Shown here: positions 1 to 64,000 of the stretch, piece by piece
Layout of the letters: every line of letters begins with the position of its first letter
How positions within the stretch are numbered: position 1 is the first letter of the stretch
NCBI GenBank assembly: GCA_963717435.1
Contig: OY970332.1
Span: 832,001-896,000 of the forward strand
DNA: 64,000 bases
Origin: an uncultured bacterium
GTDB taxonomy: Bacteria; Babelota; Babeliae; Babelales; Babelaceae
Direction: 5' to 3'
The notes under the pieces: model-generated
The model's input: the letters and a program-made list of their open reading frames with translations, nothing else
The model's database searches: none
Told to the model about the DNA's origin: nothing
Translations under genes and position numbers: made by a program

Positions 1-46
1 CAAAGCTGGTAAAAACTTGAAAGAGTCTGTACGAGCTTCTAGGTAA
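1..46 (+). CDS. HU/IHF family DNA-binding protein, 3' end only
   Basis: Frame 2 reads KAGKNLKESVRASR*, matching the (F)KAGKxLKxxV C-terminus of HU; truncated by window edge. Confidence 0.65.
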   Translation, partial: KAGKNLKESVRASR

Positions 47-77
47 ATAGTTTTTAAAAGTAATAAGCTTTTATCCT

Positions 78-104
78 AATAATGGGCCGCATAGGCCCAT
101 TATT
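78..104. terminator. Probable bidirectional intrinsic terminator
   Basis: AATAATGGGCC-gcata-GGCCCATTATT hairpin between convergent genes. Confidence 0.7.
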
Positions 105-128
105 TGTTGCTCATTTTTTTATAGTCAA

Positions 129-602
129 TTAGTTAGCTGCGCTTGTCTGTTCAGCGGTAGCCGTTGTGTCATTCTTTTTTCCAAGCGGTAGACTAGATTT
201 CGGGACCAACTTTGGTGTTGATGACGTTAGTGCGCTTGCTGCTGCAGGTCGTACGTTGGTAATTACTTGTGTTGTTATACCGCCCTTGCCATCATTTTGT
301 ATGTGAAGATCCAGAATTATTGGACTAAGACAGCCCAACTGCAGTGGCTGTGATATTGGATTCCCTGAACTGTCTTTGACGGGATTGCCCGAATCGTCCA
401 GTTTCGAAATTGAAATTGCGCCTCCGCAAATTGTCTGCTTAGCTAAAGTGGTTTTTTTGAAGGACCTGATAGCAAAAAGTTGTTTCCCAAAACTTGTCGT
501 TATTATCATGACATTAAAATCTGAGTCGTTAAAAATATTATATTGTCCAGATTGGATGCCCATATTTGTAGCAATAAATATGTAAAAAATATATTTTTTC
601 AT
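129..602 (-). CDS. Secreted hypothetical protein, paralog of 634..1053
   Basis: MKK + hydrophobic N-terminus; shares IC-G, C-x-x-P-x-x-LDL-x-I-x-NDG-x-GGI with neighbour. Confidence 0.75.
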   Translation of the reverse strand: MKKYIFYIFIATNMGIQSGQYNIFNDSDFNVMIITTSFGKQLFAIRSFKKTTLAKQTICGGAISISKLDDSGNPVKDSSGNPISQPLQLGCLSPIILDLHIQNDGKGGITTQVITNVRPAAASALTSSTPKLVPKSSLPLGKKNDTTATAEQTSAAN

Positions 603-633
603 AGCTTTCCCTTCTAATAATAATTAAAAATAA

Positions 634-1053
634 TCAAATATTAATACTCAGCTTGTTTTGAAGTTGTTTAAGCAGCTCTATAATTTTTTTGTAGTTATTT
701 ATTTTGGCCCTGTTTTCAAAAGATACAGAAGCTGAAATTCCACCATTGCCGTCATTTATTATGGTCAAATCCAGTGTTCTTGGATCCATGCAGTTTAGTG
801 ATAGTGCTAATTTTGAATTTGTTACAGTTCCGCCCATCGCCTGAACTGTAACATTGCCGCAAATCTGTTTTTTTATTAGCACAGAGTTTGAAAATAGAGT
901 TATTACTTGCGGTACGGGCTTGTCGCAATTAATTGTTATAGTGTAGTTTGACCAGTTATTTATATTGAATAACACTGCTTTCAGATTAAAATTTGCGCTT
1001 ATTAATGCCAATAATATATATCTTGCTAGCCCGTGGTTTATGTAATTTTTCAT
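634..1053 (-). CDS. Secreted hypothetical protein, paralog of 129..602
   Basis: Signal-like N-terminus (start at MKNYIN after GGAAGGGG); shared motifs with neighbour. Confidence 0.75.
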   Translation of the reverse strand: MKNYINHGLARYILLALISANFNLKAVLFNINNWSNYTITINCDKPVPQVITLFSNSVLIKKQICGNVTVQAMGGTVTNSKLALSLNCMDPRTLDLTIINDGNGGISASVSFENRAKINNYKKIIELLKQLQNKLSINI

Positions 1054-1300
1054 ATAACCCCTTCCCAAATTGTTTTTAACTGTTTTTAAGCTGGTTCTAA
1101 GCTTGAAGCTAAGAGTTTATACTCTTTATCTATATTTCATCAAAACAGCAGGGAGTTAGTAAACAGTTTTTATATTTGGCAGTTCAGATTCTGTCACTTT
1201 AAAAAAAATAGATTTACCTGTATTATTACTGTGTACACTTAATTTTTTATTTAAAATTATATAAATAAGATATTTTGAAAGATAACTTGAAAGATAACTA

Positions 1301-2530
1301 ATGATAGACCTGAATGCGCTACGTGAAAATCCGGCCAAAACTATCGCCAGCATAAAACGCAAGGACCCTGAGTTCGATGCGGAAAAGCTTGCGTCTTTAG
1401 ATCAGGAATTGCGACATCTTAAGGTAGAAATCGAGAGCCTGCGCAACCAGAAAAATGAACTTGCAAAGCTTGGCAAATCTGGCGTTACTGAACAGTTAAG
1501 GGAACAATCTAAGCATATTAGTTCAAGCTTGAAAGACAAAGAAGCTGCTCTTGAGAAAATTGAACAAGATTTCAAAAATCTATATTTGATGTGCCCCAAC
1601 GTCCCATTTGACGACGTTCCAAATGGAAACAAAGAATCTAATAAAGTTGTAAAAGAAGTTGGGAAAAAGCCAGAATTTAAGTTTGAGCCTAAAAATCATG
1701 TCGAGTTGGGAAAAGAATTGGGCTGGTTTGATTTTGAAGCTGCGTCTCGTATGACCGGAAGCAACTTTGCCCTATATAAAGGCGAAGGGGTAAAGCTTGT
1801 ATATTCTCTTATGTTGTTTATGCTAAAAAATAATATAAGACATGGATACGAGCCAATCTTGCCTCCATATTTAGTAAACGAGAAGTCTTTAGAGTCAGCA
1901 AGTAATTTCCCAAGATTTAAAGATGCTGTTTATGAAATTGAAAAAGACAGTTTATACTTGACTCCAACAGCAGAAGTTAATCTTACAAATATATATAGGG
2001 ATCACATATTTGCGGCTTCAGATCTGCCGGTAAGAATGACGGCTTGGACAAGTTGTTTCAGACGTGAAGCAGGAACTTACGGTTCTTCAGAACGGGGCTT
2101 GATTAGAATCCATCAGTTTGAAAAAGTTGAACTTTATGCCATTACTGAACCGGAAAAGTCTGCCGCTGAACTCGATCGCATGATAGCTTGCGCAGAAGAA
2201 ATATTAAATAAATTGGGACTTCACTACAGAATTAGTTTATTGGCTGCCCAAGACTGCTCTTTTGCATCTGCAAAAACATATGACATTGAGGTCTGGATGC
2301 CTGGCCAAAAGGCTTATTATGAAGTTTCTTCTTCAAGTAATTGCACAGATTTTCAAGCAAGAAGAGCCGCTATTAGATTTAAGCATGATGCAAATTCTAA
2401 GCCCCATTTGGTTAATACTCTAAATGCTTCTTCACTTGCACTGCCAAGATTAATGGTTGCACTTATGGAAACTTATCAACAGGAAGATGGGACCATAGCT
2501 ATCCCAGATATTTTAAAAACTATATTTTAA
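1301..2530 (+). CDS. serS: Serine--tRNA ligase
   Basis: N-terminal coiled arm, LTPTAEV, CFRREAG, GLIRIHQFEKVE, EVSSSSNCTDFQARR class II motifs. Confidence 0.97.
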   Translation: MIDLNALRENPAKTIASIKRKDPEFDAEKLASLDQELRHLKVEIESLRNQKNELAKLGKSGVTEQLREQSKHISSSLKDKEAALEKIEQDFKNLYLMCPNVPFDDVPNGNKESNKVVKEVGKKPEFKFEPKNHVELGKELGWFDFEAASRMTGSNFALYKGEGVKLVYSLMLFMLKNNIRHGYEPILPPYLVNEKSLESASNFPRFKDAVYEIEKDSLYLTPTAEVNLTNIYRDHIFAASDLPVRMTAWTSCFRREAGTYGSSERGLIRIHQFEKVELYAITEPEKSAAELDRMIACAEEILNKLGLHYRISLLAAQDCSFASAKTYDIEVWMPGQKAYYEVSSSSNCTDFQARRAAIRFKHDANSKPHLVNTLNASSLALPRLMVALMETYQQEDGTIAIPDILKTIF

Positions 2531-2547
2531 TTTAAATTTTTATTTTC

Positions 2548-3417
2548 ATGATAAAAAAAGAGCTTCTTGAAAAAGTTAAACATATAGAGATTCAAACCAA
2601 GCGGGTACTTTCGGGATTTATGTCTGGGGATTATAGAACCAAGACACGAGGATTCGGATTTGATTTTGATCAACTGCGAGACTATGTTCAGGGCGATGAC
2701 GTTAGATTTATTGACTGGAAAAGTTCTGCCCGCATGGGAAAAACTTTGGTTCGGCAGTATCTTGAAGATAAAAATAGATCGATATTTGTAATGCTTGATA
2801 TCTCAGGATCAACTTTTTTTGCTGATAAAAAAGATTTTATGGCCCAAATTGGATCTGTTTTATCACTTGCAGGTTTCTATAATAAAGATAATGTTGGCCT
2901 AATTTTATTTAGTAACAAAATTTTAAAATTTATACCTGCTCGTGCAGGCAGGCAGCATGTGTTAAAAATTATAGAAGAGATATTTGAGTTTGAAAGTGAA
3001 ACTGACTCGAAATTAACTAATTTGACTGATATATCCCAAGTTATAAAAGAGACTATGGGAAGACTTAAAAATAATAGTGTTGTTTTTTTGATATCAGATT
3101 TTTGGGATCAGGATTATCAAGATTCACTAAAAGTATTTTCAAAGCACCACGACGTGATAGCTATCTCTTGTTATAAGTTTATAGAGAAAGCTTTGCCCAA
3201 GGTTGGCATTTTGGAGTTTGAAGATTTGGAAAGTTCTTCTAAGTCTGTTTTAAATTTAAACTCGGGTGGCGCTAAGCGAGTTAATATTTTTTTGAAAAAT
3301 TTTAGAGAAGATTTTGTAAAGTTTTGCAAACAAAACTCTATCGATGTTTTAGAAATAAATAACGACCACGATGTAATTAATAAATTAATAGAGCTGTTTC
3401 AAAAAAGAATAAAATAA
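2548..3417 (+). CDS. DUF58 domain protein (vWA-like, MoxR/Bat associated)
   Basis: FDQLRDYVQGDDVRFIDWKSSAR, LDISGS, LISDF motifs. Confidence 0.9.
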   Translation: MIKKELLEKVKHIEIQTKRVLSGFMSGDYRTKTRGFGFDFDQLRDYVQGDDVRFIDWKSSARMGKTLVRQYLEDKNRSIFVMLDISGSTFFADKKDFMAQIGSVLSLAGFYNKDNVGLILFSNKILKFIPARAGRQHVLKIIEEIFEFESETDSKLTNLTDISQVIKETMGRLKNNSVVFLISDFWDQDYQDSLKVFSKHHDVIAISCYKFIEKALPKVGILEFEDLESSSKSVLNLNSGGAKRVNIFLKNFREDFVKFCKQNSIDVLEINNDHDVINKLIELFQKRIK

Positions 3418-3419
3418 TT

Positions 3420-4016
3420 ATGCTTAATAATCCCAATAATATTAATATAGAAGATATTTATGACATTATTGAAAAGCCCGCAGCAGTAAATTACAGATTT
3501 TTATTTGCTGCAATATTTGCTTTTGTTGTGCTAATTATAGTTATATTTTTTATTGTCAGAAAATATTTAAAACACGAAAAAAATTCGCCAGAGAATTTAG
3601 CAATAAAAAACTTAAAAGCTTTAAAAATAGAAAAATATTTTCAAGAAAACAGATCCAGTTATTTATATGCAGAGATTTCAAAAATTATAAAAAACTATTT
3701 TTCACAAAAAACTGGAATAAATTTTTTGAGCATGAGCGACGAGGAGTTTGTTAAATATTTGCAAGATGTTATATCAAGTGGGGATAGTTCTATTTTAGAA
3801 TCACAAGCGCCGGCAGGTACTAAAATTGATACAAGTATCAGCGGCTTTATTGATAAAAATAATTTAGATATGTTAATAAAATTAATTTCTAATTTTCAGA
3901 AAGTTAAGTTTGCTCGCCATGGAGTGGAAGAATCACAAGTGTCCGATGACATTTCTAAAATTATAGCAGTTTTATTGATCACAAACAAAGACAAAAATAA
4001 AATCACAAAAGACTAG
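3420..4016 (+). CDS. Single-TM hypothetical protein of the type that follows DUF58 in Bat-like loci
   Basis: IEDI, one TM helix, YAEISKIIKNYF, VKFA; directly follows DUF58. Confidence 0.6.
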   Translation: MLNNPNNINIEDIYDIIEKPAAVNYRFLFAAIFAFVVLIIVIFFIVRKYLKHEKNSPENLAIKNLKALKIEKYFQENRSSYLYAEISKIIKNYFSQKTGINFLSMSDEEFVKYLQDVISSGDSSILESQAPAGTKIDTSISGFIDKNNLDMLIKLISNFQKVKFARHGVEESQVSDDISKIIAVLLITNKDKNKITKD

Positions 4017-4025
4017 GGACAAAAT

Positions 4026-5177
4026 TTGAATTTTGATAGCACGGCGATTGTAAAGTCGCTATATATACATTGGCCATTTTGTCCATATAGATGCCATTTT
4101 TGCCCATTTGTTGCATTGGCGGGTCAAGATGAATTTATGGGGGTCTATCATAAAGCGCTTTGCAAAGAGATTCTGGATTTTGGAGAATCTGAAATTACAA
4201 AAACTCCTATAAGTACGGTCTTTTTGGGCGGGGGCACGCCAAGTACCATGCCAAATGAGATGCTACTTGACATGTCTGGTATACTTAATAATGTCTTCAC
4301 TTTTGAAGACGATGCCGAAATTACCATCGAGGTAAATCCGGGAACAGTTAAACCTGGCCAATTGGAAGTTTGGCAATCAGCAGGGATCAATAGATTGAGT
4401 ATAGGGGTACAGAGTCTTAATAATCAGGTTTTGAAAAAACTAAATAGGCATCAGAACGCTGCTGATGTTTTTGCTTTATTGGATAGTGCAAAAAATATAT
4501 TCGATAATTTATCGATAGACTTAATTGTTGGGTTGCCCGGAGTCTCTTCTGATGACTGGAAAGAAACTTTAAAAACTGTTGTGACGCTGCCCATTAAACA
4601 TATTTCTATATATTTTTTAACTGTTCATGAAGACACGCCATTATATTTTGGCGTTAAGCAAAAAAAGATACTATTGCCACAAGATAATCAGATAGTTGAT
4701 CTGTATTATTGGTCAATCGACTATCTAGGGCAGAATGGCTTTTTGCAATATGAGATTTCAAATTTTGCAAAGCCGGGTTATGAATCGAGACATAATTCTG
4801 CTTATTGGAACAGACTCCCGTATAAAGCATTTGGCCTGGGCGCATGTTCTTTTGATGGTAACTCAAGATTTCAAAACGAAAAGAATCTTACAAAATATAT
4901 GGACGGTATAAATAATTTAAATGGAGCCATTAGCTTTTCTGAAAAACTTACCCAAGAGCAGGTTTGGGTTGAGAAATTGATGCTGGGATTGAGAAAGATT
5001 TCTGGCATGAAACTGGCCGATATGCTTGACGGACTTGATTTTGAAAAGCGCGAGCAATTTTTGGGCAAGCTTGATTTCTTACAAAAAGAGAATCTTCTGT
5101 TGGTTCAAGATTGTGTAGTTAAATTAACAAAACCCGGTCTTTCACTGGAAAATGAAATTGTTTTAAGACTTATTTAG
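4026..5177 (+). CDS. hemW: Radical SAM heme chaperone HemW (HemN-like)
   Basis: LYIHWPFCPYRCHFC (CxxxCxxC), GGGTPS, RLSIGVQS, YEISNFA, HNSAYW. Confidence 0.9.
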   Translation: MNFDSTAIVKSLYIHWPFCPYRCHFCPFVALAGQDEFMGVYHKALCKEILDFGESEITKTPISTVFLGGGTPSTMPNEMLLDMSGILNNVFTFEDDAEITIEVNPGTVKPGQLEVWQSAGINRLSIGVQSLNNQVLKKLNRHQNAADVFALLDSAKNIFDNLSIDLIVGLPGVSSDDWKETLKTVVTLPIKHISIYFLTVHEDTPLYFGVKQKKILLPQDNQIVDLYYWSIDYLGQNGFLQYEISNFAKPGYESRHNSAYWNRLPYKAFGLGACSFDGNSRFQNEKNLTKYMDGINNLNGAISFSEKLTQEQVWVEKLMLGLRKISGMKLADMLDGLDFEKREQFLGKLDFLQKENLLLVQDCVVKLTKPGLSLENEIVLRLI

Positions 5178-5210
5178 TAAATCGAAAATTTTTTACGAAA
5201 GGTATCAATT

Positions 5211-5672
5211 ATGGCAAAACATGTTGGGGCTAAACTTCCTGAAGATTTAATAGAAGTTTTAAAAAAAATGCAAACAGTTGCCGTTTTGGCAACATTTTCT
5301 GAAGCCGGTCTGCCGCATACAACTCCTATACAATGCATTTATGCAAAGGGTTCAGAAAGTATTTTAATGACCATACATAAAGAACATACTGGCTACCATA
5401 ATATGGTCTGGCAGAAAAAGGTTATGATCTGCTTTCTTGATGCACAAAATGTTGCTTATAGCGTCTTGGGCCGTGCTGGTGTTGTTAGAGCGCCATCATT
5501 GGTACATCCATTAATGAACGTTGTAAGAATAGATATTATTGATATCAAGAGCGATCGTTCAGTTCTTACCAAAGTTGATTCAGGTGTTCGTTGGAGCTAT
5601 ACTTCAGCAGAAGCGCAAGAGTTAACAGAAAGTCTGATGGACGAGCTTAAGGAGCTTGCGCGTACTTTATAA
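5211..5672 (+). CDS. Pyridoxamine 5'-phosphate oxidase-like (split barrel) protein
   Basis: VLATFSEAGLPHTTP N-terminal motif; size. Confidence 0.7.
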   Translation: MAKHVGAKLPEDLIEVLKKMQTVAVLATFSEAGLPHTTPIQCIYAKGSESILMTIHKEHTGYHNMVWQKKVMICFLDAQNVAYSVLGRAGVVRAPSLVHPLMNVVRIDIIDIKSDRSVLTKVDSGVRWSYTSAEAQELTESLMDELKELARTL

Positions 5673-5689
5673 TTTTTTATGGGTGAATT

Positions 5690-6694
5690 ATGAAAAAACT
5701 ATCTAAAATAAAGATTATCGCGCCAGCAGCTCTATTAGGTATTAATATTTGGGGTTTAACTAGTTTAGAAAAAAATAAACAAGAAAATATTGATACAAAT
5801 ATTGGCGATAAAAATTTTAGTTCCCGAGAATCGGAGGCTGACTCATCTGAAGATTCAGGTATAGATAACGTTGATGAACAGGATAGTGGCAACTGGTACG
5901 AAAAAAGAATTTTGCTAAAGAAAGCTGGCCCAAAAAGAGCAAAAATTAGCAAAAAAGTTGCTGCCCTAACACACGGAGCCAGTGCGTTTATAGAAAAACG
6001 TAACGCCGAAGAAGCTATGGTAAAGCAAGAGCTTTTAGATTTCGGTTTCACGGTTACATACCTTGATGAACAAATAAATAATTTATCTAAAGAGATAGAC
6101 GAGACCCGCAAAAAAGAGGGCCTTAACGAACAAGAACGCTCCGCGCTTGATGAAGTCGTAAAAGATAAAGCTGATTTGGATCAGCTAAAATCTGACGTAG
6201 ATTTGATTTCTCAACTTGATGGTTCTGTCGGGAAAGCAATTGAAAAGCTAATGCAGCAGATAGAGGTCGCATCTGGTTACGAACAAAAAGCTCTTGAACT
6301 TTATGACGCGATCGCAGATGTTTTGGATGACAAAAAAGCAAAAAGTTATTATCTACAAATCGAAACATTACTTGATAATGTCGAAGCAATAGAGCGCTAT
6401 ATTAATACGCAGTTTTCAAGCTATATAGATAGCTCAATTAATACAATTAAAGAGTCTATAGAAAAAGTAAAAACTTCAACAAAAACTTTGCAAGAACGTG
6501 GTCTTATTGTAACAAAGCAGTTTGAAGAGGCACAAAAAGCTGAGCAAGAAAGAATTGCAAAAGAAAAAGCTGCAAAGAAAGCTGTTGCAAGCAAGAGCTG
6601 GTTCTCAGGCGTTACAGATTTTATGATGCAAATTTTCAGTTGGGTAGCTTACCCGTTTGTGTGGCTCTATTCGCTTATATTCGGCTCAAAATAA
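5690..6694 (+). CDS. Coiled-coil hypothetical protein with hydrophobic N- and C-termini
   Basis: 334 aa ORF, long heptad-rich region, aromatic C-terminal anchor. Confidence 0.75.
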   Translation: MKKLSKIKIIAPAALLGINIWGLTSLEKNKQENIDTNIGDKNFSSRESEADSSEDSGIDNVDEQDSGNWYEKRILLKKAGPKRAKISKKVAALTHGASAFIEKRNAEEAMVKQELLDFGFTVTYLDEQINNLSKEIDETRKKEGLNEQERSALDEVVKDKADLDQLKSDVDLISQLDGSVGKAIEKLMQQIEVASGYEQKALELYDAIADVLDDKKAKSYYLQIETLLDNVEAIERYINTQFSSYIDSSINTIKESIEKVKTSTKTLQERGLIVTKQFEEAQKAEQERIAKEKAAKKAVASKSWFSGVTDFMMQIFSWVAYPFVWLYSLIFGSK

Positions 6695-6757
6695 TTTGTA
6701 AGACTAAGCTAATTCTGTTAGAATTTGCGTAGTATATTTTGAGTATATTTGAACAGC

Positions 6758-6844
6758 GCGGAAGTGGTGAAATTGGCAGACACGCAGCTTTGAGGGGGCT
6801 GTGGGAGTAATCCTGTAAGAGTTCGAGTCTCTTCTTCCGCACCA
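6758..6844 (+). tRNA. tRNA-Leu(GAG)
   Basis: GCGGAAG/CTTCCGC acceptor stem, CAGCT-TTGAGGG-GGCTG anticodon arm, long variable arm, GTTCGAG, encoded CCA. Confidence 0.96.
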
Positions 6845-6874
6845 GTCATTTCTCCAGAAATGACTGGCAGGCCA
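6842..6874 (+). repeat. CCA-bounded hairpin trailer behind tRNA-Leu
   Basis: CCAGTCATTTCT-cc-AGAAATGACTGG then CAGG-CCA; same TGGCAGGCCA end as the tRNA-Pro trailer. Confidence 0.75.
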
Positions 6875-6955
6875 CCTTCTTTAATAGTTTAAATTTAATA
6901 TAATAAAAAATTGATAGCAAAGAGCGCAGTTATGATTTCATAAGTAAGGTATTTT

Positions 6956-7459
6956 ATGAAAATAATTCGATTTATATTAGCAGGCATATTGTTTCAAGGT
7001 TTTGTGCAAGCTCAGCAAATTATTTCGCCAGAAGATTTGGATCAAATCAGTTATACATTGGGCAATTTCGTTGAAGGTATAAATAAAAAAGACTATGAAA
7101 AGATGCGTCAGGCCTTTACAAAAGATGATGCCAAACTTATCTCTGCTGTTCAACAAAAAGCTATGAGCCTCACATTATATGGACTTGCACTCAAATCTGG
7201 TGAATGTTGGCAGGAAATTGAGCCTGGCAAAAAAGTTAGATTTAATTGTATTTATAAAGAAGAGAGTCCATGCACTAAGATTTCTGGCCTTTCAACATAT
7301 TTTGTGTTTGAAAAGAGTGGCGATCGTTGGTTTATTGTTGATACTGATTTTCATAAGGAAATTTTATTTTTCACATGGCCATGGATTTTATTTTGGGCGA
7401 TCCTGGTGTTGGGGATGATCTTTTTTGGGTTGTGGAGGCTAAATCGTAATAAAAAATGA
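6956..7459 (+). CDS. Exported protein with C-terminal TM anchor, possibly NTF2-like
   Basis: Signal peptide (VQA/QQ), FVFEKSGDRWFIV, C-terminal TM. Confidence 0.7.
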   Translation: MKIIRFILAGILFQGFVQAQQIISPEDLDQISYTLGNFVEGINKKDYEKMRQAFTKDDAKLISAVQQKAMSLTLYGLALKSGECWQEIEPGKKVRFNCIYKEESPCTKISGLSTYFVFEKSGDRWFIVDTDFHKEILFFTWPWILFWAILVLGMIFFGLWRLNRNKK

Positions 7460-7548
7460 GAAAATATCATGAAATATAATTAAAGTAAAAACTTTACTGT
7501 TATCTTCTAAAGTTCTAGTCGCCAGTATAATAAAATATGTCATAAAAT

Positions 7549-7580
7549 AAATATCCCCTGGAAAAATGCAGGGGATATTT
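7549..7580. terminator. Bidirectional intrinsic terminator
   Basis: AAATATCCCCTG...CAGGGGATATTT inverted repeat between convergent genes. Confidence 0.7.
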
Positions 7581-8544
7581 ATTTCTTTAGCTCTTTCTTA
7601 AATATAGCATCTAGATCTAGTGGGTGGGCTATTAATTTATAATTGGCTTCGTTATGATTCTCTATTTCGCCAAGACTTACCATTTCATTTGTGCAACTTA
7701 TATTATTTTCGATATCTTTTAGAAGCTTATCAATAATTGGGGAAGTTTTTCTTTGTTGTGCAAGATCATCATTTATTATGTAACTTTCTTCGATATAGCC
7801 CCATTTTGATATAAGATGTGCAGCAACATTTGTACTATGGGAATACCCAAGAGCAACAATTATGGTTTTTTGCTTATATTTTCTAAAAAATCTATTAATT
7901 GCATTTTTGACCTGATTATCAATCTCGTCGTTCAAGGTGCTATGTATCGCTATACTTCTATCATCAGGATTATAAAAGTAATTATTCTTATTTATGGGCA
8001 CAAATTTTTTAACTTTAAAATCACCAAATAGCATACGTCCAATTCCACTCATCGGGCTTGGACCAACACGATAACTGAAGTTTTTGTATTTTTTTTCTTC
8101 CCCAATTTTTCTTGCAATATATCCCCACCATTTAGAATGTGTTGCTCCAATTGGTAAGTTCAGTTCGGCCATTTCAACACTCCACCAATCTTCGTCTATC
8201 AAAGATATTCTATTTGTTTTTACTATATTAATTAGATCGTTCTGTTGTTTTATCAAATTGGGTAAATTATTTCGTAGAAGATCTATTTTTTTATTAATTT
8301 CATCAACTTTGTAGGCATATAATTTAAGGTGATTTGTACCTTTTTTATCTATAATATTTTCGATTTCAGCACAAATTTTACTTGTTAAATTAGCATCAGC
8401 TTCTATGGTTGCATGTAGGTCATACAGCACGTATACAACATTATTTGATCTGGTTTGACGCAATTTTTTTAACGCAAAAAAATCTGCTTTAAGAGATAAA
8501 TTGGCTAAATTTATGAGTAGTAAGAATTTTAAGTTGTTTTTCAT
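7579..8544 (-). CDS. Secreted hypothetical protein, possible TraB/Tiki/EreA-ChaN-like fold
   Basis: Signal peptide; VYVLYDLH near N-terminus and IIVALGYSH near C-terminus; fold call is speculative. Confidence 0.7.
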   Translation of the reverse strand: MKNNLKFLLLINLANLSLKADFFALKKLRQTRSNNVVYVLYDLHATIEADANLTSKICAEIENIIDKKGTNHLKLYAYKVDEINKKIDLLRNNLPNLIKQQNDLINIVKTNRISLIDEDWWSVEMAELNLPIGATHSKWWGYIARKIGEEKKYKNFSYRVGPSPMSGIGRMLFGDFKVKKFVPINKNNYFYNPDDRSIAIHSTLNDEIDNQVKNAINRFFRKYKQKTIIVALGYSHSTNVAAHLISKWGYIEESYIINDDLAQQRKTSPIIDKLLKDIENNISCTNEMVSLGEIENHNEANYKLIAHPLDLDAIFKKELKK

Positions 8545-8604
8545 ATTTCCCCTTTTGCCATTAACAAATTTTTTTTAATAGCCTACAAACTCTAATGTAT
8601 CAAA

Positions 8605-9282
8605 TCAATAAATAATTATTGAACCAATCTTTCTATTGTGTAAATCATATTTATTATTGAGAAGATTAAATAACAGCGGCCAAGGTTTATGATAAATTTC
8701 ACCAATATATTCTGCATCAAAAATTTCATTGCTCGCGAGCATAAAAGCTAATTCCATAATAAGATAAGAAGAAGCTATTCCGCATGCTTTTTCAAGATCA
8801 ATTGTTTTTTTGATTCGATCTTTCAAAATTGATTTGACTGCTTCATTAACGTCTTCATAAAATTCATTATTGGTCACATAGAGGTTGTTTAAATACTGTT
8901 TTTGTTGTTGATATGCTGGGTTGTTTTCTATATCACATTCCCAGTTAATTATCTTTATGTGTTGCGTATTTTGACTCGCGTTTAAGAGATCAATACTATA
9001 ACTACAACGATTATACAGATTTTTTCCTTTTGATAGCGCTTCTTTTTTGGCTTGCTGGGTGGTATAACCTAATGCTTCAAACGTGGAAATAGTAGGATAG
9101 TCTGGAATTACTATAATAATCCGTGCAAATAAGGGACCAGTCACTGTGAGTAATTCTACTATTTTTTCCCTGGTAAAGTAGCTATTATTAAGGCTCATGC
9201 CAATAACAACAGTCCCTTTATTTTCCAGAATGCGATAGCCAATTGTATATGATTTACCTATCAAATCTCTTTTAATTTCCAA
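8605..9282 (-). CDS. tRNA-dependent cyclodipeptide synthase, NYH subfamily
   Basis: IGMSLNNSYF (S30, N33), YLIME (Y173, E177), IYH (Y197, H198); spacing matches AlbC S37/N40 and Y178/E182/Y202/H203. Confidence 0.88.
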   Translation of the reverse strand: MEIKRDLIGKSYTIGYRILENKGTVVIGMSLNNSYFTREKIVELLTVTGPLFARIIIVIPDYPTISTFEALGYTTQQAKKEALSKGKNLYNRCSYSIDLLNASQNTQHIKIINWECDIENNPAYQQQKQYLNNLYVTNNEFYEDVNEAVKSILKDRIKKTIDLEKACGIASSYLIMELAFMLASNEIFDAEYIGEIYHKPWPLLFNLLNNKYDLHNRKIGSIIIY

Positions 9283-9594
9283 ATTACCCCCAAATTTTGG
9301 CCAAAATTGCCATAATTCCTAATCTTTTTTAGGCTTTGCACCTAGAAAATGTAATAAAAATATTCTTATAACTAATATATGTTTTCTAATTGGCATTATT
9401 TATTTTACCGATATCTTGAATATTGTAAAGACTAAAATGGCGAATATCTGAGGTATAGGAATTCCAATTCAGTATCACCTTGGCGGCAAAAAAACTTCCA
9501 AATACTACGTTTGTAGAGTAAACTAGATAAAAAATATTGACTATCCGATCAAATATTGTTTTTTGTAACAAAAGAAAGAACTATAAGAATAAAC

Positions 9595-10293
9595 ATGAAC
9601 TATTTTAAAATTTTCTCGATTCTAATTTTATTTACACTGTTTTTGAATAATGATTATTCCATGGAGATTGAGAAGTCAAAGTTGGATGAGGAATTTATAT
9701 CTGATTTGAAGCTGCCCTTAGATCAAGAAGATCCATTAAATCTTGAAAATTTGAAAAGTGATTTAAAATTAGGTTCCAACCCTAATCTAATTACTAAAGG
9801 AACATTTGGCTCGAATCTTACTATATTAGATATAGCAGTATCAGATTTAAGAAATTTGGAACTAGTAAAATTATTGTTAAAATCTGGAGCTAATCCTAAT
9901 CTTATTTCTCCCTCCAAAAAATTTACTCCTTTAGATAATGCTTTATATAAAATGCTTACATATGTAAATCAAGATATTTTTGAAGTCTCTAATCAAGATA
10001 TAGTAGCAAATATGAATAATCTGATTGATATAGCTACTGTTTTATTGGAGCATAGTGCGAACCCCAGGATTAGCCAATATAAAACTTATTCTGCTATGAT
10101 ATTTGCAGATCCAGCTAAAGTAGCCAGAAGCTTTTATGATAATGGAATGTGGGATAGCTTTGAACTTCTGGATAAAGTCGTGAACCGATTAGAAGATCTC
10201 ATGAAAGATGAGCACCTTGAGGTTCTAAAGTATTTAGAATTTAAATCTAAACTAGACAATCTGGAAAAATTAATGTTAGAAGCTACTAAATAG
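9595..10293 (+). CDS. Secreted ankyrin-repeat protein
   Basis: Signal peptide then TILDIAV..NLELVKLLLKSGANPN, TPLDNAL, LLEHSANP. Confidence 0.85.
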   Translation: MNYFKIFSILILFTLFLNNDYSMEIEKSKLDEEFISDLKLPLDQEDPLNLENLKSDLKLGSNPNLITKGTFGSNLTILDIAVSDLRNLELVKLLLKSGANPNLISPSKKFTPLDNALYKMLTYVNQDIFEVSNQDIVANMNNLIDIATVLLEHSANPRISQYKTYSAMIFADPAKVARSFYDNGMWDSFELLDKVVNRLEDLMKDEHLEVLKYLEFKSKLDNLEKLMLEATK

Positions 10294-10360
10294 AATAAAA
10301 GATTTATCACATTAAAAATCTATCTTAAAGTACAGCGCCCCTAATTTAAAAGGGATAATT

Positions 10361-20125: not shown

Positions 20126-21712
20126 ATGGCAGTCTCTTTTCGTAAATTTGTTCCAGCAAGCATGCTTTTTTGGGTGCTAATAACTTTTGTCGGTGCTTTT
20201 TATGTGTACAACATAAAAAAGTACGTCTCTTTCGGGATAGATCTCGTTGGGGGTATGTATCTAACTTTAGAAGTTGATGTTGATAAAGCGGTAGAAAGCG
20301 AACTTCTTGATGAAGCGCGTAACTTACAGGCCAAATTAGAAAAAGATGGGATCTTAGTTCAGGGTAACGTAAGAATTGAAAATGAGCAGGCCATTTTGAC
20401 ATTCGCAGATTCTGCACAAGCGTTATCTGTTTACCAAAAATATGGCTCTTCAAAATCTGATGTAACTTTTTCAACAAAAGATGACCAAGTGATTATTTCT
20501 TTGTCTCAGCCATTAGTTGAAAGAATAAAAAGAGAAGCAGTAGAGGGTAATATTAGAGTTCTTCATGCAAGACTTGATGAATTTTCTGTAGCAGAAATTC
20601 CAATCGCGTCAGCAGGAACAAATAGAATTGTTATCGAACTTCCAGATGTTAAAGATCAGGATCAAGCAAAAGCAAGAATTGGCAAAGCGGCTTTACTTGA
20701 ACTTAAAGTTGTTGAAGATGCCGGATATAGTGAACAAGAATTGATAGAAAAATTTGGCGGAGTTTTACCTGAGGGCATGATCATATTGCCAGGCAAAGCT
20801 ACATCAAGACGTGGTGTTGATACTTACTATCTTGTGCCGAAATATACAGATTTAACTGGCAGACTTTTAAAAGATGCAAAAGTTGGTCTGTCTGATAGGG
20901 CTCTTGGCGTTCAACATGGTGTTAATATTACATTTAACACAGAAGGCGCTGATAGATTTTATGATATGACAAGAAAAAATGTTGGCAAGCCGATCGCTAT
21001 AATAATCGATGGTGTTGTAATATCTGCTCCTCGCGTAAGCGAACCGATAAAAGAGGGCAGCGCCATAATTACTTTTGGCGACCAAAGTTCTTCAGCTGAA
21101 TCGATTATGAAAGAGGCGCAAGATCTTGCAAATATGCTAAAATCAGGAGCATTTGTTGCGCCTGTAAAATTTGCCGAAGAACGTGTTATTGGTTCTTCAC
21201 TTGGGCAAGAATCTGTCTATAAGGGCTTCTTATCATGCTCTATATCTTTGTTGTTATTGTTCTTATTTAGCGTTATTTTCTATAAAACTGCTGGAATATT
21301 GGCGTTTATTGTGCTATTATATAACCTGCTTTTGATCTTGTTGGGCTTAATTTGGTTAAGAGCGACTTTGACAATGCCTGGTATAGCCGGAATGGTTCTA
21401 ACAATCGGTATGGCGATAGACTCCTCGGTACTTATATTTGAACGTATAAGAGAGGAACTTGGAGCCGGTGTTTCGATGCGTAAAGCTGTTGATACAGGCT
21501 TTAAAGATGCCATGGTTGTAATTCTAGATTCAAATATGACCCACTTTTTAGTTGGTGCAGTTTTATATCTATTAGGATCAGGCCCGATACAAGGCTTTGC
21601 GATAACCCTAATGCTTGGTATCGTATCGACGCTAACAACAGGTATTTTGTTATTAAGAACATTATTTAATTTTGCTCTTGATACATTAAAATTTGATAAA
21701 ATTAGTATATAA
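20126..21712 (+). CDS. secD: Protein translocase subunit SecD
   Basis: GIDLVGG, RIVIELP, LTMPGIAGMVLTIGMAIDSSVLIFERIREE, DSNMT. Confidence 0.95.
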   Translation: MAVSFRKFVPASMLFWVLITFVGAFYVYNIKKYVSFGIDLVGGMYLTLEVDVDKAVESELLDEARNLQAKLEKDGILVQGNVRIENEQAILTFADSAQALSVYQKYGSSKSDVTFSTKDDQVIISLSQPLVERIKREAVEGNIRVLHARLDEFSVAEIPIASAGTNRIVIELPDVKDQDQAKARIGKAALLELKVVEDAGYSEQELIEKFGGVLPEGMIILPGKATSRRGVDTYYLVPKYTDLTGRLLKDAKVGLSDRALGVQHGVNITFNTEGADRFYDMTRKNVGKPIAIIIDGVVISAPRVSEPIKEGSAIITFGDQSSSAESIMKEAQDLANMLKSGAFVAPVKFAEERVIGSSLGQESVYKGFLSCSISLLLLFLFSVIFYKTAGILAFIVLLYNLLLILLGLIWLRATLTMPGIAGMVLTIGMAIDSSVLIFERIREELGAGVSMRKAVDTGFKDAMVVILDSNMTHFLVGAVLYLLGSGPIQGFAITLMLGIVSTLTTGILLLRTLFNFALDTLKFDKISI

Positions 21713-21720
21713 AATTAAGT

Positions 21721-21797
21721 GGCGACGTAGCTCAGTTGGTTAGAGCGGCAGAATCATAATCTGTAGGTCCTGGGTTCGAATCCCCGCGTCGCCACCA
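21721..21797 (+). tRNA. tRNA-Met(CAT), elongator type (Ile2 not fully excluded)
   Basis: GGCGACG/CGTCGCC stem, ATCATAA loop, GTTCGAA, CCA. Confidence 0.93.
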
Positions 21798-21849
21798 GTC
21801 TTCGCTTATCCGGGCCTTCCGGCTCGGCAAGCTACGCCTGGCGCAGCCA
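21795..21849 (+). repeat. CCA-bounded palindromic trailer behind tRNA-Met
   Basis: CCAG-TCTTCGCTT...AAGCTACGC-CTGG-CGCAG-CCA; last 36 nt match 44403-44438 at 31/36. Confidence 0.85.
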
Positions 21850-22000
21850 GTTTTTTAAATGAAATTAACATAGAGCAAGACAGCCCGAAGAAGCCGTAGG
21901 CGCAGACGGGCACTAAATAAGATCTAGAAAATTTTATATGGCCAGGAAGTTAATTTTGTATAAAAATATCTTAATTTAATAACGAAAGTAATTCTTGTTC

Positions 22001-22594
22001 ATGTTACCCGCTAAAATTAATTTTCCAACGGCTCTAACTCTGCTTCGCCTATTACTTTCTACGACAATTCTTCCAATAATTTTAGTCTTATTTTTGCCCT
22101 ATAATATTTTGGGGATTAATTTACTTCTTGCAGCTTTTTTTGCGCTTATCAGCTTTACAGATTTCTTGGACGGATATCTTGCAAGAAAACTTAATCAAGA
22201 AACTGATTTTGGAAAAATACTGGATCCGATCGCAGATAAGTTTTTACTTTATGCAACTCTTCTTTCTCTTGTTTATATCCACAAAATATATTTTTATTTT
22301 GCAGTGATATTAATTGGTCGCGAATTTTTTATCGCAGGACTGCGTGAGGCGGGCGGGTATATGGGAATAAAAATTCCAGTTTCTTATTTTGGAAAACTAA
22401 AAACTACTTTGCAAAATATTTTTTTAATACTAGCTATAGCTAATCCATATCAAGATTTGGGATTTTCAAGTCTGTTTAATATATCCCAGTGGGCATTTAT
22501 GTGGTTGGCAATTCTGACTTCTTTAATTTCTGCGTATATTTATTATAATGGTTTCGTAGAAAATTATTCTGTGCTTAAAAAAAAGGGTGACTAA
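22001..22594 (+). CDS. pgsA: CDP-diacylglycerol--glycerol-3-phosphate 3-phosphatidyltransferase
   Basis: PTALTLLR, TDFLDGYLARK..FGKILDPIADK, GKLKT. Confidence 0.9.
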   Translation: MLPAKINFPTALTLLRLLLSTTILPIILVLFLPYNILGINLLLAAFFALISFTDFLDGYLARKLNQETDFGKILDPIADKFLLYATLLSLVYIHKIYFYFAVILIGREFFIAGLREAGGYMGIKIPVSYFGKLKTTLQNIFLILAIANPYQDLGFSSLFNISQWAFMWLAILTSLISAYIYYNGFVENYSVLKKKGD

Positions 22595-24317
22595 TTTGAA
22601 GTTTATAGAACTAGCGAAACTGTTTTCAGAAATCGAAGAAACTAGTTCTCGCAATATCATAACACAAAAATTAGCAGATTTTTTTTCAAAGTGCTCATCA
22701 ACAGAAGCACAAATAATAACCTATTTATCTCTTGGAACATTAAGACCTCCGTATATAAAAATGCAGTTTAATCTTGCTGAAAAAACTGTAAAAAAAATTG
22801 TGGCAAGAGTTCTTGAAAAATCTATAGACTGGGTTGATGAGAAGCTTAAAGAGACGGGTGATTTGGGAGAGTTATTAAGGTCTCGTGAGAACAATAAATC
22901 GTCCTGCGAATTATCTATTACTGAAGTTTATAAAAAACTCGAAGAGCTGGAACTAATTTCTGGTGAGGGCTCAGTAGAAATCAGATCAGAGAGACTTTAT
23001 GATATTTTAAATTCTGTTGATAATTTATCTGCAGTATATATTGTCAAAATTGTTCTTGCCAAGCTACGCCTAGGCTTTTCTGATATGACAATCATAGACG
23101 CACTTTCTTGGATGGTTTCAGCTTCAAAGAAGTTTAGTGGAAGAATCGAAGGCGCGTATAACGTTTGCGCTGATCTTGGCCTGATAGCCTATACTATAAA
23201 AGAAGACGGGATCGAAGGTCTAGATTCTATCAAGCCGCAATTGGGAATCCCGATAAGACCTGCCGCTGCAGAAAGACTTCCAACGCCATCAGCAATTATT
23301 GAAAAGCTTGGTGATTGCATCGCACAGCCCAAACTTGATGGTTTCAGGTTGCAGGTACATATAAAAAAAATCCCCAATAGCAACAAACATGAGGTCTGGT
23401 TTTTTTCAAGAAACTTAATAGACATGTCAGATATGTTTCCAGATCTTGTTGAAGATTTGAAAGATCTTAATGTTGAAAATGTTATCTTTGAAGGGGAAGC
23501 AATAGGCTACGATGAGCAAACAGGAAGCTTTGCACCATTTCAGGAGACTGTAAAAAGGAAAAGAAAACATGACATTGAAGAATTTGCTTCAAGCTTGCCC
23601 CTAAAATTATTTGTATTTGATATTTTATATTTAAATGGCAAATCTCTTATGAATTTGACACATAGCCAGCGAAGAGAAATAGCCGTAAATTTGTTTAAGA
23701 ATAATAAAAATCAAAAAGTTTCTGTAATCGAAGAGAAAAAAATAACTACGGCAGAGCAACTTGAAAAATATTTCCTAGAAAATATATCTGCCGGATTAGA
23801 AGGGTTGGTTGTAAAAAAACCTGACTCGATTTATCAGCCGGGCAAAAGAAATTTTAATTGGATAAAACTAAAACGTCATGAGAAGGGCCATCTAGAAGAT
23901 ACTATCGATGCAGTTGTCTTGGGCTACTATAATGGTCACGGCAAGCGCGCAACTTTCGGAATAGGTGCTTTTTTGGTTGGAATTTATGATCCCAAAAATG
24001 ACAACTTTTTGACGGTTGCAAAAATCGGCACGGGCCTTAAAGACGAAGGCTGGGTAGAACTTAAATCTAAGTGCGACAGAATAATAACTAAAAATAAGCC
24101 ACATAATGTCGATTGCCCAACAGCTCTTTATCCAGATACCTGGGTTGACCCAGAAATTGTGGTTGTAGTACGCGCTGATGAGATAACAAAGTCGCCGCTA
24201 CATTCTAGTGGACTTGCATTAAGATTTCCAAGATTTGTTTCTTACTCTATTGATAAGTCGCCAACACAGGCTACAAGCTTGCACGAACTTAAGAGACTCT
24301 TTGAGGACCAAAAATAG
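22587..24317 (+). CDS. ATP-dependent DNA ligase (DBD + adenylation + OB domains)
   Basis: KLDGFRLQVH, FEGEA, FDILY, EGLVVK, WIKLK, LRFPRF; N-terminal LRLG DNA-binding domain. Confidence 0.93.
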   Translation: MTNLKFIELAKLFSEIEETSSRNIITQKLADFFSKCSSTEAQIITYLSLGTLRPPYIKMQFNLAEKTVKKIVARVLEKSIDWVDEKLKETGDLGELLRSRENNKSSCELSITEVYKKLEELELISGEGSVEIRSERLYDILNSVDNLSAVYIVKIVLAKLRLGFSDMTIIDALSWMVSASKKFSGRIEGAYNVCADLGLIAYTIKEDGIEGLDSIKPQLGIPIRPAAAERLPTPSAIIEKLGDCIAQPKLDGFRLQVHIKKIPNSNKHEVWFFSRNLIDMSDMFPDLVEDLKDLNVENVIFEGEAIGYDEQTGSFAPFQETVKRKRKHDIEEFASSLPLKLFVFDILYLNGKSLMNLTHSQRREIAVNLFKNNKNQKVSVIEEKKITTAEQLEKYFLENISAGLEGLVVKKPDSIYQPGKRNFNWIKLKRHEKGHLEDTIDAVVLGYYNGHGKRATFGIGAFLVGIYDPKNDNFLTVAKIGTGLKDEGWVELKSKCDRIITKNKPHNVDCPTALYPDTWVDPEIVVVVRADEITKSPLHSSGLALRFPRFVSYSIDKSPTQATSLHELKRLFEDQK

Positions 24318-24334
24318 TTTCAAAATTAAGATTC

Positions 24335-24466
24335 ATACCTGGTGGTAAGGGCAGTCATATTAAATTGAAGAAAAAAGATTGTCCAACGATTATAATTCCC
24401 AATCACAAAGAATTGTCAAAAGGCTTGGAGCACGCTTTGATGAAGCTTTTAGAAGCTCAAAAATAA
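24335..24466 (+). pseudogene. hicA: 5'-truncated HicA toxin remnant
   Basis: Frame reads IPGGKGSHIKLKKKDCPTIIIPNHKELSKGLEHALMKLLEAQK*; in-frame TGA at 24302 and no ATG/GTG/TTG before the GKGSH motif. Confidence 0.75.
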
Positions 24467-24476
24467 AGGTCAAACT

Positions 24477-24908
24477 ATGCTATATCACTTTAAGATTTAT
24501 AAAGAAGGCAAAGGTTATTGGGCTCAATGTATTGAGCTTGAAGGATGCTTTACTCAAGCTGATACAAAGGAAGAATTATTTTTGAATATGCAAGAAGCTC
24601 TAAATCTTTATGTCGAAGAACGATCAAATTCCAAGGATCTCGCTGCATTACCTGACAAAAATATAAAAATTACTAGAAATATTGTAAAGGTTCCATTAGC
24701 GCCTCAAGTTGCCTTTTCTTTTCTTGTCAGGTATTGGCGCCTCAAGTATGGGTGGACACAAAAAGAAGCCGCAAAAAAAATGGGTTTTGAAAATCTATAT
24801 AGCTATCAAAGATTAGAAGCCAAAAGATGCAATCCAAATTTGGAGATTATAAGTTTAGTTAAGAAAATTTACCCCGAATTTTCTGTGGATTTGGCTTTAC
24901 ATGTTTAG
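24477..24908 (+). CDS. hicB: HicB family antitoxin with C-terminal HTH
   Basis: GYWAQCIELEGCFTQADT..EAL; WTQKEAA..YQRLE HTH. Confidence 0.88.
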   Translation: MLYHFKIYKEGKGYWAQCIELEGCFTQADTKEELFLNMQEALNLYVEERSNSKDLAALPDKNIKITRNIVKVPLAPQVAFSFLVRYWRLKYGWTQKEAAKKMGFENLYSYQRLEAKRCNPNLEIISLVKKIYPEFSVDLALHV

Positions 24909-25358
24909 AAAAATTTTTCTTTGCTAAGAATGTTGTCCTGAAAAATATTTATAATTCGATTTAAAAATAATTTTTTTTAAATTTTAAAATATTTTAAAAT
25001 TATACTTGCTTTTGGTTTCTAGTTTTTTAGTAAACTGTAGTTAAGCATACTGAAGCTGTTGAGTCACTTTAAAAAGGGTGAGTAGTTGTGGTACATCTTC
25101 AAGTTGATCGAGTTCTTCTGAATTCTGGTTTTTTGTTTTCTATTCCAAAGAAATATTTTTCTTCTCCAATTTTGTTCATGCCCGTGTTTAAATATTTTAA
25201 ATATGTACTAATATTTTCTCCCCTTAAAAATTATACCAATCTGTGCGTGGGACAGTCTGGGAAATACGGGAGTTTGGAGCGAATAATAAAAAAATACTAT
25301 TTTGAAAGTTTCACGATAAAACTTGTTGGGTACTTTTTTGTTAATCAGAAAGGTAAGA

Positions 25359-26759
25359 ATGGCTGCAGAAAAAATTTACGTTCTTGACACTAATGTCTTG
25401 ATTCATGATCCTCAATCTATATTCAGTTTTGAAGGGGCGCACGTTGCAATTCCTATTATGGTTCTGGAAGAATTGGATCACTTTAAGGCGGAAAATACGC
25501 AACGTGGAAGAAATACTCGCGAAACTGTAAGAATTTTGGACATGTTGCGCGAAAAGGGATCATTAAAAGAGGGCGTTAAGCTTGATAATGGCGGAACATT
25601 TAAAATAATCTTCCCAGAAGCTGGTATTAAGATTCCAGATTATTTAAAGCCAGATCTTATGGACAATTCGATATTAATGACAGCGATGTCTTTGAAAAGC
25701 AAGGGCTACGATGTCAGATTTATTTCTAAAGATATTAACGCGCGTGTAAAAGCTGATACGCTTGGATTACAAACGGCAGACTATCTTACAGATAATGTAT
25801 CCAAAGATCAGTTTTTTAAGGGCTGGATAACCATTCAGGTTCCTGCTGTTCAACTAAAAAAAGAATACCCTGATGATCTTGAAACTTTGCAAAAAGATTA
25901 TAAATTAACTCCTAACGAATTTATTATTCTTGAAAGCAAAAATAATCCGTATAATTATGCTCTATTTAGATATTTAAGTAACGGACAGTTTAAGCGTGTG
26001 CATGCTCCACATTTAAGATGGCCGTTCCAGGCGCGAAACGTTCAGCAGTTGATGGCTCTTGATCTATTATTGGACGATAGCGTCCAGTTTGTCTCTCTTC
26101 TTGGTGGAGCTGGTACCGGTAAAACTTTTTTAACTTTACTTGGTGCATTACACAAAGTTTTGATAGAGCACTCTTATGAGAAAATTTTAATATCAAGACC
26201 GGTTATTCCATTAGGACCGGATATTGGCTATCTTCCCGGTGACGTTCAGGAAAAGTTACATAGCTGGATGCAACCAATATATGACAACATGGATCTAATA
26301 ATTCACACCGCCAATGCAACTCCACACGGAACAGGGGAACCGCGACAACCAGAAAATGGCAAATTCAAAAAAAATAAATATAAGAAATTTCAACGTGAAG
26401 GCGTTGAAGGGCAGCCGCATATGTCCACACTTTACGATCTTATCAAACAGGGCAAAGTGAGTCTTGAAGCTATAACTTATATGCGTGGTAGATCGATTCC
26501 ATATCAGTTTATTTTTATTGACGAAGTGCAAAACTTAACCCCGCATGAAGTAAAAACTATAGTGAGCCGTGTCGGTGAGGGCAGTAAAATAGTACTTGCT
26601 GGAGATCCGTTCCAAATAGATTCGCCATATTTAGATTTTGCAAGTAATGGACTTGTTGTAACTGGAACCAAATTTTCAGGTCAGCCGCTATTTGGGACTG
26701 TGTTCATGGAAATTAGTGAACGTAGCGAACTTAGTAAGCTTGCCGCGGAGCTTTTGTAA
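25359..26759 (+). CDS. PIN-PhoH family ATPase (PhoH2/YlaK-like)
   Basis: VLDTNVL PIN motif; GGAGTGKT, IGYLPG, YMRGRS, DEVQN. Confidence 0.92.
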   Translation: MAAEKIYVLDTNVLIHDPQSIFSFEGAHVAIPIMVLEELDHFKAENTQRGRNTRETVRILDMLREKGSLKEGVKLDNGGTFKIIFPEAGIKIPDYLKPDLMDNSILMTAMSLKSKGYDVRFISKDINARVKADTLGLQTADYLTDNVSKDQFFKGWITIQVPAVQLKKEYPDDLETLQKDYKLTPNEFIILESKNNPYNYALFRYLSNGQFKRVHAPHLRWPFQARNVQQLMALDLLLDDSVQFVSLLGGAGTGKTFLTLLGALHKVLIEHSYEKILISRPVIPLGPDIGYLPGDVQEKLHSWMQPIYDNMDLIIHTANATPHGTGEPRQPENGKFKKNKYKKFQREGVEGQPHMSTLYDLIKQGKVSLEAITYMRGRSIPYQFIFIDEVQNLTPHEVKTIVSRVGEGSKIVLAGDPFQIDSPYLDFASNGLVVTGTKFSGQPLFGTVFMEISERSELSKLAAELL

Positions 26760-29700
26760 TAATATTAACTTTTGGATTTAGTTGTTCACGATCCAATAAT
26801 TCAAGAAGCTCAAGATTTATTGCTACCCTTGTGTTTGCATTAAGCTTGAGCTTCTTTCCATTTTCATAAAATATTATTGAAAGCGGTGTATTTCCTTTAG
26901 AAAAATAACTATTTATTTGCTTTAAGTTATCTTCTCCTGATTTGCTGTCATCTATTTCTATTGTTAAAGAACTAAACTGTGAATTGTCAAATATCGTATC
27001 TGCGGGGATCAAATCCTGCGCTTTAAGTTTGCAATTCTCAGATGAACTTTCATCAACGTTGCCAGTGACAATAAAAACCGTGTGCTGTGGTATCAAGCTT
27101 TCTACGCGTGAAAATAATTTTGGAAAAATTATAATTTCAGCTTTGGTTTGTGCGTCTTCAAGTTGCATGAATGCCATGCGGTCACCTTTTTTAGTTGTCA
27201 CAACTTTGCTGCTCTTTACTGCGCCAAGACAGACAATAGTTTCTTGTCCCGATATTTTTACGGCTTCCTGAAACTTGATTGGCTGCAGCCACTTAATATG
27301 CTTTGTGTAATAGTCTAATGGCTGGGAACTTACATAAAGTCCCATAACTTCTTTTTCTTTTTCCAATTTTAATTTATCGGGCCAATCAGGAATATCTTGG
27401 AACATATAATCTTCTTCTATCCCGTCTTTTGAGTTGTTTGAACTAGTTTCAAACAGCCCCATCTGTCCAGTTAATAGAGACTTTTTATATTCTGCAGCTT
27501 TTTCAATTATCTTTGGTAACTCTTCAGTTTTTTGTGCGCGATTACCAGAAAGTGAATCGAGCGCACCTGCTGCTATCAAATTTTCAAACACGCGTTTGTT
27601 GCATGTTCGCAAGTCTATTCTTTTTGCAAGATCCAAAATGTTTTTGAATTTAGTTTTGCTACTTCTCTCATGTATAATATTTTCAAGCGCAGCAAGACCC
27701 ACGTTCTTAATGCCCAATAACCCGAATCTTATTTTTTCATCAACAACGCTAAAATTTATCTCTGAGTTATTAATATCTGGTGGAAGTATTTCTATCCCCA
27801 TCTCTTTTGCTTCGCTGACATAAAATGCCATCTGTTCAGCAGCAGTGGATTCAAGTGATATCAGGCATGCCATAAATTCAGCTTTAAAGTTAGCTTTCAA
27901 ATACGCAGTCTGATAAGCGATAAGCGCATACGCGGCCGAGTGAGATTTGTTAAAACCGTAACCGGCAAAATATGCCATCAAGTCAAAAAGCTCTATAGAT
28001 TTTTTTTCATCAAAAGATAAGTTTTTCGCTTTTGTGACAAAAATATCTTTCTGTTTTGCCATCTCTTCGGCTTTTTTCTTACCCATAGCTCGGCGCAAGA
28101 TATCAGCTTCTCCAAGAGAATATCCGCCTATCTTTGAAGCAATTTTCATAACCTGTTCTTGATAAACAATAACACCGTAAGTTTCTAATAATATTTCTTG
28201 AAGCTCAGGGAAAATATATTCTATTTTTTGTCGCCCATTTTTTCGTTCGATAAAATCGTCAACCATTCCAGAGCCTAGTGGCCCCGGTCTGTATAGTGCG
28301 TTAACAGCTATTATATCTTCAAAATATGCAGGTTGCAGTCTTCGCAAAACATCTTTGATCCCTTCAGATTCTAACTGGAACACGCCAGATGTTTGCCCCT
28401 TGCATAAAAGCTCAAACGTTTTTGGATCGTCTAATGGAATCTTGTTAATATCAAGTTTTTTTCCAATTTTTTTCTCTATTAAATCGAGAGTTTTCTTTAC
28501 TATAGTTAAGTTTTTTAGACCAAGAAAATCCATTTTTAAGTAGCCCAGATACTCAAGCTCGGTCATAGCATATTGTGTAACCAGGTCCGTCGTTTTTGGT
28601 GGAATATAAATAGGTAAAACGTCACTTATAGGTTCCGGTGAAATAACAATTCCGGCAGCATGCTTTGAAGCGTGTCTTGTTATTCCCTCGAGGCGAAAAG
28701 CTAAATCAAAAACTTTTGCTACAGTTTGATTGTTTTTGATAAGTTCTTGCAATCTTGGCTCAGTTTCTATGGACTCTTTTAAAGTTATTTTTAACTGATC
28801 CGGAACAAGTTCTGTAATAGAATTTGAATCTTCAAATGGTAGCCCCAAAACTCTGGCCACGTCTTTGATAACCCCCTTGGCCATCATTGTCCCGAATGTA
28901 ATAATTTGGCAAACTTTGTCGTGCCCATATTTTTGGCGCACATATTCTATTACCTTATCACGTCCTTCAATACAGAAATCTATATCTATATCTGGCATGG
29001 TTATACGTTCTGGGTTTAAAAATCTTTCAAAAAGCAGATTATATTTTATTGGGTCTATATCTGTTATCTGCAACGACCAAGCTACTAAAGACCCAGCAGC
29101 AGAACCACGTCCCGGCCCCACAGGCACATCGTTGTTTTTTGCCCACTGAATAAAATCACTAACTACTAAAAAGTATCCGACAAAACCCATTTTGCAGATT
29201 AGATCTATTTCGATTTCTAATCTATTTTTATAATTTTCTAATAACTCTTTGGGAAATCTTTCGTCACTTAATAACTTTTCAAGGCCATCGCGACAAAGTT
29301 TTGAAAAATAACTATTTTCATCAAAACCTTCTGGGATATCAAATACGGGGAAAAATAACTTACCCGTTTCAAATTTAAAGTCGCACATGTCGGCAATTTT
29401 GCCAGAGTTCCAAACAGCTTCTTCATGCTCTTTAAATAGCTCAAGCATCTCTTGTTCGGTGCGCATATAAGCTCTGCAGTCACCAAATGTAAATCTATCA
29501 GGATCTGTGATTTTGTGATGTGTCTGAATAGACAACATAACTTCATGCGCTTCACGATCGTCTATAGATGTGTAATGACAATCGCCAGCTGCAACAAGAT
29601 TAATATCTCTTTCTTTGCTGATCTTAAATAATTTTTCATTTAATATTTTTTGTTCTTCTTGATCCGCGGGCTGAACTTCTAGATAAAATCTATCGCGACC

Positions 29701-30195
29701 AAATACCCGCAAGAACCAGTCTATTTTTTTGTTTGCTTCGGCATAGTCATCTGCCATAAGCAAACTTGGGATATGTCCACCAAGACAGGCAGTTGTAATT
29801 ATTAAACCTTCAGCATGTTTTTCTAGTATTTCGTAATCTATTCTGGGCTTAAAATAAAAACCTTCTTGATAAGCAAAAGAGATTAATTTACAAAGATTTT
29901 TGTAACCTGTTTTATTTTGAACAATTATTATTAAGTGATGATATTTGTTTTGGACATCTTTTACTTTTGCATTTTCCGTAAAATACATTTCGATGCCAAG
30001 GACGGGTTTAATGCCAGCTTTTTGGGCCTGTTGAAAAAACTTTACTGCACCAAAGATATTACCGTGATCTGATATTGCAAGCGCTTTTAATTTATTTTCT
30101 TTTCCAAAATTTATTAGCTTGTCGATCGTAATCGCGCCATCAAGTAGTGAAAAATCTGTGTGTAAATGTAAATGCGTAAAATGCTTTTCTGACAT
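26731..30195 (-). CDS. dnaE: DNA polymerase III alpha subunit
   Basis: PHP HLHLHTDFSLLDGA, GPGRGSAAGS, PDIDIDF, YGFNKSHS. Confidence 0.98.
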   Translation of the reverse strand: MSEKHFTHLHLHTDFSLLDGAITIDKLINFGKENKLKALAISDHGNIFGAVKFFQQAQKAGIKPVLGIEMYFTENAKVKDVQNKYHHLIIIVQNKTGYKNLCKLISFAYQEGFYFKPRIDYEILEKHAEGLIITTACLGGHIPSLLMADDYAEANKKIDWFLRVFGRDRFYLEVQPADQEEQKILNEKLFKISKERDINLVAAGDCHYTSIDDREAHEVMLSIQTHHKITDPDRFTFGDCRAYMRTEQEMLELFKEHEEAVWNSGKIADMCDFKFETGKLFFPVFDIPEGFDENSYFSKLCRDGLEKLLSDERFPKELLENYKNRLEIEIDLICKMGFVGYFLVVSDFIQWAKNNDVPVGPGRGSAAGSLVAWSLQITDIDPIKYNLLFERFLNPERITMPDIDIDFCIEGRDKVIEYVRQKYGHDKVCQIITFGTMMAKGVIKDVARVLGLPFEDSNSITELVPDQLKITLKESIETEPRLQELIKNNQTVAKVFDLAFRLEGITRHASKHAAGIVISPEPISDVLPIYIPPKTTDLVTQYAMTELEYLGYLKMDFLGLKNLTIVKKTLDLIEKKIGKKLDINKIPLDDPKTFELLCKGQTSGVFQLESEGIKDVLRRLQPAYFEDIIAVNALYRPGPLGSGMVDDFIERKNGRQKIEYIFPELQEILLETYGVIVYQEQVMKIASKIGGYSLGEADILRRAMGKKKAEEMAKQKDIFVTKAKNLSFDEKKSIELFDLMAYFAGYGFNKSHSAAYALIAYQTAYLKANFKAEFMACLISLESTAAEQMAFYVSEAKEMGIEILPPDINNSEINFSVVDEKIRFGLLGIKNVGLAALENIIHERSSKTKFKNILDLAKRIDLRTCNKRVFENLIAAGALDSLSGNRAQKTEELPKIIEKAAEYKKSLLTGQMGLFETSSNNSKDGIEEDYMFQDIPDWPDKLKLEKEKEVMGLYVSSQPLDYYTKHIKWLQPIKFQEAVKISGQETIVCLGAVKSSKVVTTKKGDRMAFMQLEDAQTKAEIIIFPKLFSRVESLIPQHTVFIVTGNVDESSSENCKLKAQDLIPADTIFDNSQFSSLTIEIDDSKSGEDNLKQINSYFSKGNTPLSIIFYENGKKLKLNANTRVAINLELLELLDREQLNPKVNIITKAPRQAY

Positions 30196-30347
30196 ATTTT
30201 AAGTTAATTTATATTTCTTGTATTAAAATTAAATTTAAATTTTATATCTATTTAATATACCAGAAAAAACAGGCTTTACACATACAAGTTTTTTTTATAA
30301 TCCTGACAACAGTGTTGGCAGAATAACCGCCAGATTCAACAATAGAA

Positions 30348-30731
30348 TTAAAGCTGGGTTTTTGTTTTTACAAATTCGAATATTTTTTTTGCTTGATTAA
30401 AATTAACATGCGCTGTTGTTACATCAGGCATTATATAGTAACTATCGGGGTATCGGGCCCTGGTGGCGTATGGATTTAAATCCGCGGCATCCATTAGGAT
30501 TTCTTCAAAATCGCCGTCAAGCTCTATGCAAAGATGAACCAGCTCGACAAGATCATGTATTCTTCTAAGTGGCTTATCTTTGTATATTAAAAAAGCTTTA
30601 ATCGCTTTTTCGGCACATTGCTGAGTATGATAAAGTGCAGGCCCTAAAATTATTTCTTCATTGAAGAGCATAAGTTTTGCGGCTTTCAAATCGTCTTCAG
30701 CAAATGACAACCACTCTTTATGCCTTTGCAT
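30348..30731 (-). CDS. HEPN domain protein
   Basis: AEDDLKAA, YHTQQCAEKAIKA, HDL, RYP; start overlaps end of upstream MNT gene. Confidence 0.88.
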   Translation of the reverse strand: MQRHKEWLSFAEDDLKAAKLMLFNEEIILGPALYHTQQCAEKAIKAFLIYKDKPLRRIHDLVELVHLCIELDGDFEEILMDAADLNPYATRARYPDSYYIMPDVTTAHVNFNQAKKIFEFVKTKTQL

Positions 30732-31038
30732 AAATTCTTTTGCCTTTATACTTAATTTTGTGATAAAGGCTGGTTTTATCTTGAGAATCTCTATCAAATT
30801 CTTCTTTAGTTATAACCCAGAGATCTTTAGAAACTCTCGTATTTATCAGAGCTTTATGACCATCTACTAGTTCATGATACTTATCTTTTGTATAATGATC
30901 CAAAACAATTAGTAAATCTAAATCACTATCTTCATCTGGATTTCCCCAGGCATAAGATCCAAAAAGATATATCTCTAATGGATTATAAGTTTTAATAAGC
31001 TTGTTTTTTACTTCTTCTATAATATTTTTATTTATCAT
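30718..31038 (-). CDS. Minimal nucleotidyltransferase (MNT)
   Basis: LFGSYAWG..EDSDLDLL (GS-x10-DxD). Confidence 0.9.
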   Translation of the reverse strand: MINKNIIEEVKNKLIKTYNPLEIYLFGSYAWGNPDEDSDLDLLIVLDHYTKDKYHELVDGHKALINTRVSKDLWVITKEEFDRDSQDKTSLYHKIKYKGKRIYAKA

Positions 31039-31106
31039 CTATCACCTATGAGTTATTTTTGCATGTTTTAAATCTATAAAATTAAATTTTATGAAATAAA
31101 TAATTT

Positions 31107-32984
31107 CTACCAGCCGCCTCCACCGCCACCGCCTCCTCCTCCACCAGAAGATCCACCACCGCCTGATCCAGAAGAGCTGCCGGGGCTGCTTGTTGAAGAA
31201 GAAATTTGGCTTGAAAGTGAGCTTGATAAGTTGCTTGAAAAACTATCAGCTGGAAAAATTACTCCAGCAGGCAATCCTGAATACCAAACAGGATTATATT
31301 CGTGATCCTGTTTTTTTAATTGCTCAAATATTGGCGCGAATTTTTTTGCCCATTCTTTTTCTACGCCAAGAGCAATTGCATATGGTAAATATTTTTCATA
31401 AAGTTCAGGATTTTTAGTTGGGGGCGTGCCAATAACTTTAAGTCTGTCTTCTTCGGTTGTTTGCAAGAATAATTTAAAGCCCATAATCTCTTGCATGGTT
31501 TTTATGCCATCTTGCGTGTACCCGCGTAAAAGATGACCAAAAATAGAGCATAAACACATGTTTATAATACCAATTATAAATGGGATTAAGACGCCCTCAA
31601 GATTTATAAATAAAGATATTAAATAAGTAGATATAGTAATTGCCCATAGTGGCGCGGTTTTACCCGTATTATTTTCAAAGTAATCTAAGCTATAATTTTT
31701 ATATAATATTTCTTGGTAGATATTAACTGTTGTACTTAAATACTCTGATTGGGATTTTGAAATTTTTATAGAATTTGAGTTTCGGAACAATCTTCTAAAT
31801 ATTCTATAATATTCTTGAGATTTATATTTATTTTCTTCAAGATCTTTAACTTTTACTAAAGTATAGGCCCCAGAAAACCAGCCGGGTTCAAATTTTATTT
31901 TTAAATATCCAGCAACTGCAAGTTCGACTATTAAAGCAGCAAAAGATTTCGAATCGTATTTTTTTCTATAAATATATCTTACGGCTCCCGCTGATAAATT
32001 ATTTGGCGGCTGAAAAAGTGGGATAACTGTTTTATAATCTTGAGATTTTCTGAAATCTATTACCCAAATTAAGCCCAATATGAATACTAAAAACAAGCCC
32101 AGCAGCGCAATAATAATATTTAAGTTATCTACCAATAACCATATAATTTTCTGAATAAAACTTGGTTGTGTAACGTATCCCTTGGGCCATGTTGCAACTA
32201 TAGTTAGTCCCTCACCTGGATCAAGTCTTTTTGTTGTTTTAAATATTATTTTGTTGCTTAATATGTTGCTTGATTTTGTTTCCCCGCTCGTCCCGAGTGA
32301 AATTCCGGAGGAATTTAGTATCAGCTCGCCCGGCGAAGCTTTAAGCGAAGCCTGGGAGGGATCGGCGATTTTGGCCCCGTAATCTTGCCCTTTTTCTCCA
32401 AAATAGCCAGTATAAGCTTCAAATTTTATTTTTTCACTTGGGATATTATTGTCCGGCAAAATAACAGTGGCTTCTGCTTTTTCTATAGGTAATCGCCAAC
32501 CATTCCCAGTTACGTTCCAGTAAAGTTCATCAAATTTCTCAAAGTAACCAAGTTGCCTGTTAGTTCTATAATTAATTTCGTAACTATAAATACCGGGGGT
32601 TAAATATATATCTGGGTTGCCAATATAAATATATACCCCATTATTTCTTCTTTCTATCTTATATTGCTCTTTATTACCGTTTTTAAGTACAGATTTAAGT
32701 TCAAATTTTACATTATAATTATTATTAAACTTGTCTTTATATTTTGTTGGGAATTCGCGTACAATTCCACGTTTTATCTGCGCCCCCATGGCATTAACAG
32801 TGATCTTTTCCGTTACATTAAGAGAGCCATCTTTTTCTATTTTTATAAAACTCTCAAATTTAACTATTTTTTCGTTACTGTAATTTTCCCAGTAACAAAA
32901 TATATTACTTATTAAAAAAATGGGCCCTAACGTTACTAGGGCCCTTAATATCAGACTTTTTTTCTTACACGCATTTATTTTCAT
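31107..32984 (-). CDS. DUF2207 membrane protein (LemA partner) carrying an in-frame palindromic insertion
   Basis: ELYWNVTGNGW, YEKYLPYAIALGV, Gly/Ser tail ending GGGW; start chosen after GAGG RBS. Confidence 0.9.
   Translation of the reverse strand: MKINACKKKSLILRALVTLGPIFLISNIFCYWENYSNEKIVKFESFIKIEKDGSLNVTEKITVNAMGAQIKRGIVREFPTKYKDKFNNNYNVKFELKSVLKNGNKEQYKIERRNNGVYIYIGNPDIYLTPGIYSYEINYRTNRQLGYFEKFDELYWNVTGNGWRLPIEKAEATVILPDNNIPSEKIKFEAYTGYFGEKGQDYGAKIADPSQASLKASPGELILNSSGISLGTSGETKSSNILSNKIIFKTTKRLDPGEGLTIVATWPKGYVTQPSFIQKIIWLLVDNLNIIIALLGLFLVFILGLIWVIDFRKSQDYKTVIPLFQPPNNLSAGAVRYIYRKKYDSKSFAALIVELAVAGYLKIKFEPGWFSGAYTLVKVKDLEENKYKSQEYYRIFRRLFRNSNSIKISKSQSEYLSTTVNIYQEILYKNYSLDYFENNTGKTAPLWAITISTYLISLFINLEGVLIPFIIGIINMCLCSIFGHLLRGYTQDGIKTMQEIMGFKLFLQTTEEDRLKVIGTPPTKNPELYEKYLPYAIALGVEKEWAKKFAPIFEQLKKQDHEYNPVWYSGLPAGVIFPADSFSSNLSSSLSSQISSSTSSPGSSSGSGGGGSSGGGGGGGGGGGW
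32282..32363 (-). repeat. Palindromic element A with nested 33 bp element B, in-frame in DUF2207 gene
   Basis: Minus strand GATCCCTC[CCAGGCTTCGCTTAAAGCTTCGCCGGGCGAGCT]GATACTAAATTCCTCCGGAATTTCACTCGGGACGAGCGGG. Confidence 0.9.
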
Positions 32985-33013
32985 ATATGCCTCACTGTCG
33001 ATCTGTGTTCTAT

Positions 33014-33082
33014 CCCCGCCGTCTTTAATATCGCCTGCGCGCCGAAGCTTTAGCGTAGGCGTGAGGGATTGGCGGGCTGTCT
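33014..33082 (-). repeat. Degenerate element with nested B-type unit between lemA and DUF2207
   Basis: Minus strand AGACAGCCCGCCAATCCCTC[ACGCCTACGCTAAAGCTTCGGCGCGCAGGC]GATA...GGCGGGG. Confidence 0.75.
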
Positions 33083-33645
33083 TAAAACTTAACCTGTGGA
33101 TTTTCTCTTTCAATCCCATTAGAAAGTTCAAAATATTCAGCTTTTTTAAAGCCCAATCCTGAAGCTATTAAGTTCTTTGGAAATACTGTAATTCCAATAT
33201 TATAGTTTCTTGCAGCGCCATTATAATATCTTCTTGATAGCTGAATATCGTTTTCTATATTATTCAAATCTTCTTGAAGTTTCATAAAGTTTTGATTTGC
33301 TTTTAGTTCAGGGTAGTTTTCAGCGACGGCAAAAAGTGTTTTTAAAGCCGAAGTTAAACCTGTTTCAGCTATAGATTTTTGGTCTATAGTACTGGCACCC
33401 ATGGATGCGGCACGCAATTTGGCTATATTTTCAAAAATATCTTTCTCGTGGATACTATACTGTTTTACAGTTGCTACCAGGTTTGGAATCAGGTCATAAC
33501 GTCTTTTTAATTGAACATCGATACCCGACCAACCCTCATCAACCATGGCTTTTAGGTGAACCAAGCCGTTATAAGCTGAAATTGCATAAAGGGCCAAAAC
33601 GCCCAAAACTGCCAAAATCACTATCAAAGTTGTGTTTATTTCCAT
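33082..33645 (-). CDS. lemA: LemA family protein
   Basis: WSGIDVQLKRRYDLIPNLV, ENYPELKA, RRYYN, FP. Confidence 0.95.
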   Translation of the reverse strand: MEINTTLIVILAVLGVLALYAISAYNGLVHLKAMVDEGWSGIDVQLKRRYDLIPNLVATVKQYSIHEKDIFENIAKLRAASMGASTIDQKSIAETGLTSALKTLFAVAENYPELKANQNFMKLQEDLNNIENDIQLSRRYYNGAARNYNIGITVFPKNLIASGLGFKKAEYFELSNGIERENPQVKF

Positions 33646-33993
33646 TTTTACTCCTAAAAGTTATTGTTTTAAACACTTTTCTTCTATAACTATTATAACA
33701 CAGATTTATATTTCCCATAACTTGCAGTTTTTTTAGTAAAAACCCAACACTGTTTTTCAGGGTTATTACAGGAGTGTTTTTAGCTGTCGCCAAAACTTGC
33801 TGTAAAAACTCTTGAATTTAGTTGTTAATTTCAGATATGATTAAATTGTAGTAAAAATATTTGTGAATTAAAAAGCAACGGCGGCGGATTTGATTTACAG
33901 TGATTGTGGATAAATTTAATTGAAATAAAAAGTGAGTTTGAATCAAGTAAAGAATGTTTAATAATTATTAAAAAACCAATTTAAGGAGGTTTT

Positions 33994-34335
33994 ATGAAGA
34001 AGAGTTTATTATTTGCAAGTTTGGTCGCTTTGGCAGGTAGCTTAAGCGCCTACGATCTTATAATTGAAAATAAGTTACCGGCTGTTGCCTACTATTTAAT
34101 TGAATACGGTTCTGGTTCGCCAGACAAGGGATACCTTGCACCAGTTGGGCAAGAAGGCTCGAGCGACACTGTTCTTACGCATGGAAGTTGCGTAAATAAA
34201 GTCGCTGCAAAAAATAATGACACAGGTGCCTGGGCCGATGATTGGAAAGGTTTCGATCTTTGCAAGTCTACAAAGTTTTCCATTCAAAGGGCGGCTAACG
34301 GTGGAGTAGAAATTAAACGAATTTATGATTTCTAG
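33994..34335 (+). CDS. Small secreted Cys-containing beta protein
   Basis: AAGGAGG RBS, signal peptide (LSA/YD), followed by terminator. Confidence 0.85.
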   Translation: MKKSLLFASLVALAGSLSAYDLIIENKLPAVAYYLIEYGSGSPDKGYLAPVGQEGSSDTVLTHGSCVNKVAAKNNDTGAWADDWKGFDLCKSTKFSIQRAANGGVEIKRIYDF

Positions 34336-34376
34336 AAATCGGCTCCATAAGTGTTAGAGCTTAGGATTAAGAATTG

Positions 34377-34406
34377 AAAAGGGCCGTTTAATTACGGCCC
34401 TTTTTT
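34377..34406 (+). terminator. Intrinsic terminator
   Basis: AAAAGGGCCGT-ttaatt-ACGGCCCTTTTTT. Confidence 0.85.
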
Positions 34407-34434
34407 GTAATAAACCAATTAAATGGTCAGAACT

Positions 34435-34806
34435 ATGAATAAAAAAATATTATTTTTTGCTATTTGTTTAAGTCTTGCAAGAAATACTTATGGATATACG
34501 GTTACTATTGAAAATCAGTTTGATGTTACAGTAAGAGTAACAACTGAATATCAGAACCCGGAATTATGTCCGTTATTTAGTTTTGATGTCCCATCTGGTC
34601 AGATTCGTGAACAAAAATATACAGACGACTGTTGTTTGACAAAGCTTACTGTCGAGGCCAAAGACAGGACATATTATCAGTTTGGAACAGGAGCCTGCAC
34701 GAACTTTTATTATATTATTAGGCCCAAAGCTGATACTAGAGATTTCTTTATAGATCAAAATAACGGTTCTACTATCGATATGCAGGGTAGCAAATTTAGG
34801 GGTTAG
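34435..34806 (+). CDS. Small secreted Cys-containing protein, likely distant paralog of 33994..34335
   Basis: Signal peptide, Y-x-x-x-IEN mature start, similarly placed cysteines. Confidence 0.75.
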   Translation: MNKKILFFAICLSLARNTYGYTVTIENQFDVTVRVTTEYQNPELCPLFSFDVPSGQIREQKYTDDCCLTKLTVEAKDRTYYQFGTGACTNFYYIIRPKADTRDFFIDQNNGSTIDMQGSKFRG

Positions 34807-34811
34807 AGTTT

Positions 34812-37800
34812 TTATTCAAAAATATCGCCCGATATTTTTATATCAAAATATTTTGGCAGTACTATTTTTTCTATAAGCTTAGAAGAAGCTAGCATATCTT
34901 CTTTGTTTTCTGATCTTACAATAACATGGGAATTTATGTCTTTTAACGTCGACTCTAATTCGACGATTAATTTGATAAAAAGTTTTATTCCAGCAATTCT
35001 GTCGCTATCTGTTGATATAGTTTCTTTTGCTCCAGAATTATCTGTACTATTTTCAGAATCTGCGTTGTCATCTAAGATTTCTTTCACGCTGTGTTTTTGT
35101 GACAATAAATTTTTGTTCGAAGAAGCAGAAGAGTCCAGTTCTTTTTCCAGCTTTTGCCATAAGTTTTTTTCTTCAATCTTCTTCAATAATTCTGAAGTTG
35201 ACATGGCAATGTTGCCCTTGTTGGCAAGAAAAGCTTCCATTTGATGATCCGTTACTAAATCTGTAATTATATTCTGATCATCTTCAACAGGCGTGTAGGT
35301 ATACGCATAAAGCATGAAAAATGTTCCAGGGTTGGACCAATCCATACAGTGTGCGATATCTTTGTGAATCCCCCATTTTCTTTGCTTCTTTTTAGATTCA
35401 ATAATATGAAACTTCTCGATAGGCTTATATTTATCTTTGTTTTCACTTAAATCTACTATTGGCAGTCGCTTTTCAAGAGCATAAAGATAACCAGATTTGT
35501 CGCGTTTAATTATTAATGGAGGCACGCCGTACGGTATTTTTTCAGGAACCAAAAACTGCCCGTTTTCAGATTTACAATAAACAAGTTGTGAAATGATCCC
35601 GTACCATTGCGCACGAATTGGTGTAACAAAATTTTGAAACTGTTCAAAGTCTTGACAGCTTTCATGCATCACGCCAACTACTGTTGTTTTTACGCCATTA
35701 GTTAAAATAAGTTCTGAGCCACGTTTGATCTGATTTTTGTAACTTGTATCTGGAATCTCTCCGTCCATGCCGGACCATATGCTCGAATAATACTCGTGAT
35801 TAATATAATTTTGAAATAAATTTACAATTTTATTATTAAGATCTAATAATTTTTTCGAATCAAATTTTAAAAGAATATTATAAACTTTATCAAGCGCATA
35901 TTGAGAATCTCTCAACTCATGTTCTTTTGACAGCTTTTCTTGTACATGTTTTAAAATATCTTCGCCTTGCGCAGCTATAACTCTTTGCACTTCTGACTTT
36001 AAATCTTTTTCAAGCGTTTTTCCTGAAATTAAATTTAAGCTTTCGCCTGCGTGTTTTTCCAATATATTATACATAGATAATCTTAAAGCGGTTTCTATAA
36101 CAAGATTTTCAGCAAGCTTGGCTCTGCAGTCGTTTAATAGTTTATAATTTTCTGCTTCTCTGTGTACCATTATTTTGTAGAAGCTATTTTCGATATCAAA
36201 TCTGTCTTTAAACAATTTTTTCGCGTACTGCAAAATAAAGTTAACACGAATATTTTCTCTTGATGTTCTTGGGTACATACTCAAGAAGTTAACAAATACC
36301 ACTCGTTCGATACCTTGGGCCTTCATCTTGTCTATCAAAATTTGCATGAAATCTTTATAACTTAATGGAAGCGACAGGCCCTTTACGAATAACATCTGTT
36401 CAGGCACAGCGTTTTTAAGACCAGTTGAATGGGTGGTTGCTAACGGTACAAGAATTTTTAAAGTTTTATTCTCTTTTTTATTAAATATATAATGGCTATT
36501 TTCAAACTCGAATGGGACCCAGTCCTGATCAAGCTTGTTTAAATTTACTACCTGTTGCGCGAAGTGATATTCGATATTACTGTCACTATTATTAGTATTA
36601 TTACTGTTATTAGAGTAAAGCTCAAGATTTTCGCGTATAACTTGATTTTTTAGATGCTCAAAATTTTCTATAAGCTTTTCACGATTTTCAGAAACAAATT
36701 TTAAAATTTTATTAATATCATGTTCTTGAAGATCTTTTTTGGTTGATACGTCAGAGTAAACAAACCCCTCAGGTTTTATCGTAAAATGACTTATTTGGGC
36801 AGGAAGATCCACCAAAAACAATTTGTCTTTTAACTTATATACTGTCGCTTCTTGACTTGACGAGTTATCGCAACGTTCATATTTTTCAAATTGATCAGAA
36901 TATTTTTGCCAATTTTGTATATTATTTAATAAAGTACTTTTTCCGACGCCATCAACAAAACTGCCGAATATATAAGCAGTGTTTTTATCTTCTATTGGCT
37001 TTATATATTTTTCAAATTCTGTAATAAATTTTTGAGCGTTAGCAGTCGCGCCAGCCTTTTGTATAGATAGCGTCTCTATAGGGTAAGTTATATCTGGTCC
37101 GACAAATATCTTTTTGATATTACATTTGCCCTTAACCAACATGCTGGCATATTCTGTAGAGAATAAAATATCTTGTGTTGCAATATTATTCCCAAATCCA
37201 CTTTTGCATGATTTTTCAAACAAGAATTTCCAGAAATCCACTATGCTGCTCAAGCAAGCAACAGGGTCCTTGGAATATATTTTTCGTTCTATTTCGTTTC
37301 TGATTTGAATTATATAATCAAAATCTTTATCTAATGCATGCTTTTGGAAAACTACGTTGTTGTCATCAAAAAAATTAATATTTTTTGCATGGACATGTTC
37401 AAATATCGCGGGGCTGTCTGGGTGCCACTTTTTTTCTAACCAGTTTGCATCTTTTAAAACAAATCCTGTTAAGAAGCCAAACATGTTTCTTGCTGATTTT
37501 TCTGAACCAGAATTATTTTTTAGTATCGCTTCATCATGAATATCTTCACGATCCCAGCTTGAAGTATACGGCGGCATTCCGTCTTCCTGGTACCCAATAA
37601 TTAATATATCATGATCAACTTTAATCTGATTTTGTTTTATAAACTCTCTAAGTTGCAAAAAACTATTAGCCGTTTTTTTTAGAGTATATGGGTGATATTC
37701 TCGAGTGTATTTACTCTCAAGATCATACTTGTCTATAAAACTATCTATAAAATTATCAGGGTTTGCTTCTGAAAATAAAAAATTTACACAGAACAAGCTT

Positions 37801-37832
37801 AGCATTAACATGCTAGATTTTTTATTAATCAT
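34812..37832 (-). CDS. Large hypothetical protein with P-loop-like motif
   Basis: About 1000 aa; signal-like MINKKSSMLMLSLFCVNFLFS; GSFVDGVGKSTLL and LVDLPA; start could extend to 38069. Confidence 0.75.
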   Translation of the reverse strand: MINKKSSMLMLSLFCVNFLFSEANPDNFIDSFIDKYDLESKYTREYHPYTLKKTANSFLQLREFIKQNQIKVDHDILIIGYQEDGMPPYTSSWDREDIHDEAILKNNSGSEKSARNMFGFLTGFVLKDANWLEKKWHPDSPAIFEHVHAKNINFFDDNNVVFQKHALDKDFDYIIQIRNEIERKIYSKDPVACLSSIVDFWKFLFEKSCKSGFGNNIATQDILFSTEYASMLVKGKCNIKKIFVGPDITYPIETLSIQKAGATANAQKFITEFEKYIKPIEDKNTAYIFGSFVDGVGKSTLLNNIQNWQKYSDQFEKYERCDNSSSQEATVYKLKDKLFLVDLPAQISHFTIKPEGFVYSDVSTKKDLQEHDINKILKFVSENREKLIENFEHLKNQVIRENLELYSNNSNNTNNSDSNIEYHFAQQVVNLNKLDQDWVPFEFENSHYIFNKKENKTLKILVPLATTHSTGLKNAVPEQMLFVKGLSLPLSYKDFMQILIDKMKAQGIERVVFVNFLSMYPRTSRENIRVNFILQYAKKLFKDRFDIENSFYKIMVHREAENYKLLNDCRAKLAENLVIETALRLSMYNILEKHAGESLNLISGKTLEKDLKSEVQRVIAAQGEDILKHVQEKLSKEHELRDSQYALDKVYNILLKFDSKKLLDLNNKIVNLFQNYINHEYYSSIWSGMDGEIPDTSYKNQIKRGSELILTNGVKTTVVGVMHESCQDFEQFQNFVTPIRAQWYGIISQLVYCKSENGQFLVPEKIPYGVPPLIIKRDKSGYLYALEKRLPIVDLSENKDKYKPIEKFHIIESKKKQRKWGIHKDIAHCMDWSNPGTFFMLYAYTYTPVEDDQNIITDLVTDHQMEAFLANKGNIAMSTSELLKKIEEKNLWQKLEKELDSSASSNKNLLSQKHSVKEILDDNADSENSTDNSGAKETISTDSDRIAGIKLFIKLIVELESTLKDINSHVIVRSENKEDMLASSKLIEKIVLPKYFDIKISGDIFE

Positions 37833-37867
37833 CCATATATTTTCCGGTACTTTGGGCAGATTTTCAT

Positions 37868-38002
37868 GATCCGCTCGTCCTGAGTGTTTTTTGAGCGTAT
37901 TGCGCGAAAAAAACGTATCGAAGGATCGGATCACGGGTTCGCTGTATCCTTCGATACATTCTACTTCGCTCTCCGAGCTTCGTAGAACACTCAGGACGAG
38001 CG
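37868..38002. repeat. Inverted pair of palindromic element A
   Basis: CGCTCGTCCTGAGTG..GTATCGAAGGAT facing ATCCTTCGATAC..CACTCAGGACGAGCG; each copy has a different inner hairpin. Confidence 0.9.
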
Positions 38003-38058
38003 AGTGTAGATCAAGCTTTGCTTTGAATTTTGAAAATATTTTTAAAATAACTGAGTTT

Positions 38059-38934
38059 CTAATCACCATAATCTGCCTGCTTATTTTGTTTTTTTAGCAA
38101 ACTTACTATTTGTTGGTTTTTCTCGTATAACTCAGCATATATTGCTTCAAATTTCGTTTTGTCATAAGTCGCATTTGACCAGGTTTTTAATTTAGCAACC
38201 TGTTTTTTAAGCTCTTTATTAAACTTCACAGCCAGCTGACAATATTTCTTATAAAGCTCTGAATTATTAATATGGGCGTAAGAGTATTTGATTGCTTCTG
38301 AAAATTGGTTCACCAAGCAGTCGCAATAAAATGCATAAAAAACAAACATTGGATGATGCTCCCCTTGGGGCACATCAAGTTGTTGTGCAATATCCAAAAT
38401 GGGTATTAACCCATTCTCTGAAGCAATTTTTTTTGTAACTTGAATAAGATCTATGTCTTTATTATAAGATTTTAGATAAATATTTTTTAAAAATATTTCA
38501 TAAACTGTGCATTGCCAAAGTGACTTTGAATAAAGCTGTGTGATATCATCACAGTCTTTTTCATTAAAGTAATCAGCTCTTGTTTGCGATTGCGCAAGCA
38601 TTAAAATTGCAAGTTCTAACCCTTTAAAAAAATCTTTTAGCTGGAGATTTAAAAGCTCCTGCATAACCCACGGTGCATTGGGTTTAAACTCATCTAACTG
38701 TTTCTTGAAGCTTTCCAGCCCCAATATCTCAGTAGTATTTGTTTCAGATATTTTTTTGCTAATTAGATTTTGTATAGATTCTGTTTCTTGTTCCCGCTCG
38801 TCCCGAGTGTTCTTCGAAGCCTTGGCGAAGAAGAATGTATCGAGGGATTGCGATGTGCTCTTAGCGAGATTAGGGCTAAGTAATATAGCAACTAAAGCAA
38901 GAACCAGTAGTTCAGATTTAAGTTTTATTGCCAT
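38059..38934 (-). CDS. Secreted hypothetical protein with in-frame element A just after the signal peptide
   Basis: AAGGGGG RBS, MAIKLK + hydrophobic stretch. Confidence 0.75.
   Translation of the reverse strand: MAIKLKSELLVLALVAILLSPNLAKSTSQSLDTFFFAKASKNTRDEREQETESIQNLISKKISETNTTEILGLESFKKQLDEFKPNAPWVMQELLNLQLKDFFKGLELAILMLAQSQTRADYFNEKDCDDITQLYSKSLWQCTVYEIFLKNIYLKSYNKDIDLIQVTKKIASENGLIPILDIAQQLDVPQGEHHPMFVFYAFYCDCLVNQFSEAIKYSYAHINNSELYKKYCQLAVKFNKELKKQVAKLKTWSNATYDKTKFEAIYAELYEKNQQIVSLLKKQNKQADYGD
38793..38848 (-). repeat. Palindromic element A, in-frame
   Basis: Shares an exact 39 bp core TCGATACATTCTTCTTCGCCAAGGCTTCGAAGAACACTC with the 60312-60380 copy. Confidence 0.92.
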
Positions 38935-38956
38935 TTTAACCGCCCCCTTTTTTATT

Positions 38957-40069
38957 TTAGAACCAACTGTTATTTTCAGCCAAATTAGCCTCAAAATCCA
39001 CAAACATCTTGCTTACGTTATTCATAGCGGCAAGTCTGTTTTTTATCGCAGCAAGATTGTGCGATGCAATAAGATCTGAAATATCTGCAAGATTGTTTTT
39101 AAAGTTCTCGGCCAAACTGTCCAAGCCAGATCTTGCTGCAGCAGGCATGTCTTTGTTCTTCACTTTGGTAGCATAAAGCATGTATGCGATAACTCTATGA
39201 CCCTCTTTTAATAATTGGGCATAAGCCATATTCAAATTCTCTCTGCTTAGCTGTGCATATAGTTCGTCACCAGATTTTTCAGTGCCAACTATCGTGCATG
39301 CATTAACCATCTCTAGCGCAGATTCAAAGTTAGTATGATGGGTAATAAAATATTCGTAACTAAGAGGCATAAAATGCTTGTAAAAGCTTCTGCTTGTCCA
39401 TGCTATTGCCGCACCTAGCGCCAACTGGAACCCTATTCCTGTTCCAATTCCCCAAATTCCATGGAAAAAGCTGCTAATATACCCGCGTTCTGGTTCTATA
39501 TGAGTCTTGTTTTGCCAGTTTATCAATAACGCATTCAATTCAGATGGCGAAAGTTGTTTTAGAAAACAGATTAGAGTTCTGAGTAAATTTATATTTTTGC
39601 TTTGTTTTGGCTTTTCACGACCAATTTCATCTAGAGAATCCAAAAGTTCGCGAATTTCACTTTTTTTCTGCTCGGCATCTACATGAACTTTTCTATCAGC
39701 TTCTATCAAATTAACTAGATCTATTAATTCGTCTTTTGCAGCTTTCCGCGGCTTGCCTATCTTCGAATATAAATCTTTGCAGGTTGAGACTACATCTTTT
39801 TGGTACAAATAATATCCAGCACCTAAAGCCACTGTCGCATACCCAAGTGTTCTAAATTTACTGTTTTTTTCTTCAAGACTAATTATTGTTTTGATCTCAT
39901 GCAAAATTTGATCGCGATTAATAATCAGAGCAGATTTTTTTTCTTGCAAAGTTTGTTCTGCTATTTTTGGTTCAGCAACTTGCGTTTGAGCAATTAAGCT
40001 GTTAGCACAAAACAGAGCCAATAATATTTTGCAACTTAAGTTTTTATTTATAAGTTTTAAGCTTGTCAT
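38957..40069 (-). CDS. Hypothetical exported/membrane protein
   Basis: Signal peptide plus two internal Gly-rich hydrophobic segments. Confidence 0.75.
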   Translation of the reverse strand: MTSLKLINKNLSCKILLALFCANSLIAQTQVAEPKIAEQTLQEKKSALIINRDQILHEIKTIISLEEKNSKFRTLGYATVALGAGYYLYQKDVVSTCKDLYSKIGKPRKAAKDELIDLVNLIEADRKVHVDAEQKKSEIRELLDSLDEIGREKPKQSKNINLLRTLICFLKQLSPSELNALLINWQNKTHIEPERGYISSFFHGIWGIGTGIGFQLALGAAIAWTSRSFYKHFMPLSYEYFITHHTNFESALEMVNACTIVGTEKSGDELYAQLSRENLNMAYAQLLKEGHRVIAYMLYATKVKNKDMPAAARSGLDSLAENFKNNLADISDLIASHNLAAIKNRLAAMNNVSKMFVDFEANLAENNSWF

Positions 40070-40085
40070 CTCAGACTCCAAATTT

Positions 40086-41060
40086 TTAATTTAACCCAGC
40101 TAAGCTAGAAAGATCCATGTCACCTAATGACATTCCTGATGACTTTGAAGATCCTGATGAGCTACTTGCAGAAGGTTCCATAAATTTATTTTCTTGCTTA
40201 GATCCAAGATCAGAACCATAATTTATCAACTGCGCTATATACTTTAAATCTTGGCACACAATTGACAACCATGTTTTAAGTTCGCCATGCTTTTCTTGCA
40301 TCTCTTTTAGAGATTTTGTATCGGCTATTATTTCTCTCATGTGAACTAAATCTGATATTGTGTAGCCAATTTGTATAGCTATTGATTCTTGATCACATCC
40401 ACTAAAAGAATTACTAAACTTTAGGGCCATTCTTCTTATGATTCCTGACTTATCAGCTCTTGCTGCTTCTGGGCTATACCAGATTAAAGATCTCTTGAAA
40501 AATCTGATTGTATAATCGATTTCAGCCAATATTCTTAATTTAACAGGGATCCAAGAATTGCTTGAACCAGTATTGGTATCAATCTCTGCACGCTTTTCTT
40601 TTGAAAAATTACCCAAGGAAACTTGAGTATAGGGCGTAATTTGCTTTGTTAATCTGTTATTAATAATAATTAGTATATCCCAATCAAGCGGCTTCATTTG
40701 GGTCAAGAATCTGTGATACAAATGTATGAATGAGGATGTTAGGGCATCCCAACCTATAGGAAAAACGCGGAACATTTTTTCAGCCGTAGCCCTTATCGCC
40801 CCAGAAAGGGCATCATGTACGCCTTTATCAAAAGCTAGAGAGATTTTTGCGCGCCAATTTTTTAGCTTTTGCAGCGCTTCTAGGTCACTTCCACCACCAA
40901 TTAGCATTCTTCGAAGCATAAGCTCCTCGTCGACTTTTGATGTTCTTGCGTCATCGTTCTCTGTAGCCGCATCCTTCTTCATTCCCCAAATTGTTGCAAA
41001 AGAAGCTTGAATCAACAGAACCATAACTAGTTTTGTTGCAAATTTGTTTGTTTTTTCCAT
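40086..41060 (-). CDS. Secreted hypothetical protein
   Basis: Signal peptide, Ser-rich tail. Confidence 0.75.
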   Translation of the reverse strand: MEKTNKFATKLVMVLLIQASFATIWGMKKDAATENDDARTSKVDEELMLRRMLIGGGSDLEALQKLKNWRAKISLAFDKGVHDALSGAIRATAEKMFRVFPIGWDALTSSFIHLYHRFLTQMKPLDWDILIIINNRLTKQITPYTQVSLGNFSKEKRAEIDTNTGSSNSWIPVKLRILAEIDYTIRFFKRSLIWYSPEAARADKSGIIRRMALKFSNSFSGCDQESIAIQIGYTISDLVHMREIIADTKSLKEMQEKHGELKTWLSIVCQDLKYIAQLINYGSDLGSKQENKFMEPSASSSSGSSKSSGMSLGDMDLSSLAGLN

Positions 41061-41240
41061 TTTTAACCGTCCCATATTTTATATAGTTTTTATTTCAAAA
41101 CTGCTTTTATGCCGAAAAAATAACTTATATATAATTTTAATTAAAATAACGAGATATTACAAATGGTGGAGGTTATAGGGAGCTTATTTACAGGTTTAAC
41201 CTGTATTTTGGTTTTTTATGGGGGGGGTGGCGATAATAAT

Positions 41241-41262
41241 CGGGCCCCGTGATTGGGGCCCG
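41241..41262. terminator. Hairpin/terminator downstream of uvrA
   Basis: CGGGCCCC-gtgatt-GGGGCCCG. Confidence 0.6.
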
Positions 41263-41281
41263 AATTGGTATTTTTTGCTAT

Positions 41282-43873
41282 TTAATCAGCTTTAAGCACT
41301 TTTTTAAGATATTGACCCGTGTAAGACTTAGGGTTGGCCGCAACCTGGGCCGGGGTCCCTTGGGCAACAATCTGACCGCCTTCGTCGCCACCTTCTGGCC
41401 CCATATCGATAATATAATCCATGGTTTTAAGCACATCGATATTATGCTCAATTACGATAATTGAATTGCCTTTATCCACCAGTTTTGTAGTACATCCAGA
41501 AGCTTTTCTATATCACTTGAATGAAGACCCTGTTGTTGGCTCATCCAAGATATATAGGGTATTTTGTGCCTCGTTTTGCAAGCTCATTAACAAGCTTAAT
41601 ACGTTGGGCTTCGCCCCCTGATAGAGTAGTAGATGGCTGGCCAAGCTTAATATAATCAAGCCCAACATCGCACAAAAGCTTAAGTTTTTTATGTAAAGCA
41701 GGATGTGCACTGAAAAACTTCGAGGCTTCACCCGCTGTCATATCAAGAATTTGAGAATATATTTTTATCTTTATAAGTAATTTCTAATGTTTGCGTATTG
41801 TAACGCTGTCCTTTACATACGATGCAGATCATAGTTACATCCGCTAAAAATGCATAGAGACAGTAACTATCCCATCCCCGAGCAATTCGAGCAGCGACCT
41901 TCAGCAACATTAAAGCTAAATCGGCCAACATAATAGCCACGAATATTACTTTCAGGCAAGCTTGCAAAAAGTCTCGTATTTCATCAAAGATACCAAGATA
42001 AGTTGCCGGAGTTGATCGTGATGTTCTTCCTATAGGAGCTTGATCGATAACAACCAAATTTTCAATGCTTGCAAATCCTTCAATTTTCATCTTTCCTTCA
42101 AAAATAGAGGTCATCCATTTGGTAACTTGTGTAACCGCTTTTCAAAAGCATGATCACATGCGCTGGAACTAATTCTTGCATAATTAAATGTACTTTTGCC
42201 AGATCCTGAAACTCCCGAAATCCCGCAAAATAAACCTAAGAGGAAATTTGATGTAATGTTTTTTAAGTTATGAGTGAGCATCACTTAATGTAATGAACTC
42301 TTTGGGCTGCGTAAATTAGCAGTGGAACAATAGAACGTTTACCACTTAAATATGCTCCAGTTAACGAATTTGCATTTTTAGCTATCTCTTGCCGGTGTCC
42401 CGAATGCAACGACATTACCACCAAATACGCCTGCACGTGGACCCATATCGATAATATAGTCAGAACAAGCATCGTATCAGTATCATGTTCAACAACCAAA
42501 ACGGTATTACCCAGATCCCTTAATTTATAAAATGTTTTAATAAGTCTATCGTTGTCGCGTTGGTGTAACCCAATACTAGGTTCGTCTAATATATATAAAA
42601 CACCACGAAGAGCATGACCCGATCTGTGTTGCTAACCTTATTCGTTGACCTTCACCACCAGAAATGGATGCATGATCTAGTCAGTGACAAGATATCCAAG
42701 CCCTACATCATATAAAAAATACAATCGGATATTAATCTCTTGAAATTAATCTTTCGAGATAAAACATGCTTATTTTTATCAAGCTTTAAATCTTTTAAAA
42801 ATTTAAATAAATCTTTAATCGAAAGCTGGCCGTAGTCATAAATGTTTTTACTATTAATTTTGACTGATAATGCAGCTTTATTAAGTCTTTTGCCATCGCA
42901 ATCCTTGCAGATAAAAATAGACTCTTGTGAATCTTCAAGTTTTTCAAGTTCATAGCTCTGTGGCGCCGGAAAGACTTAGATGTAAAATAGTAAACAACGC
43001 CAACCCATGACATATTTCGCATGCTCCGATAGGAGAGTTAAAAGAAAATAATCTTGGCTCAATTTCAGCAAAAGGGCTAGCGCACTCTTAAGCAGATTCG
43101 TTTAGAAGCATACAAGTATTCAGATCTCGCCAACAATAACCTTGCATAACCCTTGAGTAAAGAAAAAGACTGCTTTCTACTGAATCCTGTAAACGTGATG
43201 TTTCGGTGCTTATCGTAACTTGACAACATCTAGCAATAAATCAATAGAGTGACTTATGTTTTCTTAAGCTTAAGTGCTTTAATTTCTTCTAATTTTCTAA
43301 AGCTATACTTTTGACCATCAATTACAAATTTATAATAACCAGACTAAAAAGCTTTTCAAGTTCATTGGCAAACTCACCCTTTTTATAATCGCTATAGGTG
43401 CTGCTATTGTAATATAATTACCCATAAAGTTATTTACAAGTAAGCTTGCTATTTTATCAGGAGATTGAGACTAATAGCTATAGCACAATCAGGACAACAA
43501 AGCTCACCAATACGTGCAAAAAGCACTCTTAAATAATCATAAATTTCGGTAATAGTCCCTACTGTAGATCTTGGATTAGCTCCAACCGTTTTTTGATCAA
43601 TAGCAATAGAGGGCAAAGCCTTCAATACTGGTCAAAATCTGGCTTTTTAGGCGACCCTAAAAATTGACGCGCATAAGATGAAAGAGATTCGATATATCTT
43701 CGCTTTCCTTCAGTGTATAAGATATCAAGCGCTAAGTGAACTTTTACCCGAACCTGATAGGCCCTGTAATAACCATAATGCATCTTTTGGGATATCAATA
43801 TTAATATTTTTAAGATTATGCTCCCGCGCCCCAATAACCTTAATTAATTGTTTTTATTATTTTTAGTATCCAT
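41282..43873 (-). pseudogene. uvrA: Excinuclease ABC subunit A, multiply frameshifted (pseudogene or local sequence error)
   Basis: Collinear motifs in shifting frames: [104 protein letters not shown]. Confidence 0.9.
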
Positions 43874-44068
43874 ATGGGATCTCGCGTCATTATTTAACTA
43901 TAATAAAAAACTATAATTATACTAATAAATATAAAAAAGCTTTTACAAATCTAAATAAATTTTATAATTCAGTGAGATTTAATCGCATTAATTATAAATA
44001 ATTACTAATGCAAAAATACACTAAAATTTTGATTTTTGTTTTAAAACACGTATACTACTTGATTACGT

Positions 44069-44145
44069 GGTGGATATAGCTCAGCTGGTAGAGCATCAGA
44101 TTGTGGCTCTGAGGGTCGTGGGTTCGAATCCCACTATTCACCCCA
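44069..44145 (+). tRNA. tRNA-His(GTG)
   Basis: G-1, GTGGATA/TATTCAC stem, TTGTGGC loop, C discriminator, CCA. Confidence 0.96.
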
Positions 44146-44325
44146 AAGTTTAGCTTCTTTGAAAAGCGCAACTAAATTTCCCGCTTTTGGCGCTGTGCCA
44201 TGGCGTGATATTAGAAAAAAGTTGCAATAATGCTCAAAAAGCTTAAAATTATCTCAGCTTTAAAATTCTAGTTTAAAGCTTCTGTCTTTTGAAATAAAAG
44301 CATTTGAAATTCAAAAAATATTAGT

Positions 44326-44401
44326 CGGGGCGTGGCGCAATTGGTAGCGCACTCGCTTTGGGAGCGAGGGGTTGCACGTTCGAGTCGTGTCGCCCCGACC
44401 A
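44326..44401 (+). tRNA. tRNA-Pro(TGG)
   Basis: CGGGGCG/CGCCCCG stem, TTTGGGA loop, CCA. Confidence 0.96.
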
Positions 44402-44468
44402 CGCCTTCAGGCTTGGCAGGCTACGCCCGGCGCGGCCATACTACGCTAAAGCTTCGTATGGCAGGCCA
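44399..44468 (+). repeat. Two tandem CCA-bounded trailer units behind tRNA-Pro
   Basis: CCA-CGCCTTCAGGCTTGGCAGGCTACGCCCGGCGCGG-CCA-TACTACGCTAAAGCTTCGTATGGCAGG-CCA. Confidence 0.85.
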
Positions 44469-44665
44469 GTTCTTCGTAGTTCTCAGACGTAATAGCAGGC
44501 TACTGCTTTAAAATCTACCCACTAATTCACTTTATAAATCTTAGTTTCTACAGAAAATCTTCAAAAAATCAGTCCAAATAATTTTTTTCTAAACTATAAT
44601 TAAGTTTTTGATATAATCATAAAAACCTATATAAATAAGCTTTTTTTTAATTAAGAGGTCACTCC

Positions 44666-45535
44666 GTGGGTTATCTTAAAAAATCGATTCTGTTGTCTGT
44701 TGCGCTAGCAACGCAAATTGTCATTTGTATGGAAAGTGAAAGTCCCGCAAAAAGACAAAAAACAAATAAAATAAAAATAAATATCCCACAAAGTGAAGCT
44801 GAACGGGAACGGATCAGGCTCGAATTGGCAAAGAAAGAAGCTGAAGAAAAGCGACTGATCGAAAAACTGCAGAAGCTGAAATTTGAAGAAATAAAAGAAT
44901 GGACCGAAACTGCGCGGTTTGCAGGATGCGTGGTTGCATATGAAACGGATATTGAAAAATCTGAATTGGTTAAAAGCCATTTCCACGGTACCAAATATGC
45001 TTTGATTCTTCAGGACAAAATTGAATGTCAACTATGCCATCAGAATGGTTATCAACTGCATTTTCTTTATAAAAGCAGAGATAATAAAATAACTATTGTT
45101 GTTTGTGATGATAAACTTAAGAATCAGAAAAAATATTTTAAGATACGTTTATTAACTCTTGAAGAAGTTCAGAAACTATTGGAAATGGCAAAAACGAACA
45201 GTTATATATTCGGTCATATGTCCGCAACAGCTACAAAAGATTTGCTTGCAAGAGAGTTAAAATTAAAAAATTTGTTGCCAGAATCAAAGCGAAAATATCT
45301 GTATAATATATTAGAATCAGTGCGTTTATTATGGATTGGCTTTTACAAAGATACAGACAAAAATGGTAAAAAAACTGAAATTTCTGATTTTCATGAATCT
45401 CGAATGCCAAAAGACATGGTTATCCTAATTATTAAGTTTTTGGTGAATATGGAGGCCGAGAGCTCAGAGTATGACTCATTTACAGTAGATTTAGAAAAAA
45501 GAACAATTTTGAGTTATCGTAAAAAAATAAATTAA
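44666..45535 (+). CDS. Secreted hypothetical protein, candidate effector
   Basis: GAGG RBS, GTG start, signal peptide, PAKRQK, C-terminal MPKDMVILIIKFL. Confidence 0.75.
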   Translation: MGYLKKSILLSVALATQIVICMESESPAKRQKTNKIKINIPQSEAERERIRLELAKKEAEEKRLIEKLQKLKFEEIKEWTETARFAGCVVAYETDIEKSELVKSHFHGTKYALILQDKIECQLCHQNGYQLHFLYKSRDNKITIVVCDDKLKNQKKYFKIRLLTLEEVQKLLEMAKTNSYIFGHMSATATKDLLARELKLKNLLPESKRKYLYNILESVRLLWIGFYKDTDKNGKKTEISDFHESRMPKDMVILIIKFLVNMEAESSEYDSFTVDLEKRTILSYRKKIN

Positions 45536-45560
45536 ATAATAAAATTCAGGATAAACTTCA

Positions 45561-46550
45561 ATGACACCGATCATAGAAATAACTAATCTAAAAAAGATTT
45601 TTGGTAATGAAAAATCTGCTGTTGTTGCCGTAGATTCGTTAAATCTCGTTGTAAACACAGGCGAGATATTTGGGTTTTTAGGACCGAATGGTGCCGGCAA
45701 AACAACAACGATGCGAATGCTCACGACATTATTAAGACCAAGTTCAGGTAAAGTTATACTTGCGGGTTATGATTTAACTTCAGATGCTCAAGAAGTGAGA
45801 AAACATATAGGTTATGTGAGCCAATCAGGTGGGCTTGAGCGTAATGCAACTGCAAGAGAAAATTTGATTTTGCAGGGCAGGATTTTTGGGCTGACAAAGC
45901 AAGAGGCTCAAGAGAGAGCAGAAGAGTTAATAACAAGTTTGGGACTTGAAAGCTTTGCAGACAGGATAGTCGAAACATATTCTGGTGGACAAAAACGTAG
46001 AGCCGATATTGCACTTGGGATGGTTAATAAACCAAAGATTTTGTTTCTTGATGAACCAACTATCGGGTTAGATCCACAAAGTAGGGCGCAGGTCTGGCAA
46101 GAAATGCGAAATTTAAGATCTTTAGGAACAACAATATTTTTCACGACCCATTATTTAGATGAAGCAGATCTTTTGTGCGACAGAATTGCTATAGTCGATC
46201 ATGGCAAAGTTATTGCGTTGGATACGCCTGATGCATTAAAGAAAAGCATACAAAGTGATACAATAGTTTTAGGGTTTCCTGAATATGCAGAATCGATAGA
46301 AAATAAAAAAGAAACCGAAAAAATATTTTCTGAAATTAAAGAGATTCAAGAAATAAGAAAAGAAAAAAATAATTTTAGACTAATGGTTAGTAATGGCGAA
46401 GCTATTCTTCCACAAATTTTAAGAATATGTGATAAGGCTGGAATATCGATTTCAACAATATCAATGCATAGGCCAACACTTGACGATGTGTTCTTAAGAA
46501 AAACTGGCAGATCTCTTCAACAACAAGAACAAACTCAAGAAGAAAAATAA
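45561..46550 (+). CDS. ABC-2 exporter ATP-binding subunit (DrrA-like)
   Basis: GPNGAGKTT, YSGGQKRR, LFLDEPT, TTHYLDEA, PTLDDVFL. Confidence 0.93.
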   Translation: MTPIIEITNLKKIFGNEKSAVVAVDSLNLVVNTGEIFGFLGPNGAGKTTTMRMLTTLLRPSSGKVILAGYDLTSDAQEVRKHIGYVSQSGGLERNATARENLILQGRIFGLTKQEAQERAEELITSLGLESFADRIVETYSGGQKRRADIALGMVNKPKILFLDEPTIGLDPQSRAQVWQEMRNLRSLGTTIFFTTHYLDEADLLCDRIAIVDHGKVIALDTPDALKKSIQSDTIVLGFPEYAESIENKKETEKIFSEIKEIQEIRKEKNNFRLMVSNGEAILPQILRICDKAGISISTISMHRPTLDDVFLRKTGRSLQQQEQTQEEK

Positions 46551-46584
46551 TAAATAAATATTTAAAACTAATTTGAGAAATACT

Positions 46585-47346
46585 ATGAAATTTTTACACG
46601 ATACTTGGCTCATGTTTTCAAGATGCGTTAGAATCACACTGCGCAATCCAGTTTGGATCATATTCGGCCTATTTCAACCACTTTGCTTTTTGCTTTTATT
46701 TGCACCGTTACTTGAAAAGATTTCTGGTAATCCTGCATTTGGAACTGGAAATTCACTTACAGTATTCACGCCCGGCTTATTAATCATGATCGCGCTTTAT
46801 AGCACCGCATTTGTTGGCTTTTCATTAATCGATGACATAAGATCTGGTGTTATTGAAAGATTCCGCGTAACGCCAATAAACAGAGTTGCGTTACTTTTGG
46901 GACGTACACTTAGAGATTTGTTGGTACTTTCAGTTCAGTCTACATTTTTGATACTGCTTGCAAAATTTCTTGGCCTGACAGCTGCAATACCAGGCGTTTT
47001 GCTGACCTATCTACTTGTTCTTTTGGTCGGCTTTGCAACTTCAATATTTTCTTACAGCATAGCCATGATATTAAAAAGCGAAGATGCACTGGCGCCGTTT
47101 TTAAATTTTTTCTTGTTGCCATTGCAACTTCTTGCAGGTATCACTTTGCCATTAACACTTGCGCCCCAATGGCTGCAAAATATAGCTTTCTTTAACCCAC
47201 TTTCGCACGCGGTTAGCGCGGCAAGAGCACTTTTTAACGGCTTGTATTTTGACAGCGCTGTTTTTTACGGCTTTGCAAGTATGATCTTGATAGCTACTAT
47301 AGCTTTCTATTTTGGATCCAATCTGTTTAAAAAAGTCGCAGATTAG
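46585..47346 (+). CDS. ABC-2 exporter permease (DrrB-like)
   Basis: Six TMs, GLFQP, ERFRVTP, NPLSH; follows ATPase. Confidence 0.92.
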   Translation: MKFLHDTWLMFSRCVRITLRNPVWIIFGLFQPLCFLLLFAPLLEKISGNPAFGTGNSLTVFTPGLLIMIALYSTAFVGFSLIDDIRSGVIERFRVTPINRVALLLGRTLRDLLVLSVQSTFLILLAKFLGLTAAIPGVLLTYLLVLLVGFATSIFSYSIAMILKSEDALAPFLNFFLLPLQLLAGITLPLTLAPQWLQNIAFFNPLSHAVSAARALFNGLYFDSAVFYGFASMILIATIAFYFGSNLFKKVAD

Positions 47347-47381
47347 TTGAAATTTAAAAACAAAATTATCTAAATTATTAT

Positions 47382-47408
47382 TAAGCCCGCAATTAAACTG
47401 CGGGCTTA
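47382..47408. terminator. Hairpin/terminator after ABC pair
   Basis: TAAGCCCGCA-attaaac-TGCGGGCTTA. Confidence 0.65.
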
Positions 47409-47443
47409 TGTTTTTATTATTATTATTATTTTGGGGATTAGTT

Positions 47444-47932
47444 ATGAAATTAAAAAAGTTATTATTTTTACTTTTTATTTTGTGCACTTTTAACTTAAAC
47501 TGCATGGAAGATTTAGATTTAATGGAGGGTTGCGAAACATGTGTTGCTAAAATTTTAATTAAAAAACATAAAGACTCGTTTCCTTATCCAGAATATTTTT
47601 TACCCAAGCTTTTGGAAAAAATGCTGCTAATAAGCGACGCATCTGATTATATCTATATTATCAAAATGCTTGGCGATAAAAATGATCCAAATTCGCTTTA
47701 TAGAAAATTTTTGTCTTTTATGTGGGACACTCAATTTGGAATATCTTCAAAAGAGTGGGTCAAAGATAAAACCATTGAAGAATCTACAGGTTTAATTAAT
47801 TTTTATACTCTGTTAAAAAAATTAGAACCGGATCATGTCCCAGTTGGTTATTATAATTTGGCAAAAGAGTTGGAATATCCTATAGATTTTGCTAATTGTT
47901 ATAATCAGCTACAGAAGTTAAAATCTGAATGA
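47444..47932 (+). CDS. Secreted hypothetical protein
   Basis: MKLKK signal peptide then MEDL. Confidence 0.7.
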   Translation: MKLKKLLFLLFILCTFNLNCMEDLDLMEGCETCVAKILIKKHKDSFPYPEYFLPKLLEKMLLISDASDYIYIIKMLGDKNDPNSLYRKFLSFMWDTQFGISSKEWVKDKTIEESTGLINFYTLLKKLEPDHVPVGYYNLAKELEYPIDFANCYNQLQKLKSE

Positions 47933-48084
47933 AGCATACTACTAAATTTTGCGGGCTTTTTTGTGTCTAAAAAAATAACTCTTGAATCCTAAAAAAATTA
48001 TATTTTAGTCTGTGTCTTAGCAAGCACAGTATTACTAATTTTAATCTTATTAAATTGTAAAAAATTTTAATTTGTGAGGGTGTC

Positions 48085-48960
48085 GTGAGAAAATTATTAA
48101 ATAAACTGTTTATTTGTCTTGTTTTATTGTCACACGAAGTTTCTGTAATCTCTTTTTCGATTCTTAAATCTCAGGCTGAGCAGCAAGAAGATGCGAAAAA
48201 ATGGGCAGATAAGTATTTGTCGGATGCTTCTGGGAGCGACTTGCAGATGGTGGCAAATCTTTTGTATTGGTCATACAAGCGTTCGGAAATAAATTTAAGG
48301 GTTCAAAGTTTTGCTTCAGAAAATCTTGAAACTATGTTTAAGTGTTGGCAAAATATCGCAGCAACAAGATTAAATCCGTCAAAATCTTCTCCAAATAGTT
48401 TACGAGCAGGGGATATAAAAAAAAGTAACGAGCTATTTTTAGAGTCTTATGTTCAATACAAAAATATTTGTGAATCTTATGCCAGTTGCGTCGAAACTGT
48501 AGTAAAAAAATCTGTTTTTGAAAACAAACTTGTAAAAGATGGCATTGTTGAACTTCGTCACGATGCGCGGTGGGTTATGGCAAAAGCACTTTTATCAGCA
48601 GGATTTATCGTAAGAACAGTCAATTTGTTGCAGCAAACAGATAAAATAGATACCAAAATTTGTAGAACGCATAAACTTCCAAATTGGTTAATGTCTCCAT
48701 TTGATTTAAGTATCAAGACTTTTGTTCAACTTGATTCAGAATACAACAGCGCCGTTACGTCTGCCCAAGATGCGCTATTAAGAGCACAAAATGGTAGTAA
48801 CATAGTTTGGAAGTCGATAGAGACTTCAAGATCTGAATTTTATAAAGAATATTATAAAGTTGTTATAGATTTCATGAGACGCAAGAATTTTAAGCAGTCA
48901 AATTTTAATATTTTGTTTTCTTGTGAAAATTGCGCTTCTAAACTACCTGATAAATTATGA
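48085..48960 (+). CDS. Secreted helical hypothetical protein
   Basis: GAGG RBS, GTG start; ATGA overlap with next gene. Confidence 0.75.
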   Translation: MRKLLNKLFICLVLLSHEVSVISFSILKSQAEQQEDAKKWADKYLSDASGSDLQMVANLLYWSYKRSEINLRVQSFASENLETMFKCWQNIAATRLNPSKSSPNSLRAGDIKKSNELFLESYVQYKNICESYASCVETVVKKSVFENKLVKDGIVELRHDARWVMAKALLSAGFIVRTVNLLQQTDKIDTKICRTHKLPNWLMSPFDLSIKTFVQLDSEYNSAVTSAQDALLRAQNGSNIVWKSIETSRSEFYKEYYKVVIDFMRRKNFKQSNFNILFSCENCASKLPDKL

Positions 48961-50663
48961 TAAAAAAAATAATTATTATAAGAGCTATTTTCTTAACTGT
49001 TTTATTTAACACTTGCTTAATTTCCCAAGAACAAAATTTGGGTTGGGCAGAGAGACTTTTGTCCAAGCTTACTTTGAGAGAAAAAATAGGGCAGTTATTT
49101 GTTGTTGCGGCAACTTCAAGCTCTGAAATTTTGCAAGAAAAGCTTGCAACAGGCGCTTGGGTTAACCCATATAATCTTGATCAAGATTACATAAAAAATT
49201 TAATTAGCGACTATAAAATTGGCGGATTAATTTACTTATATGGCAACACTCCAGAAAAACAGCTTAAATCTATTAGAGATTATAATAGTTTAAGCGATAT
49301 ACCGTTATTAATAACTCAAGATTGTGAATGGGGAATTAATATGCGCCATAAAGAAGCAATTAACTTCCCACGCAATTTAACTTTGGGTGCGATACAAGAT
49401 AAAAATAAAATTTACGAGCTTGGGAAAGAAATAGCTCGTCAATGTAAGTTGGTTGGCGTGCACATGAATTTTAGTCCGGTAATAGATTGCAATAATAATA
49501 AAAATAACGTTGTGATACATGACAGATCTTTTGGGGACGATCCAGATTTAGTTGCGGAATATGGCACTTTAATGTCGAATGGCTTACAAGATGGAGGCGT
49601 GCTTGCTTGTGCCAAGCATTTTCCTGGGCACGGAGATACCAGCACAGATTCCCATTTAGATTTGCCTGTAATAAATCATGATTTAAATAGACTTGAAAAT
49701 TTAGAGCTTGTCCCATTTAAAAAATTAATAGATTCTGGTGTGTCTTCTATCATGCTTGCCCACATGAGTGTGCCAGAATTAGATAATAAAAATATTGTAA
49801 CTTTTTCCCATAAAATAGTTACAGAATTTTTGGAAAAAAAACTAAAATTTGCTGGGCTTAAAATCACAGACGCGCTTGGAATGGGCGCGCTGACAAATTA
49901 TTATGAGCCCGGCGAAATTGAGCTTAAAGCCTATCTTGCCGGATTTGATATTTTGCTTTGTCCGCTTGATGTCCCCAAGTCTATAGATTTAATTGAACAG
50001 GCTATTTTGTCTGGTCGGGCTAGCGAGGCTGATCTTGATAGAAGGGTGATGAAGATTTTGAAAATTAAAGAGCTTGCGATAAAACCGCTTGATCCCTCGA
50101 TACATTCTACTTCGCCAAGGCTTCGTAGAACACTCCCAGGCTTCGTGCAAGACTTCGCCGGGCGCGGCGGGACGAGCGGGGACGAAATTAGTCCAGAAAA
50201 GCTGTTACAAGAAATTAATTCTGATTATGCAAAAAATCTTAAAGCCAGTTTATATCAAGAAGCTGTAACGATATTAAAAGATACTAATAATATTTTGCCA
50301 ATTCATACAGAGCTAGAAAATTTTCCTGATCCAAAATTTTGGGACGTTCTCCATAGGGATTTAGTTGAAGAGCTGTGGGTCTATGAAGATTGCTACGTTG
50401 CCGCTATTACTAACATTAGTAAATTTGCCGACAAAAATTTTAATATTTCGGCTGAGATTATTGAAAACTTAAAAAGTCTAAAAAGTAGCTCTGATAAAAA
50501 ACTTATAGTAACACTTTACGGCACGCCCTATTGCGCCAATCTTTTTGATTTTGCAGATGTAATTATAGTTGCTTACGAAAATGATCCCGACGCCAAACTC
50601 GCTGTTGAAAAAATATTATCGGGAGAGTGCAAAGCAACGGGCAAACTGCCAGTTAAAATTTAA
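48957..50663 (+). CDS. GH3 beta-N-acetylhexosaminidase with in-frame palindromic insertion
   Basis: LTLREKIGQL, DCEWG, KHFPGHGDTSTDSH, ITDALGM, GKLPV. Confidence 0.92.
   Translation: MIKKIIIIRAIFLTVLFNTCLISQEQNLGWAERLLSKLTLREKIGQLFVVAATSSSEILQEKLATGAWVNPYNLDQDYIKNLISDYKIGGLIYLYGNTPEKQLKSIRDYNSLSDIPLLITQDCEWGINMRHKEAINFPRNLTLGAIQDKNKIYELGKEIARQCKLVGVHMNFSPVIDCNNNKNNVVIHDRSFGDDPDLVAEYGTLMSNGLQDGGVLACAKHFPGHGDTSTDSHLDLPVINHDLNRLENLELVPFKKLIDSGVSSIMLAHMSVPELDNKNIVTFSHKIVTEFLEKKLKFAGLKITDALGMGALTNYYEPGEIELKAYLAGFDILLCPLDVPKSIDLIEQAILSGRASEADLDRRVMKILKIKELAIKPLDPSIHSTSPRLRRTLPGFVQDFAGRGGTSGDEISPEKLLQEINSDYAKNLKASLYQEAVTILKDTNNILPIHTELENFPDPKFWDVLHRDLVEELWVYEDCYVAAITNISKFADKNFNISAEIIENLKSLKSSSDKKLIVTLYGTPYCANLFDFADVIIVAYENDPDAKLAVEKILSGECKATGKLPVKI
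50091..50181 (+). repeat. Palindromic element A with nested 33 bp element B, in-frame in GH3 gene
   Basis: GATCCCTCGATACATTCTACTTCGCCAAGGCTTCGTAGAACACTC[CCAGGCTTCGTGCAAGACTTCGCCGGGCGCGGC]GGGACGAGCGGG. Confidence 0.92.
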
Positions 50664-50668
50664 GAATA

Positions 50669-51121
50669 TTACTCAGTTACGCCCAATGTTTTTCTCTCTT
50701 CTTTTGTTGTTTTGATTGGATTGCTATTTGCTTCAAATATTTTTGCAAGATCGCGTTTTACTATCTCAGATTTTGCTGAATTTGATTTTGCAACGTCGAT
50801 TGTTATTTCATATACGGCAGAATTTTTTAGGTTGAGTTTTAATCCGTTTGATTCTAAAAATATAGTTGTCGCAACAACAGCCGTCCTTTTATTAGCGTCG
50901 TAAAAAGGGTGATTCTTGACTAAGTGGTACATTAGCGCAGCGGCCATCTGGTATATATTTTCGTACAAATAACTATCACCAAATGAAACAGATGGCATTT
51001 TGGCAGCAGATTCTAAGAGCCCAGAATTTATTATTCCCGTCTTGCCGCCAGAATCAGCTATTTGTGAATCGTGAATGCTTATTAATTCTTTCACAGAAAG
51101 AAAATAGACGTCTCTTAACAA
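50669..51121 (-). CDS. Doc/Fic family toxin
   Basis: HPFYDANKRTA Fic/Doc motif, GLLESA. Confidence 0.92.
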   Translation of the reverse strand: MLRDVYFLSVKELISIHDSQIADSGGKTGIINSGLLESAAKMPSVSFGDSYLYENIYQMAAALMYHLVKNHPFYDANKRTAVVATTIFLESNGLKLNLKNSAVYEITIDVAKSNSAKSEIVKRDLAKIFEANSNPIKTTKEERKTLGVTE

Positions 51122-51123
51122 AT

Positions 51124-51390
51124 TTAGCTTTTCGATAATTTTTTCAGAGCTTTAGAATATCGCGTTATTGTGTTTTCAAAAGCAGCTTGAACTTTGGGAT
51201 TGTCACTGATTTTTGGCCCCTTTTTTATTTTGGGCTTTTCTACAGGCGTTATAATTACTGACTCGCCATCAGTTTCTAGTTTTAAGATAGAATTTTTATC
51301 TATATTTAAAGCTTCAAGAACAGCGGCGTCGACGATAACTTTGCCATCTTTGCCCCGCCTAATAAGCTTTCTTTGATATTTTTTTGTCAT
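51124..51390 (-). CDS. AbrB/MazE-like antitoxin for Doc
   Basis: RKLIRRG..VIVDAAVLEALNI; C-terminal RYSKALKKLS; directly upstream of Doc. Confidence 0.8.
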   Translation of the reverse strand: MTKKYQRKLIRRGKDGKVIVDAAVLEALNIDKNSILKLETDGESVIITPVEKPKIKKGPKISDNPKVQAAFENTITRYSKALKKLSKS

Positions 51391-51446
51391 AATTTTACCT
51401 GAGTAATTATTTAATTATTTATAATATTATAATTTATATTTTTATA

Positions 51447-52169
51447 TTAACCAAAGATCACAAGTTTTAGCCCAATAACAAACAACGATATTGTAACAAT
51501 ATTTCTAAATGTCTTTTCGGAAATATACAATACAGTTTTTTGTGCTATCCAGACACCAAAAAAAGAAACAGGGATGCAAATTATTAATGTTTGCCACAGG
51601 CTCTCCGGAAAAGTTTTGGCAGTCGGTGAATATACAATAAGTCTGGCTGTGTCTGTTATGATCGCAATAAATGCAAGCGTGCTAATAAAAGCAGTTTTTG
51701 AAAGATCAAATACCGATAAGAATGCTGCACGCAGTGCTCCGCCTATGCCTGTAAGACCCGCAAAAAAGCCTGATACTGAACCGCCAAAAAGCGCGGTGCG
51801 TTCTTTCTTTTTGAATTTCCAATGGATTTGTTTGTAGCTTGTAATAATTAGTGTGCATAAAAATAGGCCAATAATTCTTTTTAAAATATCTTGGTCTATA
51901 GATAAACTTAAATATGCTCCAAATACGCTTGCAATAATCGATGGCACGCCAAAGTTCATAACAAGATAGTAATCTATATCTTTATGGAAAAATAATATTT
52001 TCCAGCTGGATTCAAAAAAATGAACAACTCCGACAAACAATAATGCTTTTTCTACATCCATAAGCATCAAAACGATTGGTAGCATAATTGTTGAGACCCC
52101 AAAGCCGCTGAGCGCGCCGATAAAACTTGCAAGTAGAGTGACTCCAATAACTAAAGATTGTAGTAACAT
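51447..52169 (-). CDS. TauE/SafE (TSUP) family transporter
   Basis: GALSGFG, GFFAGLTGIGG, about 8 TMs. Confidence 0.88.
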   Translation of the reverse strand: MLLQSLVIGVTLLASFIGALSGFGVSTIMLPIVLMLMDVEKALLFVGVVHFFESSWKILFFHKDIDYYLVMNFGVPSIIASVFGAYLSLSIDQDILKRIIGLFLCTLIITSYKQIHWKFKKKERTALFGGSVSGFFAGLTGIGGALRAAFLSVFDLSKTAFISTLAFIAIITDTARLIVYSPTAKTFPESLWQTLIICIPVSFFGVWIAQKTVLYISEKTFRNIVTISLFVIGLKLVIFG

Positions 52170-52230
52170 TATTCTCCCTTTTTTATAGAGTTTTTTGATA
52201 TTTTGGTCATCTTATGTTTTCATATATAAC

Positions 52231-53346
52231 ATGAAGTACATGTTAGATCGAAGATATATCAAATTTTTTGACTTTGTAAGTTTTTTTCTCATACTAGGTC
52301 TTGCGTTTATGGGGTTGCTTTTTGTTTTTAGCGCCACATATAAACCTGACGCGCCATACTCTGTTTTTTTTAAAAAGCAGTTATTTGGCGTATGCTCGGG
52401 ATTATTAATATATTTTGTTTTTTGTTTTTCTGATTATAGAACTCTACAGCGACGTGCTTATTATTTGTATTTTATAACTATTTTTCTTTTGATATTCACA
52501 TATTTAAAGGGTAGCGTTGCTCTTGGCGGCCAACGTTGGATAAATTTAGGCTTTGTTAAATTTCAGCCAGCGGATCTTGCAAAACTTTTTTTCCCCGGAT
52601 TTTTTACTTATTATTTATTTACTGAAAAAGATGCGCCAACTTATGAATTCAAAGATTTTGTGCCCATATTAACAATATTAACAGTTAGTGCGCTCTTAAT
52701 TTTGAAGCAACCGGATCTTGGCACCGCTTTAATTATTCTTTTTTCAAGCGCTGTTTTGTTATGGCTCGCGGGAATAGGGCGGAAATTTTTTACTTACAGT
52801 TTTTTGATTTTTTTAGTTGTCGCACCAATACTTTGGAAAGCTTTAAAGCCATATCAAAAGCAACGAATTTCAGTTTTCTTGGGGCAAGGTGATAGTCGTA
52901 AAGAACGGTATCAAATTGAGCAGTCACAAATTGCGATCGGTTCTGGAGGCCTGCTTGGCAAAGGCTTTTTACATGGCACACAAAATAAATTTATGTTTTT
53001 GCCGGAAAGTAGAACAGATTTTATTTTTTCAGTATTTTGCGAAGAGATGGGCTTTTTGGGGGCAATTATTCTTTTGAGTTTATATTTTATTTTATTTTTA
53101 AGAATTTTTTACATAATCTCGACAATAAAAAACTTTTACGCACAACTTCTTGGCGTCGGACTCGTTATACATATAGTAATTTCGACAATAATAAATATCG
53201 GCATGGTAATTGGTCTATTGCCGATTGTTGGTATTCCGCTGCCATTTATGACTTATGGCATAACTTATTTATGGATCACGTTTGCTAGTCTTGGTTGGTA
53301 TAATGGAATTGCCATGCGAAGATTTTACATCGGCGCACGGCAATAA
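52231..53346 (+). CDS. rodA: Rod shape-determining protein RodA (SEDS)
   Basis: GGQRWI..FQPADLAK, QPDLGT, QSQIAIGSGG, FLPESRTDFIF, GIPLPFMTYG. Confidence 0.9.
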   Translation: MKYMLDRRYIKFFDFVSFFLILGLAFMGLLFVFSATYKPDAPYSVFFKKQLFGVCSGLLIYFVFCFSDYRTLQRRAYYLYFITIFLLIFTYLKGSVALGGQRWINLGFVKFQPADLAKLFFPGFFTYYLFTEKDAPTYEFKDFVPILTILTVSALLILKQPDLGTALIILFSSAVLLWLAGIGRKFFTYSFLIFLVVAPILWKALKPYQKQRISVFLGQGDSRKERYQIEQSQIAIGSGGLLGKGFLHGTQNKFMFLPESRTDFIFSVFCEEMGFLGAIILLSLYFILFLRIFYIISTIKNFYAQLLGVGLVIHIVISTIINIGMVIGLLPIVGIPLPFMTYGITYLWITFASLGWYNGIAMRRFYIGARQ

Positions 53347-53383
53347 AATAAGTTACCCAATTATCAAAATTTTATTATTTAGA

Positions 53384-54208
53384 TTATTTGCTTCGTCTAA
53401 TCTTATTTTCCATTTCCGATACCAAATTTTTGGCAGATTTCAGGTCGCCCTCTTTTTTGTACCAATTAAAAAGTTCGGCATCTCTTTGTATTGAAATTGT
53501 TTCATCAGGAAATCTTTTCTTTATATCATTAAAAGCCGCTGTGAATCTTAACTCAAGTTCGGCCATATAGCCTGCAATTAATTGAGCAGTTTTGTAACTC
53601 TTCTTTGGTGTCCCCAACTCTTCAAATTCAGACTCGAAGGCCTCTGTGTTTTCGCTACCTTGCTGTAATTTGCCCAGTCTTGAAACGGCATTGTTGTATT
53701 TTATTTTGTATTTAAAACCTGAGACCCAAGCAGATTCATCTTTTGAAATTTCAACAGTTACAATAAGATCTGTTAGAGGTGTCAATTTTTTTTCTTTACG
53801 TAGATTTTCAGCGTTTTCAAGTTCAGAACCTATTTCGCTAATGTCAGTTGTTTTATAACCAGAAAGACCCTTTGCATATCCTACTGTCAAATCGCCCGGT
53901 TCCAAGTTGTAGGGTAAAGTTTGTCCATGTTTATACTGACCTTCGCCTCCCCTTATGAATAATCCCATCTGAATCCACACAGCTTGTTGTGGAATTAGCT
54001 GGTAAGTTCTCTTTGTTTCTTTTCTTCTATTATTGAAATAGATATTTATTGTAGAACCAGAAAAATTATGGAATTTAACGTAAGGGTAAGTGTATTCTTG
54101 GTCCGAGTATTGTTCCATTGCAGAAATACTTTTAACACCCAACGCAAATATACTAGCTATTAGTATTAGTATTTGAAAAAATCTTGAATTTTTAGAATTA
54201 AACTTCAT
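53384..54208 (-). CDS. Secreted hypothetical protein
   Basis: GGAG RBS, signal peptide ending ISA/MEQ. Confidence 0.75.
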   Translation of the reverse strand: MKFNSKNSRFFQILILIASIFALGVKSISAMEQYSDQEYTYPYVKFHNFSGSTINIYFNNRRKETKRTYQLIPQQAVWIQMGLFIRGGEGQYKHGQTLPYNLEPGDLTVGYAKGLSGYKTTDISEIGSELENAENLRKEKKLTPLTDLIVTVEISKDESAWVSGFKYKIKYNNAVSRLGKLQQGSENTEAFESEFEELGTPKKSYKTAQLIAGYMAELELRFTAAFNDIKKRFPDETISIQRDAELFNWYKKEGDLKSAKNLVSEMENKIRRSK

Positions 54209-54373
54209 TTTTTCTCCATTTTTTAAAAAAACTTTATAAAGTAACACATTTTTGCGAGTAATATGGTAATAATATATTACACCATAATTTAAGCCTACCA
54301 AATCTGTATTCTATTTGTAAATAATATTGAAGGGTAATTTTGCCGGCGCTTTTGGGTATCGCGCCAATATGGG

Positions 54374-55543
54374 CTATATTAAATTACACGCTTGATCTGG
54401 GGGCGTTAAAATAGAATCAAGTTCTTTATCAGATAGGGCATAAAGTGGTTTATGTGATTCCATATATTCTTCTAGTGTTAAGCTCGCCTCAGCTGGGCTT
54501 AATTTTTGCTGATATCTCTTAGTCAAATTGGCACCAAGTGACATCAGGCAGTTGTAAATTGAGTGGGCATGAATAAAGCCTGTTATTGTTACAATTTTTG
54601 CAGCATCTTTATGCTCTATTATGTTTTCTAAAATATTTAACTCTACAAGTGGGTTTACGGTTAACATGATTTGTGAGACTAGAGACTCTCTTCTGTTATT
54701 TGTGTCCGCAAGATTATTTTTATCCAGCTCATAAAGCTTTTTTGAAAACTCCAGAATAGATATATTATCTACTGTTTCCAGGTTTTTTGTTTCTTCTTTA
54801 AATTGTATAAGTTTCGCTTCAAGTAAATAATTACTGAGAAGCTCTCTAAGATTTTTTTCTGATTCAGAGGATCTTTTTAGTAGAATCGCAAATTGTGCAA
54901 CTAAATTTGAGTGAAATTGTTTATCAGTGTTGCTATAAGTGGTCTCGAACTTTCCGAACCGTTCTTTAAGATAGTTTATTTCCTGAAATAGATCTTTTAG
55001 CTTTAAATTTTTAGCCACAATAGAGCTTTTTTCTGAAGCAAATCTATATTCTGGCGGGATATTATTAGGGTCAATTTTAGGGCTAAGCAAGCAATTAGCG
55101 GCTGTGCTTGCCAATCTCGGGTTTATATTCTTAATTTTGATAATATTAGAATTTTTGAATTGGTCCTGGTCACAGATATCTTTTGTTATTTCTATGTTTA
55201 AGTTCTGATTTGTACTATTACTATTATTGCTGTTTAATTTTATTGGGACCTCAACCAAAACTAGCACTTTAAAGTTTGATAGATCTGAGATGTCCATGCT
55301 TTGTTTGTATTGAGAAACTAGGCTTTCAATTTGTTTTAAATTACTAAATAATTTTTTGGCCTGTCTTTCATGATCTGGATGGTTAAGCTCGTGAAATTCA
55401 TAAAACAGGTAGGTTTTTGGTTTAATTTGAGGCAATAGTTTGAAAACATCAAGTTGAAATAAAACGCAGCAAGAGTTTGGGACCATTAAATAGGCGGGTA
55501 GTAATAGTAGCGATAAATAAAACAGAAAGCGTGCGAGGCTCAT
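54374..55543 (-). CDS. Secreted hypothetical protein, possible TraB/Tiki/EreA-ChaN-like fold
   Basis: Signal peptide; TYLFYEFH, VLVE, IVTITGFIH; fold call speculative. Confidence 0.7.
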   Translation of the reverse strand: MSLARFLFYLSLLLLPAYLMVPNSCCVLFQLDVFKLLPQIKPKTYLFYEFHELNHPDHERQAKKLFSNLKQIESLVSQYKQSMDISDLSNFKVLVLVEVPIKLNSNNSNSTNQNLNIEITKDICDQDQFKNSNIIKIKNINPRLASTAANCLLSPKIDPNNIPPEYRFASEKSSIVAKNLKLKDLFQEINYLKERFGKFETTYSNTDKQFHSNLVAQFAILLKRSSESEKNLRELLSNYLLEAKLIQFKEETKNLETVDNISILEFSKKLYELDKNNLADTNNRRESLVSQIMLTVNPLVELNILENIIEHKDAAKIVTITGFIHAHSIYNCLMSLGANLTKRYQQKLSPAEASLTLEEYMESHKPLYALSDKELDSILTPPDQACNLI

Positions 55544-55775
55544 GAATTTTGACCCAAATTTTAAAGCAAATTAAATACAATTAATATAATATTTATTAGC
55601 TTAACTGAATTTGGGCGCTAGACAAGAATTTTTAAATATTTAATTTAAATACAAAAAATCAACATTCCCCATAAACTTTAATCAATTAAGATCATAGTAA
55701 TATGAGAAATGTTGATAATTTATCTAAAAAGTAAATCTATTAAATTTACTCTAAAGTAATTTTGATCAGTTGAGA

Positions 55776-56024
55776 TTACTCAGCTTGATTTAAATTGTCA
55801 TTATTAAATCTAGCAGTTGTACCAACTGGGCAAGTATATGTATGCTCGTGCACGCAATTTTTACATGCAGGCTCATAAGCTTCTACAAGCTTAACGCATT
55901 GAGGAACTTGTGATTCTTGACAAGCTGAACATGAGCTCTTAGCTGCTTTTTCTCTATAAGCATCAACTGAACTTACAGCGAAAGCTGAAACAGCCAAAAT
56001 AGCTGATAATAGTAACTTCTTCAT
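55776..56024 (-). CDS. Small secreted cysteine-rich protein
   Basis: AAGGAG RBS, signal peptide ending VDA, six Cys including two CxxC. Confidence 0.8.
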   Translation of the reverse strand: MKKLLLSAILAVSAFAVSSVDAYREKAAKSSCSACQESQVPQCVKLVEAYEPACKNCVHEHTYTCPVGTTARFNNDNLNQAE

Positions 56025-56185
56025 AAAAACTCCTTTTTATTAATAAAACTAAAACTTAACACTTGAACCATATGCATATGTTTCAACTCTAAACTTAGCA
56101 AAGTGTAATGACAAATTGCAATAATTTACATAAAAATATTAAATAGCTGGGTTTTTTAAGAGGTGTGAAATAATTTTTTAAATAG

Positions 56186-56214
56186 TAAGGGCCAGGTTTG
56201 GAGCCTGGCCCTTA
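56186..56214. terminator. Intrinsic terminator after HAD gene
   Basis: TAAGGGCCAGG-tttggag-CCTGGCCCTTA. Confidence 0.7.
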
Positions 56215-56266
56215 AGTGTTAGTTTATTTATTAATACTTACACGCAAAACTTTAATTTTGCAGGTA

Positions 56267-57301
56267 TTAAGCAGTTTTTCTATTATCAGTTTTTATAACT
56301 ATACCCTGATTTTCAAGTTCTGCTACCAAGTTTTGATGGTTTGTTTTATCAAACAATATACCTGATATTTTCATTTTCTTAGCAGCTTCTATATTTTCAG
56401 GTTGGTCATCGACAAACTTAATTTCATTATTCAAATTATATTTATCCACCAAATTTCTATCATGAAGCTGGTTAATAACATATTCAAATATGTTTGTATG
56501 GGGCTTTATACACCCGATTTTACCTGAAATTATAATATTCTCAGGTTTAAAATGCTTAAACAACTTTTGACCATTCTTTGAGTTATAGAAAACTTCAAAC
56601 GACTCTTTATCCCAGTTTGATAAAATAACCAACTCATATAACGGGTTACCGTTTTCGTCAGTAGCCGCCTTAAGCTGCTTAATCAACTTAAGAGACTTTT
56701 TAATCGGCTTTGTAACATTAGCAAGCTTTTCAGGGTCAAACATAAGATTTAACGAGTTTTTTACAATCTTCTTCTCTGTCTTATTTTTAAAGTAACCTGT
56801 TTTATCAAGCTCTTCTATCAAAGTATCAATTTTGCTTAAAACTTCTTTACTTGAAATTTTACCGGCGAACCAATGACATACTATCCCAGGGACAATATTA
56901 TCACCTGATTTAGCCTGCAACTCACCCTCTATTTTCTCTTGGGCACCCAACTTATAAAGAACATCAAACAATGTATCTTTAAGGGTATCTTTATCTTTAT
57001 AGAACATTATGTCCAAGAAACCAATCTCTGAAGCTATCTTCATATGGTCCTGTTCCAATAATGTCTCACCCAAGTCGAATATAATAGTAGTAGTTTTAGT
57101 TAAGTCTTGAGTTTCTTGGCTATTTTTACTGTTTACTGGGTCAAATTTAGACTCAGTTAGATTTTCCTGGTTTAATTTATTAACAACGCTATTCTGGGTT
57201 TTAGGCTGCTTTAAAAGCAAATTTGACCCGAAATAACCCAATACTGTTAATAACGCTAATACTGAAGGTAATAATACTGATTTGTTTAGTAACTTCTTCA
57301 T
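56267..57301 (-). CDS. HAD-superfamily hydrolase with N-terminal membrane anchor
   Basis: IIFDLGETL, ILSN, IKP, FVDDQPENIEAA. Confidence 0.85.
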   Translation of the reverse strand: MKKLLNKSVLLPSVLALLTVLGYFGSNLLLKQPKTQNSVVNKLNQENLTESKFDPVNSKNSQETQDLTKTTTIIFDLGETLLEQDHMKIASEIGFLDIMFYKDKDTLKDTLFDVLYKLGAQEKIEGELQAKSGDNIVPGIVCHWFAGKISSKEVLSKIDTLIEELDKTGYFKNKTEKKIVKNSLNLMFDPEKLANVTKPIKKSLKLIKQLKAATDENGNPLYELVILSNWDKESFEVFYNSKNGQKLFKHFKPENIIISGKIGCIKPHTNIFEYVINQLHDRNLVDKYNLNNEIKFVDDQPENIEAAKKMKISGILFDKTNHQNLVAELENQGIVIKTDNRKTA

Positions 57302-57587
57302 AAACACTCCATTTCTTAAAGGTTATTGAAAGTTAACCTGTTTTCTCTGTTTATAGCTAATTTATACCTGTTTTACTCTGTTGCTCTTTGGGTAAAGTAG
57401 ATATAAATATGTATATACTATATAATTTACAGATATGCATAAAAATGGCAAAAGCCCCCCCCTCTGCCAGGTTGGCACAGGTTATCAAGCCTACTATTTT
57501 TTGGATGGGAGAACGGGTGAATTTACAGGTTTGCGAACCTGTAAAGCAAAATAGTTAAAGTTTTAGATTAAGTTTAATTAAGAATAT

Positions 57588-57989
57588 ATGAACAAGCCTG
57601 AAAATAACCAGCTTTACCAAGCTGAGCTTATGGACCACTATAAAAATCCGCGAAATAGGGGAAAATTAGATACCCCCAGCTTCGAGTCTGGCGTTTTTAA
57701 CCCTTCTTGTGGGGACAGGGTAGGCTTTGATGGTATAATCAAAGACAATAAACTTGTCGAAATAGCTTTTCAGGGAGAAGGCTGCGTAATTAGTCAGGCA
57801 ACAGCCTCTATGCTAACTGAATATGTAAAAAACAGAGATATATCAGGTATAGAAAAACTCAATTCCCAGGATATACTAAGTCTTGTTAAAATAGATCTAG
57901 GTCCTGCCAGGCTGCGTTGCGCCCTAATATCTTTGGAAGCTTTGCAGCATGGTATAAAGATCTGGCATCAAAAACAAGAAAAAAAATAG
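57588..57989 (+). CDS. IscU/SufU-type Fe-S scaffold protein
   Basis: DHYKNPRNRG, NPSCGD, GCVISQATAS, RLRCA. Confidence 0.92.
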   Translation: MNKPENNQLYQAELMDHYKNPRNRGKLDTPSFESGVFNPSCGDRVGFDGIIKDNKLVEIAFQGEGCVISQATASMLTEYVKNRDISGIEKLNSQDILSLVKIDLGPARLRCALISLEALQHGIKIWHQKQEKK

Positions 57990-58027
57990 TTAAATAACTA
58001 ATCGAAAAATATTTTGGGGTATTAGAA

Positions 58028-59122
58028 ATGCTTAAAAAAGACAAAGTATTAAAAGATATAAGTAGTTTGGCCCCTAATATATTTTCAGCCAAATCTAAAG
58101 AGCTAGAGATCTTAGCGAGTTTGTGGCAAGAAATAGCTTACGAACTTGGGTTAGGTGTCCAGGTTCCCGTCCCATCAAATAATATTCAAAGCTATTTTGT
58201 TTGTTCTATCGACGGCTCACAAATCTATCCCGATAGGCACCAGGGGATCCCATGTTATTTATTAAACACTGGCATAGTCCAGTTTTTTTATGGAAAAAAC
58301 AACGCTGTGCCCGACCCATCGATACTAAATTCCTCCGGAATTTCACTCGGGGCGAGCGGGTCTAGCTGGGTAAAACTAGATTCTGAGCCCCAGGTTTATT
58401 TTGCTGATAATATAGAGTCGCTTGATGCAGATATGATAAATTGCAAAAGAAGTGAGCTGGAGCTGAAAAAGGGGCTAGATATAATGGCTGATTTGGGGGG
58501 CACCCCTGCTCTGTTTCTCATAGATGGCTCGATAATATTCTGGCACCTGCAGTCCAAGCCAGAAGACGTAAAGACCCAGTTCTTGGGCAGTTATTTGGGA
58601 ATTTTAGATAAATTTTACAGAAATAATACGCTTTTTGCTGGTTATATTAGCCTGCCTAAAAGCAAAGAACTTGTGAGTATGGCAAGAGTTGCGCTAAAAA
58701 AACGGGGCCTAGAACAAAATTTAGATTACATAGTGGACTCTGATATTATAAGCATGTTCTTAAAAACCAATTCTCGAACAGAGTTGTTTTTTAGTGACTC
58801 ACCAGTCTGTAAATATTATCCAGTTTATTTAAAGCCCAATTTTTTTTACATAGATTTGGGACAAGAGATCGCCCGCATAGAAGTCCCCAATTATATTGCT
58901 CAGGATCAAGATAAGCTTAAAAAAGTGATAGATATAATCACTGACCAGGTTGCTAAAGGCAAGGGATTCCCAGTTTGCCTATCTGAGGCGCATGAACAGG
59001 CGGTTGTGAAATCCGCCGATCGAGAATTCTTTTATAATATGCTGAGCAGAATTACGCAGGAACATGGGCAAGTTTATACAGTTTCTCAAAAAAGCTTAAA
59101 AAAGAGATTTGTTAATATTTAA
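58028..59122 (+). CDS. nurA: NurA family nuclease with in-frame palindromic insertion
   Basis: IDGSQ, LIDGSI, GYISLPKS, RIEVP, GFPVCLSEAHEQAVV. Confidence 0.88.
   Translation: MLKKDKVLKDISSLAPNIFSAKSKELEILASLWQEIAYELGLGVQVPVPSNNIQSYFVCSIDGSQIYPDRHQGIPCYLLNTGIVQFFYGKNNAVPDPSILNSSGISLGASGSSWVKLDSEPQVYFADNIESLDADMINCKRSELELKKGLDIMADLGGTPALFLIDGSIIFWHLQSKPEDVKTQFLGSYLGILDKFYRNNTLFAGYISLPKSKELVSMARVALKKRGLEQNLDYIVDSDIISMFLKTNSRTELFFSDSPVCKYYPVYLKPNFFYIDLGQEIARIEVPNYIAQDQDKLKKVIDIITDQVAKGKGFPVCLSEAHEQAVVKSADREFFYNMLSRITQEHGQVYTVSQKSLKKRFVNI
58310..58360 (+). repeat. Palindromic element A (51 bp), in-frame in nurA
   Basis: CCCGACCCATCGATACTAAATTCCTCCGGAATTTCACTCGGGGCGAGCGGG; 31 bp identical to the DUF2207 copy. 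Confidence 0.92.
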
Positions 59123-59263
59123 GTTGGCCCGCTCGTAATTTAACCAGTAAATGTCGAGGCTTTTTACATTTAGGCCATTAATTGTTAAAATTAGCAACAA
59201 TAGGTTAAAAATAGGGTTAGATCCCTGTATTCAATAATAAAAAACAATTTTGAGGAAAACAAA

Positions 59264-60196
59264 ATGTTCAAAACTTTTAAAGCCATTTTGGTAAGCTTAT
59301 TCTTAACTGCTTTGCCCATATCTGCCAATATTTCAATTTCAGGCGGTTCGTCTATGGAAGTAGGTTATTACCAACTTGATGGAACCGTAAAATTGGGTGA
59401 TTTTTGTCGTTTAAAAGCAAAAAAGCTTGCAGGTAAGGGGCTAATTGAAATTGGAAAAAATGTAGACTTTGTTTGCGATGATTTTCAATTTGATGGCACC
59501 ATTAGTTGTGATCACGAGTGTATAATACGAACAAAAAAAGCATTTGATTATTCTAGATTTACAAGAAAAGGCACAGGTGCGTTTACTGTTATCATAACCC
59601 CATACGAATTTGAATCTTTTACAGAGTCTGAGCTATGTGATTCTGCAAAAAGAGTTCTTTTACATGACATTTTTGGAAGCTCTGACGAAATTATAGCTAA
59701 ACAAATTCAAAGTGTAAGGGTATATGCAGCCTTAAATAGTATTAATGAAAATAATGTTTTGGCTTCTGTATTGTCCTATATTGATGAACAAATAGATTTT
59801 CATAAAAAATATGAAACTGAAAATAAAGCTCATATTAACGAAAAATATAAATTTTCTGATATAAAGGAATCTTTAGCCATATGTAGCGCATTTTCATTAT
59901 CAAGTTTAGGGCTTTCTTATCTTGTGTATAAATATAGATCCACTATTATGAACAAATTCTCTTCGATAGAGGGTCGACATATCTTCGGCGGTGTGGCTTT
60001 CGGATTGCTTTTATCAGCAATAGGGGCTTTGGGCGCTTCCGCTGAACATTCACTTGTTGGCCAAGAAACAAAAGCTTCGATTTTATATGCTATGAATCAA
60101 AAAAAACTTGATAAGCTTGTCGAACTTAAAAATAAAATTAATAAGTTTTTTGCTGTTCCATTTATTTTGGAAAAAGAGCAAGTGGTTAAATTATAA
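59264..60196 (+). CDS. Secreted protein sharing N-terminal domain and TM hairpin with 12942..14420
   Basis: Signal peptide; FQFDGTISCDHECIIRT..FTRKGTGAF; two C-terminal hydrophobic helices. Confidence 0.8.
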   Translation: MFKTFKAILVSLFLTALPISANISISGGSSMEVGYYQLDGTVKLGDFCRLKAKKLAGKGLIEIGKNVDFVCDDFQFDGTISCDHECIIRTKKAFDYSRFTRKGTGAFTVIITPYEFESFTESELCDSAKRVLLHDIFGSSDEIIAKQIQSVRVYAALNSINENNVLASVLSYIDEQIDFHKKYETENKAHINEKYKFSDIKESLAICSAFSLSSLGLSYLVYKYRSTIMNKFSSIEGRHIFGGVAFGLLLSAIGALGASAEHSLVGQETKASILYAMNQKKLDKLVELKNKINKFFAVPFILEKEQVVKL

Positions 60197-60243
60197 TAAT
60201 ATCTTCTAAAAACAGCTTAATTTTTTAAAACTTTAGATAAGAA

Positions 60244-60274
60244 AAAATAGCCCGGTTTTTAATCGGGCTATTTT
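60244..60274. terminator. Bidirectional intrinsic terminator
   Basis: AAAATAGCCCG-gtttttaat-CGGGCTATTTT between convergent genes. Confidence 0.8.
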
Positions 60275-60311
60275 AATGTCAAAAATATTTTAATGTAACC
60301 AACTTGCTTAA

Positions 60312-60380
60312 CACACCCGACCCTTCGATACATTCTTCTTCGCCAAGGCTTCGAAGAACACTCAGGGCGAGCGGGGTGTG
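60312..60380 (+). repeat. Palindromic element A, intergenic
   Basis: CACACCCGACCCTTCGATAC...CACTCAGGGCGAGCGGGGTGTG. Confidence 0.92.
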
Positions 60381-60415
60381 ATCGAATAACATAATTGAGT
60401 TATAACTATTTAAAT

Positions 60416-61546
60416 TCAGCCTAGAAATTTCTTAAAGAAACCAGCAATGCTGCTGCCGTTAGAGTCTGTTTTTGTGCCAATCTTTTCAGAATAATCTTTA
60501 AGCGATTTTTCAGAATCACTATTAAGTTTTTTAGGTATATCACATTTTGTTGTAACAACCCAATCGCCTCTGGTTTTGCCGCGAATTTTGTGGAAGCCCT
60601 TACCAGAAATAGTAAGTCTTTCACCAACTTGGCAGCCCCTAGGGACTTTTAGCGTCTCTTTAGATCCATCTATGTTAACAACTTCAACTTGGCAGCCGAA
60701 AACAAGTTCTGGGTAGGTCAAAGTTAAGCTACACTCAAGATCGTCGCCGACGCGTTTGAATTTTTTGTCCGGCATAACACGAATGCGAATATAAAGATCA
60801 CCAGGTTGGCCTCCATAAATACCAGCGTCACCTTTTCCTGTATCACGCAGGTCAGCCCCATCAAATATGCCCTTGGGGATATTTATAGCTAATGTGTCAT
60901 ATTGCTGAACACGGGATTGGCCCTTGCATGTTTTGCATGGCGATTGGATAATATAGCCTTCACCCTGGCATTTGCCACATGTTTGGCTAAATGCAAAGAA
61001 GCCCTGTTTATAAAACACGCTGCCGGTTCCCTGACATTGTGTACATTGGGTAATCTTAGATCCAGAATCGGCGCCTTTGCCCTTGCAGGTTGCGCAACTT
61101 ACAAAATGATAATAGGTAATATTTTTTGTTACACCCAAGAAAGACTCTTCAAGACTTATAGAGATCTCTTTTTGTATGTCATGACCGTCTTTGGGGGTTA
61201 AACCAGATTTTTTTGTTCTGCGACCAGTGCTTCCTGAAAACATATCACCGAAAATATCTCCAAAATTATTGAAAATATCATCCATGTTCATGCCTTGACC
61301 ATGACCACCGAATCCGCCCATTTGCGGGCCCTCATGGCCAAATTGGTCATATTGCTGTCTTTTTTTCTCATCAGAAAGAATTTCGTAGGCTTCAGCAGCT
61401 TCTTTGAATTTTTCTTCAGCCTCTTTGTTGCCTGGATTTCTGTCTGGATGATACTTAAGCGCCAGTTTTCTGTAAGCAGCCTTAATCTCTTCTTGTGTAG
61501 CTGTTTTGGAGAGACCAAGTATGTGATAATAATCTTGTTTTGCCAT
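60416..61546 (-). CDS. dnaJ: Chaperone DnaJ
   Basis: J domain with HPD, G/F region, four CxxCxGxG-type repeats. Confidence 0.97.
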
Positions 61547-61638
61547 ATTATAATAATAAATTTTATCTGGGTTTGCGTAACTATTTTTTTATATTATAAC
61601 CAATATTTCAATATTTTTTAATATTAAAATTGGGATTA

Positions 61639-64000
61639 TTACGGATTGTAAAAAGTCAAAACTGTGAAAAATAGCCATACTACCCCCAAAGCTGGCCAAT
61701 ACAGGTAAGTTGTTATCTGGTTAAAATATCTTTCCTTTGGATGGGTAAATAATGGCGTAAGCGCCATAAGCTGGAAGACAAAAATCGCGGCATAGGCGCA
61801 GAAGAAGAAATATTCTATGTATATTATATTGCTCGATTGTACTATGCCACGCAGTCTTGGGTGCATTAAGATTACAGAGAAAAATAGTGCTGTATAAGCC
61901 GCCGCTATATTAAATTTTAAATCTAATGAGTCGTATGCGGCCATTTCGTTGGAGTTTTTAAGATATAAGTCGCTTAGTAATTTAATTAAGAACACTGTTA
62001 AGAAAATAATAATTAGCGGGATCATGTCGGTCATCAGAGGGTTGGTTGTGTTCCGTTGAAGCTGTATTTCTAAAGTTAACCCATAAGAATTATTATTTTC
62101 TTCGACGCTGTTAAGACTATATTCCATGTTGTCATATGTGTAATACGAGTGCTTGATTGTAAAATCAGCAACTTGATATTCTTGTTCAATAAACTGCTTG
62201 GCCTTCATATTTGGAATAAATATGAACGACTCTTGGGCCGCATCAGGTTCTAGCGCTATTTCCAATTTTGGTCTATCAAATGGATACTTTGAGATATCAA
62301 GATCTTGTGTAATTTCTGCATAAATATCCCAACCAACTGTAACTTGATTGCCCGACTCTTGTTCATACATTTTTCTTAGCTCAAGTTTTTTAGCCTGAGG
62401 TATTCTTATGCCGGGAGTTTTGCCCTTTTGATATTGCTCTTGTAGATGGCCCGCGATTATAATAGATTCTTTGTCTGCGCTGATATCTATCGAATAAATA
62501 TCGATACCAATAGAAACTGGTACAGGCTTTGGAAGTTGTTTTTGTACGGCACGTTGTTCGATCATATCCAAATATTTTGTAAGCTTGGCAGCGGAAGTTA
62601 TTTTTTTTGCATCTAGCCGTTCGTTATATTTATTCTGGCGAGAATTGTATAATATTGTCATTATCGCTATCAATGGCACAATGCTTGCTAAAACCAGCAA
62701 AATATTTTTTGTTCTATCGCTAATCGGATAAGTATAAAATAGGCCAACAAAGCATGAGATTAAGAATATTGTGATAAGACATATAAATATAATATTTAAG
62801 TGTCTTAATGGAATCGGCGGGGCTTTTATCTCATCTTTTAGAGCCAAATGCACAGCGGTCCACTCGGCAATCGGTATTGGTTCATACCAGACGTAAAACT
62901 CTTTTCCAGACTCAGGTTCTCTTATTAATTCCCGTCCGAACTCTTTTTTTATCGCATCAGCTATTATTTTGTTTTGTTCTGCTGAGCTAAGTGAGCCGGA
63001 CGTTTCTTGATCTTTAAGTTGATAAATAATATTAGCATTATGATTAACTATAAGATTTGTTCCCACAGATTCGCCCAAGAACGCATTAAGTTTTTTGCCT
63101 AATTCATCTGCTTTATAGTTATAGGCCAAAACGCCATCATTAAACGGTATGGCAAAAGTGACAACCTTGGTTTTGGATATCGGGTGAGTGTATGGCAGTG
63201 ACCAATATTTACCATTTGCCAATGCATACATGTACCAGTTTGCTTCTGGCATATCATACGCTTTGACTTGCGTGTAATCATAAAGATCGGCTAAATTATA
63301 TTTAACGACTCCTGAAGATGTCATGATCCAAGTTGGTGCGCCAATTTTTTTGTCGTTCTTGTAGGCTACGGTTATGCTGTCCGCATATTTACTTCTTTTT
63401 TCCAGAATTCCCCTGACACGTTCGTCTATCTGCTTTTCGTTTAGATCATAATTTTTTATTTCTTCAGCCAAGAACGTTGCCGTAAATTCTGTATTGAACA
63501 AATTTCTTTCTATCTGTTTTGTAGCGCTTTGAAGTTGTATATATGTATAGTTTTCTGTTTTTTCGTAGCTTTCTTTATATAAATTATAAATTTTATAATT
63601 TGTAAAAAATATGCCAATTACTGATCCAAAAATAACTGTCAGCAATACAAATAATACAGAATATCTAATAATATCTTTTGAATTATAATTTCTATAAAGA
63701 AAATTTATGAACCAAATTGACCAATAAACTATTACTCCAATACTAAGAATAGTTAAAATTAATAACAGATAAAAAATAGAAGACAATTTTTGTAGAGCTT
63801 CATCAATTTCAATAAATGCAACGATGTTCCAGGTGCTGTATGGCTCATAGTCCCAACTTTCTATTATAGATGCCGTACCCTTTGATTTTATTATATTTCC
63901 TATTGTTTCCTCTGATGTGATTTTGCTCAAAAGCTCTGGATGTTTTTCTTCGATATCTTTGGCACGCTTTTTGCCGCCAAAAAAACTAAATATAATTTTG
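61639..64000 (-). CDS. Cache-domain-fused pentameric ligand-gated ion channel subunit (5' partial)
   Basis: Frame open to window edge; dCache-like WY..WSLPY..VVTFAIP; then PVSIGI, DISKYPFD, LQR-x8-IP and four TMs. Confidence 0.8.
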   Translation of the reverse strand, partial: KIIFSFFGGKKRAKDIEEKHPELLSKITSEETIGNIIKSKGTASIIESWDYEPYSTWNIVAFIEIDEALQKLSSIFYLLLILTILSIGVIVYWSIWFINFLYRNYNSKDIIRYSVLFVLLTVIFGSVIGIFFTNYKIYNLYKESYEKTENYTYIQLQSATKQIERNLFNTEFTATFLAEEIKNYDLNEKQIDERVRGILEKRSKYADSITVAYKNDKKIGAPTWIMTSSGVVKYNLADLYDYTQVKAYDMPEANWYMYALANGKYWSLPYTHPISKTKVVTFAIPFNDGVLAYNYKADELGKKLNAFLGESVGTNLIVNHNANIIYQLKDQETSGSLSSAEQNKIIADAIKKEFGRELIREPESGKEFYVWYEPIPIAEWTAVHLALKDEIKAPPIPLRHLNIIFICLITIFLISCFVGLFYTYPISDRTKNILLVLASIVPLIAIMTILYNSRQNKYNERLDAKKITSAAKLTKYLDMIEQRAVQKQLPKPVPVSIGIDIYSIDISADKESIIIAGHLQEQYQKGKTPGIRIPQAKKLELRKMYEQESGNQVTVGWDIYAEITQDLDISKYPFDRPKLEIALEPDAAQESFIFIPNMKAKQFIEQEYQVADFTIKHSYYTYDNMEYSLNSVEENNNSYGLTLEIQLQRNTTNPLMTDMIPLIIIFLTVFLIKLLSDLYLKNSNEMAAYDSLDLKFNIAAAYTALFFSVILMHPRLRGIVQSSNIIYIEYFFFCAYAAIFVFQLMALTPLFTHPKERYFNQITTYLYWPALGVVWLFFTVLTFYNP

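Follow-up and report, generated by a model that had tools for sequence, protein, structure and literature searches.

The window, a 64,000-nucleotide stretch of a 1.2-Mb genome from the order Babeliales, carries tRNA genes for Leu, Met, His, and Pro, each with a trailer that begins at the tRNA CCA and runs to a second CCA (Table 1). The host is an intracellular bacterium of the phylum Dependentiae. The initial annotation had marked these four sites as hairpin units, and all four were borne out by their coordinates. In the Leu-GAG unit, a stem of 8 + 3 bp without mismatch joins the CCA (6842–6844) to a TGG (6865–6867), which is followed by CAGG and the second CCA (6872–6874). The predicted RNA fold of this unit, in which the CCA pairs with UGG, has an energy of −15.3 kcal/mol (z −4.6), and by fold energy it is the only one among the window trailers to stand out from shuffled sequences. 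The tRNA-Arg(CCT) that shares the Leu spacer bears a hairpin different from that of Leu. The Pro units are arranged in tandem with one CCA in common, which closes unit 1 and opens unit 2. The match of 31 of 36 nt reported between the Met and Pro trailers was reproduced (86.1% over 36 nt), and the His unit is indeed weaker, its minimum-energy fold leaving the CCA unpaired with TGG. The Met unit is near-identical to units behind other tRNAs in the related genomes G009 and G038. In a 121-nt fold, its left arm pairs with the distal segment downstream of the T6 tract, and the layout of this segment recurs at other loci between a unit and a gene encoding a GIY-YIG nuclease. Rfam searches detected nothing but tRNA in the window at gathering scores and nothing else in the interval 6600–7000 at E-values up to 1.

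Table 1. Coordinates of the tRNA genes, hairpin units, and adjoining features in the window.
Feature	Position	Strand	Basis
tRNA-Leu(GAG), CCA encoded	6758–6844	+	ARAGORN; Rfam tRNA
Leu short unit, AT-rich stem: CCA/8-nt arm/4-nt loop/8-nt arm/TGG/CAGG/CCA	6842–6874	+	scan, fold
Spacer, pyrimidine-rich and then AT-rich	6875–6935	+	near-verbatim repeat behind tRNA-Arg(CCT) elsewhere in the genome
tRNA-Met(CAT), CCA encoded	21721–21797	+	ARAGORN
Met long unit, GC-rich imperfect stem, CTWCG in both arms, tail TGGCGCAGCCA	21795–21849	+	
Met tail mini-hairpin (TGG side and second-CCA side), then T6	21838–21856	+	terminator scan, fold
Imperfect distal complement of the Met unit left arm, then a second GC-rich hairpin	21874–21910	+	
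tRNA-His(GTG)	44070–44145	+	ARAGORN
His trailer, weak and divergent, CCA...TGG-N7-CCA; no clear member	44143–44200	+	sequence, fold
tRNA-Pro(TGG)	44326–44401	+	ARAGORN
Pro unit 1, GC-rich, tail CGGCGCGGCCA	44399–44438	+	sequence, fold
Pro unit 2, small CTWCG hairpin, tail TGGCAGGCCA	44436–44468	+	sequence, strict scan, fold

The observation is real and far larger in extent than first noted. Inspection by eye identified a unit of the form CCA-hairpin-TGG-C(A/G)(G/N)G-CCA directly 3′ of 18 of the 35 tRNA genes in the genome, ten with AT-rich and eight with GC-rich stems. That such units are enriched behind tRNA genes relative to other CCA sites was confirmed by a genome-wide strict scan, which demanded a CCA, six or more of the 8 pairs beside CCA/TGG, and a tail of the form TGGC-N2-3-GCCA: 12 of its 18 matches begin at an annotated tRNA CCA, against a background of 35 tRNA ends among 31,723 CCA sites. 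The other six comprise the second Pro unit, two orphans, the Gly array read in reverse, and two chance-like matches. When the genome was simulated ten times with a second-order Markov model, each run yielded one to five strict matches, versus the 18 real ones. The strict scan overlooks the Tyr, Met, Pro unit 1, Gln, Arg-TCG, and Leu-TAA units, and a general palindrome scan was dominated by AT-rich noise and recovered just the perfect-stem units. The units take the first position behind tRNA genes that close a transcription unit; they are absent at tRNAs with a close, co-transcribed downstream gene and at a tRNA with a canonical terminator.

Across the order Babeliales, the unit pattern matches 121 of 201 genomes, and the reversed pattern, used as a control on the same 201, matches none. 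In a sample of the phylum, units were found in 89 of 151 genomes, and outgroup genomes gave none (0 of 5 and 0 of 151; 0 of 156 in total). Most units lie at orthologous tRNAs across genera, a placement that points to vertical descent. The presence/absence polymorphism for which the initial annotation proposed to look exists within one genus, where units are present, absent, or decayed at orthologous tRNAs: those of G173 are intact at the same tRNAs where those of G001 are missing or have decayed, in the latter case by point mutation. At tRNA-Glu, homology between the two genomes stops exactly at the CCA.

For structure statistics, 64 distinct units were compared. Stem positions 1, 3, 7, and 8 are Watson-Crick paired in 60–63 of the 64, and the triplets beside CCA/TGG form eight different complementary pairs; the stems show compensatory changes between genomes and are alike inside one genome. 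Positions 2, 4, and 6 hold fixed pyrimidine-pyrimidine mismatches. Both arms of the GC-rich type carry CTWCG, which the AT-rich type lacks. The hairpin is found in either orientation, and the orientation of the tail is constant. The second CCA, for which a lack of conservation had been considered, is conserved, the tail being TGGCAGGCCA in 43 of the 64 units; it is followed by G in 38 and then by a T/C-rich tract.

Several candidate roles of the tail were rejected. The tail TGGCAGGCCAG is perfectly complementary to the tRNA-Trp 3′ end, as a primer-binding site might be, yet the tRNA-Trp 3′ end is unchanged in four genomes with AAG tails, GAG tails, or a mix of CAC and CAT tails; because of this lack of covariation, we take the complementarity as coincidence. 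Pairing of the tail with 5′ leaders was discarded, given that the leaders are AT-rich, promoter-like, and devoid of a tail complement. By eye, a sigma-54 promoter lacks the −12 GC, and the distal complement does not conform to an RNase P external guide, pairing from C75 rather than after A76 and being followed by YCC rather than NCCA.

The same architecture also occurs with CCA replaced by a different flank word, nested in other repeats and with that word duplicated; tandem copies with a run of C instead of CCA also exist. Its build can be written as X / imperfect hairpin / X′ / C(A/G)(G/N)G / X, where X is the end of the upstream flank and X′ is its complement. The proposal that a mobile unit targets tRNA 3′ ends and duplicates CCA survives in part. 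It agrees with the nested copies that duplicate the flank word, the tandem arrays, the varying state at orthologous tRNAs, and the physical tie of units to a mobile GIY-YIG cassette; it does not agree with the orthologous location of most units across genera or with the finding that no transposase for the units was detected in the window's genome. CCA as the sole target word is inadequate because a 3-nt match cannot yield a near-exclusive location at tRNAs. The trailers do have the CTWCG core in common with an intragenic repeat, as previously noted; tRNA ends would be a hypothetical reservoir of it.

A gene encoding an 80-aa GIY-YIG nuclease lies 50–175 nt behind such units among the 35 copies compared, and each of the three copies in the window's genome is placed 50–190 nt behind a unit. 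The presence of a GIY-YIG gene behind tRNA-end units is new here. A strict unit was found at most 260 nt upstream of 18 of 35 GIY-YIG copies and a relaxed unit upstream of 30 of the 35, compared with 11 and 163, respectively, of 2,000 random control windows. The cassette, about 0.43 kb long, consists of the tRNA 3′ part from the T-loop, the unit, a spacer, the 80-aa GIY-YIG gene, and a 3′ hairpin; it brings a substitute for the tRNA 3′ end, starting at the T-loop, and the copy thereby displaced remains downstream. Direct repeats of 68–142 nt (tRNA 3′ part plus unit; 94–100% identity), which belong to recent cassette copies, flank 6 of the 35 GIY-YIG copies, two of these six being hand-picked loci. 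In G180, the gene is located behind a tRNA ending in CCCGGCACCA, where G173 and G001 have none. An alignment revealed 30 intact ORFs of 79–95 aa with the conserved GIY-YIG residues; PF01541 was matched at 54.5 bits, and the ORFs correspond to the catalytic domain alone, with no separate DNA-binding domain. One intact copy in the window's genome occupies genome positions 413544–413789. The cassette encodes no integrase, only the small nuclease. Serine recombinase genes abut tRNA-Glu and tRNA-Asp and represent true integrase islands.

GIY-YIG homologs are encoded in 132 of the 201 order genomes, and a hand tally of co-occurrence, uncorrected for shared ancestry, gave 98 genomes with both units and gene, 34 with GIY-YIG only, 23 with units only, and 46 with neither. 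Solo units greatly outnumber cassettes in the window's genome (about 21 vs 3). G111 and G157 have units but encode just a different small GIY-YIG protein, away from tRNAs. One GIY-YIG subfamily is linked to Glu tRNAs and AT-rich stems, and another to Gln tRNAs and CTWCG stems. The association between gene and unit could merely reflect landing of the cassette beside pre-existing trailers.

The reading we prefer, with confidence that is evenly balanced, is that of a REP-like unit family, copied at the DNA level and native to tRNA ends, that appears tied to a minimal tRNA-targeting GIY-YIG cassette. Under this reading, the units, as compared by sequence, belong to one family of short DNA palindromes that occurs throughout the sampled Dependentiae (Babeliales) genomes. 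They would mostly pass vertically at tRNA ends, be homogenized by DNA-level copying, through break-induced gene conversion or insertion, and be moved now and then. The GIY-YIG nuclease would be the most likely driver, with the unit serving as its cis site or as the homology used. X′ could pair with either X, which would lengthen the main stem or form a mini-hairpin with the 4–5-nt spacer as its loop, an arrangement reminiscent of how guide and cleavage site are matched in single-strand transposons. Once transcribed, the unit would fold onto the CCA, ahead of the pyrimidine-rich tract, and probably act as a terminator or 3′ barrier insulating downstream genes. Removal of the trailer would then fall to an endonuclease, or to PNPase with help, because the genome encodes RNase E/G, PNPase, and RNase PH, with neither RNase Z nor RNase II/R detected. 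This scheme holds no step for the origin of X′ and the second X. Also speaking against it are the units of genomes that lack the tRNA-linked gene, the 34 genomes with the gene but no strict unit, the preponderance of solo units, and the restriction of long flanking repeats to 6 of the 35 GIY-YIG copies.

A bolder and more tentative proposal, possible rather than probable, is that an undescribed minimal mobile element of about 0.4 kb, made up of the unit plus the 80-aa GIY-YIG gene, would home into tRNA genes at the T-loop, bringing a replacement tRNA 3′ end and a guide hairpin. The 3′ side of the hairpin would carry a short word complementary to the target, which could pair with either the target copy or the terminal copy of the element, and through this pairing a nuclease devoid of a DNA-binding domain would be offered a recognition site composed of structure plus guide. 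Solo units would be non-autonomous offspring of the element, co-opted as tRNA terminators.

The alternative that fares best, although we consider it rather unlikely, is that the unit, with its CCA-sequestering hairpin, conserved tail, and second CCA, is a functional pre-tRNA trailer, akin to the second option of the initial annotation. It would be an ancient lineage-specific signal for processing and termination whose copies are kept uniform by ordinary gene conversion among tRNA flanks, with the GIY-YIG cassettes as opportunists landing on it and the nested copies as accidents. Across the sampled phylum, tRNA-end units always start at position +1 after the CCA; they recur at orthologous tRNAs across genera, are missing where the next gene is co-transcribed, and combine a conserved tail with a pyrimidine-rich tract. 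Read on the sense strand, the mismatches are pyrimidine-pyrimidine, with 79 T.C/C.T among positions 2, 4, and 6 versus 2 G.A at position 2, and genomes devoid of the cassette still have units: G101 carries 11, plus a weak remnant of a tRNA-linked GIY-YIG gene, and G122 carries five and no such gene. The lack of an RNase Z match above the cut-off in all 201 order genomes fits a dedicated trailer as well, but for the same reason RNase Z cannot explain which genomes have units. Against this alternative, 80 of the 201 genomes lack a strict unit, and the close relative G001 is losing its units by decay at all tRNAs and has gained no RNase Z. G-U pairs, expected under constraint on RNA only, occupy just 9 of 512 stem cells, and the same build occurs at non-tRNA sites with non-CCA flanks. 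The hairpin, moreover, occurs in both orientations with the tail fixed, and a stable hairpin at the CCA would impede PNPase and RNase PH, the sole 3′ exonucleases found (RNase II/R was not found in the window's genome).

If the units were ordinary intrinsic terminators of tRNA transcripts and the second CCA had no role, this would account for the location at transcription-unit ends and for the at least five T residues within 8 nt after the second CCA in 28 of the 64 units. The mini-hairpin of the Met tail with its T6 is also accepted by the terminator scan, the sole such site among the four window trailers, but the Leu and Pro units fail it. In the units, the T-rich tract starts 7–8 nt past the main stem rather than against it, a tail identical in 43 of 64 units across families is needless for a terminator, and a real canonical terminator behind another tRNA-Met is unlike the units in appearance. 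We regard this explanation as quite improbable.

Very unlikely, too, is movement in trans of REP/BIME-like or IS200/IS605-derived miniatures by a Y1 (HUH) transposase, such as RAYT, with CCA as the target word and the final CCA as the right-end cleavage site. The imperfect hairpins with fixed mismatches, the tandem arrays, the flank word repeated at the right end, and the complementary word beside the hairpin would all suit such an origin, and Y1_Tnp genes are present in 76 of the 201 order genomes. However, Y1_Tnp (PF01797) was not detected in the window's genome (G000) or in the unit-rich genomes G173, G009, and G180, which contain 16, 14, and 12 units, respectively, and by a hand tally units are present in 69 of 125 genomes without the gene and in 52 of 76 with it. 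A Y1 transposase was rejected as the driver on these grounds, and the 3-nt target is again too short for the observed tRNA specificity.

Retro-copied concatemers of RNAs that received CCA post-transcriptionally (tRNA-CCA plus hairpin-RNA-CCA), produced by a template-switching reverse transcriptase, would fit the CCA at the end of all tRNA-end units, the single CCA shared by tandem units, and the CCA-adding-type enzyme encoded in the genome, but appear scarcely credible given that non-tRNA units close with their own flank word instead of CCA.

The preferred reading, a REP-like family copied at the DNA level, invites comparison with known systems. REP/BIME elements with RAYT, in Enterobacteria and Pseudomonas, are short imperfect palindromes, extragenic at transcription-unit 3′ ends, GC-rich relative to the genome, organized in tandem arrays and genome-specific families, and thought to stabilize or terminate transcripts. 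The Dependentiae units are likewise multicopy, short imperfect palindromes outside genes, with tandem arrays and genome-specific families. They differ in being fixed to the tRNA CCA, in having a conserved 3′ tail in which the flank word recurs, in being nested in repeats, and in their linked gene, an 80-aa GIY-YIG nuclease, with no RAYT in the window's genome. REPs are defined by a conserved GTAG/CTAC word at the hairpin foot; of the units, the GC-rich type displays CTWCG on both arms and the AT-rich type does not. IS200/IS605 elements have hairpin ends, insert beside a short target word without a classical target duplication, and carry at the right end their own copy of the cleavage word, the cleavage site being read by guide pairing. 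In the units, a hairpin, a flank word, its complement, and its repeat are present and may play corresponding parts, but a single hairpin with a single guide-like word would have to serve both sides, and no Y1 transposase was detected in the window's genome. In Escherichia coli leuX, a terminator hairpin lies directly behind the tRNA gene and is removed by PNPase or RNase P. Here, too, a stable hairpin starts almost at the CCA and would have to go for tRNA maturation, but leuX-type trailers are not known to have a conserved tail or a second CCA, to pair CCA with TGG, or to evolve in concert as multiple copies, as the Dependentiae units do.

The cassette resembles homing cassettes in that it is present or absent at a conserved site and takes flanking sequence with it (G180 versus G173 and G001), and tRNA-targeting integrative elements, which duplicate the tRNA 3′ end as att, in that it brings a replacement tRNA 3′ end, albeit without an integrase. 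Another counterpart is SegB of phage T4, described as a free-standing GIY-YIG homing endonuclease in the phage tRNA gene cluster, whose gene and flanking DNA are inherited preferentially after a cut at the cognate site (PMC2330249). The Dependentiae gene likewise sits among tRNA genes. Compared with SegB as described there, the Dependentiae proteins are the catalytic domain of about 80 aa alone, with putative cleavage activity, and their genes are chromosomal, multicopy, and flanked by the duplicated tRNA 3′ part and the hairpin unit. A full-text literature search returned no account of the units and, for GIY-YIG genes near tRNAs, phage and organelle cases alone; the main text of two Dependentiae genome papers contains no passage on palindromes or GIY-YIG.

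The units provide a marker for the sampled Dependentiae genomes, and as repeats they could confound assembly and annotation near tRNA genes. They also bear on tRNA 3′ maturation, in a phylum apparently without RNase Z and RNase II/R, yet with a stable hairpin abutting the CCA of half its tRNAs. To our knowledge, GIY-YIG nucleases of about 80 aa are the smallest of their kind. If the link between unit and nuclease is true, the nuclease may locate its site via a DNA hairpin rather than a binding domain, a prospect that would matter to both mobile-element biology and nuclease engineering, and Dependentiae would carry a compact selfish system that lives on the cell's most conserved genes and leaves them intact.

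Extraction of the 110 nt 3' of every tRNA gene, a check of the kind proposed in the initial annotation, located a unit behind 18 of the 35 tRNAs in the genome containing the window (a single contig of 1,198,203 bp, 34.6% G+C). Judged by SerRS, the nearest relatives of this genome are metagenome bins carrying the labels Babeliales, Babeliaceae, or Dependentiae. Each unit is a short hairpin that begins at the tRNA CCA and is followed by TGG, a short spacer, and a second CCA. AT-rich stems were found behind 10 tRNAs (Arg-TCT, Lys-TTT, Ser-TGA, Arg-ACG, Ser-GCT, Tyr, Leu-GAG, Ser-GGA, Leu-TAA, and Val-TAC), and GC-rich, imperfect stems behind 8 (Gly-GCC, Met, Pro, Cys, Phe, Gln, Arg-CCT, and Arg-TCG). 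Among these 35 genes, no unit is present where another tRNA or an open reading frame (ORF) begins within a few bases, at the tRNAs of the rRNA operon, or at a tRNA-Met with a canonical terminator. A strict scan of the whole genome yielded 18 matches, compared with 1–5 in simulated genomes; 12 of the 18 start at an annotated tRNA CCA, and tRNA ends account for only 35 of the 31,723 CCA sites. The remaining six matches comprise the second Pro unit, two orphans, the Gly array read in reverse, and two chance-like hits. The tmRNA also has a hairpin starting at its CCA, followed by a GC-rich palindromic element.

Coordinates of the units and associated features (W, window; C1, contig of the same genome; C1 position = W position + 832000)
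Feature	Position	Remarks
Leu(GAG) unit	W 6842-6874	CCA 6842-6844, 8-nt arm, 4-nt loop, complementary arm, TGG, CAGG, CCA ending at 6874
Met unit	W 21795-21849	55 nt, GC-rich version
Distal complement	W 21874-21883	complements, almost perfectly, CA and the left arm of the unit; such segments lie some 60-100 nt behind certain units
DNA ligase	W 22587-24317 (+)	ATP-dependent, dnl1 type (TIGR00574, 389 bits), two genes downstream of tRNA-Met
Dispersed repeat	W 32282, 33058, 37964, 38830, 50110, 60338	approximate starts; GC-rich, nested, ~70 nt
Pro units (two)	W 44399-44438, 44436-44468	one CCA common to both
His trailer		weak look-alike only
Distal complement, other regions	C1:1022955, C1:1123791	
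Orphan unit	C1:263729-263784	no tRNA called upstream; RNase P RNA is 0.8 kb upstream
Orphan unit	C1:351646-351680	no tRNA called upstream; preceding sequence ends like a tRNA acceptor end
tmRNA	C1:348796-349173	Rfam 149 bits; hairpin lacks the TGG/second-CCA tail
Large serine recombinase	C1:407163-408086 (-)	outside the window; Recombinase, zinc ribbon
Large serine recombinase	C1:1174526-1175983 (-)	outside the window; Resolvase, Recombinase, zinc ribbon
tRNA-Leu(CAA)	C1:704650-704734	CCA not encoded (ARAGORN ends)
tRNA-Lys(CTT)	C1:1137890-1137963	CCA not encoded (ARAGORN ends)
CCA-adding-type enzyme	C1:951165	

The anatomy of the unit was derived from 64 distinct examples. The triplets after CCA and before TGG form eight different complementary pairings, stem positions 1, 3, 7, and 8 are Watson-Crick paired in 60–63 of the 64 units, and positions 2, 4, and 6 are fixed pyrimidine-pyrimidine mismatches (T.C in the GTC...GCC type; in the GC-rich type, a CTWCG word on each arm). 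G-U pairs are scarce (9 of 512 stem cells). The tail reads TGGCAGGCCA in 43 units, and the second CCA is followed by G in 38, then by a T/C-rich and an A-rich stretch. Both orientations of the hairpin occur, with the tail always on the 3' side. In several regions, the unit is followed by a complement of its left arm, then by YCC and another GC-rich hairpin. This complement changes in step with the left arm, with at least six forms seen across genomes, and may represent a terminal inverted repeat, a long-range RNA helix, or a relic. In the window, a dnl1-type ATP-dependent DNA ligase, unusual in a small bacterial genome, is encoded downstream of tRNA-Met.

An order-wide pattern (T-loop through CCA, 18–48 nt, TGGC-NN-GCCA) matched 121 of the 201 genomes of the order, and its reversed control matched none of them. 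In a sample of the phylum, 89 of 151 genomes matched, all from the same order, and there were no matches in two sets of genomes from other phyla (0/5 and 0/151). Stems are nearly uniform inside one genome and differ between genomes. In three relatives, representing two families, tRNAs are followed by the same AT-rich hairpin. We found neither an Rfam family for the unit nor a description of it in full-text literature searches. Text searches within Dependentiae genome papers located no passage on palindromes or GIY-YIG; the hits for repeats deal with protein repeats, and the hits for tRNA with counts and enzymes.

Several observations concern the behavior of the units as DNA. Within one genus, G173 carries intact units where the strict pattern detects none in G001 (94% complete), whose orthologous tRNAs show decayed remnants at several sites and no trace at others; homology between the two genomes stops exactly at the CCA of tRNA-Glu. 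One G173 unit, behind the tRNA that ends in CCCGGCACCA, carries a tandem duplication of the final 7 nt of its tail (CAGGCCA). At its core, the dispersed ~70-nt repeat has the same CTWCG mini-hairpin, bearing out the suggestion that the trailers share a core with a nested element inside genes; this repeat, probably that same element, has many copies genome-wide, some apparently within long ORFs. Complete units are nested in it, with the flank word (CGA-type) duplicated, and others lie in tandem behind a run of C, with GGG-CAGG-CCC replacing TGG-CAGG-CCA. The TGG can pair with either the tRNA CCA or the second CCA, and such pairing with either copy of the flank would recall the guide logic of single-strand transposons. 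Speaking against a simple account, no Y1 transposase was detected in this genome or in the three genomes of its family that carry the most units.

An 82-aa ORF located 50 nt behind an orphan unit encodes a GIY-YIG catalytic domain and nothing more. Two further copies, the first of them truncated, follow the tRNA-Arg(TCT) unit and the tRNA-Gln units. Homologs are present in 132 of the 201 genomes, mostly in several copies; in public records they are named only "GIY-YIG nuclease family protein", from Babeliales or Chromulinivorax bins. By a hand tally, gene and strict unit occur together in 98 genomes, the gene alone in 34, units alone in 23, and neither in 46. Of the 35 copies in the best 30 loci, 18 have a strict unit in the 260 nt upstream of them, and 30 have one when the tail is relaxed, compared with 11 and 163 of 2,000 random windows, respectively. 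Upstream of the adjacent unit is either a complete tRNA (Glu, Gln, Asp, Arg, Asn, Met, or Leu) or a 3' fragment of one. Six of 35 copies (four from the best 30 loci and two from G180 loci picked by hand) are flanked by direct repeats of 68–142 nt, 94–100% identical, in which the part of the tRNA running from T-loop to CCA is joined to the unit and some spacer. After the stop codon and before the second repeat, the displaced T-arm is split by a GC-rich hairpin. The gene is absent at the equivalent tRNA in two genomes of the same genus, and catalytic-type residues are kept in 30 intact ORFs (79–95 aa). This link between small GIY-YIG genes and the units is new.

The orphan unit with its GIY-YIG gene is explained by a 6-kb insert. 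On one side of it lies tRNA-Glu, abutted by a truncated gene for a large serine recombinase; on the other side are a Glu-like tRNA 3' fragment, the unit, and the GIY-YIG gene. Other genomes have tRNA-Glu, unit, and gene in uninterrupted succession. The 3' ends of tRNA-Glu and of tRNA-Asp each overlap a large serine recombinase gene; the trailers at the two sites are homologous to each other, and these loci are probably integrative islands.

The main rival explanation is that the unit may be primarily an RNA signal, beside which the GIY-YIG cassette merely lands. Units occur without tRNA-linked GIY-YIG genes in G101 (11 units) and G122 (5 units), as this explanation would allow; G111 and G157 have only different small GIY-YIG genes that do not adjoin tRNAs. 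ARAGORN calls four tRNA genes in the window (Leu, Met, Pro, and His), whose trailers match their initial description, including the 31/36 nt identity of Met and Pro upon realignment. It also speaks against a simple account that, by folding energy alone, only the Leu unit is an outlier and that only the Met tail passed the terminator scan. At its energy minimum, the Met unit pairs TGG with the second CCA, giving a 5-bp mini-hairpin ahead of T6. No RNase Z was found in any of the 201 genomes searched. The genome under study has RNase P RNA, RNase E/G, PNPase, RNase PH, and a CCA-adding-type enzyme, the latter consistent with the two tRNAs that, unlike the other 33, do not encode CCA; no RNB-family enzyme was found in it. 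The RNA-signal and DNA-level explanations may both be true.

In our reading, the units form a REP-like family that is native to tRNA ends. They would be inherited vertically, yet homogenized and now and then moved at the DNA level, and would be linked to a minimal GIY-YIG cassette that has tRNA genes as its insertion sites. Once transcribed, they probably act as a trailer hairpin and terminator.

Follow-up and report, generated by a model that had tools for sequence, protein, structure and literature searches.

Palindromic elements in the genes of Rickettsia (RPE) were reportedly described by Ogata and colleagues in 2000. They are about 100-150 bp long, and we know of no engine for Rickettsia-type palindromic elements that join proteins. 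The GC clusters of yeast mitochondrial DNA are GC-rich palindromic mini-elements of a very AT-rich genome that can lie in frame in coding sequence, and to our knowledge they have no bracketed nuclease gene. Ssn nucleases have been newly described. They occur with hairpin repeats of the NTS/SRM type (Chenal et al. 2025, Nat Commun, PMC11893778), and an Ssn/SRM system is characterised by a nuclease that binds and cuts its repeat in single-stranded form only and on one strand. According to that paper, Y6, Y17, and E64 were mutated in a 94-aa protein, 2% of the NTS copies in N. meningitidis lie in genes, and Rickettsia belongs to the SRM-rich genera (PMC11893778). Given this last point, the RPE and Ssn phenomena may be connected. 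We found nothing relevant on palindromic repeats by title or abstract in the literature on Dependentiae, and the main text of the Babela and Chromulinavorax genome papers does not mention palindromic, MITE, or hairpin repeats. A literature search with four 14-nt strings of the short variant of the repeat reported here returned nothing related. The Ssn paper was the only relevant result for palindromic repeats flanking GIY-YIG genes, and its supplements other than Supplementary Data 4 contain no relevant match to the motif strings or to Dependentiae/Babel.

The window is a 64-kb stretch of a 1.2-Mb bacterial genome of 35% GC, for which a sequence-only reading had claimed seven copies of a palindromic element and an eighth, degenerate one at 33014. 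The covariance model R1, run without filters on the window, recovered all seven (all E <= 5e-5). Scans with the left-end and right-end motifs gave 8 matches versus 1.55 expected and 6 matches versus 0.01 expected, respectively. The features are as follows.

32279..32365, minus strand: unit in frame in the DUF2207 gene; an additional GC-rich module separates CCCTC from GATAC (R1 match 32279-32337, E 5e-5; sequence, translation)
33011..33076, minus strand: degenerate remnant, consisting of the left end CCGCCAATCCCTC and an inserted module (sequence; R1 10.7 bits, E 1.5, not significant)
37866..37935, minus strand: unit, left member of a head-to-head doublet (R1 57.4 bits)
37937..38008, plus strand: unit, right member of the doublet with 37866..37935 (R1 72.3 bits)
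38789..38857, minus strand: unit in frame in a 314-aa ORF (38059-39003, minus strand) (R1 83.1 bits; translation)
50085..50181, plus strand: unit in frame in the GH3 gene (48957-50663, plus strand); an additional module of ~35 nt separates CACTC from GGGACGAGCGG (R1 partial match 50097-50135; sequence)
58305..58364, plus strand: unit with a short hairpin, in frame in NurA (58028-59122, plus strand) (R1 48.9 bits; translation)
60311..60379, plus strand: intergenic unit with an extended outer stem (R1 82.6 bits; ORFs; Pfam DnaJ)

The translations agree with the claim that four copies are in frame in the DUF2207, 314-aa, GH3, and NurA ORFs, and both the shared peptide ILNSSGISLG[TA]SG in DUF2207 and NurA and the DPS... 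starts are present. The encoded peptides are DPSQASLKASPGELILNSSGISLGTSG in DUF2207; QSLDTFFFAKASKNTRDER in the 314-aa ORF, directly after a signal-peptide-like segment; DPSIHSTSPRLRRTLPGFVQDFAGRGGTSG in the GH3 protein, in a linker behind the N-terminal domain (Pfam GH3 N domain, residues 39-369); and DPSILNSSGISLGASG in NurA. The R1 match in the GH3 gene is partial because the extra module splits the unit. The degenerate copy stands as a left-end remnant and not as a significant unit; it lacks CACTC and the CGAGCGG end and lies upstream of the likely start of DUF2207. The two doublet copies, arranged as (-,+) with a 13-bp gap, fall inside the 5' extension of the longest ORF of a 1085-aa gene. 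They are probably intergenic, since a signal-peptide-like MINKKSS... start, likely the true one, lies downstream of them. The last unit is located between convergent genes, a plus-strand ORF at 59264-60196 and dnaJ at 60416-61546 on the minus strand.

A covariance scan, which the same reading had suggested, gave 123 matches in the whole genome; the hairpin repeat has ~125 copies there. The unit is GC-rich and ~60 nt long. Its outer stem is weak; the other parts are a stem of 4 bp, an internal loop that is conserved (TCGATAC / CACTC), a hairpin that varies, and the tail CGAGCGG. The internal loop and the tail are conserved and asymmetric and are set between covarying stems. Long and short variants have in common the 4-bp stem, the TCGA...CTC loop, and a GARCGG tail; in Babeliales the large conserved loop is broken by the extra variable hairpin. 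Across 107 copies the stems P2 and P3 were paired in 93.8% and 95.3% of the cases, with 250 double-change cells versus 62.6 in shuffles and a single G-U pair among the P2 and P3 cells, which bears out the compensatory change reported for the window copies. The stems thus covary strictly by Watson-Crick rules, and together with the absence of a strand bias this points to a hairpin at the level of DNA rather than RNA. Selection on an RNA structure does not necessarily follow from the covariation. Palindrome self-correction could also keep the arms paired. When single sequences were folded as ssDNA, their stability did not clearly exceed that of shuffles (z between -3.2 and +0.4). Besides single units, the genome contains gene-less head-to-head doublets and nested composites that were multiplied as blocks. 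Composites of 105-130 bp recur 5-7 times, and no larger repeats were found around them. The doublet spacers are similar to one another and show no significant similarity to the interior of the nuclease cassette described below.

Genome-wide, 29 of 126 copies (23%; 31% with the ambiguous ones) lie deep in long ORFs. Their host genes are unrelated, and three frames and both orientations are represented. In-frame copies occur in ~30 genes and add peptides of 17-35 residues. The four window copies are all sense to the mRNA, as claimed, but the 29 ORF copies comprise 10 sense and 19 antisense ones, so a common orientation was a small-sample effect. For three of the host genes we compared orthologues. 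All 11 of NurA lack ~20 aa at the insert site, all 11 of DUF2207 lack ~34 aa, and all 11 orthologous ORFs of GH3, three of which are truncated, lack the insert segment. These empty sites support the earlier view of a palindromic element inserted into unrelated genes in the manner of RPE. With fixed unit boundaries, the lengths of intragenic copies fell into the three modulo-3 classes as 5, 8, and 12, similar to intergenic copies and with no enrichment; the inserted segment is therefore not precisely defined. We found no target motif at the unit flanks and no target-site duplication, the longest direct repeat of the flanks having a mean of 3.93 versus 3.58 when shuffled (shuffle maximum 3.96). 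In six other genomes heavy invasion of genes was not seen, with one intragenic copy among 66 top matches. Two soil metagenomes contain 7% of the sampled words, as short fragments only and with no contig spanning any insert, and no RNA dataset was among the sequencing runs listed for these words.

The sequence-only reading had taken the element as non-autonomous, with no transposase in the window, and had proposed a search for a GIY-YIG gene flanked by the repeats. There is one such gene in the genome, outside the window at genome positions 1066108-1066389. It encodes 94 aa and is bracketed by an inverted pair of units, one (-) 24 nt upstream and one (+) 13 nt downstream. This cassette looks autonomous, and the element is not entirely an orphan. 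The Pfam GIY-YIG domain covers residues 4-75 with no second domain, and the best matches in the PDB are BH0048 and EF2693, both UPF0213 proteins. Y7, Y17, G19, R27, H31, and E64 are invariant across 31 homologues, leaving the putative catalytic residues intact. According to R1, a unit lies within ~130 bp of the nuclease gene in 18 of 30 homologous loci and on both sides in 12 of 30, always in the geometry (-) gene (+). By eye and regular expression, a long or short family member adjoins the gene in 28 of the 30. Several genomes with many long units have the short variant on the flanks of the nuclease copy that was examined. The variant labels cluster on the nuclease tree, with 6 changes for the long label versus 12.2 in shuffles and none of 500 shuffles as low. 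The nuclease of this genome shares 36% identity (E 4e-15) with a 93-aa GIY-YIG protein that has canonical NTS repeats on its flanks, and in a tree of 37 proteins its group and that of the NTS-type proteins form separate, fully supported clades.

Neither repeat nor cassette is limited to this organism. Of 151 genomes sampled from the order, 63 contain the repeat family, which is patchily distributed there and also occurs in other phyla. The cassette of unit and nuclease recurs across the order, in many genera, and in two other phyla. A homologue in Solimonas (53% identity) has long units directly upstream, and one in Allosphingosinicella (57% identity) has the short variant on its flanks. With a cut-off for nuclease homologues of E <= 1e-18, set after the bimodal distribution was visible, 32 of the 151 genomes, which include kin and are not independent, contained both nuclease and repeat, 8 the nuclease only, 31 the repeat only, and 80 neither. 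Among the 31 repeat-bearing genomes with no close nuclease homologue, one consists of a single contig and has at least 29 units. Viral contigs gave 0 exact-pattern matches.

Our preferred explanation, to which we assign a probability of roughly 0.6, pairs the repeat, as cognate hairpin, with a small single-domain GIY-YIG nuclease of the Ssn kind. The link between nuclease and repeat is suggested by their positions and their co-occurrence. Empty sites in orthologues, repeated composites, similar doublet spacers, and the patchy distribution are all features at sequence level that argue for mobility. The nuclease would bind the folded single-stranded unit and recognise what long and short variants have in common, namely 4-bp stem, TCGA...CTC loop, and GARCGG tail. 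For an action on the single-stranded form, the strict Watson-Crick covariation gives indirect support. It may then nick nearby, and repair or template switching would copy units or doublets to new sites with no target duplication. Being GC-rich in a 35% GC genome, the unit has few stop codons, so that frame-keeping copies in tolerant loops or linkers could survive as extra residues. A wider claim, which we put forward only tentatively and hold to be rather doubtful, is that of an undescribed, phylum-spanning Ssn-like clade of GIY-YIG nucleases that actively copy a composite ssDNA signal (short stem, hairpin-tolerant loop, and 3' tail) through the genome; in one Babeliales lineage or more, this machinery would continually supply proteins with in-frame insertions of peptides.

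Alternatively, nuclease and repeats might form a domesticated host system with the intragenic copies as by-products, as proposed for NTS and SsnA in Neisseria. The nuclease would then cut repeat-bearing ssDNA and so modulate recombination or incoming DNA; the discussion of the Ssn paper raises domestication (PMC11893778). This overlaps with the explanation above, the main difference being who benefits. Conservation of the core across the order and phyla would fit, as would the conserved catalytic residues and the equal integrity of intragenic and intergenic copies (stem pairing 92.6% versus 94%, core identity 98.3% versus 98.5%). However, the element is distributed patchily, host families are not mirrored in the nuclease tree, several genomes contain pseudogenised nuclease copies with stop codons, and 31 of the 63 repeat-bearing genomes show no close homologue of the nuclease, all of which looks more like a selfish element coming and going. 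We thus consider domestication unlikely. Nor do we favor the view that the intragenic copies are ancestral segments or that their host genes are dead. The empty sites are known from orthologues rather than from a DNA-level empty allele in a close relative, which leaves this view some room, but the segment is absent from every orthologue of the three hosts tested, one DNA unit recurs in unrelated genes in three frames and both orientations, and the host ORFs (NurA, GH3, and DUF2207) are full length compared with their orthologues, with intact Pfam domains on both sides of the insert. This reading is already largely refuted and has the smallest chance of being right.

A structured RNA motif (a processing site, a stabiliser, or a terminator-like element) under selection at the RNA level would account for the conserved unpaired nucleotides between the covarying stems and for the enrichment between convergent genes, where 32 of 87 intergenic copies are located versus 15.5% of the spacer bases. 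We think it improbable, as G-U pairs are essentially absent, the copies have no bias relative to transcription (21:20 in co-directional spacers, 10:19 in ORFs), no T-run was seen behind the unit, and Rfam has no match for it: covariance models at the gathering threshold detected tRNAs only in the 64-kb window, and at E <= 1 a spurious miRNA-hairpin match only in 20 unit-bearing loci. Even less probable is mobilisation as a classical MITE by a DDE transposase, for instance that of an IS481-like element of this genome, or as a REP by a RAYT. This IS481-like rve/HTH_32 transposase element has three copies, its left inverted repeat contains GGTTCAATACAT, one base off the GGTTCGATACAT of some units, and the head-to-head doublets resemble REPINs. 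On the other hand, the unit recurs beside GIY-YIG genes and not beside transposases, and no target duplication accompanies it. We rejected the IS481-like element as mobiliser, since its termini are otherwise unlike the unit ends. RAYT was rejected as well: the search for a Y1 transposase (PF01797), which had also been proposed at the outset, found nothing in the genome, although it was positive in 6 of 14 control genomes. Overall, the original observation is confirmed and its interpretation is partly supported.

The locus joins RPE-type coding palindromes with an Ssn-type nuclease. If the wider claim of an actively copying nuclease clade is true, the long-unexplained coding palindromes of intracellular bacteria would gain a concrete enzymatic driver. 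The putative recognition motif is new and easily synthesised, and a quarter of its copies are in genes in this genome. Both the recognition of a bipartite hairpin by an Ssn-type enzyme and the generation of protein insertions by such systems are directly testable. As a practical consequence, peptides that are spurious or chimeric will arise in many metagenome-assembled genomes when gene callers translate copies of the repeat.

Compared with known systems, the repeat resembles REPs and REPINs in that its short units form imperfect palindromes that lie mainly between genes, with an enrichment at gene 3' ends, that head-to-head doublets multiply as units, and that the gene of the associated enzyme has its own repeats on both sides; it differs in having no GTAG-type head, in a genome with no Y1 (RAYT) gene, and in having a GIY-YIG protein as the associated enzyme. 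Yeast mitochondrial GC clusters are also GC-rich palindromic mini-elements of an AT-rich genome with in-frame coding positions, but the host is an organelle and the sequences are unrelated. With RPE the repeat shares palindromic units that lie in frame in unrelated genes and add peptides, in an intracellular bacterium whose genome is reduced and AT-rich. The units here, however, are ~60 nt instead of ~100-150 bp long and GC-rich, both orientations and three frames are found among them, and they are linked to a nuclease cassette. The likeness to Ssn systems extends to a single-domain GIY-YIG protein of ~94 aa, a gene bracketed by inverted, oriented hairpin repeats, tens to hundreds of repeats per genome, a spread over phyla with enrichment in symbionts, and conserved asymmetric flanks that make the hairpin directional. 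The Ssn clade corresponds to CDD cd10448. On the protein tree, the nuclease found here falls in a clade of its own apart from NTS-type proteins. The repeat has another sequence and architecture (4-bp stem, TCGA...CTC loop, and GARCGG tail), and the SRM pattern from the methods of the Ssn paper occurs once in the genome and coincides with none of the 126 units. The fraction of copies deep in genes is 23%, versus the 2% given for NTS in N. meningitidis. We read the system as a new Ssn-like repeat family with a Rickettsia-RPE-like invasion of genes.

The GC-rich hairpin unit of about 60 nt had been described from the window as a family of at least seven copies. A motif scan of the window found eight matches to the left-end motif of the unit, with 1.55 expected, and six to the right-end motif, with 0.01 expected. 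We built a covariance model of the unit, R1, from an alignment of 107 simple copies drawn from the whole genome, which is a single contig of 1,198,203 bp with a GC content of 34.6%. Run without filters, R1 matched all seven copies (E ≤ 5e-5 for each), confirming the family, and genome-wide it gave 123 matches at E ≤ 0.01. The additional copy near 33014 is degenerate, as described, with the left end and an inserted module only, and is not a significant R1 match.

The unit extends from about 11 nt 5' of TCGATAC to 2 nt 3' of CGAGCG, with AT-rich background outside, and has the following parts.

Parts of the repeat unit
Outer stem: CCGC with GCGG; weak, 62% paired
Stem P2: 4 bp, switching as a whole between TCCC/GGGA, CCCT/AGGG, CCCC/GGGG and TGGT/ACCA; 93.8% paired
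Internal loop: asymmetric and near-invariant, TCGATAC opposite CACTC
Hairpin P3: variable sequence; 95.3% paired
Bulge and tail: CGAGCGG; conserved

Stem changes that preserve pairing, noted previously from the sequence alone, were borne out by 250 cells with double compensatory changes compared with 62.6 in shuffles; this signal was lost when partner columns were slid, and only one G-U pair occurred across all P2 and P3 cells. As single-stranded DNA the unit had no clear gain in stability over shuffled sequence in nine examples (z from -3.2 to +0.4), and hence its structure rests on covariation and not on energy. In some copies, among them those in the DUF2207 and GH3 genes, one side of the loop bears an extra GC-rich module, and a few units are nested within the hairpin of another unit, the composites of 105-130 bp being themselves repeated five to seven times. 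Other GC-rich repeat modules form a second family, with a core like CGCCAAGGCTWCG ... GGACRAG. These modules occur free-standing (for example at genome positions 6829, 639430-639480, 1046302 and 1123869), in the window at about 33040-33061 and, also in the window, inserted within units at 32300-32340 and 50136-50168, and encode YGGQA-like peptides in one frame.

Within the window, copies lie inside four genes, and the reading frames of all four run through the unit.

Host genes of copies in the window
DUF2207 membrane protein (window 31107-33131)
GH3 hydrolase
NurA
Unannotated 314-aa protein

The nearest relatives used for comparison share about 50% protein identity and none is of the same genus. 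When the open frames of relatives were aligned, 11 of 11 NurA orthologues had a gap of about 20 residues precisely where the unit lies. The GH3 segment, which is located in a linker C-terminal to the N-terminal domain, was absent from 11 of 11 orthologous ORFs, three of them truncated. Likewise, 11 of 11 aligned DUF2207 orthologues were without about 34 residues, and all 12 matches of a genome search with DUF2207 were split at the insert point. Public sequencing reads yielded short fragments only, with no contig spanning an insert. The view that the in-frame copies are insertions absent from orthologues therefore holds for NurA, GH3 and DUF2207. The copies at 37866 and 37937 are probably intergenic, 5' of a signal-peptide-like start. 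The C-terminus of the DUF2207 protein closes in a long Ser/Gly run, and directly upstream of its gene is a LemA gene (window 33082-33645); LemA and DUF2207 are a usual gene pair.

We then classified the placement of 126 units in the genome, with ORFs as a proxy for genes. A unit counted as deep intragenic if its ORF had 150 aa or more and if no less than 150 nt separated it from the first possible start and no less than 60 nt from the stop. By this proxy 29 units are deep intragenic, 10 ambiguous and 87 intergenic. Because deep intragenic space makes up 66% of the genome, units in genes are about threefold under-represented, yet far from absent. All three frames are used, and 10 deep intragenic units are in sense and 19 in antisense orientation, so the statement that copies share one orientation relative to the mRNA applies only to the four copies of the window. 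Of the 87 intergenic units, 32 lie between convergent genes, an enrichment given that such spacers contain 15.5% of spacer bases, and no orientation is preferred in co-directional spacers (21 vs 20). Units within genes are no less intact than those between genes, with 92.6% vs 94% of stem pairs kept and core identities of 98.3% vs 98.5%. Lengths of intragenic units, measured with fixed boundaries, were not enriched in multiples of three, and target duplications were not found around units. In six other genomes of the order, 1 of 66 best-scoring units was deep in an ORF (0/36 and 1/30), compared with 6 of the best 30 in this genome, in samples that are small and biased to well-preserved copies. 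Heavy colonization of genes seems to characterize this lineage and not the repeat family as a whole. For NTS, the hairpin repeat of the Ssn nucleases, Chenal et al. (2025; PMC11893778) report 2% of copies within genes.

The sequence-only reading had proposed a search for a RAYT/Y1 or GIY-YIG gene flanked by these repeats. No Y1/RAYT transposase was found in the genome, while a GIY-YIG gene with this arrangement is present; the GIY-YIG domain search had five matches.

Nuclease cassette
Genome 1066108-1066389: 94-aa single-domain GIY-YIG gene, with unit(-) 24 nt upstream and unit(+) 13 nt downstream

The TCGATAC sides of both units point towards the gene. Adjacent unit pairs in the genome favour this cassette geometry (15 head-to-head, 5 tail-to-tail, 3 tandem), and two families of gene-less doublets have common spacers, in the manner of REPINs. 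Of 151 sampled genomes of the order, 40 contain close homologues of the nuclease (identity of 50% or more, best E ≤ 1e-18, a cut-off that we placed where the scores show a gap) and 63 the repeat; 32 genomes have both, 8 the nuclease alone, 31 the repeat alone and 80 neither, relatives in this count not being independent. Of 30 homologous loci, 18 have an R1 unit no more than about 130 bp from the gene, 12 of them on both sides, and the geometry is the same throughout. Most of the other loci have a shorter relative of the repeat with the loop TCGACAAGCTC and no inner hairpin, and by eye and regular expression a long or short family member stands beside the nuclease gene at 28 of the 30 loci. 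Y7, Y17, G19, R27, H31 and E64 of the nuclease are invariant among 31 homologues. At one locus from another genus (L073, G043:C2:112799-115303), six units surround the GIY-YIG gene within about 1.2 kb in a BIME-like cluster.

The genome also encodes a second small GIY-YIG subfamily, with proteins starting MFY.Y.L, at 413544-413759 (L202), 1023036-1023248 (L201) and 200267-200425 (L204), the last a pseudogene with a TAG stop that adjoins a tRNA. About 30-50 nt upstream of the genes at 413544 and 200267 is a perfect simple hairpin, some 30 nt long and with CAGGC or CGGGC after it, loosely like NTS-type repeats but unlike the unit under study; upstream of the gene at 1023036, GC-rich repeats of the other family take the place of such a hairpin. 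Two separate nuclease/hairpin pairs may exist in the genome.

Only one IS element is multi-copy in the genome: it is IS481-like, about 1.13 kb long and has a gene for an HTH_32 + rve transposase. Its three copies are 93-100% identical.

Copies of the IS481-like element
Genome 349438-350590
Genome 618249-619372
Genome 638295-639418

Its left inverted repeat contains GGTTCAATACAT, one base from a stretch in some units, a resemblance that is probably due to chance. We rejected the element as mobilizer of the unit, its ends being unlike the unit. Other repeated loci include four or five diverged paralogues in tandem (genome 1056976-1063230, 72-82% identical as DNA); one more copy is at 435265-436677. 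At window 44147-44325, a metagenome contig from another sample fuses tRNA-His to tRNA-Pro without the 177-bp spacer and with several mismatches, and probably comes from a relative with a shorter spacer.

With R1, the unit was detected in 44 of 91 genera of the order, and three fully examined genomes had 82, 44 and 93 units at E ≤ 1e-5. Scanning one genome per prokaryotic species for the exact pattern gave at least 117 loci. Most of the matches listed belong to records with Babeliales, Dependentiae or TM6 in the title; further ones are from Allosphingosinicella, Sphingopyxis, Sphingomicrobium, Solimonas, Dehalococcoidia, Myxococcota and Armatimonadia, with paired stems in all. By R1, the Myxococcota genome has 130 copies and the Dehalococcoidia genome 49. 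In Solimonas, long units stand immediately upstream of the nuclease homologue (53% identity); another copy of it is flanked by the short variant, as is the Allosphingosinicella homologue (57% identity).

We conclude that the original observation is genuine. The core of its interpretation stands: an element akin to the Rickettsia palindromic elements that adds peptides to proteins. A DNA-level nature of the unit is supported by Watson-Crick-only covariation, the lack of strand bias, the occurrence of both orientations and the association with a gene resembling those of single-stranded DNA nucleases. The nuclease would recognize the unit, and copying of units to new sites may be linked to it; the system might be selfish or domesticated.

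Chenal et al. (2025; PMC11893778) describe SsnA, a GIY-YIG protein of 94 aa with a single domain. It binds and cuts NTS, an oriented hairpin repeat, in single-stranded form only, is inactivated through changes at Y6, Y17 and E64, and has a gene typically bracketed by NTS-type repeats. The motif strings of our unit were absent from the 13 supplementary files of that paper that were searched. The repeat sequence was not found in any paper in the published literature searched, and a search on palindromic repeats in Dependentiae found no description. A 93-aa GIY-YIG gene lies between canonical NTS repeats in the Dehalococcoidia genome, and its product is 36% identical over the full length to our 94-aa protein (E 4e-15). 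In a tree of 37 proteins, unit-linked and NTS-type nucleases formed separate, fully supported clades, and within the unit-linked clade the long and short repeat variants clustered. The cassette has the same repeat-bracketed nuclease layout as the Ssn system but differs in the repeat itself, the published SRM search pattern for Ssn repeats having a single match in the genome and overlapping 0 of 126 units. We conclude that the unit probably belongs with the Ssn-kind nuclease-bracketed hairpin repeats, as a new repeat type with a new nuclease clade.
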